Assembly (NCBI GenBank): GCA_963733195.1
Contig: CAVTCR010000062.1
Span: forward strand, 160,001 to 224,000
Source of the DNA: an uncultured delta proteobacterium
Lineage (GTDB): Bacteria; Desulfobacterota; Binatia; Bin18
Length of the DNA stretch: 64,000 bases
Direction of reading: 5' to 3'
Shown here: piece after piece, positions 1 to 64,000 of the stretch
Layout: each line of letters begins with the position of its first letter
Numbering within the stretch: the stretch's first letter is position 1
The notes under the pieces: model-generated
Databases searched by the model: none
What the model was told of the DNA's origin: nothing
Seen by the model: the letters and a program-made list of their open reading frames with translations, nothing else
Made by a program: the position numbers and the translations under genes

Positions 1-96
1 AGCGGTGAGGAACGAGCGATGAGCAGAAAGTCTTGAAAATCGCGACTCTTCATTTTCCTACTCACAACTCGCCCCTCATTCCTTGTTCCTGAAATT

Positions 97-1092
97 CTAC
101 GCATTCACATCGATTACCACCCGTCCGCGCACCTGTCCTTTCAAGATCTCTTGGGCAAGTTCTGGCACTTTTGACATTGGCTCAACGGTGGTCATCGCAT
201 CCAACTTGGCGAGCGGCAGATCGCGCGCAAGTCGTCGCCATCCTTCAAGTCGCTGCGGTTTCGGGCACATGACCGAATCGATGCCTAGTAAATTGACCCC
301 ACGTAAAATGAATGGATAAACAGAGGTCGGCAAGTTCGTACCACCCGCAAGACCACAGGCAGCCACGGCACCACCATAACGCGTACCGCGCAACACGGAC
401 GCCAACGTCTCCCCGCCAACCGAGTCGATACCGCCAGCCCATCGTTCAGCATCAAGTGGTCGGCCAGAAGGCTTCTCCAGTGCAACCCGTTCAACGATGC
501 TTGTCGCTCCTAGTGACTTGAGATAATCGCCGAGTTCGGCCCGACCGGTTGAAGCCGCAACTTTGTAACCAAGTTTAGCAAGGATTGCCACCGCGACACT
601 ACCAACACCACCGGCAGCACCGGTGACAATCACTTCATGTTCCCCAGGCTTCACCCCCATACGCTCCAGTGCCATAACACTTAGGATCGAGGTGAACCCT
701 GCTGTACCAATCGCCATTGCTTGTTTAAGCGAGAATTCCTTCGGCACAGGCACCAACCAATCCGACTTCACACGTTGTTTCTGGGCAAAGCCACCCCAAT
801 GCGATTCACTTAGTCCCCACCCAGTGATCACGACCTGATCTCCGGGTTTGTAATCTGCGGAACTCGACTCCTCGACCGTTCCGGCGAGATCAATTCCACA
901 GACCATAGGGAGGCGTCGCGCAATCTTGGCCGTTCCTGTCACGGCAAGACCATCTTTGTAGTTGAGTGTCGAGTAGGTAACTCGAACAGTCACATCACCT
1001 ACCGGAAGATCATTCGTCGAAATCTCCTTCAGTGAGGCTCGAACTTTCCCGTCCACTTCTTCAGCAACAATCGCTTTCACTGTTTCCGCCAT
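97..1092 (-). CDS. acuI: MDR-family oxidoreductase, acryloyl-CoA reductase AcuI/YhdH-like
   Basis: 331-aa ORF with YSTLNYKDGLA, GIDLAGTV, AMAIGTAGFT, VTGAAGGVGS, PFILRGVNLLGIDSV and GQVRGRVVIDV, all typical of YhdH/AcuI. Confidence 0.92.
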   Translation of the reverse strand: MAETVKAIVAEEVDGKVRASLKEISTNDLPVGDVTVRVTYSTLNYKDGLAVTGTAKIARRLPMVCGIDLAGTVEESSSADYKPGDQVVITGWGLSESHWGGFAQKQRVKSDWLVPVPKEFSLKQAMAIGTAGFTSILSVMALERMGVKPGEHEVIVTGAAGGVGSVAVAILAKLGYKVAASTGRAELGDYLKSLGATSIVERVALEKPSGRPLDAERWAGGIDSVGGETLASVLRGTRYGGAVAACGLAGGTNLPTSVYPFILRGVNLLGIDSVMCPKPQRLEGWRRLARDLPLAKLDAMTTVEPMSKVPELAQEILKGQVRGRVVIDVNA

Positions 1093-1242
1093 GGTGCAAA
1101 CTCCTGTATATGATCTTCCTGAGCGACAACTCGGCCCCCAGACCGATAGTTGTGGGAAGACTTGGCCGAATCTACCACATGTCTCTGCATTTGACAGTGC
1201 CTTGAGTCTCGCTGAATAATCTTATTCCTGAAGGAAAAAAAG

Positions 1243-2415
1243 ATGCTGAATCTTCGTCTCCGTACAATAGCTGCAGATCCGTTTCGCCCATATCAAGATG
1301 CCAGCGGTCCAGAACGCATTTTTTCATTCTATGACCCTGTTTCGCAGATGCGTGCGGTACTCGTGATTGACACTACCGCCTTTGGCCTCAGTGCTGGTGG
1401 CATACGCATGCTCCCAGACTTATCACTCATGGAGATGGTGCGACTGGCACGAGCGATGACCTACAAGTATCTCATGCTCGAAGTCCACTGCGGTGGTGCA
1501 AAAGCCGGCGTATGGTACGACTCGACCACACATGACCGCCAAGCGGTATGGAACGCGTTCCTCGCTGCCCTGCGCCCGTTCGTCGAAAAACGCATGTATC
1601 TTCCAGGTACCGATATGGGGACGACGGAAGAGGACTTCCAGTCTCTTCATGAGGAAGGTGCACGTCAGCGTTCCGGTGGACTTCTCAAGCAAGTCATCGA
1701 CGGGCTCCCGCTGGAAGATCAACTCACCGGTTTCGGTGTCGTCGAATCTGCGCGCGTCGCGGCTGATTTCTTTGCTGTCCCTATGGACGGTGCAACTGTC
1801 GCGATCGAAGGATTTGGCAAAGTCGGTGGTGGAGCCGCACGCTTCTTTGTCCGCTTGGGCGCACGAGTCGTGGCGGTCTCAACTATCGCCGGGACGCGCT
1901 ACGATCCTAAAGGATTAGACATTGAGCAGCTTTTCGCGCTTCGTCGTACATATGGAGACGAAGCCGTGCGGCACTATCCGAGCGGAAAATTGTTTTCCCG
2001 TAACCGCCTGTTCTCTCTACCTGTCGATATTCTTATCCCCGGCGCACGCCCGGATGCCATCAACGCTAAAAATGTCGAGAAAGTTCAGGCAAAGCTCATA
2101 GTACCAGGAGCAAATATTCCTTTTACCGTCGCGATAGCGAATCGCCTGTCAGCCCGTGGGATCGGAGTCGTACCGGATTTTGTTGCCAACGGTGGCGGAG
2201 TGTTAGCTGCTCTTGCTGATCTCCAGGGGCTCGACGTTGACGCAGCTTTTCGTTCTGTACGTGAGCGTATCAGCGCGAATACCACACTCGTACTCAACCG
2301 TAGCCGCGAGCATCACTGCACGCCTGTCGATGCGGCAATGCAAATCTGTCAGGAACGCTGGCAGCAAAAGGCCGCACCTGAACGCAAATTAGCACTTCAT
2401 TCTCACTTAATATGA
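1243..2415 (+). CDS. Glu/Leu/Phe/Val dehydrogenase family protein
   Basis: GGIRM, LARAMTYK, GGAKAG, GTDMGT, EGFGKVG (Rossmann), GANIP, VPDFVANGGGV. Confidence 0.9.
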   Translation: MLNLRLRTIAADPFRPYQDASGPERIFSFYDPVSQMRAVLVIDTTAFGLSAGGIRMLPDLSLMEMVRLARAMTYKYLMLEVHCGGAKAGVWYDSTTHDRQAVWNAFLAALRPFVEKRMYLPGTDMGTTEEDFQSLHEEGARQRSGGLLKQVIDGLPLEDQLTGFGVVESARVAADFFAVPMDGATVAIEGFGKVGGGAARFFVRLGARVVAVSTIAGTRYDPKGLDIEQLFALRRTYGDEAVRHYPSGKLFSRNRLFSLPVDILIPGARPDAINAKNVEKVQAKLIVPGANIPFTVAIANRLSARGIGVVPDFVANGGGVLAALADLQGLDVDAAFRSVRERISANTTLVLNRSREHHCTPVDAAMQICQERWQQKAAPERKLALHSHLI

Positions 2416-2456
2416 TACACTCCAGCTTTGGGAGGCTGAACGCTAGACTTCCAAAC

Positions 2457-3140
2457 CTAAGCGAATTTCTCGTATTTCCAGCCACTGTCAATCATCCACA
2501 ACCGGTGACGTTGACCGGGACGATCAACGTTTATGTCCGGATACCCAACGTCATCTTCGTACATTGAACAAATGCCTCCAGACACCTTTGTATAACGAGG
2601 AATGAAGATTTCCGGTTCTTTTGCGGCAAAATGTGAGAGTGCCTCGGGAAGCGAACCATACGCGGACAACTTGGTGAGAGTAACAAAAGTTGGTGGGGGG
2701 AGTTCGATTTCCTGGGTGCGTTGTGCTGCCAACGCTAGATCTGGTCGCATCCATCGATGGTCGTGAATTTCGTCACCATCGATTTGTACTGCGCCATCCT
2801 GCGCAGCCGCCAGAAAGAACCATGTCGCGTACCGTTGCGGCTGTCCTTCTGGCGTTGTCCAATGCGAGATCCAGATCATTTCTTCGCAAGGAACAGTCAA
2901 GCCTGCCTCTTCTTGGGCCTCGCGAACCGCAGCCCGGCGTGCAGCAGCGAGTGTATCGTCGGATTTTCCTGGGATATAATCTTCTGGATCGATGCGCCCC
3001 CCAGGAAAAACCCACGCTCCGCCATGAAAGGCGATCTTTGAATTGCGTCGAAGCAGGAGTGTTTCCAAGTGACCACTCTCTTCGCGCAAAAGAATGACTG
3101 TCGCAGACGGAATGGGAGTAACAACAGGTGTGTTTGTCAT
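2457..3140 (-). CDS. NUDIX hydrolase
   Basis: SATVILLR, WVFPGGRID, AAVREAQEEAG Nudix box, SHWTTP; start placed at MTNTPVV (ATG 3140). Confidence 0.88.
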   Translation of the reverse strand: MTNTPVVTPIPSATVILLREESGHLETLLLRRNSKIAFHGGAWVFPGGRIDPEDYIPGKSDDTLAAARRAAVREAQEEAGLTVPCEEMIWISHWTTPEGQPQRYATWFFLAAAQDGAVQIDGDEIHDHRWMRPDLALAAQRTQEIELPPPTFVTLTKLSAYGSLPEALSHFAAKEPEIFIPRYTKVSGGICSMYEDDVGYPDINVDRPGQRHRLWMIDSGWKYEKFA

Positions 3141-3195
3141 TTGGTTACTATATCGAGTGCAGATAGAAACGCCTAGAAGGCAAAATAAGAGTTGC

Positions 3196-3222
3196 GTAGA
3201 GACGCCCACCGGGCGTCTCTAC
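3196..3222. repeat. GTAG-type REP palindrome
   Basis: GTAGAGACGCCC-ACC-GGGCGTCTCTAC, perfect 12-bp stem, intergenic. Confidence 0.8.
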
Positions 3223-3282
3223 GAAACAGTCCGTGACTGGCCTGTTCGCCAAAATCTAACAGTACGAAGAGAGAGATTTTCT

Positions 3283-3874
3283 CTATTGCCACGGCCAATC
3301 GCGCGAGTAGCCACGACGACGACCTACAGTAAATTCTGCTCGACACCCACGATCAACCCATATCCCACCGGAGTCGTAGCCCCAGGAACGCCATTTGACA
3401 CATTGAGCCTCAGAGAGCTGCCGTTCCAGTCGAACATAGCCACCGGTATCACCCGGACAATAATTATATCGCTCACCTTTGCTCGCGCAGCGGATCGATC
3501 GGGCTGGACGAGCCGATTCATCATAGTAATCACGCTCATCATAGTCTCGTGGGCGTTTACGCGGACTATCGTAGTACCCACGTCTGCCCAACAATGAACC
3601 GGGCTCGGCACCCGTTATCTACCCAAATCCCCCAATCATCATAGCCCCACGTTCGCCCAGCAACACATGGAGTGTCAGAGTATTGTTCATCGAGACGAAC
3701 ATAGCCGTCCGTTTGCGCTCGACAGTAGCGATGACGTCCTTGTTCACTCGCGCAATCAAGTGTTTGTGCCGCCTGCACTGGCGAGGCAAAGCATCCACAA
3801 CAAACCTACACCGCCAAGATAAGGAGAACGAAAGACTTTCCGCCCTGAGCACTTACCCAAAGTTGAGTGTTCAT
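3283..3874 (-). CDS. Exported tandem DUF3011-like repeat protein (frameshifted)
   Basis: Two homologous Cys-rich units in different frames (LDCASEQGRHRYC...CVAGRTWGYDDWGIWVDNGCRARF and IRCASKGERYNYC...CVKWRSWGYDSGGIWVDRGCRAEF); hydrophobic N-terminus from ATG 3874 joined by 2-3 indels. Confidence 0.75.
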
Positions 3875-3905
3875 ATCCACACCCCCTGGGTATAACGTAT
3901 AGTTC

Positions 3906-4364
3906 CTATTTGACGCGTTGCCAAGTGATTCGCATGTTCAGTTGTTCGTTGCCCACTTGTCGTTGTGGTGGTTTTAGCACGAAGTATCACCAGACAGTTC
4001 ATAGAGACCGCTTCTGATCCGAACCAACGTAATTTGGAAACGCACTTCCCTCGACATGGTGGACAACAAAGCCTTCAGCCTCATTGATCTCATACGTACC
4101 GAAATAGGCACTATACCCATCCCAGGCGGCTTTGAGCTCTTCTGCAGTGCCTTTCTCGATATCATTGACAGCAAACTTCGGACGATCAGGACGCATGATC
4201 TGTACCGCGACATGTCCAGTGGAGTCATACATCAAATAGCCAATTGTCTTTGTCCCATATCGCGCCGGTGTCGAAGCAACCTCGCCGTTTGGCCGTCGGG
4301 CTTCAACAGAGGCTAACCTCCATGTACCGATAAACTTGCTTGCGATTCCTGATGTGTTGTTCAT
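3906..4364 (-). CDS. Lipocalin-like domain protein (frameshifted near C-terminus)
   Basis: FIGTWRLAS, GYLMYDSTGHVAVQIM, YSAYFGTYEI, HHVEGSAFPNYVG; tail continues in other frames to ...RITWQRVK-TAG (3906). Confidence 0.8.
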
Positions 4365-4394
4365 AGGTGCCTTCTTTACGTTTTGTAGTAAAAA

Positions 4395-4490
4395 GGCGGG
4401 CACAGCCCGCCCTACGAAGCTTCGTGTGCATAGCGCACGCTACACTTTCGACTTCGGACTCTGGACTCACAGACTCCAGACTACTAGACT
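4395..4490. repeat. GTAG-type REP hairpin followed by short ~7-bp GACT tandem repeats
   Basis: GGCGGGC-ACA-GCCCGCC-CTAC at 4395-4415; tcgact/tcggact/ctggact/cagact/ccagact/ctagact at 4448-4490. Confidence 0.6.
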
Positions 4491-6082
4491 CTCTTTATGG
4501 CGAGTACACTTCCCTCACCATCACCGGCGACATAGATCGTGCCGTCACTACCAACCGCTAATCCGGCAAACGGCGAGAGAGGACCAGGAATCAGATCAGG
4601 AACTCCCATCAACGGTTTCGGAGTAACACCGGGAGCAGCACCAACTGGAAGGCCGGAGACGAGTGTCTGTTGTTGCTTGGTTGATAGTGAGAAGCTCACT
4701 AACTTCTTGCTCCCAACATCAAGGATGAGCAGTTGATCACCGGCAAGTGCAACGCCATGTGGAGTTTGGAGCCCTTCAACGACCGTTGTTTTTCCACCGT
4801 TGAGTTTAATGACACGACCGGCACTTGCTTCACTCACATAACACGAACCATCCGCCGTTGCGGCAACACCAGCCGGGCGTCCGAGCCCCTGTGCAACAAC
4901 GGAGACGTCACCTTTGCTGTTCACCTTCACAACTCTTCCTGCGCCCGCTTCTGCCACAATCGCCGAACCATCTGAGGCACAGGCTAAGCCCAGCGCTTCT
5001 TGCAAGCCGGTGGTCAACGTCTGAGATGCGCGCGTCCCAGGATGATAAGAACTAACAGTACCAGCCGAATTAGTCACATACAGTGCACCACCAGGAGCAG
5101 CAGCGATACCACGAACAAATCCTGGGAACCCTTCATCGAGCAGCATGCCCGATCGGCTTTGCTTGCCATCACGAGAAATCACCACAAAGCTCATCCCATC
5201 AGCAGCATAGAGCGTCCCATCGTTGCCAACCGCCAAACCCATGGGGCCGAGCAATCCAGCCGGAACCAGGACACGTTCTTGTCCATTACTGAGGATTTCC
5301 GCAACTCCACCGTCAATGAAGTGAGAGATAAATATACGGTTGTCCGTATCGACCGCAAAGTTGTCGATTCCCGGTCGTACTTTGCTGATCGTAGTTTTTA
5401 CCCCGCTTTGGATGTCGATCTTGATCACTTCGCCGCTCCCCGCGAGCGTGGAAGTCAGCACTCCTTTTTGATCAAACTTCACTGCCGTAGGCACGGCTAA
5501 TCCAGCGATAAACCGTTGCGGTGTTCCACCAGTAAGTGGAACGCGCCAGATCTCTCCAGCGGCAATCTGTGGAAAGTAAATCTGTTCATCTGGGCCAACT
5601 GACAATGCGTTCGGCAGCGCAAGATTATCGGCGATCAATCGCGGCGTACGCCCGTCAGGAAAGAGCTCGAACAGCCGCCCGCCTGGTCGGCATTCGTCCA
5701 TGAACAGACGATCCTTATATGCCGTAATACCGTTGGCACCAGGAACATTATCCGCGATGATGCGAGTCTGCCCATCGGAAGTGCGCGCGCTGACCCGCGC
5801 ACTCATCACTTCTGTAACATACATCACTCCTCGTGAGTCAAACGCAATGTCGTCTGGCGCAACGATCGGTCCACCCACTGGTGAGATGGTCTGACACGCA
5901 CCGGTCTTGGTGTCTATCGCACTCACCTGACTGCCAAATGCCTGGACGACATACAGCCGTCCATCGGGGCCAAATCGCATGCCATTGGCACCAAACAGCC
6001 CACTGGGGGGTGAGAGGTGTGTCACGTGCCATCCGGCTGCCGTTTTAGGTCCCGCGTTGCCTTCTGCTTGATAACGGTTCAT
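4484..6082 (-). CDS. SMP-30/gluconolactonase/NHL-type double beta-propeller protein
   Basis: 532 aa with repeated blades (ANGMRFGPDGRLYV, PDDIAFDSRGVMYV, PMGLAVGNDGTLY, PAGVAATADGSCYV). Confidence 0.8.
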   Translation of the reverse strand: MNRYQAEGNAGPKTAAGWHVTHLSPPSGLFGANGMRFGPDGRLYVVQAFGSQVSAIDTKTGACQTISPVGGPIVAPDDIAFDSRGVMYVTEVMSARVSARTSDGQTRIIADNVPGANGITAYKDRLFMDECRPGGRLFELFPDGRTPRLIADNLALPNALSVGPDEQIYFPQIAAGEIWRVPLTGGTPQRFIAGLAVPTAVKFDQKGVLTSTLAGSGEVIKIDIQSGVKTTISKVRPGIDNFAVDTDNRIFISHFIDGGVAEILSNGQERVLVPAGLLGPMGLAVGNDGTLYAADGMSFVVISRDGKQSRSGMLLDEGFPGFVRGIAAAPGGALYVTNSAGTVSSYHPGTRASQTLTTGLQEALGLACASDGSAIVAEAGAGRVVKVNSKGDVSVVAQGLGRPAGVAATADGSCYVSEASAGRVIKLNGGKTTVVEGLQTPHGVALAGDQLLILDVGSKKLVSFSLSTKQQQTLVSGLPVGAAPGVTPKPLMGVPDLIPGPLSPFAGLAVGSDGTIYVAGDGEGSVLAIKRV

Positions 6083-6226
6083 AGAATACCCTCCTCTTTT
6101 GGTCCCAGGTTATAGCACAATTGAGGAGAGACCCGGCAAGGACCAGCTCTGTTGCGAAGGGAAAGGCGTCCAGCCTTCTTCGTCACAGCCCGACACCGTT
6201 AAACCAAACTATATGGAGGAGCTATT

Positions 6227-6499
6227 TTGCTATACATGATCATTGAACATTTCAAGAATCAGGACTCTGTTCTGGTGTATCGACGCTTCTGTGATCAGGG
6301 CCGTCTCGCGCCGGAGGGGTTGCGTTATGTAGCAAGTTGGGTCGATGAAACTCTTAGCCGTTGTTTTCAACTCATGGAAACAAGTGATCGCAGACTTCTC
6401 GATGAATGGATGACCAATTGGAGTGACATTGTCGATTTCGAGGTGTACCCAGTCATAACTTCGCAAGAAGCAGCAGAAAAGGTTTCGCCGCATCTATGA
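6227..6499 (+). CDS. DUF3303 family small protein
   Basis: MLYMIIEHF...PEGLRYVASWVD...RCFQLME...WSDIVDFEVYPV; GGAGGA RBS upstream of TTG. Confidence 0.8.
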   Translation: MLYMIIEHFKNQDSVLVYRRFCDQGRLAPEGLRYVASWVDETLSRCFQLMETSDRRLLDEWMTNWSDIVDFEVYPVITSQEAAEKVSPHL

Positions 6500-6577
6500 A
6501 CAGGGGCGCTAGATGCTTGTCATTCGTCGCATCAACTTACCGCTCGAAAAGGGCGGCTTCTCTGTGTAGATATACCA

Positions 6578-7745
6578 ATGGCGGCCAAGAGAAAAAAACC
6601 TATGCCAACATCGCTCTTACATAAAGCAGTTCCCCTGTTGCGACGAGAATGGGCTTTATTCGTAAGCATCATTACGACAGCGCTGTTTCTCGTGTTTGGG
6701 AAAGCGTGGCTCAGCAATCTCGACAATTCTATCTGGTTCGCCCTTATGTTGGGATGGCTCTTTGGGGCGATTTTGGTTTCGGCGTTCGCCGTTGTGCGCC
6801 ATGCAGAAGGTCTCGCTGTGCGGCTCGGCGAGCCTTTTGGCACGCTGGTGCTGACGTTGTCCATGAGCGGCATGGAGATGATGATGATCACGGCGGTCAT
6901 GTACAGCGGCCAAGGAGAATCTTCATTGGCACGTGACACCATGCTTGCAATCGTGATGATCGTATTGAATGGGCTGGTAGGTGCCTGCCTACTGCTCGGC
7001 GGGTTGCGCTACCATGAACAGACGTACAACCTCTATGGGGCAAACGCCTTTCTGGCGGTGATCCTGCCATTGTCGGTTCTCGGCTTGGTGCTGCCGAGGT
7101 TCACCGTGTCGTCACTGGGGCCCACCCTCTCCCCACTACAGTCCACGTTTCTCATTTTTATGTCGATGGGCCTGTATGGTGTGTTCCTCGCAATCCAGAC
7201 CACACGCCATCGCGACTATTTTGTTTCGACGAGCGCTGTGACAGCAACGATGAACAACCAAGAAGCAGACCTGCATGACAAGTTCGAGGTGCAGTCGGTG
7301 AGAATATCACAGCCTGCTGCTGCTAGCGTATGGTATTCCCATTGTTCTTCTGGCTAAACAGATCGCGGTGCCGATCGATTACAGCATCAGTGTTCTGGGA
7401 GCGCCTCCCGCACTCGGAGGTTTACTGGTGGCAGCATTGATACTTTCCCCTGAATCCCTGGCCGCGGTCCGGGCTGCACTCTCTAATCAGCTTCAGCGTT
7501 CGATCAATCTCGCGCTGGGAACCGCACTGTCGAGCATCAGCCTGACAATCCCAGCGGTCCTCATCATCGGCTTCATTACGGAGAGAACGATTATTCTCGG
7601 ACTCGATGACGTTAATACAATCTTGCTGCTGTTGACACTGGTGGTGAGCATGCTGACCTTCGCTCTTGAACGAACCAATGTGCTTCTCGGTGCGGTCCAT
7701 TTGTTATTGTTCTTCGCCTACCTTATGCTTATTTTTGAAAGATAA
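6578..7745 (+). CDS. chaA: Ca2+(Na+)/H+ antiporter ChaA (one frameshift near 7300)
   Basis: VVRHAEGLAVRLGEPFGTLVLTLS, LARDTMLAIVMIVLNGLVG, LLGGLRYHEQ; second half LSPESLAAVRAA, QLQRSINLALG, TIPAV. Confidence 0.88.
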
Positions 7746-7758
7746 AGGTCGTGTGTAT

Positions 7759-9108
7759 ATGACCATCCCCGCTCAATTTCACGTGCTCGTCATTGACGAC
7801 GAGAAAAACATCCGCGCCACCCTTGCGACCTGTTTAGAAAGTATGGCGTGTCAGGTAACGGCGGTTGCTTCCGCTGACGCCGCGTTGGCGGCACTTGCCC
7901 GCCAAGCTTTCGACTTAGCGTTTCTGGATCTTCGTCTAGGCCAGGAGAATGGGCTTGACCTTATCCCCAAACTCCTCGCCGAAGCCCCAGATCTTGCCAT
8001 CGTCGTCATCACCGCCTACGCGACGGTAGATACCGCTGTCGATGCAATCAAACGTGGTGCGAAAGACTATCTTCCCAAGCCGTTCACCCCGGCGCAAATT
8101 CGCCACCTTGTGGAACGATTTGCTGAGCAACAGCACCTTACGACCCGTATTCGCGACCTTGAAGCACGATTGCAAGAGGCGGTTCCGGAGGTCGATGTCG
8201 AGACGGCTTCCCCGAAAATGCGTGCTGCGCTTGAGATCGTTGCACGCGTGGCTCCCACGGACGCGCCGGTTCTCTTGCGGGGTGAGAGCGGAACAGGCAA
8301 AGGGGTCGTCGCACACCTCCTGCACACGCAAAGTGGGCGCGCTGCCAAACCTTTTGTGATGGTCAACTGCCCAACGCTTTCTGAAGAACTCCTGGCGAGT
8401 GAACTTTTCGGGCACATGCGGGGTGCCTTTACCGGTGCTGTTCGTGACCAGCCGGGTCGTGTAGAGATGGCAGACGGTGGCACTCTATTTCTTGACGAAA
8501 TTGGCGAGATCGCGCCGGGACTGCAAGCAAAACTATTGCGGTTTCTCCAGGACAAACAATTTGAACGACTTGGTGAGAATAAAACCAGATACGCAGACGT
8601 TCGTGTGCTCGCGGCTACCAACCGCGATCTCGAAACCGACGTAAAAACTGGCCGCTTCCGTGAGGACCTCCTCTATCGTCTCAATGTGATTGAAGTGACG
8701 CTCCCGCCGTTGCGTGAACGCTCAGAGGACATTCTTCGGCTTGCGCGCTGGTTTCTCGCATTTTTTGCTCGCAGCGCGCGCCGGTCACTCCCCGAACTGT
8801 CGCCAGCTGCTGAGCAGACGCTGTTGACATATGCGTGGCCGGGAAACGTACGCGAACTCCGCAACGCAATTGAACGCGCGGTCATTCTTTGGCCTGCACA
8901 GGTTATCGAGCCGCAGGCGTTTCCTGAACGAATCGTCTCACATTCTAATCTTGGGTCGCAACTCGGCGGTGATCACACGATTGAGACGATCGAGCGTGAG
9001 CACATCCTGAGAGTGCTCGCACGTACGAGTACATTAGAAGAGGCGGCGCAGGTGCTTGGTATCGATGCGTCGACGTTATGGCGCAAGCGGAAAAAATACG
9101 AAGAGTAG
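7759..9108 (+). CDS. Sigma-54-dependent response regulator (REC-AAA-HTH), AlgB-like
   Basis: REC (VIDDE, FLDLRL, KPF), GESGTGK, GAFTGA, LFLDEIGE, WPGNVRELRN, C-terminal LGIDASTLWRKRKKY. Confidence 0.92.
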   Translation: MTIPAQFHVLVIDDEKNIRATLATCLESMACQVTAVASADAALAALARQAFDLAFLDLRLGQENGLDLIPKLLAEAPDLAIVVITAYATVDTAVDAIKRGAKDYLPKPFTPAQIRHLVERFAEQQHLTTRIRDLEARLQEAVPEVDVETASPKMRAALEIVARVAPTDAPVLLRGESGTGKGVVAHLLHTQSGRAAKPFVMVNCPTLSEELLASELFGHMRGAFTGAVRDQPGRVEMADGGTLFLDEIGEIAPGLQAKLLRFLQDKQFERLGENKTRYADVRVLAATNRDLETDVKTGRFREDLLYRLNVIEVTLPPLRERSEDILRLARWFLAFFARSARRSLPELSPAAEQTLLTYAWPGNVRELRNAIERAVILWPAQVIEPQAFPERIVSHSNLGSQLGGDHTIETIEREHILRVLARTSTLEEAAQVLGIDASTLWRKRKKYEE

Positions 9109-9181
9109 ACTTTCTACAGTTTCTCTTTGAGAACTAGACACGGAATACGCGCCCTTCGACTATAAAAAAGACTGAACGAGC

Positions 9182-9256
9182 CTGGATGCCCGCTTACGCG
9201 GGCATGACGAAGAGCGTTCTCTCAGGCATGTCATTCCCGCGAACGCGGGAATCCAG
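9182..9256. repeat. Inverted pair of GTCATTCCCGC...GGGAATCCAG-type REP palindromes
   Basis: CTGGATGCCCGCTTACGCGGGCATGAC (9182-9208) and GTCATTCCCGCGAACGCGGGAATCCAG (9230-9256) between convergent genes. Confidence 0.85.
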
Positions 9257-9275
9257 TTTTTTGATGGCGGCACGG

Positions 9276-9761
9276 CTACAGTACAATGATACCAGTGCGA
9301 ATGAGATACGCGAGCTTGGTGCGTTGCTCGGCATCAAGCAGCGTGTGGATCTGGCGGAGTGCAGCCACCAATGCGTTCTGCAGCCGCTCCGTACTCTTCA
9401 CCCGGAGCGCAGCCCCTTCACTAGCTTTCTCTGCATCAAATGAGGCCGCAGCGAGGGCATCAGCGAACGCTGAAACTGTACGCCGCTCGTCGACCTCCGC
9501 TTGCGCCCGCTCGGTCTTCAGTTCATTGAGAATACGTGCCAGCTCGTTGACCTGATTGGGATCGAGGTCAAGCTTATAAGCCAAGAGGCGCAGCGGCCGA
9601 CGCACGCCAAATGCTGTGCCGCCGTAATCACTGTGCCGACCACTAGTAGCATAACTTTGATACCGATCACGCCAATCTGTGAAGGGTCCACAATCAGCCC
9701 ATCCACCTCGCTCATTACGGCGGCGGGCATACTCCCACCAATGAAGCATTCCTGAATGCAT
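9276..9761 (-). CDS. Spy/CpxP-like (heavy-metal-sensor-like) helical protein
   Basis: RRPLRLLAYKLDLDPNQVNEL...QIHTLLDAEQRTKLA; GGAGG RBS before ATG 9761. Confidence 0.6.
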   Translation of the reverse strand: MHSGMLHWWEYARRRNERGGWADCGPFTDWRDRYQSYATSGRHSDYGGTAFGVRRPLRLLAYKLDLDPNQVNELARILNELKTERAQAEVDERRTVSAFADALAAASFDAEKASEGAALRVKSTERLQNALVAALRQIHTLLDAEQRTKLAYLIRTGIIVL

Positions 9762-9927
9762 AGATCCTCCTCTCGCCAGGGCTATCGCTCCTAGCGGGTT
9801 TGTTGAAACGTGGGCACCATGCCTCACGTTGTTTCGTCACGGTAATCGTGGCTCTCGTGACAGTCAACCGGGGATCAAACTTGACGACCCTCGCCGTGCT
9901 CCAGGAGTGAGTTCGTGCCTTCTTTGC

Positions 9928-10581
9928 CTAGCTCACTTTGGCGTTCATTCGTCCTAAACGTACGAGCGCCTCGCGTGCGGGCTGGAACGTAGGTCTGACA
10001 TCCAGGGCCATATAATAATAGTGTGCAGCTTGACGCATGTCCCCTTCTTCTTCACTGAGAGAGCCTAACCGGTAGTAGGGCTCTGGCCGCATGAGCTCAC
10101 GCAGCATCGCGGTTTTGAGGTATGCTCGTGCTTCGCCGTAGGCCTTTCGCTTTCGTGCCAGCTCTGCCAGATGGAGGAGGTCCTCAACTGATCCGCCAGA
10201 CCCTAACTGTTTGCGCACAAGAATTTCCTCAACGAGGCGCTGAATCGCTTTTGGGTCGAATGGCTTCTCTATGAAGTCTGTAGCTCCGAGCTTCATAGCC
10301 TCAACTGCACTTGCGACTGATCCGTAAGCGGTTAGGATCACGACTGCGGTCGTGCTGCTCAGGCCACGGAGGAAGCGCGTGAGTTCAAGTCCCCCCATCT
10401 TCGGCATCTGCAGGTCGACGAAAGCGATGTCGTAGTATTGCTCCTTACTCTTAGTGAGTGCCTCCTTCCCATCTCCCGCAGTGTCAACCTCATAACCAGC
10501 CGCCTCCAACACCATACTAAAGTTTTTACGAATGTTTCGCTCGTCATCAACGACGAGAATTCGCGCTTGCGGCTTCGTCAT
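9928..10581 (-). CDS. Response regulator with REC plus TPR-like C-terminus, no DNA-binding domain
   Basis: [22 protein letters not shown], then [15 protein letters not shown]...[18 protein letters not shown]. Confidence 0.85.
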
Positions 10582-12442
10582 ACTTGGCTCCTTGTTTTGC
10601 CTCACCTGCTGTCGCGTAGGGCAGCGTGAACCAGAAGGTACTGCCCTGTCCTCCTTCGCTCTTCACTCCAATATCCCCGCCATGTCCTTGCACAATCTCC
10701 TTGGCAATAGAGAGGCCCAATCCAGCACCACCTACGGGCGCAGCCCGGAACGCGGAAGAATTTGTCAAAGAGGCGCGGTTGATACTCTTTGGGGATGCCG
10801 CCGCCCGTGTCGGTAACTTCAAAACGCACCGAATCGTCCGTCGGCTGTGCGCGCACCCAAACCTCCCCATTCCTGGGCGTGTAGCGGATCGCGTTGGTGA
10901 TGAGGTTCGCAAACACCAGCGCAACGCGCTCCGGGTCCGCCATCACCTCACCGTCTAGCAGCGGTGAGGTGATCTTGAGCTGTATGCCGCGCTCTTCCGC
11001 CGCAGCCTGATGCGCCTCTACCGCAGCTTCCACCAGAGCCGCAGCGGACATTGGGTGCGGATGCATCTCGACGCGGCCGGCCTCGATACGGGAAAGGTCC
11101 AAGAGATCATCGACCATCGCTTGCAGCCGCTCACAGTCCTCCCGTGCGGCATGAAGCAGGTCAGCCTGCTTCTCAGTGACCGGGCCGACCACTTGCTCAA
11201 GGCAGAGATGGATGGCCATGCGCAGAGAAGTCAGCGGGGTGCGAAACTCGTGGGCGACGGTGGCTACAAGGTCGTTCTTTAACTCGTCAAATCGTCGGGG
11301 TCTGGTGACATCCTGGAGGATGACGGTGGCCCCGACGATTCCCCTCTGCGGCTCGTACACCGGGGTCGCCCGCGGCAAGAGGTAGCGGTCGCCCTCCGCC
11401 GAAGACACTCGGATCGCTTCCTCGAAGCCTTTGGGAATGTAGGGTCCTTTCCCGCCTAAAACATGGATACGCAGCCGCTCCAGGACCGCACGCACAGCAG
11501 GGTCGGTATTTTTCAGGGGATCGGTGGTGCCGGCCTCTAATGCCAGTCCGAGCAACGTCTCGGCAGCGCGATTCACGTTACGGACATCCCCTTCGACGCC
11601 AAACACCACCACGGGGTCGGGAAGGCTGTCGATCGCCGCTTGCGAGGCTTGTTGGACCTGAAGCAGCTCGCCGAGTGAACTACGACGGTATTCGTCTAGG
11701 TGGCTCGCCATGGCGTTGAAGTCGCGCGCAAGCTCGGCGAGTTCGTCTTCGCCGTGGGCGGGCGCTCGCGCGGTGAAATCTCCTTCACCAATGCGGCGCG
11801 TCGTCTGACTCAGGATAGAGAGTGGTCGCAGGAGCCGTCTCGTGAGTGAGATCGAGAGGAAAAGTCCGAGCAAAAGCGCGCCTAAGCGCCACGGTAAGAG
11901 TAAGCACCATCATACGCTCTGCAGTGCGGCGGACGGTTTCACTCTTGCGTACCATGGCATCTTGGTTGGTCGCCAAGATTGTTTCTGCAGCCGTCTTTAT
12001 TTCGCGGAAGGTGGGTTCGAGTTCGGTGAAATAGAACTGCTTCGCTGCTTCAGGGTCAGTTGTTTCTTTGAGCCGGTCGAATTTCTCTTGATAGTTCATC
12101 CAACAGCGCGCGGAGCCGCCGGGTAGCGTCTTGCTCGCCCGGTTCAGTAATGTTTCCCTCCTGTACTTTGAGTTCGTTCTCAAATTGTTGCCGAAACTCC
12201 GTCGCCCGCTGCGCCTCCTCATCTCGCAAAGCCGCCAACAGGAGCAAAGGTCCAGTGTCCTCCAGACGTTCGATGGCCTCCTGCATGCGTTGTGCGGCAA
12301 GAACACTTCGATAGTTATCCTTCAAGATGGTTTGAGAATACGAACCCAGGGAAGAGATGATCACCACGGAGAAGATGCACACCAACGCAAGGGCCAGAAT
12401 TAACGGGGCTTGCGCAAGTAAGAGCTTAGTCCGTAAGGTCAT
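10547..12442 (-). CDS. Membrane HAMP-PAS histidine kinase, KinB-like (3 frameshifts)
   Basis: Pieced from ORFs 12056-12442, 11785-12306, 10602-11873 and 10547-10924; H-box [38 protein letters not shown]. Confidence 0.88.
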
Positions 12443-13592
12443 GCTTGTGCCTCCCCGTTTTCCACCGAGATGATGTGCACGTCAAACCCTTCGGCTTCCT
12501 TCGCGAGTCTCAGCGTGATCGACCGCCCGAGTACTTGTCGCCACCAGGGTTGCTGTGAGCGCCCGACGAGGATGTGGGCAACCCCGTGGGTGCGTGCAAA
12601 CTCGAGCAGCGCCGGGACCGGATCTTTCGCTTGTAAACGCACGACTTGGGCGCCAAGCTCGCGGGCCTTCTGCTCGTTCTCAAGAAGGTGACGCTGGGCC
12701 TCGGCGTCGATGCGCAGTAGAGCCTCTTGCGGAGTCTCGACGTAGACGACAAACCAGTCGGTGTTGAGCCGGCCCGCCATGCGGGAGCCGCGTCTAAGCA
12801 GCGTCATGCCATGAGGAGAAGACGACGAGAGGCAGACCATCACCCGTTCACTCGCTGCAGCTTTGCGCGCCGCGTCGTTGGCAGAGATCTGGGCTGAGAC
12901 CGTGTGGTCAATACTCTCAGCGACCTCGCGCAGTGCGATCTCGCGCAGGATCGACAGGTTTTCGGGCTTGAAGAAGTGCTGGAGCGCCCAGGAGACTTTG
13001 TCAGCGCTGTAGATCTTCCCGGCACGGAGGCGATCGAGGAGGTCTTCGGCTGCCAGGTCCAGGTTTACTACCTGGTCCGCCTGCTTCAAGAAGAAGTCTG
13101 GCACAGTCTCACGAACAATGACGCCGGTTGCCTGCTTCACAAGATCGTTCAGGCTTTCGAGATGTTGTACGTTAAAAGCACCAATGACGTTAATGCCAGC
13201 GTCAAGGAGGGCAAGGACGTCCTGGTACCGCTTCTTATACTGGCCTCCGGGAACGTTCGTGTGAGCGAGTTCATCGACGATCGCGACCTGCGGCCGCCGC
13301 GCGAGCGCCGCGTCCAGGTCCATTTCCTCGACCATTACCCCCCGGTACTCGAACCGGCGCCGCGGAATAACTTCCAGTCCCTCGATCAGCGCCGCGGTTT
13401 CGGCGCGGCCATGCGTTTCGACGAAAGCCAGGACAACGTCAACGCCACGCTTTTTGAGAGCGTGGGCTTCTTCTAACATTTGATACGTCTTTCCGACGCC
13501 CGCTGCCGCGCCGATGTAGACTTTTAGCGCCCACGCTTAGCGCGCTCGACCAACTCCAGGAAATCTTCGGCGCGCGGGCGTCCTTCACTCAT
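12439..13592 (-). CDS. kdpD: Stand-alone KdpD N-terminal sensor domain plus Usp domain (no kinase domain)
   Basis: True start MSEGRPRAEDFL at 13592, frameshift near 13528 before LKVYIGAAAGVGKT; DELAHTN, NVQHLESLND; Usp VMVCLSSS...VVYVET; stop overlaps kinase start. Confidence 0.88.
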
Positions 13593-13891
13593 CCCGTCCC
13601 CTCTTGTTGCGTCGCCTCATACTCTGCGAGGCGATGCGCGCGGTACCAGATCCATTGCATACGCTCGCAGCGAGCGTGGCGAGACCACGTACCCCCACAG
13701 GGAAAGAAACGCTTGGTGCTCTGGGAAAAAGAGTCGGCCACAGAGACAAGCCAGAGCAGTGCGCCAATGATTGCTAAGACATGGACAAGAACAGCCTGGC
13801 TTCGTTCACTCTCGTACGTAACTGGGCTTCGATGAGAGCTTGAAGTTTTCTCTATCTGCTTCCGGGGGACGGTAAATGTAAAGGAGTCCAT
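13589..13891 (-). CDS. Hypothetical small membrane protein between kdpC and kdpD
   Basis: About 100 aa from MDSFTF with one hydrophobic segment; stop overlaps kdpD ATG. Confidence 0.4.
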   Translation of the reverse strand: MDSFTFTVPRKQIEKTSSSHRSPVTYESERSQAVLVHVLAIIGALLWLVSVADSFSQSTKRFFPCGGTWSRHARCERMQWIWYRAHRLAEYEATQQEGTG

Positions 13892-13943
13892 AGCCGGTTT
13901 GTTTTCCTGTACGGTGCGCTCAAAACGTAGCGCATTTCCTGGC

Positions 13944-14606
13944 TCAGTCCGCTGCAGACTGACCACCGGAACTGATGGTGACCTCACGCTTTCTATCAGA
14001 TCTTCCGTCCTGCGTTTGTACTGGGGCAGGACGACCGAATTGACGATCGAGCGCAAGATTGAGAAGCAGGAGGTTGACTCTTGGCTCACCAAGTACCCCC
14101 AGGTCTCTTCCTTCAGTCATCGTTTCCACAACGGTTTTGACTCGTTCTGGCGTAATTCCTCGGGCGCTTGCGACGCGGGATACTTGCCATAGCGCTGCCC
14201 GCGGTGAGAGGTGAGGATCGAGCCCACTAGCGGAAGTCGTCACCAGTTCAATAGGAACTGGCCCTGGCGCTCCTGGATTCTCTTCTGTGAGCCGCGCGAG
14301 ATCCTGAACGACGCGATCCTGTAGTTTCTTCGATGTCGGGCCGAGATTAGAACCAGACGAAGCAGTGGCATCATATCCACTGCCTGCGGCCGAGGGACGT
14401 GACTGGAAGTAGGCGGGGTGGGTGAAGCCTTGTCCGACCAATTCCGAGCCGATGACCTGTCCGCGCTCGTCAGTGACGAGACTTCCATTCGCTCGGTACG
14501 GGAACAGAAGCTGGGCCAGCCCGGTGATCACATAGGGATAGATGATTCCCGTCAGGACGAGCGTAACGGCTGTAACGCGTAGGGCAATGAGTAGCGTTTT
14601 CTGCAT
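13944..14606 (-). CDS. kdpC: K+-transporting ATPase subunit C
   Basis: ANGSLV, GSELVGQ, YFQSRPSA, SSGSNLGP, TSASGLDPH, GEPRVNLLLLNLALD. Confidence 0.96.
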   Translation of the reverse strand: MQKTLLIALRVTAVTLVLTGIIYPYVITGLAQLLFPYRANGSLVTDERGQVIGSELVGQGFTHPAYFQSRPSAAGSGYDATASSGSNLGPTSKKLQDRVVQDLARLTEENPGAPGPVPIELVTTSASGLDPHLSPRAALWQVSRVASARGITPERVKTVVETMTEGRDLGVLGEPRVNLLLLNLALDRQFGRPAPVQTQDGRSDRKREVTISSGGQSAAD

Positions 14607-14618
14607 AGTAAATACTCC

Positions 14619-16670
14619 TTACACGAGGCCGAAGGCTTCCAAAATCAAGTCAATGAATTTGATCCCAATGAAAGGCGCAATCACGCCTCCCACGCCGTAG
14701 ATGAGCAACGAGCGCGCCAGCAACGCTCCTGCACCAAGGGGACGATACTGTACGCCTCGGAGCGCCAATGGGATAAGCGCAATAATAATGAGCGCGTTGA
14801 AAATCACCGCCGAGAGAATGGCACTCTGCGGTGAGGCCAGGCGCATGATGTTAAGGGGGGCAATCTCCGGATAGACACCGATGAAGAGAGCAGGGATGAT
14901 GGCAAAATACTTAGCCACGTCGTTGGCGATCGAAAAGGTGGTCAGCACGCCACGGGTCATGAGCAACTGCTTACCGACTTCGACCACTTCCAATAGCTTG
15001 GTGGGATTAGAATCGAGATCAACCATGTTGCCGGCCTCTTTGGCCGCTTGGGTGCCGGTGTTCATGGCGACGCCAACGTCGGCTTGGGCAAGGGCTGGAG
15101 CGTCATTGGTGCCGTCGCCGGTCATCGCCACCAGCTTGCCTTTCGCCTGCTCTTCTTTGATCAGACGCATCTTTGCTTCCGGCGTCGCTTCGGCCAGGAA
15201 GTCATCAACACCAGCCTCTCGGGCGATGGCCGCTGCGGTACGGGGGTTGTCTCCGGTGATCATCACCGTGCGGATGCCCATGGCGCGGAAGCGCTCGAAG
15301 CGCTCTTTGATCCCACCTTTCACCACGTCTTTGAGATGAAGAACTCCCAGGATCCGATTGCCGTCGGAAACAGCGAGTGGCGTCCCGCCTGTATCACTAA
15401 TACGATGCGTGATCGCATCGACCTCAGTCGGAATCTTGCCACCCAGCGCTTTGACATGCACTGTGATCGCATCGACTGCGCCCTTGCGGATGATCCGGCC
15501 GTTGAGGTCGCAGCCGCTCATGCGGGTCTGGGCACTAAAGGGGATAAACTGGGCCCCGGTCTGTTGAATGTCTCGCCCTCGCAGCCCGTAGCGCTCCTTC
15601 GCCAGCACAGTGATGGAGCGCCCTTCAGGCGTCTCGTCAGCCAGACTCGCAAGTTGAGCGGCGTCGGCTAACTCTTCGGCGCGCACCCCGCCTACGGACA
15701 GGAACTCCGTTGCCATGCGATTGCCCAGCGTGATGGTCCCGGTCTTGTCCAGGAGCAGGGTGTCCACATCGCCTGCCGCTTCTACGGCTCGACCACTCAT
15801 AGCCAGGACGTTCTTGCGCAGTAAGCGATCCATGCCAGCGATGCCGATAGCCGAGAGTAGTCCGCCAATGGTGGTGGGGATTAAACACACCAGGAGTGCC
15901 ACGATCACGGTGGCGGAGAGCCCAATCCCTGAATAGAGCGCCAGCGGCACTAAGGTCACGCAGGCGAATAGGAAGACCAGCGTCAGGCCAGCCAGCAAGA
16001 TATTCAGCGCGATTTCGTTGGGCGTCTTCTGCCGCGATGCCCCTTCCACCAAGGCAATCATGCGGTCAAGAAACGACTCACCAGGATCAGTGGAGATCCG
16101 CACCACGATACGATCAGAGAGCACTTTGGTGCCGCCAGTTACGGCTGACCGGTCCCCACCACTTTCGCGAATCACCGGAGCCGACTCTCCGGTGATCGCA
16201 GACTCATCAACCGAGGCGATGCCTTCGATAATCTCTCCGTCGCCTGGGATCAGCTCTCCCGCTTCCACCACGACAACATCGCCTTTGCGCAGTGCGGAAG
16301 CTGGTACTTGCTCTTCGCGGTTGTTCACAAGCCGGCGCGCCGTGGTTTCCTTGCGCATCTTCCGCAAAGTTGCGGCTTGGGCTTTGCCACGCCCTTCGGC
16401 CACGGCCTCGGCGAAGTTAGCGAACACGACGGTAAACCACAGCCAGAAGCTCACCGCGGCGGTGAACCAGAGCGGCTGTGAGCCCGGCGTCGGCGCAACC
16501 AGATCGCGCAGGAAAATGAGTGTGGTGAGCACGCTGCCAATCTCGACTATGAACATGACGGGGTTCTTGATGACGTGCTGTGGCGTCAGTTTGCGAAAGC
16601 TCTCCCAGACTGCCGGCTGCACGATCTCGGGATCAAACAGTGAGAGTTCTCTTTTCATGGAGTCTGCCAT
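14619..16670 (-). CDS. kdpB: K+-transporting P-type ATPase subunit B
   Basis: [42 protein letters not shown]. Confidence 0.98.
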
Positions 16671-16671
16671 A

Positions 16672-18397
16672 CTAAAAAACCTTTCCATTCTGAGCCAAAA
16701 AGTGTTCAACGATAGGCCCGAGCGACAACGCCGGGAAGAACGTCAACGCCCCGACAATAATGACAACACTGACCAGGAGCACAACGAAGAGTCCACCGTT
16801 CGTCGGGAAGGTCCCCGGCCCTGGTGGCACCACCTTCTTGCCCACCAGAGACCCGGCAATCGCCAGTGCGGGTACGATCATTAAAAAGCGGCCAATGAGC
16901 ATGGCCAAACCGAGAGTGATGTTGTACCAAGGCGTATTAGCGTTGAGACCAGCAAAGGCCGAGCCGTTATTACCCGTAGCGCTGGTGTAGGCGTACAGGA
17001 TTTCACTCAGTCCATGAGGACCAGCGTTGTTCAGTGAAGAAACCCCATACGGCGCTACCGACGACCACGCAGAGAAATAAAGAATCGAGAGTGGAAAGAT
17101 AAGGACGTACAGCATCGCCAGCTTGATCTCCCGCGCCTCGATCTTCTTGCCGAGATACTCAGGCGTGCGGCCAACCATCAGACCGGCAATAAAGACAGAC
17201 AACAGGACGAAAACCAGCATGCCATACAGCCCAGCGCCAACACCACCGAAGATCACCTCACCGAGCTGAATGTTTACCAGCGGCACGAGGCCACCGAGGG
17301 GAGTGAAGCTATCGTGCATCGAGTTGACCGCGCCGCACGAGGCGTTGGTAGTAACCGTCGCAAAAAGGGCTGAGTTGACCACACCGAAGCGGACCTCCTT
17401 GCCCTCCATATTCCCCGCCGTTTGATCTACCGCCAAGATTTGCAACGCTGGGTTGCCAGTTGACTCGAAATGATACGCAGTCGTTACGCCCATGAAAAAC
17501 ATCACCGCCATGGCGGCAAAGATAGCCCAGCCTTGCTTTCTGATCCCGCGCCATACGGCCATAGGTGTAGGTCAGCGCCGCTGGTATGGCGAAGATCAAC
17601 ACCATTTCGATGAAATTCGTCAATGGTGTCGAACTCTCAAAGGGATGGGCGCTGTTAGCGTTGAAGAAGCCACCGCCATTGGTGCCGAATTCCTTGATGA
17701 CTTCTTGTGAAGCGACCGGACCCATCGCGAGAGTTTGCTTGGCGCCTTCCAGAGTAGTGAGGTCTACATAAGGCGAAAAGTTTTGGATAAGCCCTTGCGA
17801 GACCAATACCAGCGCAACCGGGATGCAGATCGGCAGCAGCACGTACACCGTCGCGCGGATCAGATCGACCCAGAAGTTGCCGATTGTCGGTGGGTCACCA
17901 GGCCGCAACCGGTACGTCAGCCCGCGAGCTAAGGCGATAGCGATAGCCATACCGGCTGCGGCGGAGATGAAATTGTGCCAGGCAAGCCCCGCCATCTGCG
18001 TCAGATAGCTCATGGTGGATTCACCAGAGTATGACTGCCAGTTCGTGTTCGTCGTGAAGCTCGCCGCGGTATTGAACGCAAGCTCTGCTGGCACCGGACC
18101 AAACTGCTGCGGGTTCAACGGCAGCACGTGCTGCAGTCGCTCAATGGCGTAGGTCACCAGCAGCGTGATGCCGCTAAAAAGGAGGAGCGCGATGGTATAG
18201 TCTGTCCACTTCTGCTGCTCCTTGGGATTGACCCCGCAGAGCCGGTACAGCCCGCGCTCAATCGGGCCAAAGAAGCGCGGCAGGGGCTGCTGGTCTCCTT
18301 CGAAGACACGAAACATATAGATGCCTAGCGGCTTGGTCACCGCCAGGATCACCAGAGAGTAAAGAAGAATCTGAAACCACCCATTTGCCGACATCAT
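16672..18397 (-). CDS. kdpA: K+-transporting ATPase subunit A (frameshift near 17545)
   Basis: [54 protein letters not shown]. Confidence 0.96.
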
Positions 18398-18460
18398 TGC
18401 CCCCTAACTTTCTTATGTGAGAAGCGTCCCAGTGTATAAATGCCCGTGTTCGCATCCCTG

Positions 18461-18550
18461 CTAGAACCGCTCTGGCCACAGGAGCGCATACACTAAATAG
18501 CCCATCAGCAGGACCGACAGGATGCCGCCAAGTACGTATTCCAGAGTCAT
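18461..18550 (-). CDS. kdpF: KdpF subunit (29 aa; not in the ORF track)
   Basis: Manual translation MTLEYVLGGILSVLLMGYLVYALLWPERF, with the canonical KdpF C-terminus YLxYAL..PE.F. Confidence 0.92.
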   Translation of the reverse strand: MTLEYVLGGILSVLLMGYLVYALLWPERF

Positions 18551-18559
18551 AAATTTCTC

Positions 18560-18643
18560 CTATAGGCGATCGCAGCCAAGCGTATAGGCACATGCGATCG
18601 CAAAAAATATTATTGTCGTTGCGAGAAACAGTACATCCAGCAT
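18560..18643 (-). CDS. 27-aa hydrophobic peptide upstream of kdpF
   Basis: MLDVLFLATTIIFFAIACAYTLGCDRL with GAGGAGG RBS; first ORF after the sigma-54 promoter. Confidence 0.75.
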   Translation of the reverse strand: MLDVLFLATTIIFFAIACAYTLGCDRL

Positions 18644-18677
18644 AGCTTCCCTCCTCAAGAAAGTGTCTCTCCTGTGG

Positions 18678-18694
18678 CGCAATAGTCGTACCAA
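18678..18694 (-). promoter_or_regulatory. Sigma-54 (-24/-12) promoter of the kdp operon
   Basis: Minus strand TTGGTACGACTATTGCG against consensus TGGCACG-N4-TTGC, with correct GG-N10-GC spacing. Confidence 0.82.
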
Positions 18695-18755
18695 GACAAA
18701 GGAAAGAAAGCTGCGAAAAACCCAAGAGGAGAGATATTGAAGGAAGCAAGGTTCG

Positions 18756-18853
18756 TGCAGAGTGCATGATGGTAGGGCTCAGCATATCGCAAAACGCAAG
18801 ATGGTTACCGGCAGCCAACTGTGACTCCTCTCATGATTTTCCTAAGTTTTCTC
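18756..18853. promoter_or_regulatory. Putative enhancer: two (T/C)GCA-N3-(T/C)GCA boxes 32 bp apart plus a conserved block
   Basis: TGCAGAGTGCA (18756) and CGCAAAACGCA (18788), then GCCAACTGTGACTCCTCTCATGATTT; same layout at 26590-26683. Confidence 0.7.
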
Positions 18854-19470
18854 ACTCCTTGTCATAGGAAGGTTCCTTCGAGTGTCGAGCTATCTAGGAA
18901 GTCTAACGCGAGAGGAATTCAAGTCCATTCGTGATGGTGTCCAGCGCGTCTTCGATCTCGGGGGTGAACGGGAAGTTCCGTAGCCCGGATGCAAGCCGGG
19001 CACGAAACCTGCGACTGGAACCGCCGCACTTTTGGTTCGAGTTCGCCGGCACCTGTTCCCACGTCAGGGGGCTTGCATACTGCAAACCTGTCCCCACCCC
19101 TGCGGCAACAGCTCCCTGGATGTGTTCAGCACTTTACTGCCGTCCCCCTTGTCAGCCAGAGGGACAACCGCTTGAGCAGAGGCGTATGCAGCAGTGAAAA
19201 TGCGGGCCCGGTATAGTTATATGCAGCGACATTTTGCCTCTGCCTTCCTTCGGGCGTTCTTCGGACTGCTTCTGCTGAGCAGCTGGGGCGTCTCTATACT
19301 CGGTGAGGGGCGCCCGCAGCACCCCGCGTCTCCGGCTATGAGCTTTGCTGCAGTGAATCACGGTGCTGGCAACGCACCCTATCTCGGGACAACGTCTGCT
19401 ACGGTCGAACTGAGCCTGCGGTGTGAGCAGAATAGCAAACGGCCGCGCCCGAAAATCTACTCCACGTTCC

Positions 19471-20916
19471 GGTCAAGAGCCTCGGTTCCTGTAACCTGGG
19501 TTAGGCAGCAGACGCGGCACTTCTGCGAGTTGGTACATAGGGTGATGGCTCGCTCATACTCACTTCCTGTTCGTCCAGCTTGAGTTGCGTTCGTAAGCTG
19601 TGAATCTGTTGTTGCTCAAATTCACTAAAACACTTCTTGCCCCAGCGCTCACTGACGCGGATCAACACGCCAAAGACTAAGTGCACTAAACTCCCTTCGG
19701 TCCACAGGTGCGGGATGACTTTGGTCCGCCGCCGTTCTTCGACAAAGGCCCGCTCGACCAGATTGGACGTGCGCACGTATTGTTGATGACGTTTGGGCAC
19801 GGCGAGATGATTGAGGCTGGCCTCGGCATCATCAAGTAAACAGCGACAGAGTTCGGGAAACTCGCGCTGATACCGTTCCACAATGGCGTCGCGCCGTTGC
19901 TCCCCCTTCTCCTGGCTCGGGGCATCGCGCATATCCACCAGTAACGCTTTCACCTCCGGCCAGGTTTGGGCGGGCACTTTTTGTTGGAGGTTTTGCATCT
20001 TATGAAACCAACAGCGAATGCGCAGAGATTTGGGCCACACCGCATCAATGGCTTGCGTCAAGCCGATCGCGCCATCAGTCGTGATCGTGGCTGGGGGCCG
20101 CAGCCCCCGTTTCACGAGGTCGCGGAAGACCTCCCGGCAACTCTCAAAACTTTCACTATTGGCCGTCGAGAGACTCAACAACACTTTGCGTCCATCTTCA
20201 CAGATCGCCCACACACAGAGCACGCCGGTTTTCTGGCCCCAGCGGCGGAGCGGTTCATAGACGGTGTCAATAAAGAGGTAGGCGACCGGCTCCTGCCGCA
20301 AATCGCGCGTGCGAAATGCCTCATATTCCTCGGCTAAACTCTCCGCGATCTCACTGACCGTGCGTTGCGAGAGCAGAAAGTGCCCCACCGCACTCTCTAA
20401 CCCCTGCTCAATATCCCGCTGCGACATCCCGCCCACATACATTTCCACAATGAGCTTCTTGAGCACCTCACTGGTGTGACTCATATTGTTCCATAACTGC
20501 GAGCGATACGGTTCGGCCTGGCCCCGAATCTGCGGCACTTTGACGTGCAAGACGCCCTCGCCGGTTTTCAGTGTCCCATTTTCATACCCATTGCGGTAGC
20601 CGACCTTCTCCCCTCGCAGTTCATACCGTCCACGGCCGAGGGCCATCGCCTGTTCCTGTTCTAAGGCTTCTTGCAAAATCCGTTCGGTCGAGAGTCGAAC
20701 CAAGAGACTCAACAATTCTTCTCCACTTTGCCCTTCCGCCTGTCCCTGCAACAAGGCTCGTAACGCCTGGGCCTTTTGTTCACTCGGTGCTATCTTCTTC
20801 TCCATACGGGAGTCCTCCTTCTCGGTTTGGGTTAATCGTTCTCACAATCCGATTACCTACCCTAGAAGTGATTCCCGTCTACTCCCTTGCTGTTTACAGG
20901 AGAACTACCTGATACC
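19471..20916 (-). mobile_element. IS256-family insertion sequence with 9-bp target-site duplication
   Basis: CCACGTTCC flanks both sides (19462-19470, 20917-20925); imperfect terminal IRs sharing GGT...TCCTGTAA. Confidence 0.88.
19501..20805 (-). CDS. IS256-family (Mutator-type) transposase, intact
   Basis: YRNGY, YLFIDTVY, TDGAIGL, RCWFHKMQN, RTSNLVER..EERRR. Confidence 0.95.
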   Translation of the reverse strand: MEKKIAPSEQKAQALRALLQGQAEGQSGEELLSLLVRLSTERILQEALEQEQAMALGRGRYELRGEKVGYRNGYENGTLKTGEGVLHVKVPQIRGQAEPYRSQLWNNMSHTSEVLKKLIVEMYVGGMSQRDIEQGLESAVGHFLLSQRTVSEIAESLAEEYEAFRTRDLRQEPVAYLFIDTVYEPLRRWGQKTGVLCVWAICEDGRKVLLSLSTANSESFESCREVFRDLVKRGLRPPATITTDGAIGLTQAIDAVWPKSLRIRCWFHKMQNLQQKVPAQTWPEVKALLVDMRDAPSQEKGEQRRDAIVERYQREFPELCRCLLDDAEASLNHLAVPKRHQQYVRTSNLVERAFVEERRRTKVIPHLWTEGSLVHLVFGVLIRVSERWGKKCFSEFEQQQIHSLRTQLKLDEQEVSMSEPSPYVPTRRSAASAA

Positions 20917-21307
20917 CCACGTTCCTTGCCACTCCTAACGCGGGTGCGCCACCCCGCAGCGCGCGAGCGCAAACCCTTCCCCGCACGCGTCCCGACGCTT
21001 TTGTGTCACCACGGAAGTTATGCCCCTCCCCTAATGACGACGACCCGTTCCTCAGCTAGCCGTCCACTCTTCTCATAATGCCTCTTCGCCTGAGGGCGAA
21101 GGGGATAGTCCTCCGTTGATTGACGCGCCCCTGTCCGAGGTGTGCGTCGCGGATATTTTTCCTTAACTGCTCAGGAGGGTACGATGGCACACGGGTCACA
21201 AGAGGGAGCGAGCGATCGCATTATTCACCCTAGAAGGTTCCGGCATAACCTCCGGTCTGGGAACAGGTGTCGGTAACGTATGGATTAAGGGACGAAGGAG
21301 GACGAAC

Positions 21308-22108
21308 GTGCTGAGCATTTTTCTGCTGGGATTTTTCTCACCAGTCACCGCGCAATATGAAACCCCGCTGCTCTCTCAAGGCCCCATCGCCCAGCTTGTG
21401 CTGGGTTCTGAACAGATTGTTCAGGGGGTGTTCTATCTTCTGTTTTTCTCCTCGGTCGCCAGTTGGGGAATTATTTTCTACAAGTTTTACCAGGTGTACT
21501 CGGCACGTCGGCTGGCGGGGCACTTCCGCGCGGCATTTGAGGGGAGTGATGATCTCACGTCCCTGTACGCCGCCAGCCTAAAGATGAACGCCAATCCCCT
21601 TACCGCCGTCTTCCACGCCGGATATCAGGAACTGCGGCGGCTCGCGCGCACTCTCTACCCCTCCCACCCCCCATCACTCTCCCGCCGCACCTAACGAAGG
21701 GCGAATGGAAAAGGTGGAGCGTGCGATGCGCCGGGCAGTGCGCGAGCAGGCAGCCTGGTTGGAACATGCTCTCCCCTTTCTCGCCACCACGGCGATTACG
21801 GCACCGTTCATCGGACTGTTCGGCACAGTCATCCGGCATCGTACACGCGTTTCATGGCCTCAGTCTGGCGCAGTCCACCAGTATCCAAGCGGTTGCCCCG
21901 GGGATTGCCGAGGCCTTGGTCAGCCACTGCCGTCGGGCTCTTCGTCGCCATTCCCGCAGTCGTCGCGTTCAACCATTTCAGCCTCCACGTACAGAAGTTA
22001 CACGGGGAAATGGAAACCCTCTCCACCGAGTTTCTCACCCTTGCCGAGGGCATCCCCCTTTACGCCACGCCCGGGGACGCGGTCGCAGGAGACCATCATG
22101 CCGCTTAA
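21308..22108 (+). CDS. tolQ: MotA/TolQ/ExbB proton-channel protein (frameshifted)
   Basis: SVASWGIIFYK, LPFLATTAITAPFIGLFGTV, IQAVAPGIAEAL, ATAVGLFVAIPAV split over three frames. Confidence 0.8.
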
Positions 22109-22510
22109 TGAATATCGTGGCCCATTCATTGCGCAGATAAACATCACCCCGTTCGTTGATGTGATGTTGGTACTCTTGGTGATTTTCATGGTCACCGCAC
22201 CGATCATCCAACAGGGAGTAAATGTTACTCTTCCCCAGGTGGCTGCCGGGCCGCTTCTTAACAAGGACGAGCAGGTGGTTGTGGTGATCACGGGCGAGGG
22301 CGTGATCCAGTGTGACGGCAAGACACTCACCGCTGAGGCACTTCACCAGAAGTTGATTCCCATTTTGCGATCACAACCTGACTACCCAGTCCGCCTCCGT
22401 GCGGACACGCACGTGCCTTACGGCAGAGTTGCCGAGGTCATGGCTGTCGTGCGGAATGCCGGCGTGCAAGAGGATTGGTATGGTGACTGAGCCTCTCACC
22501 AAGGGACTCC
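22098..22510 (+). CDS. tolR: TolR/ExbD protein (3' end frameshifted or truncated)
   Basis: INITPFVDVMLVLLVIFMVTAP, RADTHVPYGRV. Confidence 0.85.
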
Positions 22511-23996
22511 GCTCGGCCCCCGCGAGTCTCGGCCAAAAGCCAGTGCGCCAGCGCGCATAGGGCAATTCCCGCAGGCACGAGGAAGCCCACTTCCACGAAC
22601 AGTCCCTTGGACCACGGCAAGCCTTGCACACCCACGCAGAGGACCAAGTCGAGCACGGCTATCACAAGGAAGAAGACGGCCACGCCCCACGCGAGTCTGG
22701 CCGCTAGTCGCCGCGGCGATACCGGTGCTACGCGCGACGGCAGTTCCTCACCCAGCCGAATGAGTCCCCAGGTCACGGCGGTGAGGACGACCCACGCCAC
22801 CGCTTCCAGTTCCTTGTGGTATTGGAGCATCAGCCTTCCCTTCCACCAAACGATGAAGGCGAACACGGCCACCGTCCCCGCGATGATGGCGTTCCGTGCC
22901 GCGGCTGCTACCTTCGGCACAAACTCGCGCACCGCCTCGGCCGTCAGCACCGGGATGAAAACGATGCCGGCCATGTAGGACTGTGAGTAGGTCACCCACG
23001 AATCCGGGCGACTGTCCCAGCGCGCGTCGATCCACGCCGGGAACCAGAACCGCAGCTTGTGGGTGATGAAGAGCACACCACCAGATCAATGAAGGCCACG
23101 GTCAGAAAAGTAGCAAGCATGCGCACTACGGCGCTGACGAAGCGCCCGTCCGTGGATGTCGGCAACCTCGGGCGAGCCCCGGTCTCGACGGTCGAGGGTG
23201 CCGGGACCAAGCTGTCGAAGTAGCGCATTGCGGCGTGCATCACGACGGTCCGTGGCAGCACACGGACCAGTACCGACACCGCAACGTTGCGTAGGCCGGA
23301 GATCGCGGATGGCTTTCGGCCCAGGGCCGACAGCGCGGTAGCCACGACCTCGTCGGGCCGCGACACGCCCCCGGGCGGATTTCTCACGGGGTCGCCCGAC
23401 CGCGCTTGAAACTCGGTGGGAACGTGGCCCGGCGACAACGCGAGCACCTCCACGCCGTGCTGCTCCAGCTCGGCCCAGAGAGCCTCGGCCACGAACAAAT
23501 CGAAGACCTTGGTCGCGGCGTACACCGCGAGATAAGGCACCGACTGGTACGCTGCGATGGAAGAGACGAAGATGATGCCGCCGCGACCCTTGGCCACCAT
23601 GTCCGGCGCGAACACTCTTGCCAGAGCCACCGGGGCGCGGCAGTTGACGTCGATCATGTCCGCCAGCTCGGTCGGGTCCTGCTCGGCGAAGTGGCCGAAA
23701 AGCCCGAAACCCGCATTGTTGACGAGCAACCCCACGGACAGCCCCACGGCCTCCGCTTCGGCGCGCACGATCTGCGCAGCGTCGGCGCGGGCGAGGTCGA
23801 CCGCCACAGCCACGGCCCGGACCTTGTGCTCGGCCTCGAGTGCGCGGGCGAGTGCCACAAGCCGCTCGTGATCGCGGGCGACGAGGATCAGGTCCATGCC
23901 GCGGGCTGCCAAGGCCCAGGCAAAAGCCTCGCCGATGCCCGAAGACGCGCCGGTGATAAGCGCGGCTCCCCCGAAGCGCTCGCTCCACGTGTTCAT
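22438..23996 (-). CDS. SDR oxidoreductase fused to a C-terminal multi-pass membrane domain (frameshift near 23080)
   Basis: TGASSGIG, NNAGFG, YAATK, then hydrophobic helices; segment visibly more GC-rich than its flanks. Confidence 0.75.
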
Positions 23997-24484
23997 GCCG
24001 CTACTTTCGGATCTGCTCGCGGATGCGTTTAGGCGCGCGGTGATTGAGTCCAGCATTTGACCGCGGCCAATGCTGTGTTTCCTTCCGCTGCCGAAGCCGG
24101 CCACCTGATCGGTGAACGTGCGGTTGACGTAGAACACCAGCGTCCCACCCTGCACTTCGAGACAGCCGCCGGCGATGAAGAATGATTTTCGCTTCCCCTG
24201 TGTCCGTCGCACTCAGCCCCACGTCGGCGAACGCCTCATCTGCGGATGCGTCCGGCTTCCAGACGCGAAACGCTTGCGTGTTCTTGTCCGTCTCCAGCAT
24301 CTTGCCTTGCATGGCGGCCTCAACCCAGTTCGCTGACCGGCTTGTTGAAGAACACCGCAACCACGCCGACCAGTTCCTTGTCCGAACCTTTCTTCAAGTC
24401 CTTCTGGATCATCTTGCCGCCCTTGATTCTCCCGATCTCCGCATCCGTGAATCCCAACGCCTTCGCCACTTCATCCGCCGTCGG
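23993..24484 (-). pseudogene. Internally deleted, 5'-truncated hypothetical protein remnant
   Basis: PTADEVAKALGFTDAEI...EAFADVGLSATDTGEA joined to ...GTLVFYVNRTFTDQVAGFGSGRKHSIG; begins at an IS1 end. Confidence 0.45.
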
Positions 24485-24600
24485 GTAGTACTATTCTGGT
24501 AATGCTGCACATCTGGTGAAGTTGTAGTCACAAATGAAGTACTTGATGGCCCCGATGTGATTACTGAGTTTCTTGGAGAACGAGAGCGTGGCACCAAGAA
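24485..24600 (-). mobile_element. IS1-family remnant (InsB C-terminus plus terminal end)
   Basis: Manual translation ATLSFSKKLSNHIGAIKYFICDYNFTRCAALPE-stop, then TACTACCC. Confidence 0.75.
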
Positions 24601-24694
24601 ATTTCGTGAACTCGTTATTCGCCCTTTATATGTCCCTAACTCCTGTTTTTAGTCGTTTTTGTATCAGAGCCAGAGGGCGTACGCCAACACTATC

Positions 24695-25474
24695 TCACCT
24701 CGACGTCAGCACTTTGCCGATGGTGGTGTCGATATGATAGATCCAGAAGGCCGTCACGTCCTCCTGCAGGATCATAGCGACCATGCCAACACCCGGTGCG
24801 AAGAAGTTATACGCCGTATTCTGTGTATGGGCCGGACCAATCTTGCCTTCGCATTTCACACGGAACAGGACCGCCTCATACGTGCCGGCCGGTACCGTGA
24901 CTTGGTACGTACCCACGTAGGTGTACGTGCCGTTCAGTGATCCTGAATATTTCTGGTCCGCTGGATCATCGAGATAGTTGACCGAGACCTGTTGCGAGTA
25001 GGACCGCGTCTCGCCAGGCTTCATGCCCTTCGGTACGAACGGATTAGCAGGCGTGGCGACGACTATCACACCCTCTCCCGCGTCGCTTACGGCGGGCATA
25101 ATGAGATCGCCCTCTGGCGTCTGACGGATGAAGCCTGCGAGCGAGGGCGAAAGCTGAAATCGCCAGGCCGACTTCCCGTCTGGGCGCCTCGTCTTTGCGA
25201 GGCCCAGCGTCTGCGTGTTCCCGGTGTTTGAGCCGGACGTGACCTGGTAAGTCAGCGCCTTGTCCTGAAATGGGAAGTAGACGGAGGCGTCCTCGATGGG
25301 CTTACTGGGCAACGCCTTGCCTACCACGCCTGGCCCCAAATGTGCGGTGATCTGTTGCTGTTCCTCCGGCGGCAACGGCAGCACGACGCCTTGGGCGAGC
25401 GCGGCTCTTGAGGCTACCAACAGGACGCCGATCGGCACCAATAGCGCTCGGAGAAGACGTATTGTTACGTTCAT
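24695..25474 (-). CDS. Exported hypothetical protein (VTVPAGTY motif, DUF3108/TapB-like)
   Basis: Signal peptide, YQVTVPAGTYEAV, YNFFAPGVGMV; GGAGG RBS. Confidence 0.65.
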   Translation of the reverse strand: MNVTIRLLRALLVPIGVLLVASRAALAQGVVLPLPPEEQQQITAHLGPGVVGKALPSKPIEDASVYFPFQDKALTYQVTSGSNTGNTQTLGLAKTRRPDGKSAWRFQLSPSLAGFIRQTPEGDLIMPAVSDAGEGVIVVATPANPFVPKGMKPGETRSYSQQVSVNYLDDPADQKYSGSLNGTYTYVGTYQVTVPAGTYEAVLFRVKCEGKIGPAHTQNTAYNFFAPGVGMVAMILQEDVTAFWIYHIDTTIGKVLTSR

Positions 25475-25650
25475 GCGACACCTCCCTTTTCATGGTAATC
25501 GAGACGGCAAATTGTTACGGCGAATGGAACCATTCAGCTGATGGCAAACGTCGCACAGAAAGGCCCACCGATCAACTGGACCGAGGTCCCAGGGGATCAG
25601 TTCAGCCGTAGACCATCCCGCCTTGCCGTGTGCCTCACTGCTCGAACGTG

Positions 25651-25870
25651 GGCAGTGTTATACAAGTAATGTTGATCTGGTGAGGTTGTAATCACAGATG
25701 AAGTAGCGGATCGCACCGCTATGGTTCTCTACGTTTTTGGAGAATGCCAGCGTACTGCGCACTACTCGTGAGCCCCTCTGGCGCAACGTGTTATTGAATC
25801 GCTCGATGTGGTTAGTGTTGCGTGCGAACTTGGCGATGGGTTTATGTTGGCATACAGCCGAAGTACGCGC
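25651..25870 (-). mobile_element. IS1-family remnant (InsB C-terminus plus terminal end)
   Basis: TNHIERFNNTLRQR...TLAFSKNVENHSGAIRYFICDYN, stop, then CACTGCCC. Confidence 0.8.
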
Positions 25871-25901
25871 GAGAATAGGACATAGAGGGACAAACAGTTT
25901 T

Positions 25902-26355
25902 CTATCCGGCCAACACTCTGCGCACCGAGGTGCGGCCAATGTGGAGCATGTCGCGCGATGGCCGACTTACTCAAGCCGCGGGCGTACAACCGTTTGACTT
26001 GCTTGCTCTTCCGTCGTGCTGTAGGCGGACGGCCATGCGGACGCCCTTCGCGGCGTGCTTGCGCAATCCCGGCTTTCACGCGTTCTCGCAAAATCTCGCG
26101 TTCAAACTCAGCGAATACGGCCAACAATCCCGCCAGTGCCCGACCGGTTGACGTGGTGAGATCCAAGGCTTCCGTCAGTGAGATAAAGCCCACTCCCAGT
26201 TCGGTGAGCTCCTTCAACATAGTGACGAGATCCGCGAGCGAACGCCCCCAGCGATCCAAGCGCCACACCAGAATAGCATCGAGTTCTCGTCGGCGTGCCG
26301 CCTTCAACAACAGTTCGCGTTGCAAGCGTTCACTCGCTCCGGAGCCGCCGTCCTG
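25902..26355 (-). pseudogene. Serine recombinase (resolvase/invertase), N-terminus with catalytic Ser missing
   Basis: SGASER...LVWRLDRWGRS, FAEFEREILRERVKAG, GRP, HTH tail IGRTSVRRVL after a frameshift; no YxRVS motif upstream. Confidence 0.82.
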
Positions 26356-26409
26356 TTACTGGTACGTCAACCGTAATCACCGCTCCCCGGACCGGGGTCC
26401 GTTGGGTTG

Positions 26410-26466
26410 TCACTCATAAATTATGAAGCTAGCCTCTACGAATAAAAACAGCACATCCGCCGGCAT
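26410..26466 (-). pseudogene. Degenerate copy of the kdp leader-peptide ORF
   Basis: MPADVLFLFVEASFIIYE-stop against MLDVLFL...; similar GAGGAG-N-AGCT-ATG context. Confidence 0.5.
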
Positions 26467-26510
26467 AGCTCCGCTCCTCATACACTCTTCTCTCTTTTGG
26501 GTCTTGGAAG

Positions 26511-26683
26511 AGCAAGAGCTGTACCGGAAACTTAGGTCAACAACCGGATAGATTACTCCAGGTTGCTGCTCTTCTGAGGGTTAATATTCTGCAAGTTGCA
26601 AGGAAAAGAGAGCGAGATGATCGCAAAATGCAAGGTGGTTACGCCAACTGTGACTCCTCTCATGATTTCCCTAAGCTTTCTCC
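26511..26683 (-). promoter_or_regulatory. Second copy of the kdp-type sigma-54 promoter and enhancer
   Basis: Minus strand CGGTACAGCTCTTGCT (26511-26526); TGCAAGTTGCA (26590) and CGCAAAATGCA (26622), 32 bp apart; identical GCCAACTGTGACTCCTCTCATGATTT block. Confidence 0.75.
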
Positions 26684-26868
26684 TCTTCAACCAAGTATTG
26701 ACAATCAACATCGCTTACCAGTGTGTACCAGTCCAAAGTGTGCTAGTAAGGAAAAAAGAGATGGATGAGATGTAAAACTCTGCATTTGATCTGTCAGGCA
26801 TATCAGGAGAATTCATCTTCTGACACAGTCGGTGAGATCAATATTCGATTTTTACAACTCAAGTGCGT

Positions 26869-29679
26869 TTACTTCTGACCTTCACTCCGGTGAGGGAGGA
26901 GCAGTGGGAGTACCACCAAAGAGGCTACCAGCACGCTGCCCACAGCGAGTGTGAGCAGCAGCCCCATGCTGAAGATCCCGTAATATTTCCCCACCATCAG
27001 ACTGCCAAAGCCGATCATCGTTGTGAGAGAAAACAGTGCCACCGACTGGCCTGTGCTGCCAGCGACCAACGCCGGACCGCCCTGTCCTTCTTCGCGGTAG
27101 CGGTGCACGAGGTGCAGACCGTTCTCTACACCAATACCGATAATCAGCGGGACCGCGACTAGATTGGCGAGATTGAACTGAAGATTGAAGAGCCACATCA
27201 ACCCCGCGGTCCAGAGCATTCCCAAGCCGAGCGGGACTAAGGCCAGTAATACATCGCCAACACGACGAAGCGCGACAAATGCTATCACTGCGATCACCAC
27301 GAGAGCGTAAACGCCCCCTTCGACATACCCCCTTTTCATCACCCGGGACGATTCGAAGACAATCACCGGCGAGCCCGTCACGTCCGGATCGACCTGACGT
27401 AGTTGGCTGACGAATTCCTCTTGTGCCTCGCGCTCCCAGACGTTCTTTTTGGCGTAGATCTGCAAGAGAAATTTCGTCCCGTCTGCACTGACGAAACGTT
27501 CCTTCAGCCGCGCGGGCATGTCGGCCAAGGTGATCGGCCCTGGCGGGTCGAGATTGTCGTGCAATAAAGACCACCGGTCCTGAAAGTCTTGAAACAGGGC
27601 GTGCTGGAAACGTTCGAGCCCGGCTTTGACTGTGGCCTCTGGACGCGCCTGTAGTTGCTCAATTACTGTCAACAGGCTTTGACGCATCTCATGCAGCTCA
27701 TTCTCTGAAGTCTTTCTCTCCGGATTCCCGTCTGTACTTCCTGCACGGAGTTTGAGCTTCAACTTATTCAGGGTGCTTTGCAGGTTTGGGAGATCTAGTG
27801 CTACCGGGGTAGGGAGCGTACGCGGAAGGTCACTAAAAAACGGTTGCAGTGCACGGACCAACGACAACCGCTCCTCCTGCCCTCCAGGAATTAACGAAGC
27901 TATGCTTTCCACCGCTTCTACTGCGGGGAGGGCTTTAAAGGCAGCGGCTTTGCGCATGGCTGCTTCCGGGGTTGGCGCAGTTGCCCAGGCGTTTCGTGAA
28001 GTACGGTTGGAGTGTTCGATAATGCGTTTTTCCCACTCTACCGACTCCGTACCGTCAGCCTGAAGGTTCAAGAGGTTGTCGTCAAATGAGATGGTAGGGA
28101 GCGTAACAAGTCCACCCAGAGTGCACAACCCAGCGAAGGCCAGAAAATACGAGGGTGCCTGGCTGATGATTCTGCCAAAGCTAGTGAATAGATTGCTCAG
28201 AAACGTCCGCTCCGCGGCCCTCACTACCCAAGGTCGGTAGTTTTCTCCTAAGACAATCAAGGCTGGCAGCAAGAGTAGCGTTGCCAGTAAAGAGAGTAGG
28301 ATGCCGCCGCTGGCTATCAATCCGAGTTCTTGTATACCGCGGAAGTCAACAAGCATAACCGCTGCAAAAGCGAGGGCAGTCGTCACCGCGCCAGCAATGA
28401 TGCCCGGCACAGTGTGCTCGAACACCATGTGAAGGGCCGCGATCGTGCTGTGACCATTATTACGTTCTTCTTCGTATCGAGCCATGAAATGCACCCCAAA
28501 GTCGTCAGCCAGGCCGAGCAGCATAGGGGCGACAAAGACGGTAATGATTGTCAGGTGTCCGACCGTGACGGCGACGAAACCTACTGTCCAGATCAGACCC
28601 ACAAGCAGGGCGATTACGATCATGAGAGGATGGCGAAGCTTCTTGAAAAATAGGAAGTAAATTAAGGTCACGCCGGTCAATGATACTCCCGTCGCAAGAC
28701 GGGCATCGGCTTGGGTGCTGAGCGTTTCGTCACTGATTAGTGCCTGGCCAGTCACTCCGGCTTCAAGTCCAGGAAACTCAGGCCGGAGTTCGGCGACCGC
28801 TTGACGAATCGTCGCGATGGATTCGGGGGCCTCGCCAAGCTCGTTTCTGGAGGAGGTTGGGGGTTCAATGACAAGGAAAAAAAAGCGTCCGTTGTCGGAC
28901 ATCAAGAAGCCATCACCTGACGGGCCGTTTATGTTACCGAAAAAATCGCCCCAGGGGGAACGGTAGCGATAGTCTGTGGCGCTTAGCGCACGTTTCAGTT
29001 CCGCCAGTAGAGACCGGAGGAAGGGAATCGCCATGGGTTCTTGTTCACTCTCGGGTCCCGCAGGCGAATCCAGACCGAGGAAGCCCGAGACCAAGTGCGA
29101 GGCCATCCCAGCGCTTACCTGCGCGTTGATAACACGAAACAGCGTGTCCAGCCCCGGTGCGGTCACCAAATCACGAACCAACTCCCTGTGTGCCGTTAGG
29201 TATTGATGTAGAGTCCGGAGGGCTTCGGGCGAGAGATAGAGTAGTTTCCTTCCCTCCAGAAAGGTAATGTCGAGACGATAAAAGACTTCCCCCACGTTAG
29301 CCTTGTCACGTTCCAGGAACTCTCCGAGCCGGATAACAAACTCTTTGCCCTGCTGCTCGTCGGCCGGTTGAACCACCACCAGCACGCGGTCAAGCCCCAT
29401 GAACTCGTTCGCATACTCTTCATAAAGCTGGACATAGCGTTTTTCACTCCCAATCAAGTCACTCCGTCCAGAGATAAACTTCAAATGCAAAGCTGCATAT
29501 ATAAAGGTCAGCGTTGCTAAGGCAAGGCAGAAGAAAAGTACGGTCTTGGGGTACACGGTAGGGAGATGGGCAAGGAGGCGCAAAGACTGTTGCTTGCACG
29601 CAGTCAACCTCTGTACTAGAGAAGTCGAGCTTTTCACGGCTGGCCTTCCTCTGCCAGTGTCTCGCGCCTGCGTTGCCAT
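26869..29679 (-). CDS. MMPL/RND transporter, HpnN (hopanoid transporter)-like
   Basis: 936 aa, two repeats; GLADDFGVH, GAVTTALAF, LQADGTESVEWE, QVDPDVTGSP, GIGVENGLH, LTTMIGFGSL. Confidence 0.85.
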   Translation of the reverse strand: MATQARDTGRGRPAVKSSTSLVQRLTACKQQSLRLLAHLPTVYPKTVLFFCLALATLTFIYAALHLKFISGRSDLIGSEKRYVQLYEEYANEFMGLDRVLVVVQPADEQQGKEFVIRLGEFLERDKANVGEVFYRLDITFLEGRKLLYLSPEALRTLHQYLTAHRELVRDLVTAPGLDTLFRVINAQVSAGMASHLVSGFLGLDSPAGPESEQEPMAIPFLRSLLAELKRALSATDYRYRSPWGDFFGNINGPSGDGFLMSDNGRFFFLVIEPPTSSRNELGEAPESIATIRQAVAELRPEFPGLEAGVTGQALISDETLSTQADARLATGVSLTGVTLIYFLFFKKLRHPLMIVIALLVGLIWTVGFVAVTVGHLTIITVFVAPMLLGLADDFGVHFMARYEEERNNGHSTIAALHMVFEHTVPGIIAGAVTTALAFAAVMLVDFRGIQELGLIASGGILLSLLATLLLLPALIVLGENYRPWVVRAAERTFLSNLFTSFGRIISQAPSYFLAFAGLCTLGGLVTLPTISFDDNLLNLQADGTESVEWEKRIIEHSNRTSRNAWATAPTPEAAMRKAAAFKALPAVEAVESIASLIPGGQEERLSLVRALQPFFSDLPRTLPTPVALDLPNLQSTLNKLKLKLRAGSTDGNPERKTSENELHEMRQSLLTVIEQLQARPEATVKAGLERFQHALFQDFQDRWSLLHDNLDPPGPITLADMPARLKERFVSADGTKFLLQIYAKKNVWEREAQEEFVSQLRQVDPDVTGSPVIVFESSRVMKRGYVEGGVYALVVIAVIAFVALRRVGDVLLALVPLGLGMLWTAGLMWLFNLQFNLANLVAVPLIIGIGVENGLHLVHRYREEGQGGPALVAGSTGQSVALFSLTTMIGFGSLMVGKYYGIFSMGLLLTLAVGSVLVASLVVLPLLLPHRSEGQK

Positions 29680-29781
29680 GGTACTGAGATTGATCCTTTC
29701 AAAAGCATCTGTTGCGGATCGACGCGCACGTCGGTCGCCATTTACTCTATCAGGCAGGACCTTCTTGACCAGTCCATTCCA

Positions 29782-29967
29782 CTACAGCAGGAGATTCACG
29801 AGCTGTCGCAAGAGCGTGTCAAGCGGCACCCATCCCACCAACGCAACGAGGACGGTCCGGTGAATAATCCTCGGCTTGTCCGGCTTGATCAGGCCGAGCG
29901 ACCGCTGTAGTCGGATGGGCGGCCCACCGTAAAAGAGTTCACTGTCAGTGTCTACTGTCACGCTCAT
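29782..29967 (-). pseudogene. Internally deleted membrane-protein remnant
   Basis: N-terminal-like ELFYGGPPIRLQRSLGL...GWVPL fused straight to C-terminal-like PLDTLLRQLVNLLL. Confidence 0.5.
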
Positions 29968-30001
29968 ATTCGCGTCCTGTAATTTGTCAATCAGGAGTAC
30001 G

Positions 30002-30403
30002 TTATTGTTGTAGGATTACAAGGAGCAAACCCAGAACCCCGAGCCCGGCAACCACGATGGCGATCGCCATGGCCAGCGAGTAGGGGGCTTTGGTATCTGG
30101 CGTCCGTAGACTCTTTATATACCGGTGGTGTTGCACCGTGGCCAGCACGAGGGCCACTAACCCGGCGAGGATCATGATCAGGGCGAACTCACGCGGCCCG
30201 AGAAAGCGGTCGGGGTGTTGGATTTTGTTCTCTTCACGCACAAACTGAAAGAACTTGTAGATGGTGAAACCGAAACTGATCAGCGACGTAGCCGTCCTGA
30301 TCCACGCCATCAGTGTCCGCTCGTGAGCGAGGCGCGTACGTTCTACTGCAAGTTGGGTTGCATCAAGAGGGGCAACTTTCCCCTCCGCACCCTGGTTTGT
30401 CAC
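30002..30403 (-). CDS. DUF202/YidH family membrane protein
   Basis: LAVERTRLAHERTLMAWIRTATSLISFGFTI. Confidence 0.9.
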   Translation of the reverse strand: MTNQGAEGKVAPLDATQLAVERTRLAHERTLMAWIRTATSLISFGFTIYKFFQFVREENKIQHPDRFLGPREFALIMILAGLVALVLATVQHHRYIKSLRTPDTKAPYSLAMAIAIVVAGLGVLGLLLVILQQ

Positions 30404-30525
30404 TTCAATATCTCGTCCTTGTCTGTGGAAGGTGATGTTGCGTGCAGTTCAATTGATAACACTCTCTGTTTGTTTTATCGAATATTACTCAGAGAGTTCT
30501 TATCCATCTCACTCAAAAAGGATTC

Positions 30526-30990
30526 CTATAGCTTCTTTTCACTATGCGCCTCGTCTGAGTCCCCGCCAGAGACGTGGCTGCCTTCTGCCTCCACCCCTGA
30601 CGGTTGCCAAGGCCACCGCTCCTCGATCTCAACCACGAGCGACCAACCCAAGAAAGTGCGAATCAGCACCAGCAGCCCTAGGATGAGTACGTTCTCTAAC
30701 GTCGGCTCCAGGGCAACAGTGCGAATAACGTCCGCGGCCACCAGGATTTCCAATCCCAGCAGCAAAGCGCGTGCTACGTGGTGGCGGTAATTCTTGTAGG
30801 TGACCGCATCTGCCTGCTGGGTCAGGATCCGGAATACATACAAGACTGTCCCCGTGAGAATCACTGCAACGATGATCACGACGGCGAGAAGCTCGATCCC
30901 CGTCGCGGCGTGTTCCACCCACCTTGTGATCGCCGCAGCGGCTTCCCCAGTCTGCACCCCTGTCTCTCCCCTCGTCGTTTCCTCAACCAT
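30526..30990 (-). CDS. DUF1622 membrane protein
   Basis: ARALLLGLEILVAADVIRTV, IRTFLGWSL.VEIE..WPW. Confidence 0.9.
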   Translation of the reverse strand: MVEETTRGETGVQTGEAAAAITRWVEHAATGIELLAVVIIVAVILTGTVLYVFRILTQQADAVTYKNYRHHVARALLLGLEILVAADVIRTVALEPTLENVLILGLLVLIRTFLGWSLVVEIEERWPWQPSGVEAEGSHVSGGDSDEAHSEKKL

Positions 30991-31052
30991 TGCGGCCACT
31001 CAGTTTCTCAATATCATACCTGCGATCCGTGGAGACAGGTCGTGCTCCGACG

Positions 31053-31499
31053 CTACGTGAAGCGTCGGAGCACGGAGAAAAATGCGAAGAGCCCGATCAA
31101 TATCAGCAGGATTGCGACCCAAAGGGTCGGCGTGTGTGCAGGAGCATCTCCAACGCCGGCGACCGGCTGGAACTCCTCACGCCAGAGGTAGCGCAACAGC
31201 CCGCGGTACTCCCATAGCGAGATGATCAACCCGACTACGCCGGCTCCGATCAGTGCCAAGCCGAGATAACGCGGCGCTTCCGGTCGGATGGCTGGGGCGA
31301 CCCCCTCCATCTTATTGAAGCGCTCGAAGAACTGGACGATCGTGAAGCCGAAGCCGATCAGGGCTGTTGCCGTGCGCACCCAGGACATGAGCGTGCGCTC
31401 GATACTCAGCCGTGTGCGCAACTAGGAGAAATGCGTCTCCACGTTGGGGTGTACGACAAACCTATTTGCGTCACCTTTCGTTCGGTTGTTCGTCGTCAA
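31053..31499 (-). pseudogene. Second DUF202/YidH protein with an in-frame TAG
   Basis: ...VETHFS-TAG(31422-31424)-LRTRLSIERTLMSWVRTA; Trp (TGG) expected at this position. Confidence 0.75.
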
Positions 31500-31688
31500 G
31501 AGGCTTCCTTGCTGTCTTGGCCCGAATCTCCGACAGACCCCCATTGAGGGTGTAAGAAGGCGGCGGTTCTTCTTCAGTCGCCGCCTTTAGCGATATGAAC
31601 ACGAAGGTCAATAAGCCCACTCTCAGAATGAAGACACAACGGTTCTTACTGACCCTCACTTCTCAGTTCCTCTTCGTATCAATGCCAC

Positions 31689-32372
31689 CTACTGCACTTT
31701 GAGTTCCACCCGACGGTTCATCGCGCGGCCCTCAGGGTCGTCTTGCCCATCAGATGTCGTGTTCGGCGCAACCGGCTGGCTCTCGCCATAACCGCGCGTT
31801 TCAAGCCGGCTCGCTGCGACCCCCTTCGAGACGAGGTACTGTTTCACCGCCTGAGCACGTCGTTCTGAAAGTTCCTGGTTGTAGGACTCTGAGCCGATGG
31901 CATCTGTGTGTCCCTCAATCATGACCTGGACATTCGGATTGTCTTCGAGAGCCTGCGCGGCTTCATCGAGCACCGGTGCAAACTCCGCCTTGATGTTCGC
32001 CTTGTTGAAGTCGAAGTTCACCCCACGCAAAATGATCCTCTTCGGCGCAGGTGGTGGTGGTGGTGGCGGTGGCGGCGGTGGCGGCGGTGGCGGTGTTGGC
32101 GCTGGTGGCGGTGGTGGTGGCGGTTCTTCTCTCGCTAACAAGCAACCCGCAACGCCACCGACAACAGCGCCAATCCCGGCGCCCAGCATGGCGTTGTCAC
32201 TATGTTCATTGCTATTCCCACCAGTTGCGTAACCAATCCCTGCACCAATACCAGCGCCGATCACGGATCCGGCTATACAGTAAGTCAGTCGCCTGTTGGC
32301 CGTACACCCTGCTGTAAAAGATAAGAGCGTAAGACCCCACAGGATCCAAAATTTTACTCCTCTACCTTGCAT
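31689..32372 (-). CDS. OmpA-family peptidoglycan-binding lipoprotein with glycine zipper and poly-Pro linker
   Basis: Lipobox TAGC, GAGIGAGIG, long Pro tract, FDFNKA, EGHTD..GS..YN..LS.RRA, NRRVEL. Confidence 0.92.
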   Translation of the reverse strand: MQGRGVKFWILWGLTLLSFTAGCTANRRLTYCIAGSVIGAGIGAGIGYATGGNSNEHSDNAMLGAGIGAVVGGVAGCLLAREEPPPPPPPAPTPPPPPPPPPPPPPPPAPKRIILRGVNFDFNKANIKAEFAPVLDEAAQALEDNPNVQVMIEGHTDAIGSESYNQELSERRAQAVKQYLVSKGVAASRLETRGYGESQPVAPNTTSDGQDDPEGRAMNRRVELKVQ

Positions 32373-32426
32373 GTCTCGACTCCTTTCTTCCCAAAAATTT
32401 CTGCCCCACTGCAAGTTATCAGAGAA

Positions 32427-32496
32427 AGAATACAGATGCTACTGGTTCAAGGCTACGCGAACGGTTCAGGTTATCGTTCAGATTTCGGTTCAGATT
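32427..32496 (-). promoter_or_regulatory. Conserved 70-bp CTGAAC-repeat promoter/operator, copy A (ompA operon)
   Basis: Plus-strand GTTCAA/G boxes at 32445, 32464, 32476, 32488; minus-strand TATTCT 12 bp from the proximal box. Confidence 0.8.
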
Positions 32497-32560
32497 GTAG
32501 GTTTTGGCACTGAATGAGTGCCCCGCAGGTTGTTCGGGTCAAACTAAAAGATTCTCGTGA

Positions 32561-33727
32561 TCAGTCGAGCTGAGCCTGCACCCCCTTCTCGCGAAGACGG
32601 TGCCGAAGCTGAGCCAAGTCCTTGCGATACCTGTCTTCCAGGGGAGACTGTTGCGTCTGTGAGGGTTCTTCAGTATGGTGTCGTTGCCAGCGGCAAAACG
32701 CCAATTCCGTCGCGGTGTGGTGCATTTGTCTCAGCACGAGCCAGGAGCGGAAGCCATGGTTCCTCAGCGCCCGCCATTCAGCTGTCAGGCGACTGCGGAT
32801 GGAAGACAGGCGAGCATACTCCTCTGACGTGAGGGAACCGAGCTGTACCTCGTCGCGCAACCCTGCAGTGACCACATTCGCCTCGCGGCGTAATGCGAGG
32901 ACGGTGATGACGAGCAGCGTAAGGCCGCCGGGACCGATGAACATTGCGACGATGAGAGGAATAGTCACAAAGAGTCCAATCTCATCCGGAGCCGGCTGGC
33001 ACGGCCCTCCTGAAATCTCCTGGTTGCAGAGCACTCCCATAATCATCTGGGAGGCAATAGCATTCCAGGCAATATGCTGCAAGATCGCACCGACCAAGCC
33101 GATCACTGGTGCGAGGAGCCGCATCTTTGCAGAAAGGGCTTCGCGAGCGTATCCGAACCCTGCCCCAGCAGCTGCGGTGAAGGCAGCATGGTTGAATCCG
33201 CCAAGGAAGGATCGCAGATAGATACTCTGCACGAGCCCGGACATTCCGCCCTGTACCGCAGCCAGCGTGAAGTAGCCGAGGTTTTCGGTCATGGCAAATC
33301 CCGTACCCACCAACGCCCCATAGACGATGCCATCAATGACATTGTCGAACTCTTCGTGCCAGAAGAGGAGAAGGATGAACAGAGCTATTGCCTTCGATAT
33401 TTCCTCGATGATGGGTGCAACAAGGACTGGCGTGAGAAGATGAGCCCTATCCGCACCTACAATGTCGATTACCCAGATATGAAAGAAATCGTTGACTGTG
33501 GAGGAGAGGAACGCGGCGATCACCGCGCCCCAGAAGAAGGCCACGAGCAGCAAGCGACCTGGCTCTCGTTCGTAGCGGTCGATAAGAACGAGCAATCCTG
33601 AATAGCAGACCGCGGGGACAAGAGCGGTGAGGAGGATGATCAGAGGCGTCCCCGTTATAAGCCGGACGAACCAGACGACGGGAATGAGAGCCAGAGCAAA
33701 AATACCAATGACGAACCCTCTTCTCAT
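32561..33727 (-). CDS. prsW: PrsW-family glutamic-type intramembrane protease
   Basis: DRYEREP, APIIEEISK, DGIVYG...GFAMTEN, HAAFT, H.AWN. Confidence 0.9.
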   Translation of the reverse strand: MRRGFVIGIFALALIPVVWFVRLITGTPLIILLTALVPAVCYSGLLVLIDRYEREPGRLLLVAFFWGAVIAAFLSSTVNDFFHIWVIDIVGADRAHLLTPVLVAPIIEEISKAIALFILLLFWHEEFDNVIDGIVYGALVGTGFAMTENLGYFTLAAVQGGMSGLVQSIYLRSFLGGFNHAAFTAAAGAGFGYAREALSAKMRLLAPVIGLVGAILQHIAWNAIASQMIMGVLCNQEISGGPCQPAPDEIGLFVTIPLIVAMFIGPGGLTLLVITVLALRREANVVTAGLRDEVQLGSLTSEEYARLSSIRSRLTAEWRALRNHGFRSWLVLRQMHHTATELAFCRWQRHHTEEPSQTQQSPLEDRYRKDLAQLRHRLREKGVQAQLD

Positions 33728-33884
33728 GCAAGAGCTGTAGCATTACCTGGCTAGCACTGCCCGGCTAGGCACCTAGCACGATGAGGGTATCGCTGTCGCC
33801 CGCGCAGCGCAGATATAGGAGGGAACCCATATCCGCGTCAAACCGCGACGCCATGATCCATAGCCAGCAGCAAATTTGCGTGCC

Positions 33885-34160
33885 TTAGAGCGTTCTGCGT
33901 CTGAAGAGATTCACGACTGCCAGGAGAATTACCGCTCCGACGAGCGAGATCAGCAACGCCGGAAAACTAAAGTTGCCCTGATTCAGGGTCCCGATGCCGA
34001 ACAGGGGGGAGAGCAACACCCCACCGAGAAAAGCCCCCACGATACCGACGACGATATTTAGCAAGACCCCTTGTTGCGCGTTGGTCCCCATGATCATACT
34101 TGCGATCCAGCCGATCAATCCGCCCACGATGAGCCAGACGATGAGACTTGTGAGATCCAT
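33885..34160 (-). CDS. GlsB/YeaQ/YmgE stress-response membrane protein
   Basis: WLIVGGLIGWIAS, NIVVGIVGAFLGG, SLVGAVILL. Confidence 0.92.
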   Translation of the reverse strand: MDLTSLIVWLIVGGLIGWIASMIMGTNAQQGVLLNIVVGIVGAFLGGVLLSPLFGIGTLNQGNFSFPALLISLVGAVILLAVVNLFRRRTL

Positions 34161-34258
34161 AAGATACCTCCTTCTATAAATTCTGTGACCGCAGGAAGGA
34201 ATCGGGCCCGCCGAGCGTATCCGATTCTCTTCTCTTGGTTGAATGGGGTGAACCAGCC

Positions 34259-34512
34259 TTACGAGTCCAACGGGATGCGGATCTTTTGTCCGGGGAAGAT
34301 CCGGTCTACATCCTTGATCACTTCCCGGTTTGCCTCGAAGATTCTCGGATACTTGTTGGCATCGCCATAGTACTGCTTGGCAATCTTAGAGAGTGTGTCC
34401 CCCTTTCGGATGAGGTAGTACTCAACCTTTTCCTGCTCCGGCGGATGCTGCAGGCTGGCGACATCGATTTGGCCTACCCCTGGATGTTCCCTGCCATCAG
34501 CACGGCCTTCTG
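34259..34512 (-). pseudogene. Kbp/YgaU-like BON-LysM protein, 5'-truncated (not in the ORF track)
   Basis: Manual translation KAVLMAGNIQG...[50 protein letters not shown]. Confidence 0.8.
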
Positions 34513-34603
34513 CCTCCTCCTTACAGATACGAAAAAGTCTTGCAGAACGTTCCCTGGCTCAAATTGGCGAATGAGGGCTTCCCATGTCCGTTACCTGGCA
34601 GAG

Positions 34604-34673
34604 AGCATACTACTGGTTACAGTTCAAAGATAGGTGGACGGTTCAGGTTAGCGTTCAGATTTCGGTTCAGATT
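34604..34673 (-). promoter_or_regulatory. Conserved 70-bp promoter/operator, copy B (kbp-glsB-prsW)
   Basis: Boxes at 34622, 34641, 34653, 34665; minus-strand TATGCT 12 bp from the proximal box. Confidence 0.8.
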
Positions 34674-34926
34674 GGGGACGTCGGATATGCTCAGAACGAT
34701 GCGTGGCGGGACTATAGCTTGTAAATCCGAGCATTATCGGAACAACCGTGCCGATCTGTTTGCGTCGCGTGAGACGAGTGCACTGAGCGATCCGACTGTG
34801 TGTAGAAGCAGCTGGGGAGTGTCGGGACGGATCTCATACGGGACGTAAAGTGACACAAAAGGGCAGTTCCAGGATTTGAGCGTGGCCGCTTGTGAATCAC
34901 TGTGATTCTCTCTCCTGGGCTCACTG

Positions 34927-36876
34927 TTAGGTCCCCTCCTGTAGGCGCGACTCGGCTGTCAGGTGCAGGAACAAGATGCGGCGCACTTCGTTGATGGTGT
35001 GCGGGTTGGCCTGACACGAGTGTCCGGAGCGGACTACCAATTCGGAATCCACATCGTCGAGATGGGCGCTCGAGTACTCCACGATGCCGTCGTTGCCGTT
35101 TTCCACCGGGCCGTTGCCTTCCACAGCAATGATCGAATGTGTGGCGACACCTGGGGTCACTGAGATCGATGCGAGGGTGCGGATGAAGCGCGTCCCTGGC
35201 GTCATGTTGTGGACGGCAGTCGGTATAACCCCCATGGCCGTGAACGCTAGCGCTTCCTTGTTCCGTAGCACCAAGTCGTTGACGCCGTGCACGACGTCGA
35301 GGGGGGCAGTGATAAAGCGAGCAGCCCAGTGACTGAGACGGCTCCCAGCGAAGTAACTCCCACGCTGCGGTGTGGCGATGAATATCAGACGCCGGACGAA
35401 AGGAAGCGGGTGCACGAATGACAAGCGGCGGAGGAGGTCCCGACTCGCCTCCGTCAGGGCGAGTTTCTCCAGCGGCGTTTTGCTGAAGTGGTCCCAGAAA
35501 TGGGTGCCGCTGTCGATGGCGGCCAGCTTGGCCAGCAGCCCGCCTTGGCTGTGCCCGATCACCACCATTTTGCGCAGCGCCGGGTCTTGATGCTCGGGGT
35601 CGAGCCGTTCGAGCGCGGCACTGAGGGATTCGCGTAGCAGCATCGCCGAGTAGAGGACCGGGTTCCCGGTGTTGTAACTGAACAGCCAAAACTGGAAGTG
35701 CTCGCTGATCCGCGGGTCGTTATCGATCTCGTTTACCATCTCAGCCCAGCGGCCCGCGCTCGACCCCGTCCCGTGGACCAGGACGACCGGCATGCGACCC
35801 GGCTTATACGGGCTGAGTGCTGCCAGGCGGCTCTTCTCGTCGATCACCCCAGCACCCTGCAAGAAGCCCTTCAACTCTTGCTGCCAGACCGGGGCTTCAG
35901 CCAGCGTATAGGCCAGCGCCGCCGTCGATTCGACCTCAAGCGGAACGATTCTATCGTCGATCGTGACTGAGCTAGGACCGTACGAGGTATCAAGCTGCAG
36001 GGACGCACGTACACGACCTACCGCCAACTGCTTCCTGGGGTCAGCGATACGCAGGAGTGCGGTCACTGGGACCTTCGCCCAGGGCTGGACGAAGTCCTGA
36101 AAGCCCGCTTTGGGATCAAGCGGGACCGTCCCGGCAGCCAGGGGCGCACCAACACCCGGCCAGCGATAGCGGGTTATCAGCCCAGTCACTTGCAGTTCCG
36201 CCACCGGCACGAAATCAGTGAGCTGGCGGCTCCCCCAGCGCAGGCTCGCCGGGTCGAACTCTACGTCGAGCGCCCCGAAGGGCAGAGCGAACGTTCCCCC
36301 GCGCAGCTCGACTACAGCACCATCTTGCGATTTGAACCCCTCGGTGATCCCCCGGTTGTAGAGGTCAGCGGCTAGCCGCAGCCGCGGGTCGAAGGGGTCC
36401 GGCAAACGGTGGCCCTCACCCGGAAAAAGGAACGTATAGGCGTACACCACGGCTGCCAGGTAGTAAGGGCGTTTCCCGGTGTTTTCAGCGTAGAAGAAGG
36501 AGAGTTCTGCGAGCGCGCAGATATCGTCTCTCCCACCCCGGTCGGCGGCGACCTCGGCGTGGAGGTCAGCCAGCGTCGCCTCGGGCGTATCCTCAAAGCG
36601 TGCGAAAAGATCTCGCCGATAGAGTACGTTCTGGGTTGGATTACTCAGCGTATTAGCCGAGAGGATGCTGGCGGTCAGCGTGTGGTGCACGGCGCGCGGG
36701 TCGATCCGTTTCACCCCGACCGGGGTCGAGCAGGCGCTCGCAATCAGGAAAAGGCAGATGAACAACACCAGGCGGTGGTAGCGACTGTACGCCTCAGCTT
36801 TCGTTGTTTCTAGAGAACACGACAAGGGCGTGCCGCGCCAACTGGATGTTCTCAAGTCACTCCGTTGGTGTACCAT
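34927..36876 (-). CDS. Alpha/beta-hydrolase (lipase/esterase-like) lipoprotein, paralog 1
   Basis: Lipobox IASAC; VHGTGSS, GHSQGG, NDGIV, SGHS (Ser-Asp-His triad). Confidence 0.85.
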   Translation of the reverse strand: MVHQRSDLRTSSWRGTPLSCSLETTKAEAYSRYHRLVLFICLFLIASACSTPVGVKRIDPRAVHHTLTASILSANTLSNPTQNVLYRRDLFARFEDTPEATLADLHAEVAADRGGRDDICALAELSFFYAENTGKRPYYLAAVVYAYTFLFPGEGHRLPDPFDPRLRLAADLYNRGITEGFKSQDGAVVELRGGTFALPFGALDVEFDPASLRWGSRQLTDFVPVAELQVTGLITRYRWPGVGAPLAAGTVPLDPKAGFQDFVQPWAKVPVTALLRIADPRKQLAVGRVRASLQLDTSYGPSSVTIDDRIVPLEVESTAALAYTLAEAPVWQQELKGFLQGAGVIDEKSRLAALSPYKPGRMPVVLVHGTGSSAGRWAEMVNEIDNDPRISEHFQFWLFSYNTGNPVLYSAMLLRESLSAALERLDPEHQDPALRKMVVIGHSQGGLLAKLAAIDSGTHFWDHFSKTPLEKLALTEASRDLLRRLSFVHPLPFVRRLIFIATPQRGSYFAGSRLSHWAARFITAPLDVVHGVNDLVLRNKEALAFTAMGVIPTAVHNMTPGTRFIRTLASISVTPGVATHSIIAVEGNGPVENGNDGIVEYSSAHLDDVDSELVVRSGHSCQANPHTINEVRRILFLHLTAESRLQEGT

Positions 36877-37058
36877 GGAGATCTTCTCCGACTATCCAGA
36901 GCTGAAAGAAGTCGTTGACGTGAATGATGACCCGTCTCTCCATCCAAGAGAATGGAGACAAAGGAGGGAGATACGGTGAGGAGCAAAAAGCTGGGGCGAG
37001 GCAAGGTAAACACAACTGCGAGTTGTTTCAGAGGTGGTCTTAAAAGTCAGGGAAGTTA

Positions 37059-37167
37059 GTCATTGCGATTGGAACGAAGCACTCATTGCCCGCAAAAGAG
37101 ATTGCTTCGTCGCGAAGCCTGTCCTGAGCGATAGCGCAGCGAAATCGAAAGGGCTCCTCGCAATGAC
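37059..37167. repeat. GTCATTGCG...CGCAATGAC-type REP/palindromic element
   Basis: Terminal inverted GTCATTGCG/CGCAATGAC with internal GAAGCA...TGCTTC. Confidence 0.75.
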
Positions 37168-37222
37168 AGCTCCCACCCATGTTTACGAAACGCTCTAGCC
37201 ATGTGTTAGCGTCGCCTGTCAG

Positions 37223-37699
37223 TTACCCTTTCACCTCGAACTCCTTTGTCCCGGTCGAGCGTCCGTTTAAGGAAACCTCCACTTTATAAGTTCCAGCGGG
37301 CCAGCCATCTGGCTTTGAGATATGGAACTCCGTTGCCGCAGGGCCAGTCGGCGCAATGGTCTGAGTGGACTCATTCACCACCTGCCCGTCTTGGTAGGTC
37401 CACTTCGCTGTCAGCGTAGCGCTCGGGGCTGAGCCGTTAGTGACAACTGTCGCGTAAATCGTATCTTTGGGTGCAAATGAAGTTATCTGTTGCTTCACCC
37501 GTTTGTCGGCCCCGATTTGATTCCCGAGTTCAACTGTGGTGACTGTCACAGCAGGTGCAGCGGGCGGAGGAGTCATGGGTGCAGCCGGCGGAGGGGCAGT
37601 GGCTCGCGGAGCCGGTGGCGGCTCAGACTTCCCACAAGCTGCAAAAATCAAGGCTAAGCATAATCCTAACAAGAAAACTGTCTGTCTTGAGTAGCGCAT
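37223..37699 (-). CDS. Pro-rich lipoprotein with Ig-like C-terminal domain
   Basis: Lipobox FAAC, Pro/Ala linker, FHISKPDGWPAGTYKVEV. Confidence 0.75.
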   Translation of the reverse strand: MRYSRQTVFLLGLCLALIFAACGKSEPPPAPRATAPPPAAPMTPPPAAPAVTVTTVELGNQIGADKRVKQQITSFAPKDTIYATVVTNGSAPSATLTAKWTYQDGQVVNESTQTIAPTGPAATEFHISKPDGWPAGTYKVEVSLNGRSTGTKEFEVKG

Positions 37700-37721
37700 C
37701 GCTCACCTCCCCTTTTTTGTC

Positions 37722-37988
37722 TTACGCCTCTGGAATTTTGAGTACCTGTCCCGGACGGATCACATCCGGATTCTTGAGGATGTCGGTATTCGCTTCATAG
37801 ATCTTCCGCCACTTGTTCGCGTTGCCGTACAGACTCTTGGCGATCTTCGACAGAGTGTCTCCTTTGGCGACCGTATATGTGCGGGCCGCACTCTTTGCCG
37901 GGGCGGGGCTCGGTGCAGGGCTCGGCGCGGTGGACGAGCCTCCACTCTGCACATTGGAAAAATCTGGTTTGGGTTTATTGTCCGCCAT
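37722..37988 (-). CDS. Small LysM-domain protein
   Basis: [14 protein letters not shown]...IYEAN...[14 protein letters not shown]. Confidence 0.92.
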
Positions 37989-38131
37989 AGGATTCCTCCT
38001 TTCTCACAGTTATTGAACAAACATTTCCACGAGCAGCCAGCCGTTCTCTCTTACCTGTCCGGGCTCTTTACACGACCGTCGCCCTCAGGTGTTCTTATAT
38101 ACCTTCCTGTCCTACATTCAACAGTGTTGCC

Positions 38132-39091
38132 TTAGCTCTTCACCCGCACGATACAGCGGAACCCGAGGTGACACGTCGAGGTGTCGATCGGCTGGGACAT
38201 GCGCGCCGCCGGTCGGTACCTCTGACAGTAGTTCGGCGCACACAGGTATGAGCCCCCCTTCATCACCTTGCGTGGGATCCGAATGTCGGGCATCCGCGGA
38301 TCATAGCTCTGCTCCCGCTCCCCGCCCGTGGGGTTGATACTTCCGCAACACGAGTGCGAGATCTGGCTGTGCTCTTGGTACCAGTCTGTGGTCCACTCCC
38401 ACACGTTGCCCGCCATGTCATACAGCCCGTAGCCGTTGGGCGGGAACGAGCCCACCGGCGCCGTCCACTCGTATCCGTCGGTCAGCAGGTTCTGGACAGG
38501 GAACTCGCCCTGCCAGGTGTTGGCCATTGACTTCCCACTGGGAGTGAACTCATTCCCCCAGACGAACTCCGCACCGTCCAGCCCTCCACGTGCGGCGCAC
38601 TCCCACTCAGCCTCGGTCGGCAACTCTTTCCCCGCCCACTTTGCGTAGGCTTCCACGTCCTCGTACGCAACATGCACGACAGGGTGATTGGCACGGCCTT
38701 TTAATGTACTGACCGGTCCTTGCGGGTGGCGCCAGTTGGCGCCGGCCACGTACGTCCACCAGGTGTAGGGGTTGCGCAGGTCGACGGACTGACGAGGTTT
38801 TTGGAACACGACCGAGGAGGGCACGAGCATCTCAGGCTTGGCGCCCGGATAGTCCGCCGCGTTCGGCACACGCTCGGCGAGCGTCACATGACCAGTCGCC
38901 TGGACGAAACGGCGGAACTGGTCGTTGGTCACCGTGTACTTGTCCATCCAGAAGCCACCGACAGTTACTGTATGTGCAGGTGCCTCCTCTGGATAATGGT
39001 GATCAGAGCCCATCAGGAAGGTGCCACCGGGAATCCACACCATACCTTCAAACGGCGGCTTACCGAGATCAATTGCCGCTTCCGTTGCCAT
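38132..39091 (-). CDS. Formylglycine-generating enzyme (SUMF1/FGE)
   Basis: FLMGS, LPTEAEWE.AARGG, GLYDMAGNVWEW, GSYLCAPNYC.RYR (catalytic Cys pair), GFRC. Confidence 0.93.
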   Translation of the reverse strand: MATEAAIDLGKPPFEGMVWIPGGTFLMGSDHHYPEEAPAHTVTVGGFWMDKYTVTNDQFRRFVQATGHVTLAERVPNAADYPGAKPEMLVPSSVVFQKPRQSVDLRNPYTWWTYVAGANWRHPQGPVSTLKGRANHPVVHVAYEDVEAYAKWAGKELPTEAEWECAARGGLDGAEFVWGNEFTPSGKSMANTWQGEFPVQNLLTDGYEWTAPVGSFPPNGYGLYDMAGNVWEWTTDWYQEHSQISHSCCGSINPTGGEREQSYDPRMPDIRIPRKVMKGGSYLCAPNYCQRYRPAARMSQPIDTSTCHLGFRCIVRVKS

Positions 39092-39132
39092 AATTGCTAC
39101 CTCCTATCCAACTGCGATGTCTCGCGCACGGG

Positions 39133-39954
39133 TCATTTCTTCGGGAAGAGGAATGTCACGACTACCCGAACGCCCCACTCCGGCCCGCCATCCGGGACTT
39201 CAGGGTAGTACCTGCCCCCCATGCCCAATTGCACCGGCTGTGTCCCCACCCGCAGCACTTGGCTCACGATCCCGTTGACCGGCACCGTCCCCTGCTCGTG
39301 CCGCCAGTCGTACGTCGTCTCAGTGTTGGCAGTCAACGAGAGCCCCTTCTTAAATGTGTACGACAGAAACGGCTGCATGAACGTCGAGTTCACGTTCTCC
39401 CTGCGACTGGTGCCGGCGAGCGACCAGATGTGGTTGGCGAGGATGCCATACGTCCACGGGCCGGACTGCTTCAGCAAGACCGCTGTCGGCCCCAGCCCAA
39501 ACTTCTCGGCCCCCAACAGTTCATCGGTCGCTGTGGGCAGGAAGAAGGCCGGACCGATACCCCAAATGACTCCGCCCGGGCCGGGTGCCTTGGGGGAGAA
39601 GAACTGGCTCGCGAGGATGTCACCTAGGCCGAGCTGGTTGCCCGAGCCGGGAAAGATCTCATCCTGCTGGATGACCGGGACGATGGTGCGAGTGATGAGG
39701 TTCCAGTCGGCGTTGAGCGTGAACGGGATCACCGGCTGTACGTTGAGGGTGTAGCGGAACCCGTCACCACGGTGGCCGAGGTGGGCGTCGTAGTTGTTCT
39801 GAAGCGGCACGCTGATGAGGCTGGCCACTGGGTTCTGTAGCTGTTTGGCCAGGTCTTCCTCACTATGCTGTGCATGCGCCTGACCGCTGAACAGAAAACT
39901 TCCTACGGTCGCACCCAGCAACGTCACAACCAGTCCCGTAATGTAGTCACGCAT
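39133..39954 (-). CDS. Putative outer-membrane beta-barrel transporter
   Basis: Signal peptide, LAKQLQNPVASLISVP, QPVIPF, GLGD, GPAFFLPTAT, terminal TFLFPK. Confidence 0.75.
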   Translation of the reverse strand: MRDYITGLVVTLLGATVGSFLFSGQAHAQHSEEDLAKQLQNPVASLISVPLQNNYDAHLGHRGDGFRYTLNVQPVIPFTLNADWNLITRTIVPVIQQDEIFPGSGNQLGLGDILASQFFSPKAPGPGGVIWGIGPAFFLPTATDELLGAEKFGLGPTAVLLKQSGPWTYGILANHIWSLAGTSRRENVNSTFMQPFLSYTFKKGLSLTANTETTYDWRHEQGTVPVNGIVSQVLRVGTQPVQLGMGGRYYPEVPDGGPEWGVRVVVTFLFPKK

Positions 39955-40203
39955 GTAGTCACTCCTTGATTTCTTCCGTCTATCAAAAACTACTCAACCA
40001 GCGCGGCGAAGTCCGGCCTCCCAACCGCTGCTGCGAAGGTCGGGAGGCAAGTACTTCCGAATAATATCCATGATGTCAGGACACATTCACTCAGGGGCGA
40101 GTAGCTACGAGTGCAAACTCGTGCGAGTCTTGGATTATGATACCCCAAGACTCTTGGACTACTCGCCTCAAGGACTATATCGTGAAAGTACTCCCTTGGG
40201 CAC

Positions 40204-41023
40204 ATGGGCATCAACGCAAAGGGATTACGACCTTTGTGAACGCAATCATTGAGAAAACAAACCCGGCAACCAAGCCGAGCTAGCACGCAGCTTGGGCAAT
40301 CAAGAGGCGGCGCTCAAACGCCTGTCGCGCTTGCTGCATAACGAGCGGCTGGCTCCCCAGCGCCTGGCGGATGCGGTGTTGGCGCAGGCGCTGCGACAGT
40401 TGCCGCCACAGGGAAAATTGCGCTTGGCCGTGGACTGGACGAATGAAGGGACGCAGCATTTGCTGGTGGTCTCACTGGTTACTGGGGGCCGCGCAGATGC
40501 CGCTCTATTGGCGCGCCTACGAACGCCATGGTCTTGAAAGGGCGCATGCGTGGCTATGAGACAGCGGTCATCCGCCGCGCAATCACGTGGATGCAACGGG
40601 CAATTGGACGACCGCCGCTTGATCGTGACGGCCGACCGGGGCTTTGCCGATGTGGCGCTGGTAGACGTACTGAAGGAGCTGGGCGTAGAGTTCATTATTC
40701 GGGTCAAAGGGCGCACCAAAGTCTCTTGTCAGGAGCACTGGTGCAACCTCCACACCCTGCGCTTTGTGGGCAATGCGCGCCAGCGCAACCTGGGACGCCT
40801 GGCCTATTGTGAGAGTGCCCCGCATCGCTTGTGGCTGACGATAGAGTCGTACGCGAGACCGCTATGGGCAGTGGGACACGTGGTACTTGATTGCCAATCG
40901 CTGCCGCCGGGCCCAAGCCACGGCCGCAGAGTATGCGCGTCGGTTTGGCTGTGAGGAAGGGTTTCGCGATGCCAAATGGGAACTGGGCTTTGTACAAGCG
41001 CGGATCACGCAGATCCAAGCGTG
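40204..41023 (+). mobile_element. IS4/IS5-clan DDE transposase remnant, frameshifted and 3'-truncated
   Basis: LAVDWT, VTADRGFAD, FIIRVKG, YARRFGCEEGFRDAK spread over several frames; abuts the sulfatase fragment. Confidence 0.8.
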
Positions 41024-41503
41024 GTTTTCGCGGAAGTGAGGGAATTGCTCCTTCTTCGGATAGTTGTACATCTCTGGCTCTTCCTCGGCATGGAGGTGGT
41101 AGAGGTTGCGAAGAACTCGTCGAAGCCGTGATTGGTGGGCAACATGTGGTTTAGGTCGCCGAGGTGGTTCTTGCCGAACTGCCCGGTGGCGTAGCCCTGC
41201 TCTTTGAGCAGCGCCGCGATGGTGACGATCTTCTCCGACATGCCGACCGGGGCGGCGGGATACCGACCTTGGACAGCCCGGTGCGATAGACGCTCTGCCC
41301 AGTGATGAAGGACGAGCGCCCGGCGGTGCAGGACTGCTCACCGTAGCTGTCGGTGAAGCAACATGCCTTCCTTGGCGATGCTGTGCGATGTTCGGCGTTC
41401 GATACCTGATCAACCCGTGCGAGTAGCAGCTCAGATTCGATTGACCGATGTCATCGCCCCAGATAACGAGGATGTTCGGCTTCTTTTGCGTTTGCTCTGT
41501 CAT
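41020..41503 (-). pseudogene. Arylsulfatase, N-terminal third only
   Basis: KPNILVIWGDDIG, YGEQSCTAGR (Cys-type FGly motif), GYATGQFGKNHLGD, HGFDEF, NLYHL; truncated at the IS remnant. Confidence 0.88.
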
Positions 41504-41800
41504 TGTATTTCCTCCTAAAAATGTGTTCATTTGATTGACCAAGGAGAGGGGAAGGATCGACGTGTGTGAATCCCCCGTGGTCTGGATGATATCCCTTGAA
41601 CGAGGTCATGATGCTGTGAGATAGGTCGGGTGGCGGATCTCGGTTAGACATTTTGGCACTCTACTCCCGCAGTAAAATACTCGCCTGAACTCCGAATCGT
41701 ATGAGATGTGCGGCATCCATCTCTCAGGCTTCTTTATGCCACAATGCAGCGGAAGCCGACGTGCGTGACGCTCTCAATTGCCATGCTCAAGTTGAGGAGT

Positions 41801-41870
41801 ATAATACGTTTGGATATGGTTCGGGGGTAGAGCAATAGTTGAGGGTATCGTTCAGATTTCGGTTCAGATT
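41801..41870 (-). promoter_or_regulatory. Conserved 70-bp promoter/operator, copy C (sulfatase-barrel-FGE unit)
   Basis: Boxes at 41819, 41838, 41850, 41862; minus-strand CG-TATTAT at 12 bp. Confidence 0.8.
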
Positions 41871-41988
41871 AGACAGGAGTATTACGACGACTTGTGTATA
41901 CTGGTAACAAAAGATAAAGAGCAGAAGGAAGGAGAGGCTGGAAGCTGGAGACCAGCCGCGCTTCCTCTCAAGTTTCAGGAGAGGCGAC

Positions 41989-42741
41989 ATGATCGAGCTT
42001 AAGGCGATCCAAGAAGGGTTGGCCAAGGGTGAATTCTTTCTCGAGTACCAACCCATCTGCTCCCTCAAGAGCAACCACTGTGTCGGGGCGGAAGCTCTGA
42101 GCCGTTGGCGGCGTGGTCCCACTGTGCTTCCCCCTGGTGAGTTCATCCCCTGCATCGAAAACACCCCCCTGTCCGGGCTGCTGACTTACTGGGTCATCGA
42201 GACAGTGGGACGGGAGCTGGGGAACTGGCTCCGCGCCCATGCTGGCGTTCACGTCAGCATCAACGTACCCCCGGAAATACTGGGACGTGGGGGATTGGCC
42301 TACGCGGCGACCAAGGCGGGTTTGATGGACGTAGCGCACAAGATCGTCCTTGAAGTCACTGAGAGGGGGGTGCCCGACAAGCTGGGGATCCAGGCGCTTA
42401 ACTTCGCCGGACGCTATGGGACACAGGTCGCATTAGACGACTTTGGCTTAGAGGACGAGAACCTCGCGGTTCTCTCCCGCGCCCACATAGACATCATCAA
42501 GGTCGACAAGCTCCTGGTAGATCAACTCGGCGATGAGCCCGGGCTGCCGCCATGGCTAGAGGCGCTGTCGGCCTTATTGCGAGTGACGCCGCTCCAGGTC
42601 ATCGTCGAGGGGGTGGAGAGGGAGGTACAGGTCGAAAAGCTCAAGGAAGCCGGGATTGAGTTGGCCCAGGGGCTGTATTTCTCACCTCCGTTAGCGATCA
42701 AGGCCTTTGAGACGTTTGCTCGCAACCGGCAGCAACATTGA
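41989..42741 (+). CDS. Stand-alone EAL-domain c-di-GMP phosphodiesterase
   Basis: YQPI, GAEALSRW, SINV, LEVTE, LDDFG, IKVD, EGVE, QGLYFS. Confidence 0.9.
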   Translation: MIELKAIQEGLAKGEFFLEYQPICSLKSNHCVGAEALSRWRRGPTVLPPGEFIPCIENTPLSGLLTYWVIETVGRELGNWLRAHAGVHVSINVPPEILGRGGLAYAATKAGLMDVAHKIVLEVTERGVPDKLGIQALNFAGRYGTQVALDDFGLEDENLAVLSRAHIDIIKVDKLLVDQLGDEPGLPPWLEALSALLRVTPLQVIVEGVEREVQVEKLKEAGIELAQGLYFSPPLAIKAFETFARNRQQH

Positions 42742-42825
42742 GGCGCGCATCATTCATCCTTCCTTACTTCTCACATGCGTTGGACAGGATAATTTTCTCG
42801 AAGGCAGTCTGCATGGTCCCCACCC

Positions 42826-43485
42826 TCACCACGTATAGTGGAGGCCGAGGCCAAGATAGTCGACTTGCTGCCGAGACCCCGGAACGGTGCTCTGAGAGTT
42901 CCCCACAAAACCTTCGAGCATGAGCGACAGGGAGCGGTCCGGAGCATGGGTCTCGTTCCACCGCAACCCCGCACGCAGGGAGAAGTCGGTACTCCAGTCG
43001 TAGTCTTTATGAGACGTAAACTCGGCCGCGCCGATCGGTTGGATGGTGTGATCGAGGAGCAGCCAGGGGCTCGCGAAATCCAGCCCGAACTTCGCCGCCC
43101 GTGGTTTGAGAGAGCCAGGTTCCAAAGCTGAGAGAAACCACCCACCACCATAGAGCGAGACCATATCCGTCAGCCGGTACAAAAGGGTGACATCCAAGCT
43201 CTCCGCACGAGGATGGATACGAGCGATACGGTCATAGAGCACATCATTCAGCGGAGAGGGGGAGGCAGGCGAAGCGCTAGACCCCGGCAGTAAGGAGCCG
43301 TTTCTCTCCCACCACGCGGCGGTGTTCACCTGCACCTCGCGGGCGAACACGGCGGTCGTGTACCCGGTGCTGTACACATCATCTGCAGCCCTGGCGCCCG
43401 GTAGGGGAAACAGGCAGACAGCACTGATAGCACTGAGAAGGAGCACGCTCAGTCCTCTAAGAAGTTTGTTCTTCATCAGAGTCAT
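42826..43485 (-). CDS. Exported DUF1207-like beta-barrel protein, probably shortened
   Basis: Signal peptide, LYGGG, FSLRAGL, terminal YLGLGLHYTW. Confidence 0.5.
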   Translation of the reverse strand: MTLMKNKLLRGLSVLLLSAISAVCLFPLPGARAADDVYSTGYTTAVFAREVQVNTAAWWERNGSLLPGSSASPASPSPLNDVLYDRIARIHPRAESLDVTLLYRLTDMVSLYGGGWFLSALEPGSLKPRAAKFGLDFASPWLLLDHTIQPIGAAEFTSHKDYDWSTDFSLRAGLRWNETHAPDRSLSLMLEGFVGNSQSTVPGSRQQVDYLGLGLHYTW

Positions 43486-43818
43486 CTCCAGTTTGCTCAG
43501 CAGATGGTCGATGGATTTATAATGTAACGCTGATGCCCCACATCGTCTGTGACATTCGTGCTATAAATGTTGGAATCCTGCGACAATCGTGCCGGGGGAC
43601 GTTTGGCGGACGGCGGACAGTTACCGGAGGGATACCTGGTGTCCCCTGGCACAGCCTGCCAGCGGCAGCAATTCTCATTTTGACCTATTAATCCTCGCCC
43701 CTGTACGAAAGTGTTCCTTAGACGATATCTTGATCGCCTCCCGGTCCGAGATCAGTCCGTTTTGTGGACTCTGTGTAGGTCACCCGATCTTTGTGCTATG
43801 GCTAATATTCCCATGTAT

Positions 43819-43888
43819 TTATTACGTCTGGCTACGGTTCAGTGGTAGATAAATCGTTTAGGGTATCGTTCAGATTTCGGTTCAGATT
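43819..43888 (-). promoter_or_regulatory. Conserved 70-bp promoter/operator, copy D
   Basis: Boxes at 43837, 43856, 43868, 43880; minus-strand CG-TAATAA at 12 bp. Confidence 0.8.
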
Positions 43889-44068
43889 CACAGACTCCGC
43901 CAGAGTGGTATCGTCGACTCAAACGGTCCAGAAAGCTCGTGACCGTCAACGCGGATCAAACTGAGGGAGATGCTTGGGTAAGCCTCTTTCCATCGACCCC
44001 GCTGTCTTGCATTTGCCTGCTTCTCTAATCGAAGGGCCGGTGATATCCCAACTGCCGCCGCATCATCG

Positions 44069-44598
44069 CTATGCAGCAGTCGCACTCTCGGCTTTCGTTT
44101 GCACGGTCTCCGACCGCCTAGCAGACCCACGTTGCTGAGCGAGTAGCACCACCGTGCTCCGCGGGCTGGCAATGTAATGATCGGACGGATCGATTTGGAC
44201 CTCCCGACCAGGCTCCGCGAAATCCTCACCGTTCGTTAGGCTCGTATCGATAGCGCGGTGCCAGCCGTGGCCAGACTCGAGTAGCGGCAGTTTCACCCAT
44301 TGTGACTCGAAGTGGGCGTTGAAAATGAAGAACAGGCGGTCAACGCCGAGATCGGATCCATCTTCACTAGCATCAAGCTGATAGCAAAGCGTCCGCACGT
44401 TCTCATCTTGCCACTTGGGACGATCCAGGTCCAGCGAAAACCAGGTGAGGTCCGGCACCTGATCATCAGGAAGACTTCAGTTGCATTCTTCGAGTAGATA
44501 GCGAAATTCACCCCCTCCGGAGTGAGGGTGGCCCCGAGCGGAAAGTGGGTGCCCTTCTCAACCGTCTTCGTAGTGCGATGTTTGAGTTCATACGGCAT
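44069..44598 (-). pseudogene. glgX: Glycogen debranching enzyme remnant (catalytic core deleted)
   Basis: N-terminus GTHFPLGATLTPEGVNFAIYSKNATEVFL joined to C-terminus PDLTWF...FIFNAH...WHRAIDTSL...PRSTVVL. Confidence 0.85.
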
Positions 44599-44856
44599 TT
44601 TATGCCCTCCTTCTTCCCGCCGGCACGAATCTCAGCCTGCGTAGCAGGCGGGTAGAATATAGCCCCGTGTGCAGCATCAGTAGAACACGGGGATGATGAC
44701 GGTCAATCATTCATCACAGCCCGCGGAGCGGGCGACAGACGATTTATGGCGGCAACGTTTAGTGCCATAGATTACCTCTCTGTGACGAGGTGTTTACTGG
44801 ACGATTACCTGTTAGCGAAAGGGCCTGGCGCTGTTGCCATAGTCTGGCTGAAGGGT

Positions 44857-44926
44857 AGAATACGTTTGCCTGTGGTTCAGGGACAGTCAAAGAGGTTAAA
44901 TTATCGTTCAGTTTTCTGTTCAGATT
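44857..44926 (-). promoter_or_regulatory. Conserved 70-bp promoter/operator, copy E (glgX; directly upstream of the divergent regulator)
   Basis: Boxes at 44875, (44894 degenerate), 44906, 44918; minus-strand CG-TATTCT at 12 bp. Confidence 0.78.
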
Positions 44927-44969
44927 TGTCACGAGGGATGTTGTTGAGAGGGGAAGAAAGGGAGTGGTC

Positions 44970-47900
44970 ATGGCATCAGGCCACGAGACATTAACCCAAC
45001 CAGCAGTGAGATCTGACCTCTACTTCGGCCCGTTTCGCTTAGAGGGCGCCAAACACCTGTGGCGGGGCGAGCATCTCGTAGAGATGCGGCCCCGGCCCCT
45101 GGCCGTGTTGCGCTACTTGGCCGGGCGGCCGGGCCAATTTATTAGCAGTGAGGAATTACTCAAACGCTTATGGCCGGGCATCTACGTGACCAAGACGGTA
45201 TTACGAGTCTGCGTGCATGAGATTCGACAAGCACTGGAGGAGGACCCGACCACTCCCCAGTTTATCGAGACGGTGGGCCGTCAAGGGTATCGGTTCATTG
45301 CCCCACTCGCCACTACCGCTCCTCCAGTTACCAGTTATCAGTTGGCAGTTGGCAGTTCGGACACAGCAGAAACGAAGCCCCCACAACTGGGCCTTGAGAA
45401 TTGGCAACTGGCCGACTCCCTTCGTCGGCCGTGCACAGGAACTGGCCAGGTTGCATGAGATGTTCGAACGCGCGCGGCATGGCGAGCGCCAGATCATGTT
45501 TCTCTCAGGCGAGTCCGGGATCGGGAAGACGGCATTGGTGGATTGCTTTCTCGACCAAGTGCGGAACCAGCGAGCCGTGCGGATTGGCCAGGGGCAATGT
45601 GTTGAACAGTATGGCTCTGGGGAAGCCTATTTACCGTTGTTGGAAGCGTTGGGACAGTTGTGTCGAGAGCCGGGTGGTGAGCAGGTGTTGGCCGTGCTGC
45701 ATCGCTATGCGCCGACGTGGCTGGCACAGATGCCTGGACTGCTCAAGGCCGGTGAACTGGAAGCAGTACAACGGCAAGGACAAGGCATCAACCGAGAGCG
45801 CATGCTGCGGGAGTTGGCCGAGGCTATTGAGGCTATAGCGGCTGACGCGGTGCTGGTGTTGGTCTTAGAAGACCTGCAATGGAGCGATCTCTCGACACTG
45901 GACGTCTTAGGGTATCTGGCGCAGCGGCGGCGGTCGGTGCAGTTGTACATCCTGGGCACGTATCGACCCGCAGACGTGGTGGCGGGTGGGCATCCATTGC
46001 GCCAGGTGGTGCAGGAACTGTACGGACGGAGGCAATGCGAGGAACTCGCGCTCGAACTCTTAAGCGAAGCGGAGGTGGAAGAGTATCTGCAGCAGCGCGC
46101 CGGTCGGCGGACCGCCATCGCTAAGCTCAGCCAGATGATTTATCGCCGAACGGATGGGAATGCGTTGTTCATGGTGAGTTTTGTGGACTATTTACTGCAG
46201 CACGGGCTGCTAACCGAAGACGAGGGTCAAGGCCAGCTACGGGCAGACCTCAGCGCCTTCAGGCGGCTCGTACCCACCAGCTTGCAGCGGATGATTCTAC
46301 GACAGATCGAGCACTTATCTGCGGACGAGCAACAGTTATTACACGTTGCGAGTGTGGGTGGGATGACGTTCACGGGAGCAGAGGTGGCGGGAGTGGTCGG
46401 AGGTCTACTAGAGGAAGTGGAAGACATGTGTGACCGTTTAGCCAGCAGGGAGCGGTTAATCGCAGTGGCCGGGCTTGCCGAGTGGCCGGACGGGACAGTG
46501 ACGGTGCAGTACCAGTTTCGCCACGCGCTCTATCAGCAAGTGTTATACGAGCAGATAGGACAAGCGCGGAGGGTGCGGCTCCACCAGCAATTTGGTGAGT
46601 GGAAAGAAGGGCGATATGGAGAGCGGACGGTAGAGATCGCCAGTGAATTAGCAGTCCATTTCACCGAAGGGCGGGAGTATCGCAGAGCGGTACAGTATCA
46701 CTACCAGGCGGCGAGAGATGGCGCTTCAGCGCAGTGCGTATTATGAAGCGAATGACCACTGCCAAAAGGGGTTAAAGCTGTTTGAACGGTTACCCGACAC
46801 ACTGGAGCACGTTCATTTGGAACTCGCCCTCCGCAAGCTGCTTAATACAGCGCTGGTCTCGACGCACGGCTATACAGCAGAAGAACTTGCTCAGAACCTC
46901 CGTCGAGCACAAGAGTTATGTCAGGAGACAGGGAATACAGTGGATCTTGTCCCTGTTTTGACTGGACTCGGTCGCCTGTATCAAGTGCGCGCTGCCCGCA
47001 TCGCAACAGAGGCAATCGCAGCGCAAGAATGCCGCCTTCTTGAGTCCGTTCACGACCCGCTGCTTGCCTTACAGTTGCACTCCCAACTTGCCAGCATCAA
47101 CGTGATGGGCGGGGCTCCGGTTCGTGCCCTAGCGCATCAGCAGCAAGCCCTCACTCTCTATGACGCCACGGCGCACCATGCGTTATTCCTGTCGTTTGGT
47201 ATAGATCCGATGGTGACTGTTTACGGCCTGGGGAGCTGGAGTGCATGGTTCGCTGGGTACCCCGAGCTCGCTCAGAGCTACCTGGAGAAGGGTTTGGCCC
47301 ACGCTGACTCTCTCTCTAATCTCTTCTCTAGGGTTCTGATCCGGGCAAACGGCGCGCAGCTATTCCTCTTCCGGCATGAACCTGATGCGGCGCTGTCATT
47401 GGCTCAACAGGGTTCTGCCTTAGCGCATGCACACGGGATCCCACAAGACGTCATCACAGGAAGTATCATGCAGAGTTGCATTGCGCTGCAACAAGGAGGG
47501 ACCGACAAAGAGATCGCAGCAATCAGTGAAGGACTTGAGCAGTATCGAATGACATGCGCTCAGCTTCACCTTCCCTTCTATCTTTCCGTCCTGGCCGAAG
47601 GGTATATGCAGCTGGGCAGACTTGAGGAAGGGCTGCAGGCCGTATGTGAAGCGCTACAGTTGTGCGAGGTACATTTTGATCGATACTGGGAAGCTGAGCT
47701 CTATCGGCTGAAAGGCGAGCTACTTCGTCTGAACGCGGAACGCAGAATGCAGAATGATGAACGGCAAAGCCAAGAACAAGGGACGAGCAGCATTCCCCAT
47801 TCCTCACTCATCATTTATCATTCATCGTTCTGCCGAGGCCGAAGCGTGTTTCCTCAAGGCCATCGAGATTGCTCGCACACAACAAGCAAAGTCACTAGAG

Positions 47901-48059
47901 CTGCGTGCGACGATGAGTCTCGCCCGTCTCTGGCAACGGCAAGGAAAGCACCGCCAAGCACACACTACGTTGTCTGCGATCTATGGCTGGTTCACGGAGG
48001 GTTTTGATACGAAAGACCTGCAGGAGGCGAAAGCGTTACTCGATGCCCTGCGAGAGTGA
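44970..48059 (+). CDS. OmpR-type winged-helix + STAND (AAA_16) ATPase + TPR regulator (3 frameshifts)
   Basis: FGPFRL...[13 protein letters not shown] (Trans_reg_C); [32 protein letters not shown]; [36 protein letters not shown]. Confidence 0.9.
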
Positions 48060-48327
48060 ACGGCTACGGCTTGGCCGCCGTGCGCGGCTTCAGACCCCCT
48101 CTCCCCAGTGAACAGACTTCCAGTCTGCGCATAGCCAGGATGGCTGCATCACTCACGGGTGGCACGGTCAGGAGACCGGCCACAGCGAGGGGGAGAGATC
48201 CTTGTCAAATCCCTACCTTGAGCACACCACTAATGATATGGTAGGTCTACGCAAGATCTGAATGCGTTGTATCCTCACTGTGTGTTCACTGTCAGGGGCC
48301 GGCCCCTCCTCGGGGGGCATCCCGCCA

Positions 48328-48472
48328 GTCATTCCCACGTAGCTTGTCCCAGGCACTCCAGGGACCTGTCCCAAGTTCTACTGGGAGCGGGAATCCAGTT
48401 TTCTGTTCCTGGATTCCGGGTCGCGGCCTGCGGCCCCCGTATCACGTACGGGGCAGGCTTGCGCGGAATGAC
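48328..48472. repeat. Composite GTCATTCCC...GGGAATCCAG REP pair with inserts
   Basis: GTCATTCCC...GCGGGAATCCAG then CTGGATTCC...GGAATGAC; same family as 9182-9256. Confidence 0.7.
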
Positions 48473-48564
48473 GGACTGCCACTTGTCCCAGGTTCTACCG
48501 GGACGAGTGTCCGACACAGGTCGAAGATGTTGTTTCTGAGCAGCAACAAGCGACGAAGCACTCT

Positions 48565-48759
48565 CTATGGCTTTTGCTGTTTCATCACCATCTGAACCAA
48601 GAATGCCACCAACTCCTCTAGCGACTCGAAGTGCTCGGCTTGGTGTGACACCAGATGCTCAACCCGCCCTTTGAATTGGCCCTGCTCGATCCGTGCCTCA
48701 GCATGGATCTGCACAACAAAGGCTCTTCTGGCCGGCAAAGAAGGCTGATTTTTTGCCAT
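48565..48759 (-). CDS. Small conserved hypothetical protein
   Basis: MAKNQPSLPARRAFVVQI...GRVEHLVS...HFESLEELVAFL; has its own operator copy. Confidence 0.75.
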   Translation of the reverse strand: MAKNQPSLPARRAFVVQIHAEARIEQGQFKGRVEHLVSHQAEHFESLEELVAFLVQMVMKQQKP

Positions 48760-48814
48760 GGGATCTCTGTCCCTTCCATCAACCAACAGCAGGTGTGCGT
48801 CGAGTGCCATAAGT

Positions 48815-48884
48815 ACAGTAATATTTGCCGCGGTTCAGAGATAGGTATACGGGCCAGTCTATCGTTCAGCTTTTCGTTCAGTTT
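48815..48884 (-). promoter_or_regulatory. Conserved 70-bp promoter/operator, copy F
   Basis: Boxes at 48833, (48852 GGCCAG), 48864, 48876; minus-strand TACTGT at 12 bp. Confidence 0.72.
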
Positions 48885-48907
48885 GTCCTCAGAGAGAAGT
48901 AAATAAT

Positions 48908-48965
48908 ATGAACAGAAAACTGAACTATACGCGTCTATTCATAAACCGTTCCGTCACGTAAGAAT
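48908..48965 (+). promoter_or_regulatory. Inverted variant of the operator, copy G (rightward operon 49453-57272)
   Basis: ATGAAC (48908), CTGAAC (48920), ATAAAC (48941), then 12 bp ending CG-TAAGAA. Confidence 0.55.
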
Positions 48966-49155
48966 CTTCCTTTATGTTAAGAGTTCGCTTCCAATAAGAG
49001 ATCGAGATCACCACAAGGGGGGATGAGTGGTGAATGCGCCGCCGGGGTATTAACAAGGTAAGACGGAGATAGAGAGGGGTTGGGCTCTGTCTCATTATTT
49101 ATTAGGACCGTGAGACAAAACCCTAACCGCACAGAGGAGCAAAGCAAGCGATGCT

Positions 49156-49384
49156 GTCATTGCGAGGAGTGGTACGCGACGAAGCAATCTCTGTTTTCGG
49201 GCAAAGATTGCTTCGCTCCGCTGCTCAGAAACAAATCTTCAATCCTCCGTCCCAGGCTCTGCCTGGAACGGCAGTAGTCAGGAGACTCCGTCTCATTCCG
49301 TCCCCAGGCAGAGCCTGGGGACGAGCATGTGTCCCGTTTTTACTTGAAAGCTTAGCGTCAGCGCTATGGACAACTCGCAATGAC
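49156..49384. repeat. Nested REP elements
   Basis: GTCATTGCGAG...GAAGCAATC/GATTGCTTC...CTCGCAATGAC enclosing a CCCAGGCTCTGCCTGG / CCAGGCAGAGCCTGGG pair. Confidence 0.75.
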
Positions 49385-49452
49385 GCCTTGGCTTTATGCC
49401 AGGCTGTAGAAGTTTTGTCCCATAGTCCTTATATAGATAACCAGAAGAAACG

Positions 49453-50413
49453 ATGAGGAGGAGGAAGCGTATGTATGCATGGCTAGTGTTTGTTCTCAGT
49501 GTGCTCTGTTTGGGGGGGATGCCCACGGCAAGCAGCGCGCAGGCGCGGAGTGGGAGTATGTTCGACGTGATGGGGGAATCGCTGACCGGCGACGTCTATG
49601 CTGAGTCCGCAGGGTGGCGGGAGTTGTCGCTCGGCAGCCTGTTCTCAGAGGGGTGGAACGAGCCCTGGGCAAGTCCGCCGGCTGGTGAGGGAGGCGCGCC
49701 GCGGCAGGGCTGGCTCAATGCGTACGACGGCGTGTTCTATCGCCTGGGCATCGCGACGTTTAACTTCGCCGACGACTTCAATCAGAACGGCAAGCAGTAC
49801 GCGGGGGGGCTGACGTTCTACACGCCGTTCAACCGGCGGTTCGAGTTACGAACAGACATCCCGTCGGTTGTTTCCAATAAGGGAACAGGCACCAACTACG
49901 AAGTCTCCTTCGGCGATTTGCAGTTCACGCCCCGTCTGTTGCTCTCGGAGACGCGCAATTTCACCCAGTCCTTCAATGTGACGTTGCGGGTCCCGACCGG
50001 CAAAGTCGATAACGGGACCGGGGTGGCCGCCGTGACCCCGGATTACGAGTTTTGGGCCAACGTGTGGCGCGGCTTGGTGCTGCGCGGTGGGGTAGGCGTC
50101 TTTGTTCCCTATGGGGGCCAGTCTCGCAACGAGGTTGGGGCTCGCACGACGTTCATAAGTAACCTCGCGGCGGGCTATTACTTTACCCAGCACGATCGCA
50201 TCCCGTTCGGAGATCTAGTTGGATACGTGTCGAGCCAACCTCTCCCAACTGACGGAGGGCCCTGGCTCGAAGACGACGACCGTCACTCTCACCCCCGGGT
50301 TCCGCACGCACTTGGGGGCGGATTGGTATTTATTGGGTGGCGTCGACATCCCGGTGACCGACCCAGAGCCGTTCAACTATCAACTACTCACCGGGATAAT
50401 GAAAGTATTCTAG
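49453..50413 (+). CDS. Putative outer-membrane beta-barrel protein (frameshift near 50230)
   Basis: Signal peptide, FGDLQFTPR, LRVPTG, alternating strands, terminal YQLLTGIMKVF. Confidence 0.65.
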
Positions 50414-50457
50414 GACGGCGTCAGCTGAGTGGCGACTCTTGAGGCCTCCCCTTTCAG

Positions 50458-50916
50458 GTGGGATGCGTGACACAAATATCCGTACCGGAAGAGACAACAC
50501 GTATCCGCTGGTGGTGGTACCTACCCGTCGCATTCTTGGTCGGTGTGGCCTGTCACCAGATTTGGCTCACTCGCAGTGCAGATCTCAATCCCTGGTCAGG
50601 GGGAGGCTTTGGCATGTTCTCGACGATGGACGCCTGGGGGAATCGCCGCCTGCAAGCGCTCGCCATACGGCCAGGCATCCGCCGAGAGGTGGAGATTCCT
50701 CCTGCGCTGGGGGAAATGACGCGCCGGGTCCGTGCGTTTCCCTCCGCAGCCAACCTGCGCGCGCTGGCGCTCGAGTTGAGCGGAGAGCCAACTCCTGACG
50801 CCGGCCCGCTTGAGGCGATAGAGATTCAGGTGTGGACCGTTGACTATGACCCTGTCACTTTGGCGCCCACTGGTTCCTTGCTCCGAGCACTCAGGGTTCC
50901 CATTGACGAGCCCTGA
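50458..50916 (+). CDS. Membrane-anchored hypothetical protein (PWSGGGFGMFST motif)
   Basis: One N-terminal TM helix, then a soluble domain; overlaps the next gene. Confidence 0.6.
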   Translation: MGCVTQISVPEETTRIRWWWYLPVAFLVGVACHQIWLTRSADLNPWSGGGFGMFSTMDAWGNRRLQALAIRPGIRREVEIPPALGEMTRRVRAFPSAANLRALALELSGEPTPDAGPLEAIEIQVWTVDYDPVTLAPTGSLLRALRVPIDEP

Positions 50917-51790
50917 GACCCCTACGCAAGTGCCGCGCAGGGCGTTTCGCTGGCCTGAGGAGAAGGTGGACGGAGTAGACCTGGCCTTGCGACTAACCCT
51001 GCTGACGCTGTTGCTCCGCCACATTGGAACAGGGGTGGTACGACCACTGATCCTCGGCCTCGCGGTCCTCGGGTTGCTGCTGCCCAGTTGGTTGCGCCGG
51101 CCTGAGTTATGGATCGCACTGACCGTTCTGACCGGGTTGCGGGTTGTGCTCGACTGGTCCCTAGCAGACAACCATGCGTATCTGCTGTGTTACTGGTGCT
51201 TCGCCGTCTCGCTGGCGCTGGTTTCACATGATGTTACTCGTTGTCTCTCGCTGAACGGCCGCCTGTTAATCGGTTGGGCCTTTGCCTTTGCCGTTATCTG
51301 GAAACTCTTTTTGTCCCCCGACTACCTCGACGGTCGTTTCTTTCGAGTGATGATGTTGACTGACGCTAGATTCGCAGATTTTACCCAGCTTGTTGGGGGC
51401 CTGAGTCCTGACCTGCTTGTGGACCTACGAGCGTTCGTGCAAGGGCAGCCACTAGAGGCGATTACGCCCCCGCAAGAGCCGGCCCGTTTCCTCTGGCTCG
51501 CGCAGGTGGCGACGGTCTGGACGGTCATGATTGAGGGTGCTGTCGCACTCGCTTTTTTGTGGCCAGTGGATCGGGGGCTCTCGCCATTCAGAGATGCGGC
51601 ATTGCTCTGCTTCTGTATTACTACGTATGCGATCGCAACGGTGGAGGGATTTGGCTGGCTGCTCCTAAGCATGGGCATTGCGCAATGCGAGCCGCAGCGA
51701 AACTGGACCAAACTTTGTTACCTCGCCACTTTTGGGGTGATCCTTGTGTACCGTGAAATCCCCTGGATGCAGTGGCTGGTTGAGCGTTAG
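50903..51790 (+). CDS. Multi-pass membrane protein, HTTM-like
   Basis: DNHAYL, FAFAVIWKL.SPDYLDG, WTVMIEG..ALAF, FGWLL. Confidence 0.55.
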   Translation: MTSPETPTQVPRRAFRWPEEKVDGVDLALRLTLLTLLLRHIGTGVVRPLILGLAVLGLLLPSWLRRPELWIALTVLTGLRVVLDWSLADNHAYLLCYWCFAVSLALVSHDVTRCLSLNGRLLIGWAFAFAVIWKLFLSPDYLDGRFFRVMMLTDARFADFTQLVGGLSPDLLVDLRAFVQGQPLEAITPPQEPARFLWLAQVATVWTVMIEGAVALAFLWPVDRGLSPFRDAALLCFCITTYAIATVEGFGWLLLSMGIAQCEPQRNWTKLCYLATFGVILVYREIPWMQWLVER

Positions 51791-51825
51791 CAAAACTTTG
51801 AATTTTAGCTCGTAGGGAGGAATCT

Positions 51826-53118
51826 ATGTCCTGTGTTTCCATACATCAAACGCTGCAACGGAATCGTGTGCACCACCTGTGGAGCAACGTCGCTCGCGTC
51901 GCTGCTGCAACCCTGCTGTGTTGCACTCCGTATGCGGCGTTTGCGAAGACCAAGTCGGACTTCGAGAAACCGCCAGTCCTGGAGGCGAAAGCCCTGGTAC
52001 CGAAAAAGCTGCTCACGGGGAAGGGTGTTCGCATAGAGAACAAGGTCCCTACGGATGGCGTGATGGGGACGTTCACCATTCACGCTGATGCGGACACCTA
52101 CCACGAAAATGCCGGAACGTACCAGGTTCGCGGTCGTGAATTGTTCACGATTCGCATGGGAGAGTTACCCGCGATCGTGAAGTTGGAAGAAACAAGCAAA
52201 ACGGGGACGTTTGTAAAGTCTGTAGCAGCAAACGCGGCCCGGCCGGTCAAGGCTGCCGGGCATATGATCATGAATCCAGTTGACACGGTCACGGGATTGC
52301 CCAGCGGCGTTGGGCGCTTATTCGAGCGGGTTGGGACTGGGGCTGAGCAACTGTGGGATGCGTCGGCAGACTCCGATCAGAGTGGCCTCAAGCAGGCAGG
52401 CGCAGCCACCAGAGATGCACTCGGCTACGAGCAAGAGCGGCGCGAGCTGGCAAAGAAGCTTGGGGTAGACCCGTATACCACAAATCCAGTACTCGCTCAG
52501 AAGCTCGACGAAATCGCGTGGGTGTCCTTTGCCGGTCGCCTTGGGGTCAGCGCAGCAATGGCTGTGGCCGTGCCGGGATCGATGATCATAACTGGCGTGA
52601 GGACCGTAGATAATCTCGTATGGGACACGCCGCGGGGGGATCTGATCGTGCGGGTCGAGACGAAGCTCAAGGAGATGAAGATCCCGGAGGCATCCAGCCG
52701 TGCGTTCATGCACAATCCCGCCATCCCACTGAGTTTGCAGGTCTCCATTGTTGAGAACCTCACCCGCCTGTCCGGGGCTTCAGGGCGCGCGCGCGTCATC
52801 GCGTTAGCGGGTGGTCTCGTTACAGAAAGTCAGACGCGATTTGTTGCCAGCGCGGTGCGCATGCTTGCCGACTACCACGAAGAGACGAAGCCGATCACGG
52901 CAATCGCAGCACCCGGGCCGATACTCGGCCGTGACCGCGACGGGACCCTCGTCGCTCCCGCACCGGTGGACTACATCTCATGGACCGAACGGGTCGCCTC
53001 GTTTGCTACCAGTCCTGACTTGAAGGCGGCACAGCGGACCGTCTTGCTCTCAGGGAAGATGTCGCCGCGCGCCAAGAAAGAGTTCGAGGCGCTCGGTTGG
53101 ACCGTACAGGAGTTCTAA
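51826..53118 (+). CDS. Exported conserved hypothetical protein
   Basis: 430 aa, signal peptide, RELAKKLGVDPYTTNPVL, PVDYISWTE. Confidence 0.7.
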   Translation: MSCVSIHQTLQRNRVHHLWSNVARVAAATLLCCTPYAAFAKTKSDFEKPPVLEAKALVPKKLLTGKGVRIENKVPTDGVMGTFTIHADADTYHENAGTYQVRGRELFTIRMGELPAIVKLEETSKTGTFVKSVAANAARPVKAAGHMIMNPVDTVTGLPSGVGRLFERVGTGAEQLWDASADSDQSGLKQAGAATRDALGYEQERRELAKKLGVDPYTTNPVLAQKLDEIAWVSFAGRLGVSAAMAVAVPGSMIITGVRTVDNLVWDTPRGDLIVRVETKLKEMKIPEASSRAFMHNPAIPLSLQVSIVENLTRLSGASGRARVIALAGGLVTESQTRFVASAVRMLADYHEETKPITAIAAPGPILGRDRDGTLVAPAPVDYISWTERVASFATSPDLKAAQRTVLLSGKMSPRAKKEFEALGWTVQEF

Positions 53119-53147
53119 ATCGAGATGCATGAGATTGGCGCATCTGC

Positions 53148-53220
53148 GTAGGGGCGAAGCATTCGACCGGGCTACATCAGCAAAGAGTCAGGAGCCCGGT
53201 TCTGAATGCTTTGCCCCTAT
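53148..53220. repeat. GTAG-type REP inverted pair
   Basis: GTAGGGGCGAAGCATTC ... GAATGCTTTGCCCCTA. Confidence 0.75.
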
Positions 53221-53259
53221 TGAGGAACGGTCATCCTTTGTCGAAGAAGGAGGGTCGTC

Positions 53260-54087
53260 ATGGAGATGAAACCAGTTCTGCTCAACGTCGCAAACACCCT
53301 CGCCCAAGTCGGGCTAAAGATCATTGCCGCGTTCGTGCTGTACTTAATCGGCCGGTGGTTGATTAACTTCGTTATCCGCCTGATGCAGCGCGGCCTTGAA
53401 AACCAGTATGTTGACCCAACCCTCCAGCGTTATCTCCGCTCAATCGTCTCTGTCCTGCTCAATGTTGCGCTGGCCCTTGCCATCCTCGGTTACTTTGGTG
53501 TGGAGACGACCTCGTTTGCTGCACTGTTCGCCGCGGTTGGCGTAGCGGTTGGTGTAGCCTGGAGTGGCTTGCTCGCGAACTTTGCGGCGGGGGTGCTCCT
53601 TGTGATCTTGCGGCCGTTCGAGGTTGGTAACACTATCAGCGCGGGTGGTGTAACTGGCACGGTCAAGGAGATCGGACTGTTCGCGACGATAATTGACACC
53701 GCCGACAACGTGCGAACGTACGTCGGCAACAACAAACTCTTTTCTGATAACATCCAGAACTTTTCGGCGAATCCCTACCGCCGAGTTGACCTTGTCGCGC
53801 AACTCGATCACCGCGTTGATCACCAGACGGTAATACAACTGTTAAAGAGCGGGCTCGGTGAGATTCCGCATGTCCTCTCTACCCCACCGCCGGAGGTCGA
53901 GATTCTCCAGTGCAACCCCACTGGCCCAGTGCTCGCCGTCCGTCCCTATTGCCATCCGGGTCATCACGGGCAGGTGTATTTTGCAACGAATCGGCTCATC
54001 AACGAAGCCTTGGAGAAGGCGGAGGAGTCTGTTACCGAGCAGCTTTCCGTTTCCCCTCATCAACCGCAGGGGCAGACGGTAGGCTAA
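53260..54087 (+). CDS. mscS: Small-conductance mechanosensitive channel
   Basis: GVETTSFAA, LANFAAGV...RPFEVG, GTVKEIGLFAT, NFS...RRVDL. Confidence 0.92.
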   Translation: MEMKPVLLNVANTLAQVGLKIIAAFVLYLIGRWLINFVIRLMQRGLENQYVDPTLQRYLRSIVSVLLNVALALAILGYFGVETTSFAALFAAVGVAVGVAWSGLLANFAAGVLLVILRPFEVGNTISAGGVTGTVKEIGLFATIIDTADNVRTYVGNNKLFSDNIQNFSANPYRRVDLVAQLDHRVDHQTVIQLLKSGLGEIPHVLSTPPPEVEILQCNPTGPVLAVRPYCHPGHHGQVYFATNRLINEALEKAEESVTEQLSVSPHQPQGQTVG

Positions 54088-54135
54088 ATCAGACCACATG
54101 ACATTCGTACACTTTACACTACGATCCCTCGGGCG

Positions 54136-54193
54136 TGTCATTCTGAGCGAGCGAAGAATCTCTCTGAGACCCTTCGTTTCACTCAGGGTGACA
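54136..54193. repeat. GTCATTCTGAG...CTCAGGGTGAC-type REP
   Basis: TGTCATTCTGAGCGAGCGAAGAATCTC...CTTCGTTTCACTCAGGGTGACA. Confidence 0.75.
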
Positions 54194-54273
54194 ACTTTGG
54201 TGTGCCAATTTTGTGTGTTTCGATTTAGCATTGTCTATTGTCACGCGCCCGACTCTCCTAAGAGGCTCTAGAA

Positions 54274-55269
54274 TTGAAGCGATTCATCACCACCATCATT
54301 ATTGGTTTCATTCTTTTGGGCATGCTCATCTGGGGGACACTCGCGATTGTGTACTCCAACATTCCCTCAGCGTCACTGCGTACCACCTTGAGTTGGGCAT
54401 TCGCCCTTGGGAGTGTCTCTATCCTCCTCTTCCTCCGCCCGTGGAGGCGGGCCGTGTTCATGTTCCTGACGGTCTTCGCCGGGGTTCTCCTGTGGTGGCT
54501 GTCGATTCCTCCCTCACAGAATCGTGACTGGCAGGCTGACGTTACCGCGCTATCCAGCGCGGAGTTCGACGGCGACCGAGTCACGATTCGGAACATTCGT
54601 AACATCGATTACCGCACCGAAACAGATTACACGGTGCAGTATTACGACAAGACCTTCGACCTCTCCAAGTTACGCACAGCGGACTTGTTCATTTCCTTTT
54701 GGGACTCTCCGTATATCGCCCACACCATTATGAGCTTTGGTTTTGGCGGGAACGACTACGTGGCGATTTCTATTGAGACCCGCAAATCCAAAGATGAAGA
54801 GTACTCCGCGATCAAAGGGTTCTTTAAGCAGTATGAGTTGATTTATATCGTCAGTGATGAGCGTGACGTGGTTCGTTTGCGCACGAACTTCCGGGGAGAA
54901 AACGTCTATCTGTATCGACTCGACGCCAAGCCCGAGCTGGTCCGTAGCGTTTTTCTCGACTATTTCACTTATATAAATCACCTAAAGGAGCAGCCAGAGT
55001 GGTACAACGCGCTCACGCACAACTGCACCACTGCCATTCGTGGGCACGTGGTCCCGCATACCAACAACACCCAACGGTTGCCGAACTGGAAGCTTCTCGT
55101 TAATGGCTATTTGGACGGGCGGCTGTACGAGACCGGGGTGATAGACCAGAGTCTCCCCTTTCCGGAGCTTAAAGCCCGCAGCCATATCAATGAGCGCGCC
55201 AAAGCGGCGGACGATGCCCCGGATTTCTCGCAGAAAATTCGCGAGGGACTCCCAGGTATGGGTGAATAA
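54274..55269 (+). CDS. DUF4105 (Lnb N-terminal-like) domain membrane protein
   Basis: Three TM helices; IRNIRNIDYR, IAHTIMSFGF, SIETRK, QYELIYIVSDERD, YNALTHNCTT. Confidence 0.85.
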   Translation: MKRFITTIIIGFILLGMLIWGTLAIVYSNIPSASLRTTLSWAFALGSVSILLFLRPWRRAVFMFLTVFAGVLLWWLSIPPSQNRDWQADVTALSSAEFDGDRVTIRNIRNIDYRTETDYTVQYYDKTFDLSKLRTADLFISFWDSPYIAHTIMSFGFGGNDYVAISIETRKSKDEEYSAIKGFFKQYELIYIVSDERDVVRLRTNFRGENVYLYRLDAKPELVRSVFLDYFTYINHLKEQPEWYNALTHNCTTAIRGHVVPHTNNTQRLPNWKLLVNGYLDGRLYETGVIDQSLPFPELKARSHINERAKAADDAPDFSQKIREGLPGMGE

Positions 55270-55304
55270 ATTTTTCCTTTGCAAACCAACTGTACGGAGA
55301 AAAG

Positions 55305-57272
55305 ATGGAAACGACGCCAAGACATCCACAACACGGAACGATGAGGCACCCCAATGCGCTGGTCGCGGGCGTTGTCGGATGTGTACTTCTGGCCTCAGCC
55401 TGCGCACTGCCAGTGACAGTCAAACGGGGCGAACCTGAGACCGTGCAGCGCGAGTTGACCGGCTACGTTCTCACGACCGGGGAGCCGAGCCTGGCAAGCG
55501 AAAACACCTTGCGCCGCTACTTTTTGACCGAGCGCTTTGAGGATTACCCCGAGCATGCACTTGCCGAGCTCCATGCTGCTGGCATCCGCAACGACGATGC
55601 GAACGCTCTCTTCGTGCTCTCGGAGCTGTCGTTCTCTCACGCTAAGGAAAGCGGCAAGCGCTCGTACTATCTCGCGGCGGCCGTGTACGCGTATGCGTTC
55701 TTGTTCCCCGACGGGGCGGGCACACCGCCTAACCCTATCGATCCCCGCCTGCGGGCAGCCTGTGAGTTGTACAACCGCAGCCTTGCCCAAGCTTTCCTCT
55801 CCGAGGATGAGAAAGAGGTCGCGGTGAAGGCGGGAGTATATCCACTGCCCTTCGGATCACTCACGGTCACGTTTAACGAATCTCAATTGATCTGGGCTGG
55901 TGACCGGAGTCTCACTGGCTTCGTCTCAGCAGCCGATATCCAGATTACGGGCCTTAACAACCGCTATCGGCGTCCAGGTATTGGTGCGCCCCTGGCCGCC
56001 AGTACCGTTCCTCTTAATACTGCGCGGGGAGAGCACGACTTTGTGGCTCCAAAAGTCAAGGTGCCTACCAATCTCTTCCTGCGCATCGAACAACCTAAGC
56101 AAGATCTAGCGAGCGGACACCTGCGGGCGGCACTCGAACTGCGCACGACGCTGGATGCCGACGTTGTCCGGGTTGATAACCGAGACCTCCCTCTGGAATA
56201 CGAGCCGACCGCAGCCCTGGCTTACCAACTCAGCGAATCGACTGTCTGGCAGCGGGAGTTTGCAGGGTTTTTCACGGGTGACTTGCTGCGGATCGAGAAG
56301 GCAACCAGCCTGGCGGCCATGGCCCCACACCGGCCGGGGCGCATTCCGTTGGTCTTCGTCCATGGGACGGCGTCGAGTGCGGGGCGGTGGGCGGATTTGG
56401 TCAATGACTTGCTGAGCGACCCGCGGATCCGGGATAACTACGAGTTTTGGTTCTTTACCTATGACACGGGGAATCCTATTGCCTATTCCGCCGCCCGCTT
56501 ACGGCAAGCACTGCGTGCCGCAGTCGCACGGTTTGACCCGGACGGACGCGACCCTGCCATGCGGCGCATGGTGTTGATGGGCCACAGCCAGGGCGGCTTA
56601 TTAGCGAAGATGATGGTCATCGATACCGGGACCAAGCTCTGGGATAATGTCAGCTCGGTTCCCCTCGAGCAGCTCAAGTTGAGCGACGAGAGCCGGAAAC
56701 TGCTACAGGACAGTCTGTTTGTTGAACCCCTGCCCTTCGTGCGGCGGGTGATCTTCATGTGCACCCCTCACCACGGTAGCTATCAAGCAGGCGGCCGCAT
56801 TATCCATTGGATCACCCGTTTTATGAAACTCCCGGGCGATGTGCTCAATCTCAGCACGGATATGCTGCAAGGCAACGCCGATAAGCTCAAGATCGCGGCG
56901 AACACCAAGATGCCGACCAGCATCGATAACATGACGCCGACCAACCCTTTCATCAAGACGTTAGTGACGATCCCGATCGTGCCGCAAGTGGCGGCGCACT
57001 CCATCATCGCCGTCAAAGGCGAAGGCCCGCCGGAGAATGGGAACGACGGGGTGGTCGAGTACAAGAGCGCGCATATTGACGGCGTGGAGTCCGAGCTGGT
57101 GGTCAACTCCGGGCACTCTGCCCAGAGTAATCCCCACACCGTAGAGGAGGTGCGTCGCATCCTGCTACTCAATGCCAGCGAAGCCTGCGCGCAGGTTGGG
57201 GTTGCATGTGTGAAACCAATTAGGAAAAACGATGAGAACTTCGAAGCGGAGACCCGGGCCCAATTGAAATAG
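55305..57272 (+). CDS. Alpha/beta-hydrolase lipoprotein, paralog 2
   Basis: Lipobox LASAC; VHGTASS, GHSQGG, NDGVV, SGHS. Confidence 0.85.
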   Translation: METTPRHPQHGTMRHPNALVAGVVGCVLLASACALPVTVKRGEPETVQRELTGYVLTTGEPSLASENTLRRYFLTERFEDYPEHALAELHAAGIRNDDANALFVLSELSFSHAKESGKRSYYLAAAVYAYAFLFPDGAGTPPNPIDPRLRAACELYNRSLAQAFLSEDEKEVAVKAGVYPLPFGSLTVTFNESQLIWAGDRSLTGFVSAADIQITGLNNRYRRPGIGAPLAASTVPLNTARGEHDFVAPKVKVPTNLFLRIEQPKQDLASGHLRAALELRTTLDADVVRVDNRDLPLEYEPTAALAYQLSESTVWQREFAGFFTGDLLRIEKATSLAAMAPHRPGRIPLVFVHGTASSAGRWADLVNDLLSDPRIRDNYEFWFFTYDTGNPIAYSAARLRQALRAAVARFDPDGRDPAMRRMVLMGHSQGGLLAKMMVIDTGTKLWDNVSSVPLEQLKLSDESRKLLQDSLFVEPLPFVRRVIFMCTPHHGSYQAGGRIIHWITRFMKLPGDVLNLSTDMLQGNADKLKIAANTKMPTSIDNMTPTNPFIKTLVTIPIVPQVAAHSIIAVKGEGPPENGNDGVVEYKSAHIDGVESELVVNSGHSAQSNPHTVEEVRRILLLNASEACAQVGVACVKPIRKNDENFEAETRAQLK

Positions 57273-57378
57273 GGCAAGGCGAGAGATGTTTCATTTCTTT
57301 GTTCGATATGGCCTAAGCCATAAGAGGAACATCGTCAAAACTCAGAAGAAGGAGGAACGAGCAATGAAGAGATTAACT

Positions 57379-58444
57379 GAAGCCTGCGCGTAAAGGGGTC
57401 GGGGGTAGCAGAGAGTCAAAAGTCTCTGCATGGTCTCGGGCTTATGGTAACCAACCTCAGCCCGTGCCCCCGACGCACTGCTGAAGATAGTGGAACAAGT
57501 GAAAGAATACTACGTTGACCCCTCTCCCCAATGGCAACGAGGTCGTCCGCGGACGTTCTCCGGTCGCGCCTTTCTGCTCTGGCGGTAGTGGCGGTGGTGC
57601 TGCGGACCTTCAAACCCCAGGAGCTGCGCACGCTCTTGACCAAGGACGACGGCCTGCGGCAACGGCTGGGTTTAGATCGCGTCCCGCACCGGCGCACCCT
57701 GGCGCGGCGACTGGACGCGACGCTGCCGGAGGCCGAAGCGCAAGTCCAAGCCCTGGGGCAACAGATTCTGGGGGAAGTGGCGCCAGGTCCGGATGAGCCC
57801 CAAGCTTCCGCCATTGATGGGCGCATGTACCAAGCCCAAGGGCCGTGCTGGCATAAGCGCGACCGGGCGCAGGGGCGGATACCTCCGGGCTGCGCAATGT
57901 GGACAGGGAGTCGGCGTGGTCCAAGAGTGGGTATCGGGGCTGGGTGCAAGGCTATCGGTTGATCCTGCAAGGCTTGGTTTTTCCCACTCCCGTGCCCCTC
58001 TTTGCCCGCTGGTGTTCCAACGCAGTAGGGGAAACCACCGTGCTGGAAGAGGCCCTGGCCGCTGAGCAACTCCCCGTTACCGAATTCTTGCTGGGCGACT
58101 CGACCTTTGGCGGGGCTGACCTCGTGGCCCCCTATGCTCAACACGGTGGCTGGTTGCTTACCCCCCAGCAGTTGCCGAGGAACCCGGACTCGTGGAAACG
58201 TGACCTCTATGCTTATCGACGCGAAACCATCGAGTTGCTCTTCCAGCGCCTCATCCAAGCCTATGACCTTAAAACCTGCCCTACCAAAGGCTTGGCGCGT
58301 ACGGGCACCTTTGTCCTCGCTAGTGTGTGGCTCTATCAAGCGCTTGTTCTCGACAACCATCACCATCACCGACCTGTCGCTCACATCAAAGAGATCATCG
58401 ATGAAGGCCGCTGGCGCATCGCGGCCTGAATTACGCACGGCTTC
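57379..58444 (+). mobile_element. IS5/IS982-like insertion sequence, transposase frameshifted
   Basis: Imperfect IRs GAAGCCTGCGCGTAA / TTACGCACGGCTTC; DDE motifs AIDG, LGDSTF, RRETIE.LF; ORF pieces 57444-58429. Confidence 0.8.
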
Positions 58445-58649
58445 ATATAGATGGTAGGCGTGGGTAGCGTATTAGCGCAGTTTGCTCAGGCGTCCCACAT
58501 GGTTCAGATTGAGCACGTAAGTTCGTCAGGACACATAGTATGAAAGATTAGGTCACCCAGATTGACGGTGCCTATCGCATCACCGATTCGTGCGTCTCAC
58601 TCAATTCGGTCGTGCATGCCTGGCGCGATGACTTGTCGCCCGAGAGTAT

Positions 58650-59705
58650 CTAAGGAACACTGGTCAAATCTTTCCACGTCTCCCCGTCGGAGGAAGTCAA
58701 AATTACTCCTCTGCCGACAGCAACGAAGCGTGAACCATTCCAGGTGATGCTCATCAAGTCCGCCGTCGTGCCAGACTTTCTGGCCTTCCACTGTTTTCCG
58801 TCCAGGGAAGTGACAAGTACCCCACTAGAGCCGACGGTGACAAACCTCTTACTGCCCCAAGCCACCGCACGGAGCGGATCAAAAACGTTGACCCTGACCT
58901 GAGTCCAGGTCTTCCCATCCGGCGAGGTGAAGATGCTGCCTTGGCGCGCTTTGCTACCCACTGTGACAAATAGCGCCCCGTTCCAGGCAACGTCCGTGAG
59001 CAAGGCGTTCGTGCGGAACTGACGTGTCCACGTCTCCCCATCCGGCGACGTCAGCAGGGCGCTGGTGAGACCGAATTTGCCACGATTGGTGTTCCCGAGG
59101 GCAACGAAAGCGGAACCAGTCCAGATCACGTCGGCAAAGACCGACTCATTGCTTTCGAGAGCAGAAGTCCTGTCAGTCCAGGTTCTACCATCCGGTGAGG
59201 TAGCAAGACACCCACGTCCGTAGAAACCTCCCACCGCGACAAACAGTGAAGTATTGGCGGCGACACGGGTAAAGGCGCAGGTCGAGACAGTGGCGGCGAC
59301 CATCCACCTCTGCCCGTCCGGCGAGATTAGAATACGTTCTCCCACGGCGACAAACGCCGTGCCGTTCCAGGCAACGCCGTATAACACGCCGGGCTTCTCT
59401 CCCGACTCGAGCAGCCCAGGAGAGTCTCTTATCGACACCTTGCTCCAGCGCACTCCGTCGGGTGAGGTCAACGCCACCGTTGCGTTCAGGGACCCGCTAC
59501 CCACCGCAACAAACTGTGCATTTCCCCAGGTGACATCATAAAGGTAATAATCTGTGAGTTGCCGTGCCGCTACCGGCTCACCGGACCCCTGTTGCGCAGC
59601 TGCTGGTGCGACATTCCTGCCGAGGGCGAGACAGCAAGAGAAAAAGAGGCCGAAGCTGACAAGGCGGGCTTTCGTGTGGGAGCTGAATCTTCCTTCCCCG
59701 AGCAA
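58650..59705 (-). CDS. Exported BNR/WD40-like beta-propeller repeat protein
   Basis: About 7 repeats of V.W....FVAVG.....TSPDG..W; AAGGAGG RBS before TTG near 59705. Confidence 0.8.
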
Positions 59706-59769
59706 AACAGCCTCCTTGCGTCCAATTCTCAATCTCCTGAAAATTAGCCTTACCGCGCCACCGCTCTCT

Positions 59770-60039
59770 CTACCGCCTGGAGCCCGCTTGATATCCTTGC
59801 TCGTATGCCTGTTGTTGGGACCTCTTATGGGAGTCGTAAATGTACCCGCCTGCCAAACCCGTTGCCCCGCCGATCGCCGCCCCCAGTCCGGCATTACCAG
59901 CAATCGCGCCGATCAGCGCCCCACCTGCTGCACCCATCGCCCCGCCACTGACCACCCGTTGCTGGGTCGGGTTCATCTCAGAGCATCCCCCTAACCACAC
60001 TGTCACAAGGAAGAGTAGAGCTGTTGTGAAACGTCTCAT
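59770..60039 (-). CDS. Glycine-zipper lipoprotein (YMGG-like)
   Basis: Lipobox LGGC; GGAMGAAGGALIGAIAG..GLGAAIGGATG. Confidence 0.85.
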   Translation of the reverse strand: MRRFTTALLFLVTVWLGGCSEMNPTQQRVVSGGAMGAAGGALIGAIAGNAGLGAAIGGATGLAGGYIYDSHKRSQQQAYEQGYQAGSRR

Positions 60040-60056
60040 ACCGTTTTTCTCCATAA

Positions 60057-60505
60057 TTAAGTGCTTATGTTGGCTTTCATTTCTTCGTGCCGGGCGTTGT
60101 ACTCACTGCACCGCCTGTGGGTCGCGCCGTCTGGGCACGGCCATTGCCACGTCGCGAACCGCATGAGGGAGTCTACCGGGCGTTCCCCCATGTACTGAGA
60201 GTTCTGCTTGGCCCACCCCACGAACATCTGCACCGCTTGCCGGCGCTCCGGCTGCGGCTCGGGCAGGCAGAACAGCGGCTTCGCCTCAGGGCCCGCCTGC
60301 TGCGCCATATAATAGTGGTAGGCCCGACCACATACCCGAAGCAAAAACCGATCGCCGGCCCATGTAATGGGTCAGTCTCCGGCGCTGTACAGAGTTCAAC
60401 GAGATCCTGCGTCGTTCGCACAAGGAATGTATCTCGTGTGACTGCCGCCGATGGCATGGGCCATAAGCAAAGTATGGATAAAATATATAATGCTCTGTAT
60501 CGCAC
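60057..60505 (-). CDS. Rap1a/Tai-like periplasmic protein (frameshift near 60315)
   Basis: Signal peptide; TTQDLVELC, AIGFCFGYVVG, LFCLP, QWPCP Cys pattern. Confidence 0.7.
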
Positions 60506-60609
60506 GGTCTCCTCCTTAATACATAATACACACAAAATATTGACCACTTTGTTCCCAGACGGAGCAGACGGTCCGCCGATTACCTTAGCGCATGGCTGCG
60601 GGACACCGC

Positions 60610-61059
60610 TCACGCAGCCGTTCTGAGACTGAGAGGCCGGTTGACTCTCTGCTTCCTGATCCGTCTTATCTGGGCAGGGCGCTGCTGACGCCACTGCGTG
60701 AGTCCCTTGCGCACGTAATCTGGGTCGAGGCCTAAGGCTGTACAGATATTGACAAAAGAGAACGGCCAGCATTCATCCTGGGAAAAGAACCACGCTTCGG
60801 CTTCTTTGGCGAGACGCTGAGCGCGTTTGCCGTCCTCAACAAAGGGTTTGACAAAACAATTAAAGGCGTCTTCCAGTACCGCACGCATGAGGGCAAACTC
60901 GCCCTGGCCGTGGTCGTGTGGAAGGCCGAAGAACTGCTCCGGCAGCACGGCAACTGAAGATAAGGTGAGACTCGCCGCAGCGGCAGTGGGGGGTGACGGG
61001 AATATGACAGCACTAAAGGGTTGGCCTCGATCTTCCAGCGAGGTACACACGTCCTTCAT
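60610..61059 (-). CDS. Conserved hypothetical protein
   Basis: LMRAVLEDA...EAEAWF...WPFSFVNICTALGLDPDYVR. Confidence 0.7.
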   Translation of the reverse strand: MKDVCTSLEDRGQPFSAVIFPSPPTAAAASLTLSSVAVLPEQFFGLPHDHGQGEFALMRAVLEDAFNCFVKPFVEDGKRAQRLAKEAEAWFFSQDECWPFSFVNICTALGLDPDYVRKGLTQWRQQRPAQIRRIRKQRVNRPLSLRTAA

Positions 61060-61103
61060 AAAGAAAACCTCCGACAGAGAGATAAAAAGGGCGATGCTTC
61101 TTG

Positions 61104-61382
61104 CTATTTCCCGCCCAGCGCAGATTGAACCTTTTTGAGCGTGTCAATGTTTTTCTGCAGCCCACTGACATGATCTTGCATCTCCACAATCGAGGTGCCC
61201 AACTCCCCGACCGAGCCCAGGGCTCCAGAGCCGGCGGCTTGTTTTATCGCCGCCCCTCCCAGGTCTTTCAACTGTGCATCTGCCTTTTGCTGGCTCAACG
61301 AACCGCAGATGAAACCGATGCCAAACATGCCAATGAGTGCGGCCACCCGCAGACTTCGAGCGCTTGTACTTTACTGTGTCAT
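61104..61382 (-). CDS. Small exported coiled-coil hypothetical protein (5' frameshifted)
   Basis: FGIGFICGS, ELGTSIVEMQDHVSGLQKNIDTL; ATG at 61382 with GAGGA RBS. Confidence 0.55.
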
Positions 61383-61503
61383 GATATCCTCACTCTAAAA
61401 ATTGTAATTGTAAGATTCGTATGTTGCCCACGGTCCTGAACTCTCCGGCGGATTCCCGCAGAGAGCAGGCTCCCCGGGATTCTTCTCGCCAACCTCAGAA
61501 CTG

Positions 61504-62253
61504 TTATGTTCTTCGTACCGCTGGAGCGGGTGCATCCGCCACTACGACCTTGTCCGTCTCCTCTTGCCCCAGCCAACGGTACGTGAACCCTGCGAGAATC
61601 GCTCCCACGATCGGTGCAAACCAGAACAACCACAACTGTGCCAGTGCCCAGCCGCCTACAAACAGCGCTGGTCCCGTGCTCCGCGCCGGGTTGACCGAGG
61701 TGTTCGTCACCGGGATGCTAATGAGATGGATCAGGGTTAGCGCGAGCCCAATGGCGATGGGCGCAAACCCCGTCGGCACGCGGCGGTCTGTGGCTCCTAA
61801 GATGATCAAGAGGAACATGTAGGTGAGGAAGAGTTCGGCCACGAACGCCGCCACCAATGTGTAGCCTCCGGGCGAATGGGCTCCATACCCGTTCGCGGCG
61901 AACCCGCTCTGCACGGCATCAAACCCCTCTTTGCCACTGGCAATCAGATACAATACCCAGGCTCCGATCACAGCTCCCGCCACTTGCGCCACAATGTAGG
62001 GGACAAGATCCGCACTCGGGAAGCGGTTACCTGCCCAGGCACCGATGGACACCGCCGGGTTCAGGTGACAGCCCGAGATGTGCCCCACGGCGTACGCCAT
62101 GGTCAGTACGGTGAGCCCGAAGGCAAGGGAGACACCCAGTAACCCGATGCCCACGTTGGGGAAAGCGGCCGCGAGCACGGCACTGCCACAGCCGCCGAAC
62201 ACGAGCCAGGCGGTTCCGATAAATTCTGCGACTAAGCGATTCGCCATTGGCAT
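61504..62253 (-). CDS. aqpZ: Aquaporin Z
   Basis: [44 protein letters not shown]. Confidence 0.97.
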
Positions 62254-62314
62254 ATACTTCTCCTCTCTTTTAAAAAATTTCTTTGTCACAGCTGGCTGCC
62301 ATTGTCTAGGAGAT

Positions 62315-62384
62315 AGAATACGTGCGGCTATGGTTCAGAGATAGGCGAATCGTTCAAGTTATCGTTCAGATTTTGGTTCAGATT
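62315..62384 (-). promoter_or_regulatory. Conserved 70-bp promoter/operator, copy H (aqpZ unit)
   Basis: Boxes at 62333, 62352, 62364, 62376; minus-strand CG-TATTCT at 12 bp. Confidence 0.8.
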
Positions 62385-62478
62385 GTGCGAGAAGGCTCCT
62401 CCACCCCGGTATATCCTGGTATGGTGTGAGTCTGCGGCCAACTGAAGACTGAGGCTGCCTACAAGTCGGGAGGGAAGT

Positions 62479-64000
62479 ATGTCTATCCTTGAGGCGGAAC
62501 CCGGAGCTTTGCAGGAGGTCGAAGAACTGCGTCGACAGGGGACTGAGTCCTGGCGCGAGCGAGGGGAAGAAGCGCTCCACAGTAGGAAGAACTGGCTTCC
62601 GCTGATTTTTCATGGTGTGTCGGACCTCCTCTTTCTTATCGGGGTGGAAGCTGGGCCGCAGTTCCGCTGTCTTGCGGTCAACCGCTCGCACCTCAAGAAG
62701 ACTGGGTGGATGCAGGAGCAGTTGGTAGGAAAACTCATTGCAGAGGCCCTCCCTCTCAAGCAAGCACAGTTTGTAATCGAAAAGTATACCGAGGCGGTGC
62801 GAAGCCGCAGTCCGACCGTCTACGAAGAGAGCACAAACGTACCTGGCGGACGGTTGACGGTGGAGACAACGTTGACTCCTGTTTTTGATGAACAAGGCCA
62901 TTGTCTCTACTTGTTAGGGGCCTCTCGTGATATCGCCGAGCGGAAGCGTGCCGAGGAGGCGTTGCGGCAAGCACATACTGACTCAGAGCAACGCGTGCAG
63001 GAGCGCACGGCAGAGCTGCAACGGGCTAATGAGGCCTTGCGGGCAGAAATCGAGGAACGCAAGCGGGTTGAGGCCGCGTTGCTAGCAGCTGAGGAAGATT
63101 ATCGGACGCTCTTTGAAAACGCTGTGGAAGGCATTTATCGCTCAAGTCTGGACGGAAAACAACTCCGAGCAAATCCTGCCTTGGTGAAACTGAACGGTTA
63201 CAGTTCGGAGGAGGAGCAGATTTCAGGGGTGAATGACATTGCTACGGAATGGTATGTCGATCCCCACCGGCGCGAGGAGTTCACGCGCATTCTTGAAGAA
63301 CAGGGAACGGTCACCGATTTCGAGTCAGAGATTTACCGCCATAAAACGCGAGAGCGGATTTGGATTTCGGAGACGGCAAGACTCGTGTACGCGTCAGATG
63401 GCACGCCTCTCTACTACGAAGGCACGGTGCAAGACATCACCACCCGCAAGCGGGCGGAAGAAGCGTTGCACAAAGCCCACGCCGAGCTTGAGCAGCGCGT
63501 GCGAGAGCAGACGGCTGAACTTTCACACGCGAACACCATGCTACAGGAGGAAATTGAAGAACGTAAACGCATCGAGGAAGCGTTACGAGAAAATGAGGAA
63601 CGTTACCGCGATCTCTTTGAGAATGCTAACGATGCGATTGCTACCTTCACCCTTGACGGCAAGATCACCGCTCTGAACCGGGCGGCGGAGCGGCTAATAG
63701 GCTGGTCGCGAGAGGAGCTAATTGGCCAGGACCTTTACAAGGTTGCTACCCCTGGCTCCGTTGTGCTAGCGGAAGAACGTGCGTTGCGCTTCCTCGCTGG
63801 TGAGAGACTGCCCTCTCCAACGTTTGAGTCCGAACTGCTACACAAAGATGGGAGTGTGGTGGCAGTGGAGTCTCGTACCCGTGCGATCCGCGATGCCGCC
63901 GGGAAGCCGGTCGGATTTCAAGGGATCTACCGTGACATTACTGAGCGAAAGAGCACGGAGCGCGCCCTCCGGGAGAGCGAGGAGCGCTATCGCATCATCA
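62479..64000 (+). CDS. Multi-PAS sensor protein, probably a histidine kinase (runs off the window; not in the ORF track)
   Basis: Open frame from ATG 62479 with repeated PAS/PAC ends (SRDIAERKRAEE, QDITTRKRAEE, RDITERK) and LEQRVQERTAEL coiled coils. Confidence 0.88.
   Translation, partial: MSILEAEPGALQEVEELRRQGTESWRERGEEALHSRKNWLPLIFHGVSDLLFLIGVEAGPQFRCLAVNRSHLKKTGWMQEQLVGKLIAEALPLKQAQFVIEKYTEAVRSRSPTVYEESTNVPGGRLTVETTLTPVFDEQGHCLYLLGASRDIAERKRAEEALRQAHTDSEQRVQERTAELQRANEALRAEIEERKRVEAALLAAEEDYRTLFENAVEGIYRSSLDGKQLRANPALVKLNGYSSEEEQISGVNDIATEWYVDPHRREEFTRILEEQGTVTDFESEIYRHKTRERIWISETARLVYASDGTPLYYEGTVQDITTRKRAEEALHKAHAELEQRVREQTAELSHANTMLQEEIEERKRIEEALRENEERYRDLFENANDAIATFTLDGKITALNRAAERLIGWSREELIGQDLYKVATPGSVVLAEERALRFLAGERLPSPTFESELLHKDGSVVAVESRTRAIRDAAGKPVGFQGIYRDITERKSTERALRESEERYRII

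Follow-up and report, generated by a model that had tools for sequence, protein, structure and literature searches.

To our knowledge, few STAND transcription factors have been characterised, namely MalT, GutR and AfsR, of which MalT has a C-terminal LuxR-type DNA-binding domain. MalT of Escherichia coli is a STAND activator in which ligand-induced oligomerisation gives DNA binding, and which has inhibitory partner proteins (PMC10427625). AfsR of Streptomyces coelicolor is described as combining an OmpR-type N-terminal domain with a STAND ATPase and TPR; at afsS, a small gene that is its direct target, the -35 is poor and there are tandem direct repeats, one of which falls between the -35 and the -10 (PMC10936776; 10.64898/2026.09.02.748808). 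In the actinobacterial GlnR activation complex, OmpR-type winged helices flank the -35 head-to-tail; three of the four sites suffice and the one shared with sigma region 4 is dispensable (PMC10235972). For the effectors PhoB, OmpR, CadC and ToxR, residues of helix 3 are described as reading bases, at tandem boxes with A/T-rich linkers (PMC3973317).

Here we describe repeated sites in a 64,000-nucleotide stretch of DNA (the window, meaning the whole stretch analysed) that are most likely promoter switches whose readers belong to a large and so far unstudied group of NLR-like gene activators. The literature searched, mainly open-access, showed no paper on the regulator family or the motif. Judged from sequence, each copy would combine a weak sigma70 promoter with an internal operator on which a one-component wHTH-STAND-TPR activator acts, a reading to which we give a probability of roughly 80%.

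Candidate operator-promoter copies in the window

Seven copies with boxes spaced 12, 12 and 19 bp lie on the minus strand, each at the position given by an earlier sequence-only reading, against no occurrence of the geometry in 200 base-shuffled windows; these and an inverted eighth are all intergenic and aimed at genes. Copy 1 (32427–32496; -35 TAGCCT, -10 TATTCT at 32427–32432) is aimed at the gene of an OmpA-family lipoprotein (31689–32414, minus strand), followed by DUF202, DUF1622 and DUF202 genes. Copy 2 (34604–34673; -10 TATGCT) is aimed at a minus-strand unit (32561–34575) of a kbp remnant (its LysM end), a glsB-like transglycosylase-associated protein (33885–34160) and a PrsW-family protease (32561–33727). 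The probable targets of copy 3 (41801–41870; proximal box CGAAC, -10 TATTAT) span 34927–41542 on the minus strand: a 5' sulfatase remnant, interrupted by what we take, from its sequence rather than from a family match, to be a transposase-like remnant, and then FGE-sulfatase, LysM protein, lipoprotein and alpha/beta hydrolase genes. Copy 4 (43819–43888; -10 TAATAA) is directed at a partial DUF1207 gene (42826–43485, minus), and copy 5 (44857–44926), divergent from the regulator gene, at a glgX/isoamylase remnant (44069–44598, minus) with its start fused to the C-terminal domain. Copy 6 (48815–48884; -10 TACTGT) points into the gene of a conserved 64-aa protein (48565–48759, minus). Copy 7 (62315–62384; -10 TATTCT) is aimed at an aquaporin (MIP) gene (61504–62289, minus) and is divergent from an operon beginning with a multi-PAS histidine kinase (start at 62479–64000, plus), which past the window end continues with genes for a LuxR-type response regulator and for another, second paralogue of the wHTH-STAND-TPR kind. 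Copy 8 (48905–48964, plus strand; proximal box TAAAC, T at -35, -10 TAAGAA), earlier called an inverted variant at 48908, is real and conforms to a second type of spacing (12 + 21 bp); it faces a rightward operon (49453–57272, plus) whose genes, its targets, include MscS (53260–54087), Lnb_N (54274–55269) and an alpha/beta hydrolase (55305–57272). The downstream genes are those named before, with the amendment that the kbp, glgX, sulfatase and DUF1207 genes are partial remnants. Several window targets are thus remnants, yet their promoters are intact, an observation that we count against our preferred reading.

The 64-aa protein, the usual first target of these promoters, belongs to no Pfam family and has three strands and one helix; fold searches gave no clear match (best Z 4.5) and Foldseek none at E 0.001. 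More speculatively, it may be a feedback partner.

A 24-mer is identical in three copies (32473, 41847, 43865) and one mismatch away in two (34650, 62361), as had been noted, with two mismatches in a sixth (44903). The -10, proposed as TAWWNT, is instead TAnnnT in six of the seven copies. The proposal that boxes are selected and spacers free was half right: mean pairwise identity is 0.92 in box 1 and 0.95 in box 2, but 0.61 in box 3, which is degenerate in four copies, and the spacers are 0.46–0.48 identical against 0.24–0.30 for the flanks, so common descent contributes to the copies. Spacers 46–48% identical, together with sharp ends and remnants among the downstream genes, are what would be left by a 70-bp cassette that has been duplicated or is mobile (a MITE, a REP or a recombination site) and plays no regulatory role today. 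Set against such a cassette, we found no terminal inverted arms longer than 6 bp, no flanking duplications longer than 5 bp and no match in the window to Rfam families at gathering score, and the distribution of the sites, described below, makes it a very remote explanation.

At two copies a sigma70-like promoter on the plus strand runs face-to-face into the boxes: one scoring 10/12 (44834–44861) toward the regulator, with the copy 5 boxes in its leader, and one scoring 11/12 (41778–41805) toward an EAL gene (41989–42741), at the same offset by copy 3. Boxes would lie in the leader of the divergent gene at copies 3, 5 and 7, so that binding there may also damp that gene, the regulator itself included. 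A general face-to-face autoregulatory promoter found no support, being present at 3/75 paralogue arrays with no enrichment.

Distribution and promoter architecture

The regulon had been called local, wrongly, because 9 of the 15 strict copies that the genome carries are spread over six other contigs, and relatives have copies too. The strict motif is present in 6/54 to 7/55 family genomes, where reversed-pattern controls gave none, and its conservation spans six genera, with the target families unchanged. The envelope/osmotic-stress regulon first suggested suits many targets (OmpA, MscS, aquaporin, a FadL-type porin and PPIase), but the list extends to sulfatase, carbonic anhydrase, TauD, GAPDH and genes of glycogen metabolism. 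None of 41 pattern matches in viral contigs had the 31-bp spacing and the two at 21 bp were simple repeats; in an all-species scan, 25 of 43 matches were simple repeats or had other spacings. Sites lie outside long ORFs in 38/40 cases (184/400 random positions), and a check for the independence of gene orientation that would mark a REP or MITE found strict orientation, the downstream ORF being on the site's own strand at 30 of 32 scorable sites (random, 134 to 140). Conservation across genera, the viral result and this orientation all argue against the cassette.

Forty sites were found without a constraint on the -10; positions below assume that the hexamer occupies -12 to -7. TAnnnT stands 12 nt past the last box even in these sites (T-12 in 37/40, A-11 in 39/40, T-7 in 33/40). 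At the -35, 17 bp from the -10, only the first T is conserved (40/40), with A and T weakly so; the earlier statement that there is no good -35 was therefore correct as to the consensus match and overlooked the invariant T. A TGAAC box occupies -29 to -25, inside the -35/-10 spacer, and two or three further boxes lie upstream (-50/-62 or -48/-60/-72) with a 12-bp period, leaving a gap of 19 or 21 bp across the -35 that holds no box. Spacing across the sites is 21 bp (21 sites), 31 bp (17) or 32 bp (2) and no other; the 21 and 31 bp classes are helically phased, with all boxes on one helical face. RNA runs, which consisted of contigs of relatives and contained 5–9% of the sequence words, showed neither transcription starts nor expression levels and gave no cover over the promoters.

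A box within the -35/-10 spacer is a classic position for a repressor, and the same protein and sites could act mainly in repression, the spacer box blocking the target promoter, or the boxes blocking a face-to-face promoter, until a ligand relieves it. The strong face-to-face promoters at copies 3 and 5 would suit this. Paralogue arrays show two promoter layouts, and the fair, ATGACT-like -35 of the Class I promoters would suit it too. The TGAAC promoters, on the other hand, with their poor -35, offer little for a repressor to act on, the strict phasing of the upstream boxes suits recruitment, and orphan copies with no divergent gene retain the full layout; AfsR, moreover, activates from a spacer site (PMC10936776). 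We consider mainly repressive action improbable and prefer activation.

The candidate regulator and its described relatives

The candidate reader is encoded at 44970–48059 (plus strand) in four frames separated by three frameshifts, which are probably assembly indels. Its N-terminal domain (44970–45311) matches PF00486 (Trans_reg_C) at E 2.4e-17, with CadC, PhoB and ToxR as top PDB matches. An intact orthologue has Trans_reg_C from about residue 17, AAA_16 (E 8.8e-27) and TPR; it has no match to Response_reg, the OmpR/PhoB receiver being absent, nor to GerE, the C-terminus being TPR, nor to BTAD at E 0.01, the linker between wHTH and ATPase comprising about 25 low-confidence residues. Since BTAD is lacking, the reader is, by its domain content, not a SARP proper. 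Walker A/B, the arginine sensor and FxH are conserved in the family, as are the GxP-like and winged-helix His motifs expected of STAND NTPases, G167, G170, G172, K173, D288, R319, G383 and H505 being invariant in 99 sequences; F503-x-H505 is followed by Ala, not Asp, and equivalence to the F/Y-HD latch is by position only. The best fold match is the STAND-TPR structure 6mfv (E 2e-11, low whole-chain TM-score). The family is large: scoring 8000 candidates gave 2180 relatives at E 1e-50, and a sample of 251 genomes from the class contained members in 80.

The window copies are likely read by this regulator or by a close TGAAC-reading paralogue. Co-occurrence with wHTH-STAND-TPR genes, proposed as a check, was borne out as adjacency in five genomes: the closest wHTH clade (>130 bits) occurs in five genomes, all motif-positive, and at L028, L037, L043 and L055 the motif and the wHTH gene are immediate divergent neighbours. 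The original proposal of activator-dependent promoters read by an OmpR/SARP-type winged helix would thus survive on site orientation, phasing, a -10 recovered without constraint, adjacency in five genomes and the helix-box covariation described below, shorn of its SARP element. GAAC resembles the -35 elements of ECF sigma factors, and a different reader could be an alternative sigma factor with TGAAC as its -35, or the LuxR-type response regulator beside copy 7, since three genomes (L021, L143, L144) have PAS kinase, LuxR-type regulator and wHTH paralogue in synteny next to a TGAAC site. That response regulator, however, is present in G013 and was not found in motif-positive G062, G063, G008 and G014 (one query; genomes 74–84% complete); next to genes with different wHTH helices, the same layout is built from different boxes (CTTAC, CTAAC); and TGAAC lies 12 nt from a sigma70-type hexamer with a separate T at the true -35. 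The ECF reading was rejected on spacing, and we regard any such other reader as highly unlikely.

Every feature listed above for AfsR is shared by the present family, and the latch His has a possible counterpart, by position, in FxH. AfsR differs in having BTAD, NB-ARC rather than AAA_16 as best match and Asp after the His; in the present promoters the proximal box lies 2 bp further upstream (-29 versus -27, in our register), the -35 is free of any box, another two or three boxes stand upstream of it, and the period is 12 bp; the small protein is folded and unrelated in all comparisons; and the family has dozens of paralogues with different boxes. Nor do the sites, with that period and a gap of 19 or 21 bp, conform to the 11-bp direct repeats of SARPs, the upstream one of which overlaps the -35. 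Where GlnR oligomerises through receiver domains, the present family has STAND ATPase and TPR; this STAND-TPR input likewise replaces the receiver or transmembrane input of PhoB, OmpR, CadC and ToxR. The regulator has a fold match to MalT (8bob), although its DNA-binding domain is an N-terminal winged helix.

By analogy with MalT and AfsR, the resting protein would be ADP-bound, and a ligand at the TPR would trigger nucleotide exchange and oligomerisation. Several winged helices, as the GlnR and AfsR structures suggest, would then flank the -35 head-to-tail, keep it free for sigma region 4 and recruit RNA polymerase. Most paralogues would govern only their neighbour, while the TGAAC clade would have gained many unlinked promoters by cassette duplication and run a stress/envelope-type regulon.

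Covariation of recognition helix and box

An adjacent box array of their own could be called for 75 of 113 paralogues (null 0.3% per class). With helix positions chosen after the table had been seen, box similarity followed six exposed helix residues (partial rho 0.45) more closely than it did the remainder of the domain (0.11); in comparisons across both promoter classes rho was 0.41 (p 0.0005), a value reached by none of 300 random six-column sets. Lys or Arg at one helix position accompanied C at box position 5 in 43/43 rows, against 3/25 for other residues, counts made after removal of 7/75 rows for register errors and overstated, since the rows are related. On either side of a helix-masked tree TGAAC is found again with similar helices, and so is CTTAC. 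Box sequence tracks the six recognition-helix residues rather than the remaining domain, which would amount to a testable protein-DNA code.

In a hold-out of other families, with 9/60 arrays callable, the helix predictor reached a mean of 3.6 of 5 against 2.9 for shuffled pairing (p 0.001), barely above the 3.3 of a rest-of-domain predictor; a widespread orthologue there has no adjacent array. A metagenome hold-out, in which the code did no better than always guessing TGAAC and four array calls were register slips, was uninformative because all close relatives read TGAAC-like boxes. Three close-clade paralogues (L057, L058, C62:226404) have no directly adjacent array. By eye, Gly stands at the first helix position with TGAAC in L367 and L384. 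A simple rule for the last position fails, Ala there occurring with TGAAC in L258–L262. The notion that the boxes are inverted relative to PhoB and AfsR, which arose because the other strand reads GTTCA, was dropped; both the order in which helix residues covary with bases and the contacts made by AfsR (PMC10936776) favour the same orientation.

A bolder and tentative extension is that the family forms a natural library of largely orthogonal NLR-like switches, in which a readable code of about six helix residues would specify a box of 5-6 bp, a wing residue would accompany one or the other of two activation layouts (boxes only upstream, or boxes straddling sigma region 4 with no BTAD present), and the 64-aa first target would be a dedicated co-factor or feedback inhibitor. 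A large family with cognate operators beside its genes is a dense natural data set on DNA reading by OmpR-type helices, and its promoters offer a means of asking how RNA polymerase activation by a STAND oligomer can dispense with BTAD. The sites also supply predicted regulons for an uncultured soil lineage and, should ligands or autoactive forms come to light, possible orthogonal switches for use in synthetic biology. If the code is true, the operators and regulons of thousands of unstudied regulators could be predictable, and the switches re-aimable, from sequence.

Probable operator-promoter repeats within and beyond the window

The seven 70-bp minus-strand copies (32427, 34604, 41801, 43819, 44857, 48815 and 62315; copies 1 to 7) and their box spacing of 12, 12 and 19 bp, first described in a sequence-only reading, were borne out on re-location; this geometry, found 7 times in the window, never arose in 200 shuffles. 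Three copies carry the exact 24-mer and two are one mismatch off, as claimed; a further copy is two off. Between-copy identity is 0.90–0.95 for boxes 1, 2 and the proximal box (that nearest the -10), 0.61 for box 3, 0.46–0.48 for spacers and 0.24–0.30 for flanks; hence the copies share descent and their boxes are better kept than their spacers. The supposed inverted variant near 48908 is present (48905-48964, +) and is one of the sites with a second spacing, 12 + 21. Rfam contains no family matching anywhere in the window.

A search pattern without any -10 requirement yielded 40 sites, 15 in the genome of the window (G000, in which the window is part of contig C62) and 25 in five relatives; 9 of the 15 lie on six other contigs, so the set is not local, contrary to the first supposition. 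Of 21 values allowed for the separation of box 2 and the last box, three occur: 21 (21 sites), 31 (17) and 32 (2), which amount to two or three helical turns. The hexamer twelve bases past the last box keeps T, A and T at its sigma70 -10 positions (37/40, 39/40 and 33/40), and a T 17 bp upstream of this hexamer is invariant (40/40), which places the last box at -29 to -25, inside the spacer. Sites lie outside long ORFs in 38/40 cases, compared with 184/400 random positions; of the 32 sites that could be scored, 30 face a same-strand ORF downstream; the copies do point into genes, and orientation-independence was not seen. The strict pattern matched 7 of 55 family genomes, in 6 genera, and reversed control patterns matched none of the 55. 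Scanning one genome per species gave 43 matches, of which 18, all within six assemblies, had the true geometry and added no motif genome to those of the family scan; the other 25 were simple repeats or other spacings. Strict orphan copies in G000 number 11 for TGAAC and 0–2 for each other box tested. The repeats are real, and we put at roughly four in five the probability that they are, as predicted from sequence, activator operator-promoters.

Several features accompany the copies. The word ATGGCA is common to copies 3, 5, 6, 7 and the site at G000:C28:48083, 10–20 nt past the -10. Genes reduced to remnants by deletion or insertion stand behind intact promoters (kbp, 34260-34575; sulfatase, 41005-41542; glgX, 44069-44598; DUF1207, 42826-43485). 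A degenerate inverted copy without a -10 (L210, G000:C28:48021, -) faces a gene resembling that of a phage terminase small subunit. Elsewhere in the window are a transposase-like remnant (about 40292-40954), an IS256-type transposase (19501-20805), a resolvase remnant (25762-26325), a kdpABC/kdpD potassium-uptake cluster with kinase and regulators (10602-18397, -) and a short REP-like repeat (49154-49192) matched by many unrelated RNA contigs.

The likely reader and its candidate targets

Divergent from copy 5, a gene encoding a winged helix (wHTH, Trans_reg_C), an AAA_16 STAND ATPase and TPRs (44970-48059, +) is spread over four frames. Its frame breaks are probably consensus errors, since rpoB and rpoC (G000:C71:133111-141235) are broken up as well, each into at least three frames, and at the first break a base is missing from one RNA contig of a relative; kdpA (16672-18397) is also split, and the split rpoB and rpoC indicate many indel errors in this assembly. 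In the intact orthologue L141 (1004 aa) the STAND motifs are conserved; its predicted fold (pLDDT 90) best matches a STAND-TPR protein and leaves no space for a BTAD domain, so the likely reader is no SARP proper. The regulator family is of the AfsR/MalT kind, each ingredient having precedent. Relatives of the regulator are labelled Deltaproteobacteria or Candidatus Binatia.

Motif and wHTH-STAND-TPR genes co-occur. The closest wHTH clade (>130 bits) is found in five family genomes, all motif-positive, and the other two motif-positive genomes carry TGAAC-linked paralogues from other subclades (L083; L070 by repeated words only). Four loci of relatives have the motif immediately divergent from a wHTH gene, and in 3 of the 4 it points into a homologue of the small gene (48565-48759, -; 64 aa). 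No array directly adjoins three of the close-clade genes; two of these lie 2–4 kb from a site, with a PAS kinase and a LuxR-type regulator in between. Several G000 paralogues are predicted to read TGAAC, and any of them could act on a given copy. At 62479-64000, continuing past the end of the window, and at L021, L143 and L144, a multi-PAS histidine kinase, LuxR-type response regulator and wHTH-STAND-TPR paralogue form one gene run that adjoins a TGAAC site (three genomes); the kinase and response regulator may give expression of the regulator a two-component input. At L018 (G000:C8:70267, +) a TGAAC promoter points into a wHTH-STAND paralogue whose recognition helix differs, possibly a regulator cascade.

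Among the 62 of 132 listed ORFs scanned, behind sites or in their operons, families recurring in more than one genome are Lnb_N with alpha/beta hydrolase, MscS, aquaporin, sulfatase, PPIase with HupE_UreJ_2, FadL-type porin, DUF202/DUF1622, DUF2092 and DUF6384; single cases include carbonic anhydrase, TauD, GAPDH and a phosphorylase fragment. MscS, aquaporin, FadL-type porin and PPIase fit the envelope/osmotic-stress regulon first proposed, but the targets also include sulfatase, carbonic anhydrase, TauD, GAPDH and glycogen genes, and the predicted set looks like a general-stress/envelope type. The small protein has 305 relatives, no Pfam family and a predicted model of three strands and one helix; look-alike clusters occur in Tectimicrobiota and Chloroflexota, and of 54 metagenome small-gene loci whose upstream DNA was long enough, 31 have a winged-helix gene in divergent orientation.

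Recognition helix, box sequence and promoter class

G000 has 48 winged-helix matches (some being fragments of one gene) and 17 small-gene matches, mostly in divergent pairs. From 119 winged-helix loci of G000 and the family genomes 113 were kept, and 75 of these had an adjacent array callable under fixed rules (null 0.3% per class). Boxes vary by paralogue (TGAAC, CTTAC, CTAAC, CCCAG, CTCAC, TCGAC, ATCAC, TACAC, CTTGG and others), in two layouts: class I has 11-bp repeats, the last ending 14 bp before an ATGACT-like -35, and class II is the window type, with a poor -35 and a spacer box. Gly at one wing position accompanies class II in 25/25 and other residues class I in 45/50, the Gly loci being one clade and hence not independent.

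Similarity between boxes tracks six exposed residues of the helix (partial rho 0.45, p 0.001) better than it does the remaining 82 columns (0.11). From one promoter class to the other, where linkage is no help, the value is 0.41 (p 0.0005; reached by 0/300 random column sets). With close kin excluded, the nearest neighbour by helix recovered at least 5 of 6 bases in 35/75, against 11/75 by the rest of the domain. The register of our alignment onto PhoB Thr194, Val197 and Arg201 is partly assumed. In 68 in-register rows of 75 (7 dropped; the rows are kin), C stands at box position 5 in 43/43 with Lys/Arg at one helix position and in 3/25 with other residues. Helix positions were picked after the table was seen, by analogy to PhoB, for which PMC3973317 gives these three residues. 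Among 60 held-out loci of other families, with predictions written down beforehand, 9 arrays were callable (null 2/300): Lys/Arg met C in 8/8, the remaining residue met G, and Gly wings were class II in 7/7. The helix predictor scored 3.6/5 on these 9 arrays, above shuffled (2.9, p 0.001) and barely above the rest of the domain (3.3). In the same other-family scan no array adjoined L343-L361 and L368, an orthologue found across the class whose recognition helix hardly varies. On held-out metagenome loci, where the boxes of all close relatives are TGAAC-like, prediction did no better than a constant guess of TGAAC.

Proposed mechanism and significance

Helix and box covary in the order of the AfsR contacts described in PMC10936776 (R92 at T-38, T88 at G-36), and by this analogy the winged helices probably lie on the DNA in the usual orientation. 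The same paper gives an AfsR footprint of -40 to -19 that includes the -35, whereas here the -35, flanked by boxes, would be left free; GlnR, with four protomers on both sides of the -35 and a dispensable site common with sigma region 4 (PMC10235972), is closer. By analogy with MalT (PMC10427625) and AfsR (10.64898/2026.09.02.748808), oligomerisation triggered by ligand would supply multivalency. Face-to-face sigma70-like promoters at copies 3, 5 and 7 (41778-41805, 44834-44861 and 62292-62319, +; 11, 10 and 8 of 12, at the same offset) place the boxes in the divergent gene's leader, which suggests autorepression at the regulator locus; the arrangement is not general (3/75 paralogue loci). At copies 3 and 5 the -35 of the face-to-face promoter is the complement of the ATGGCA word.

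Our literature search, mostly of papers free of subscription and including PMC13581612, found no study of the BTAD-less wHTH-STAND-TPR family or its operators. The main weight of the finding lies in the paralogue-wide code linking helix to box, together with the two promoter layouts.
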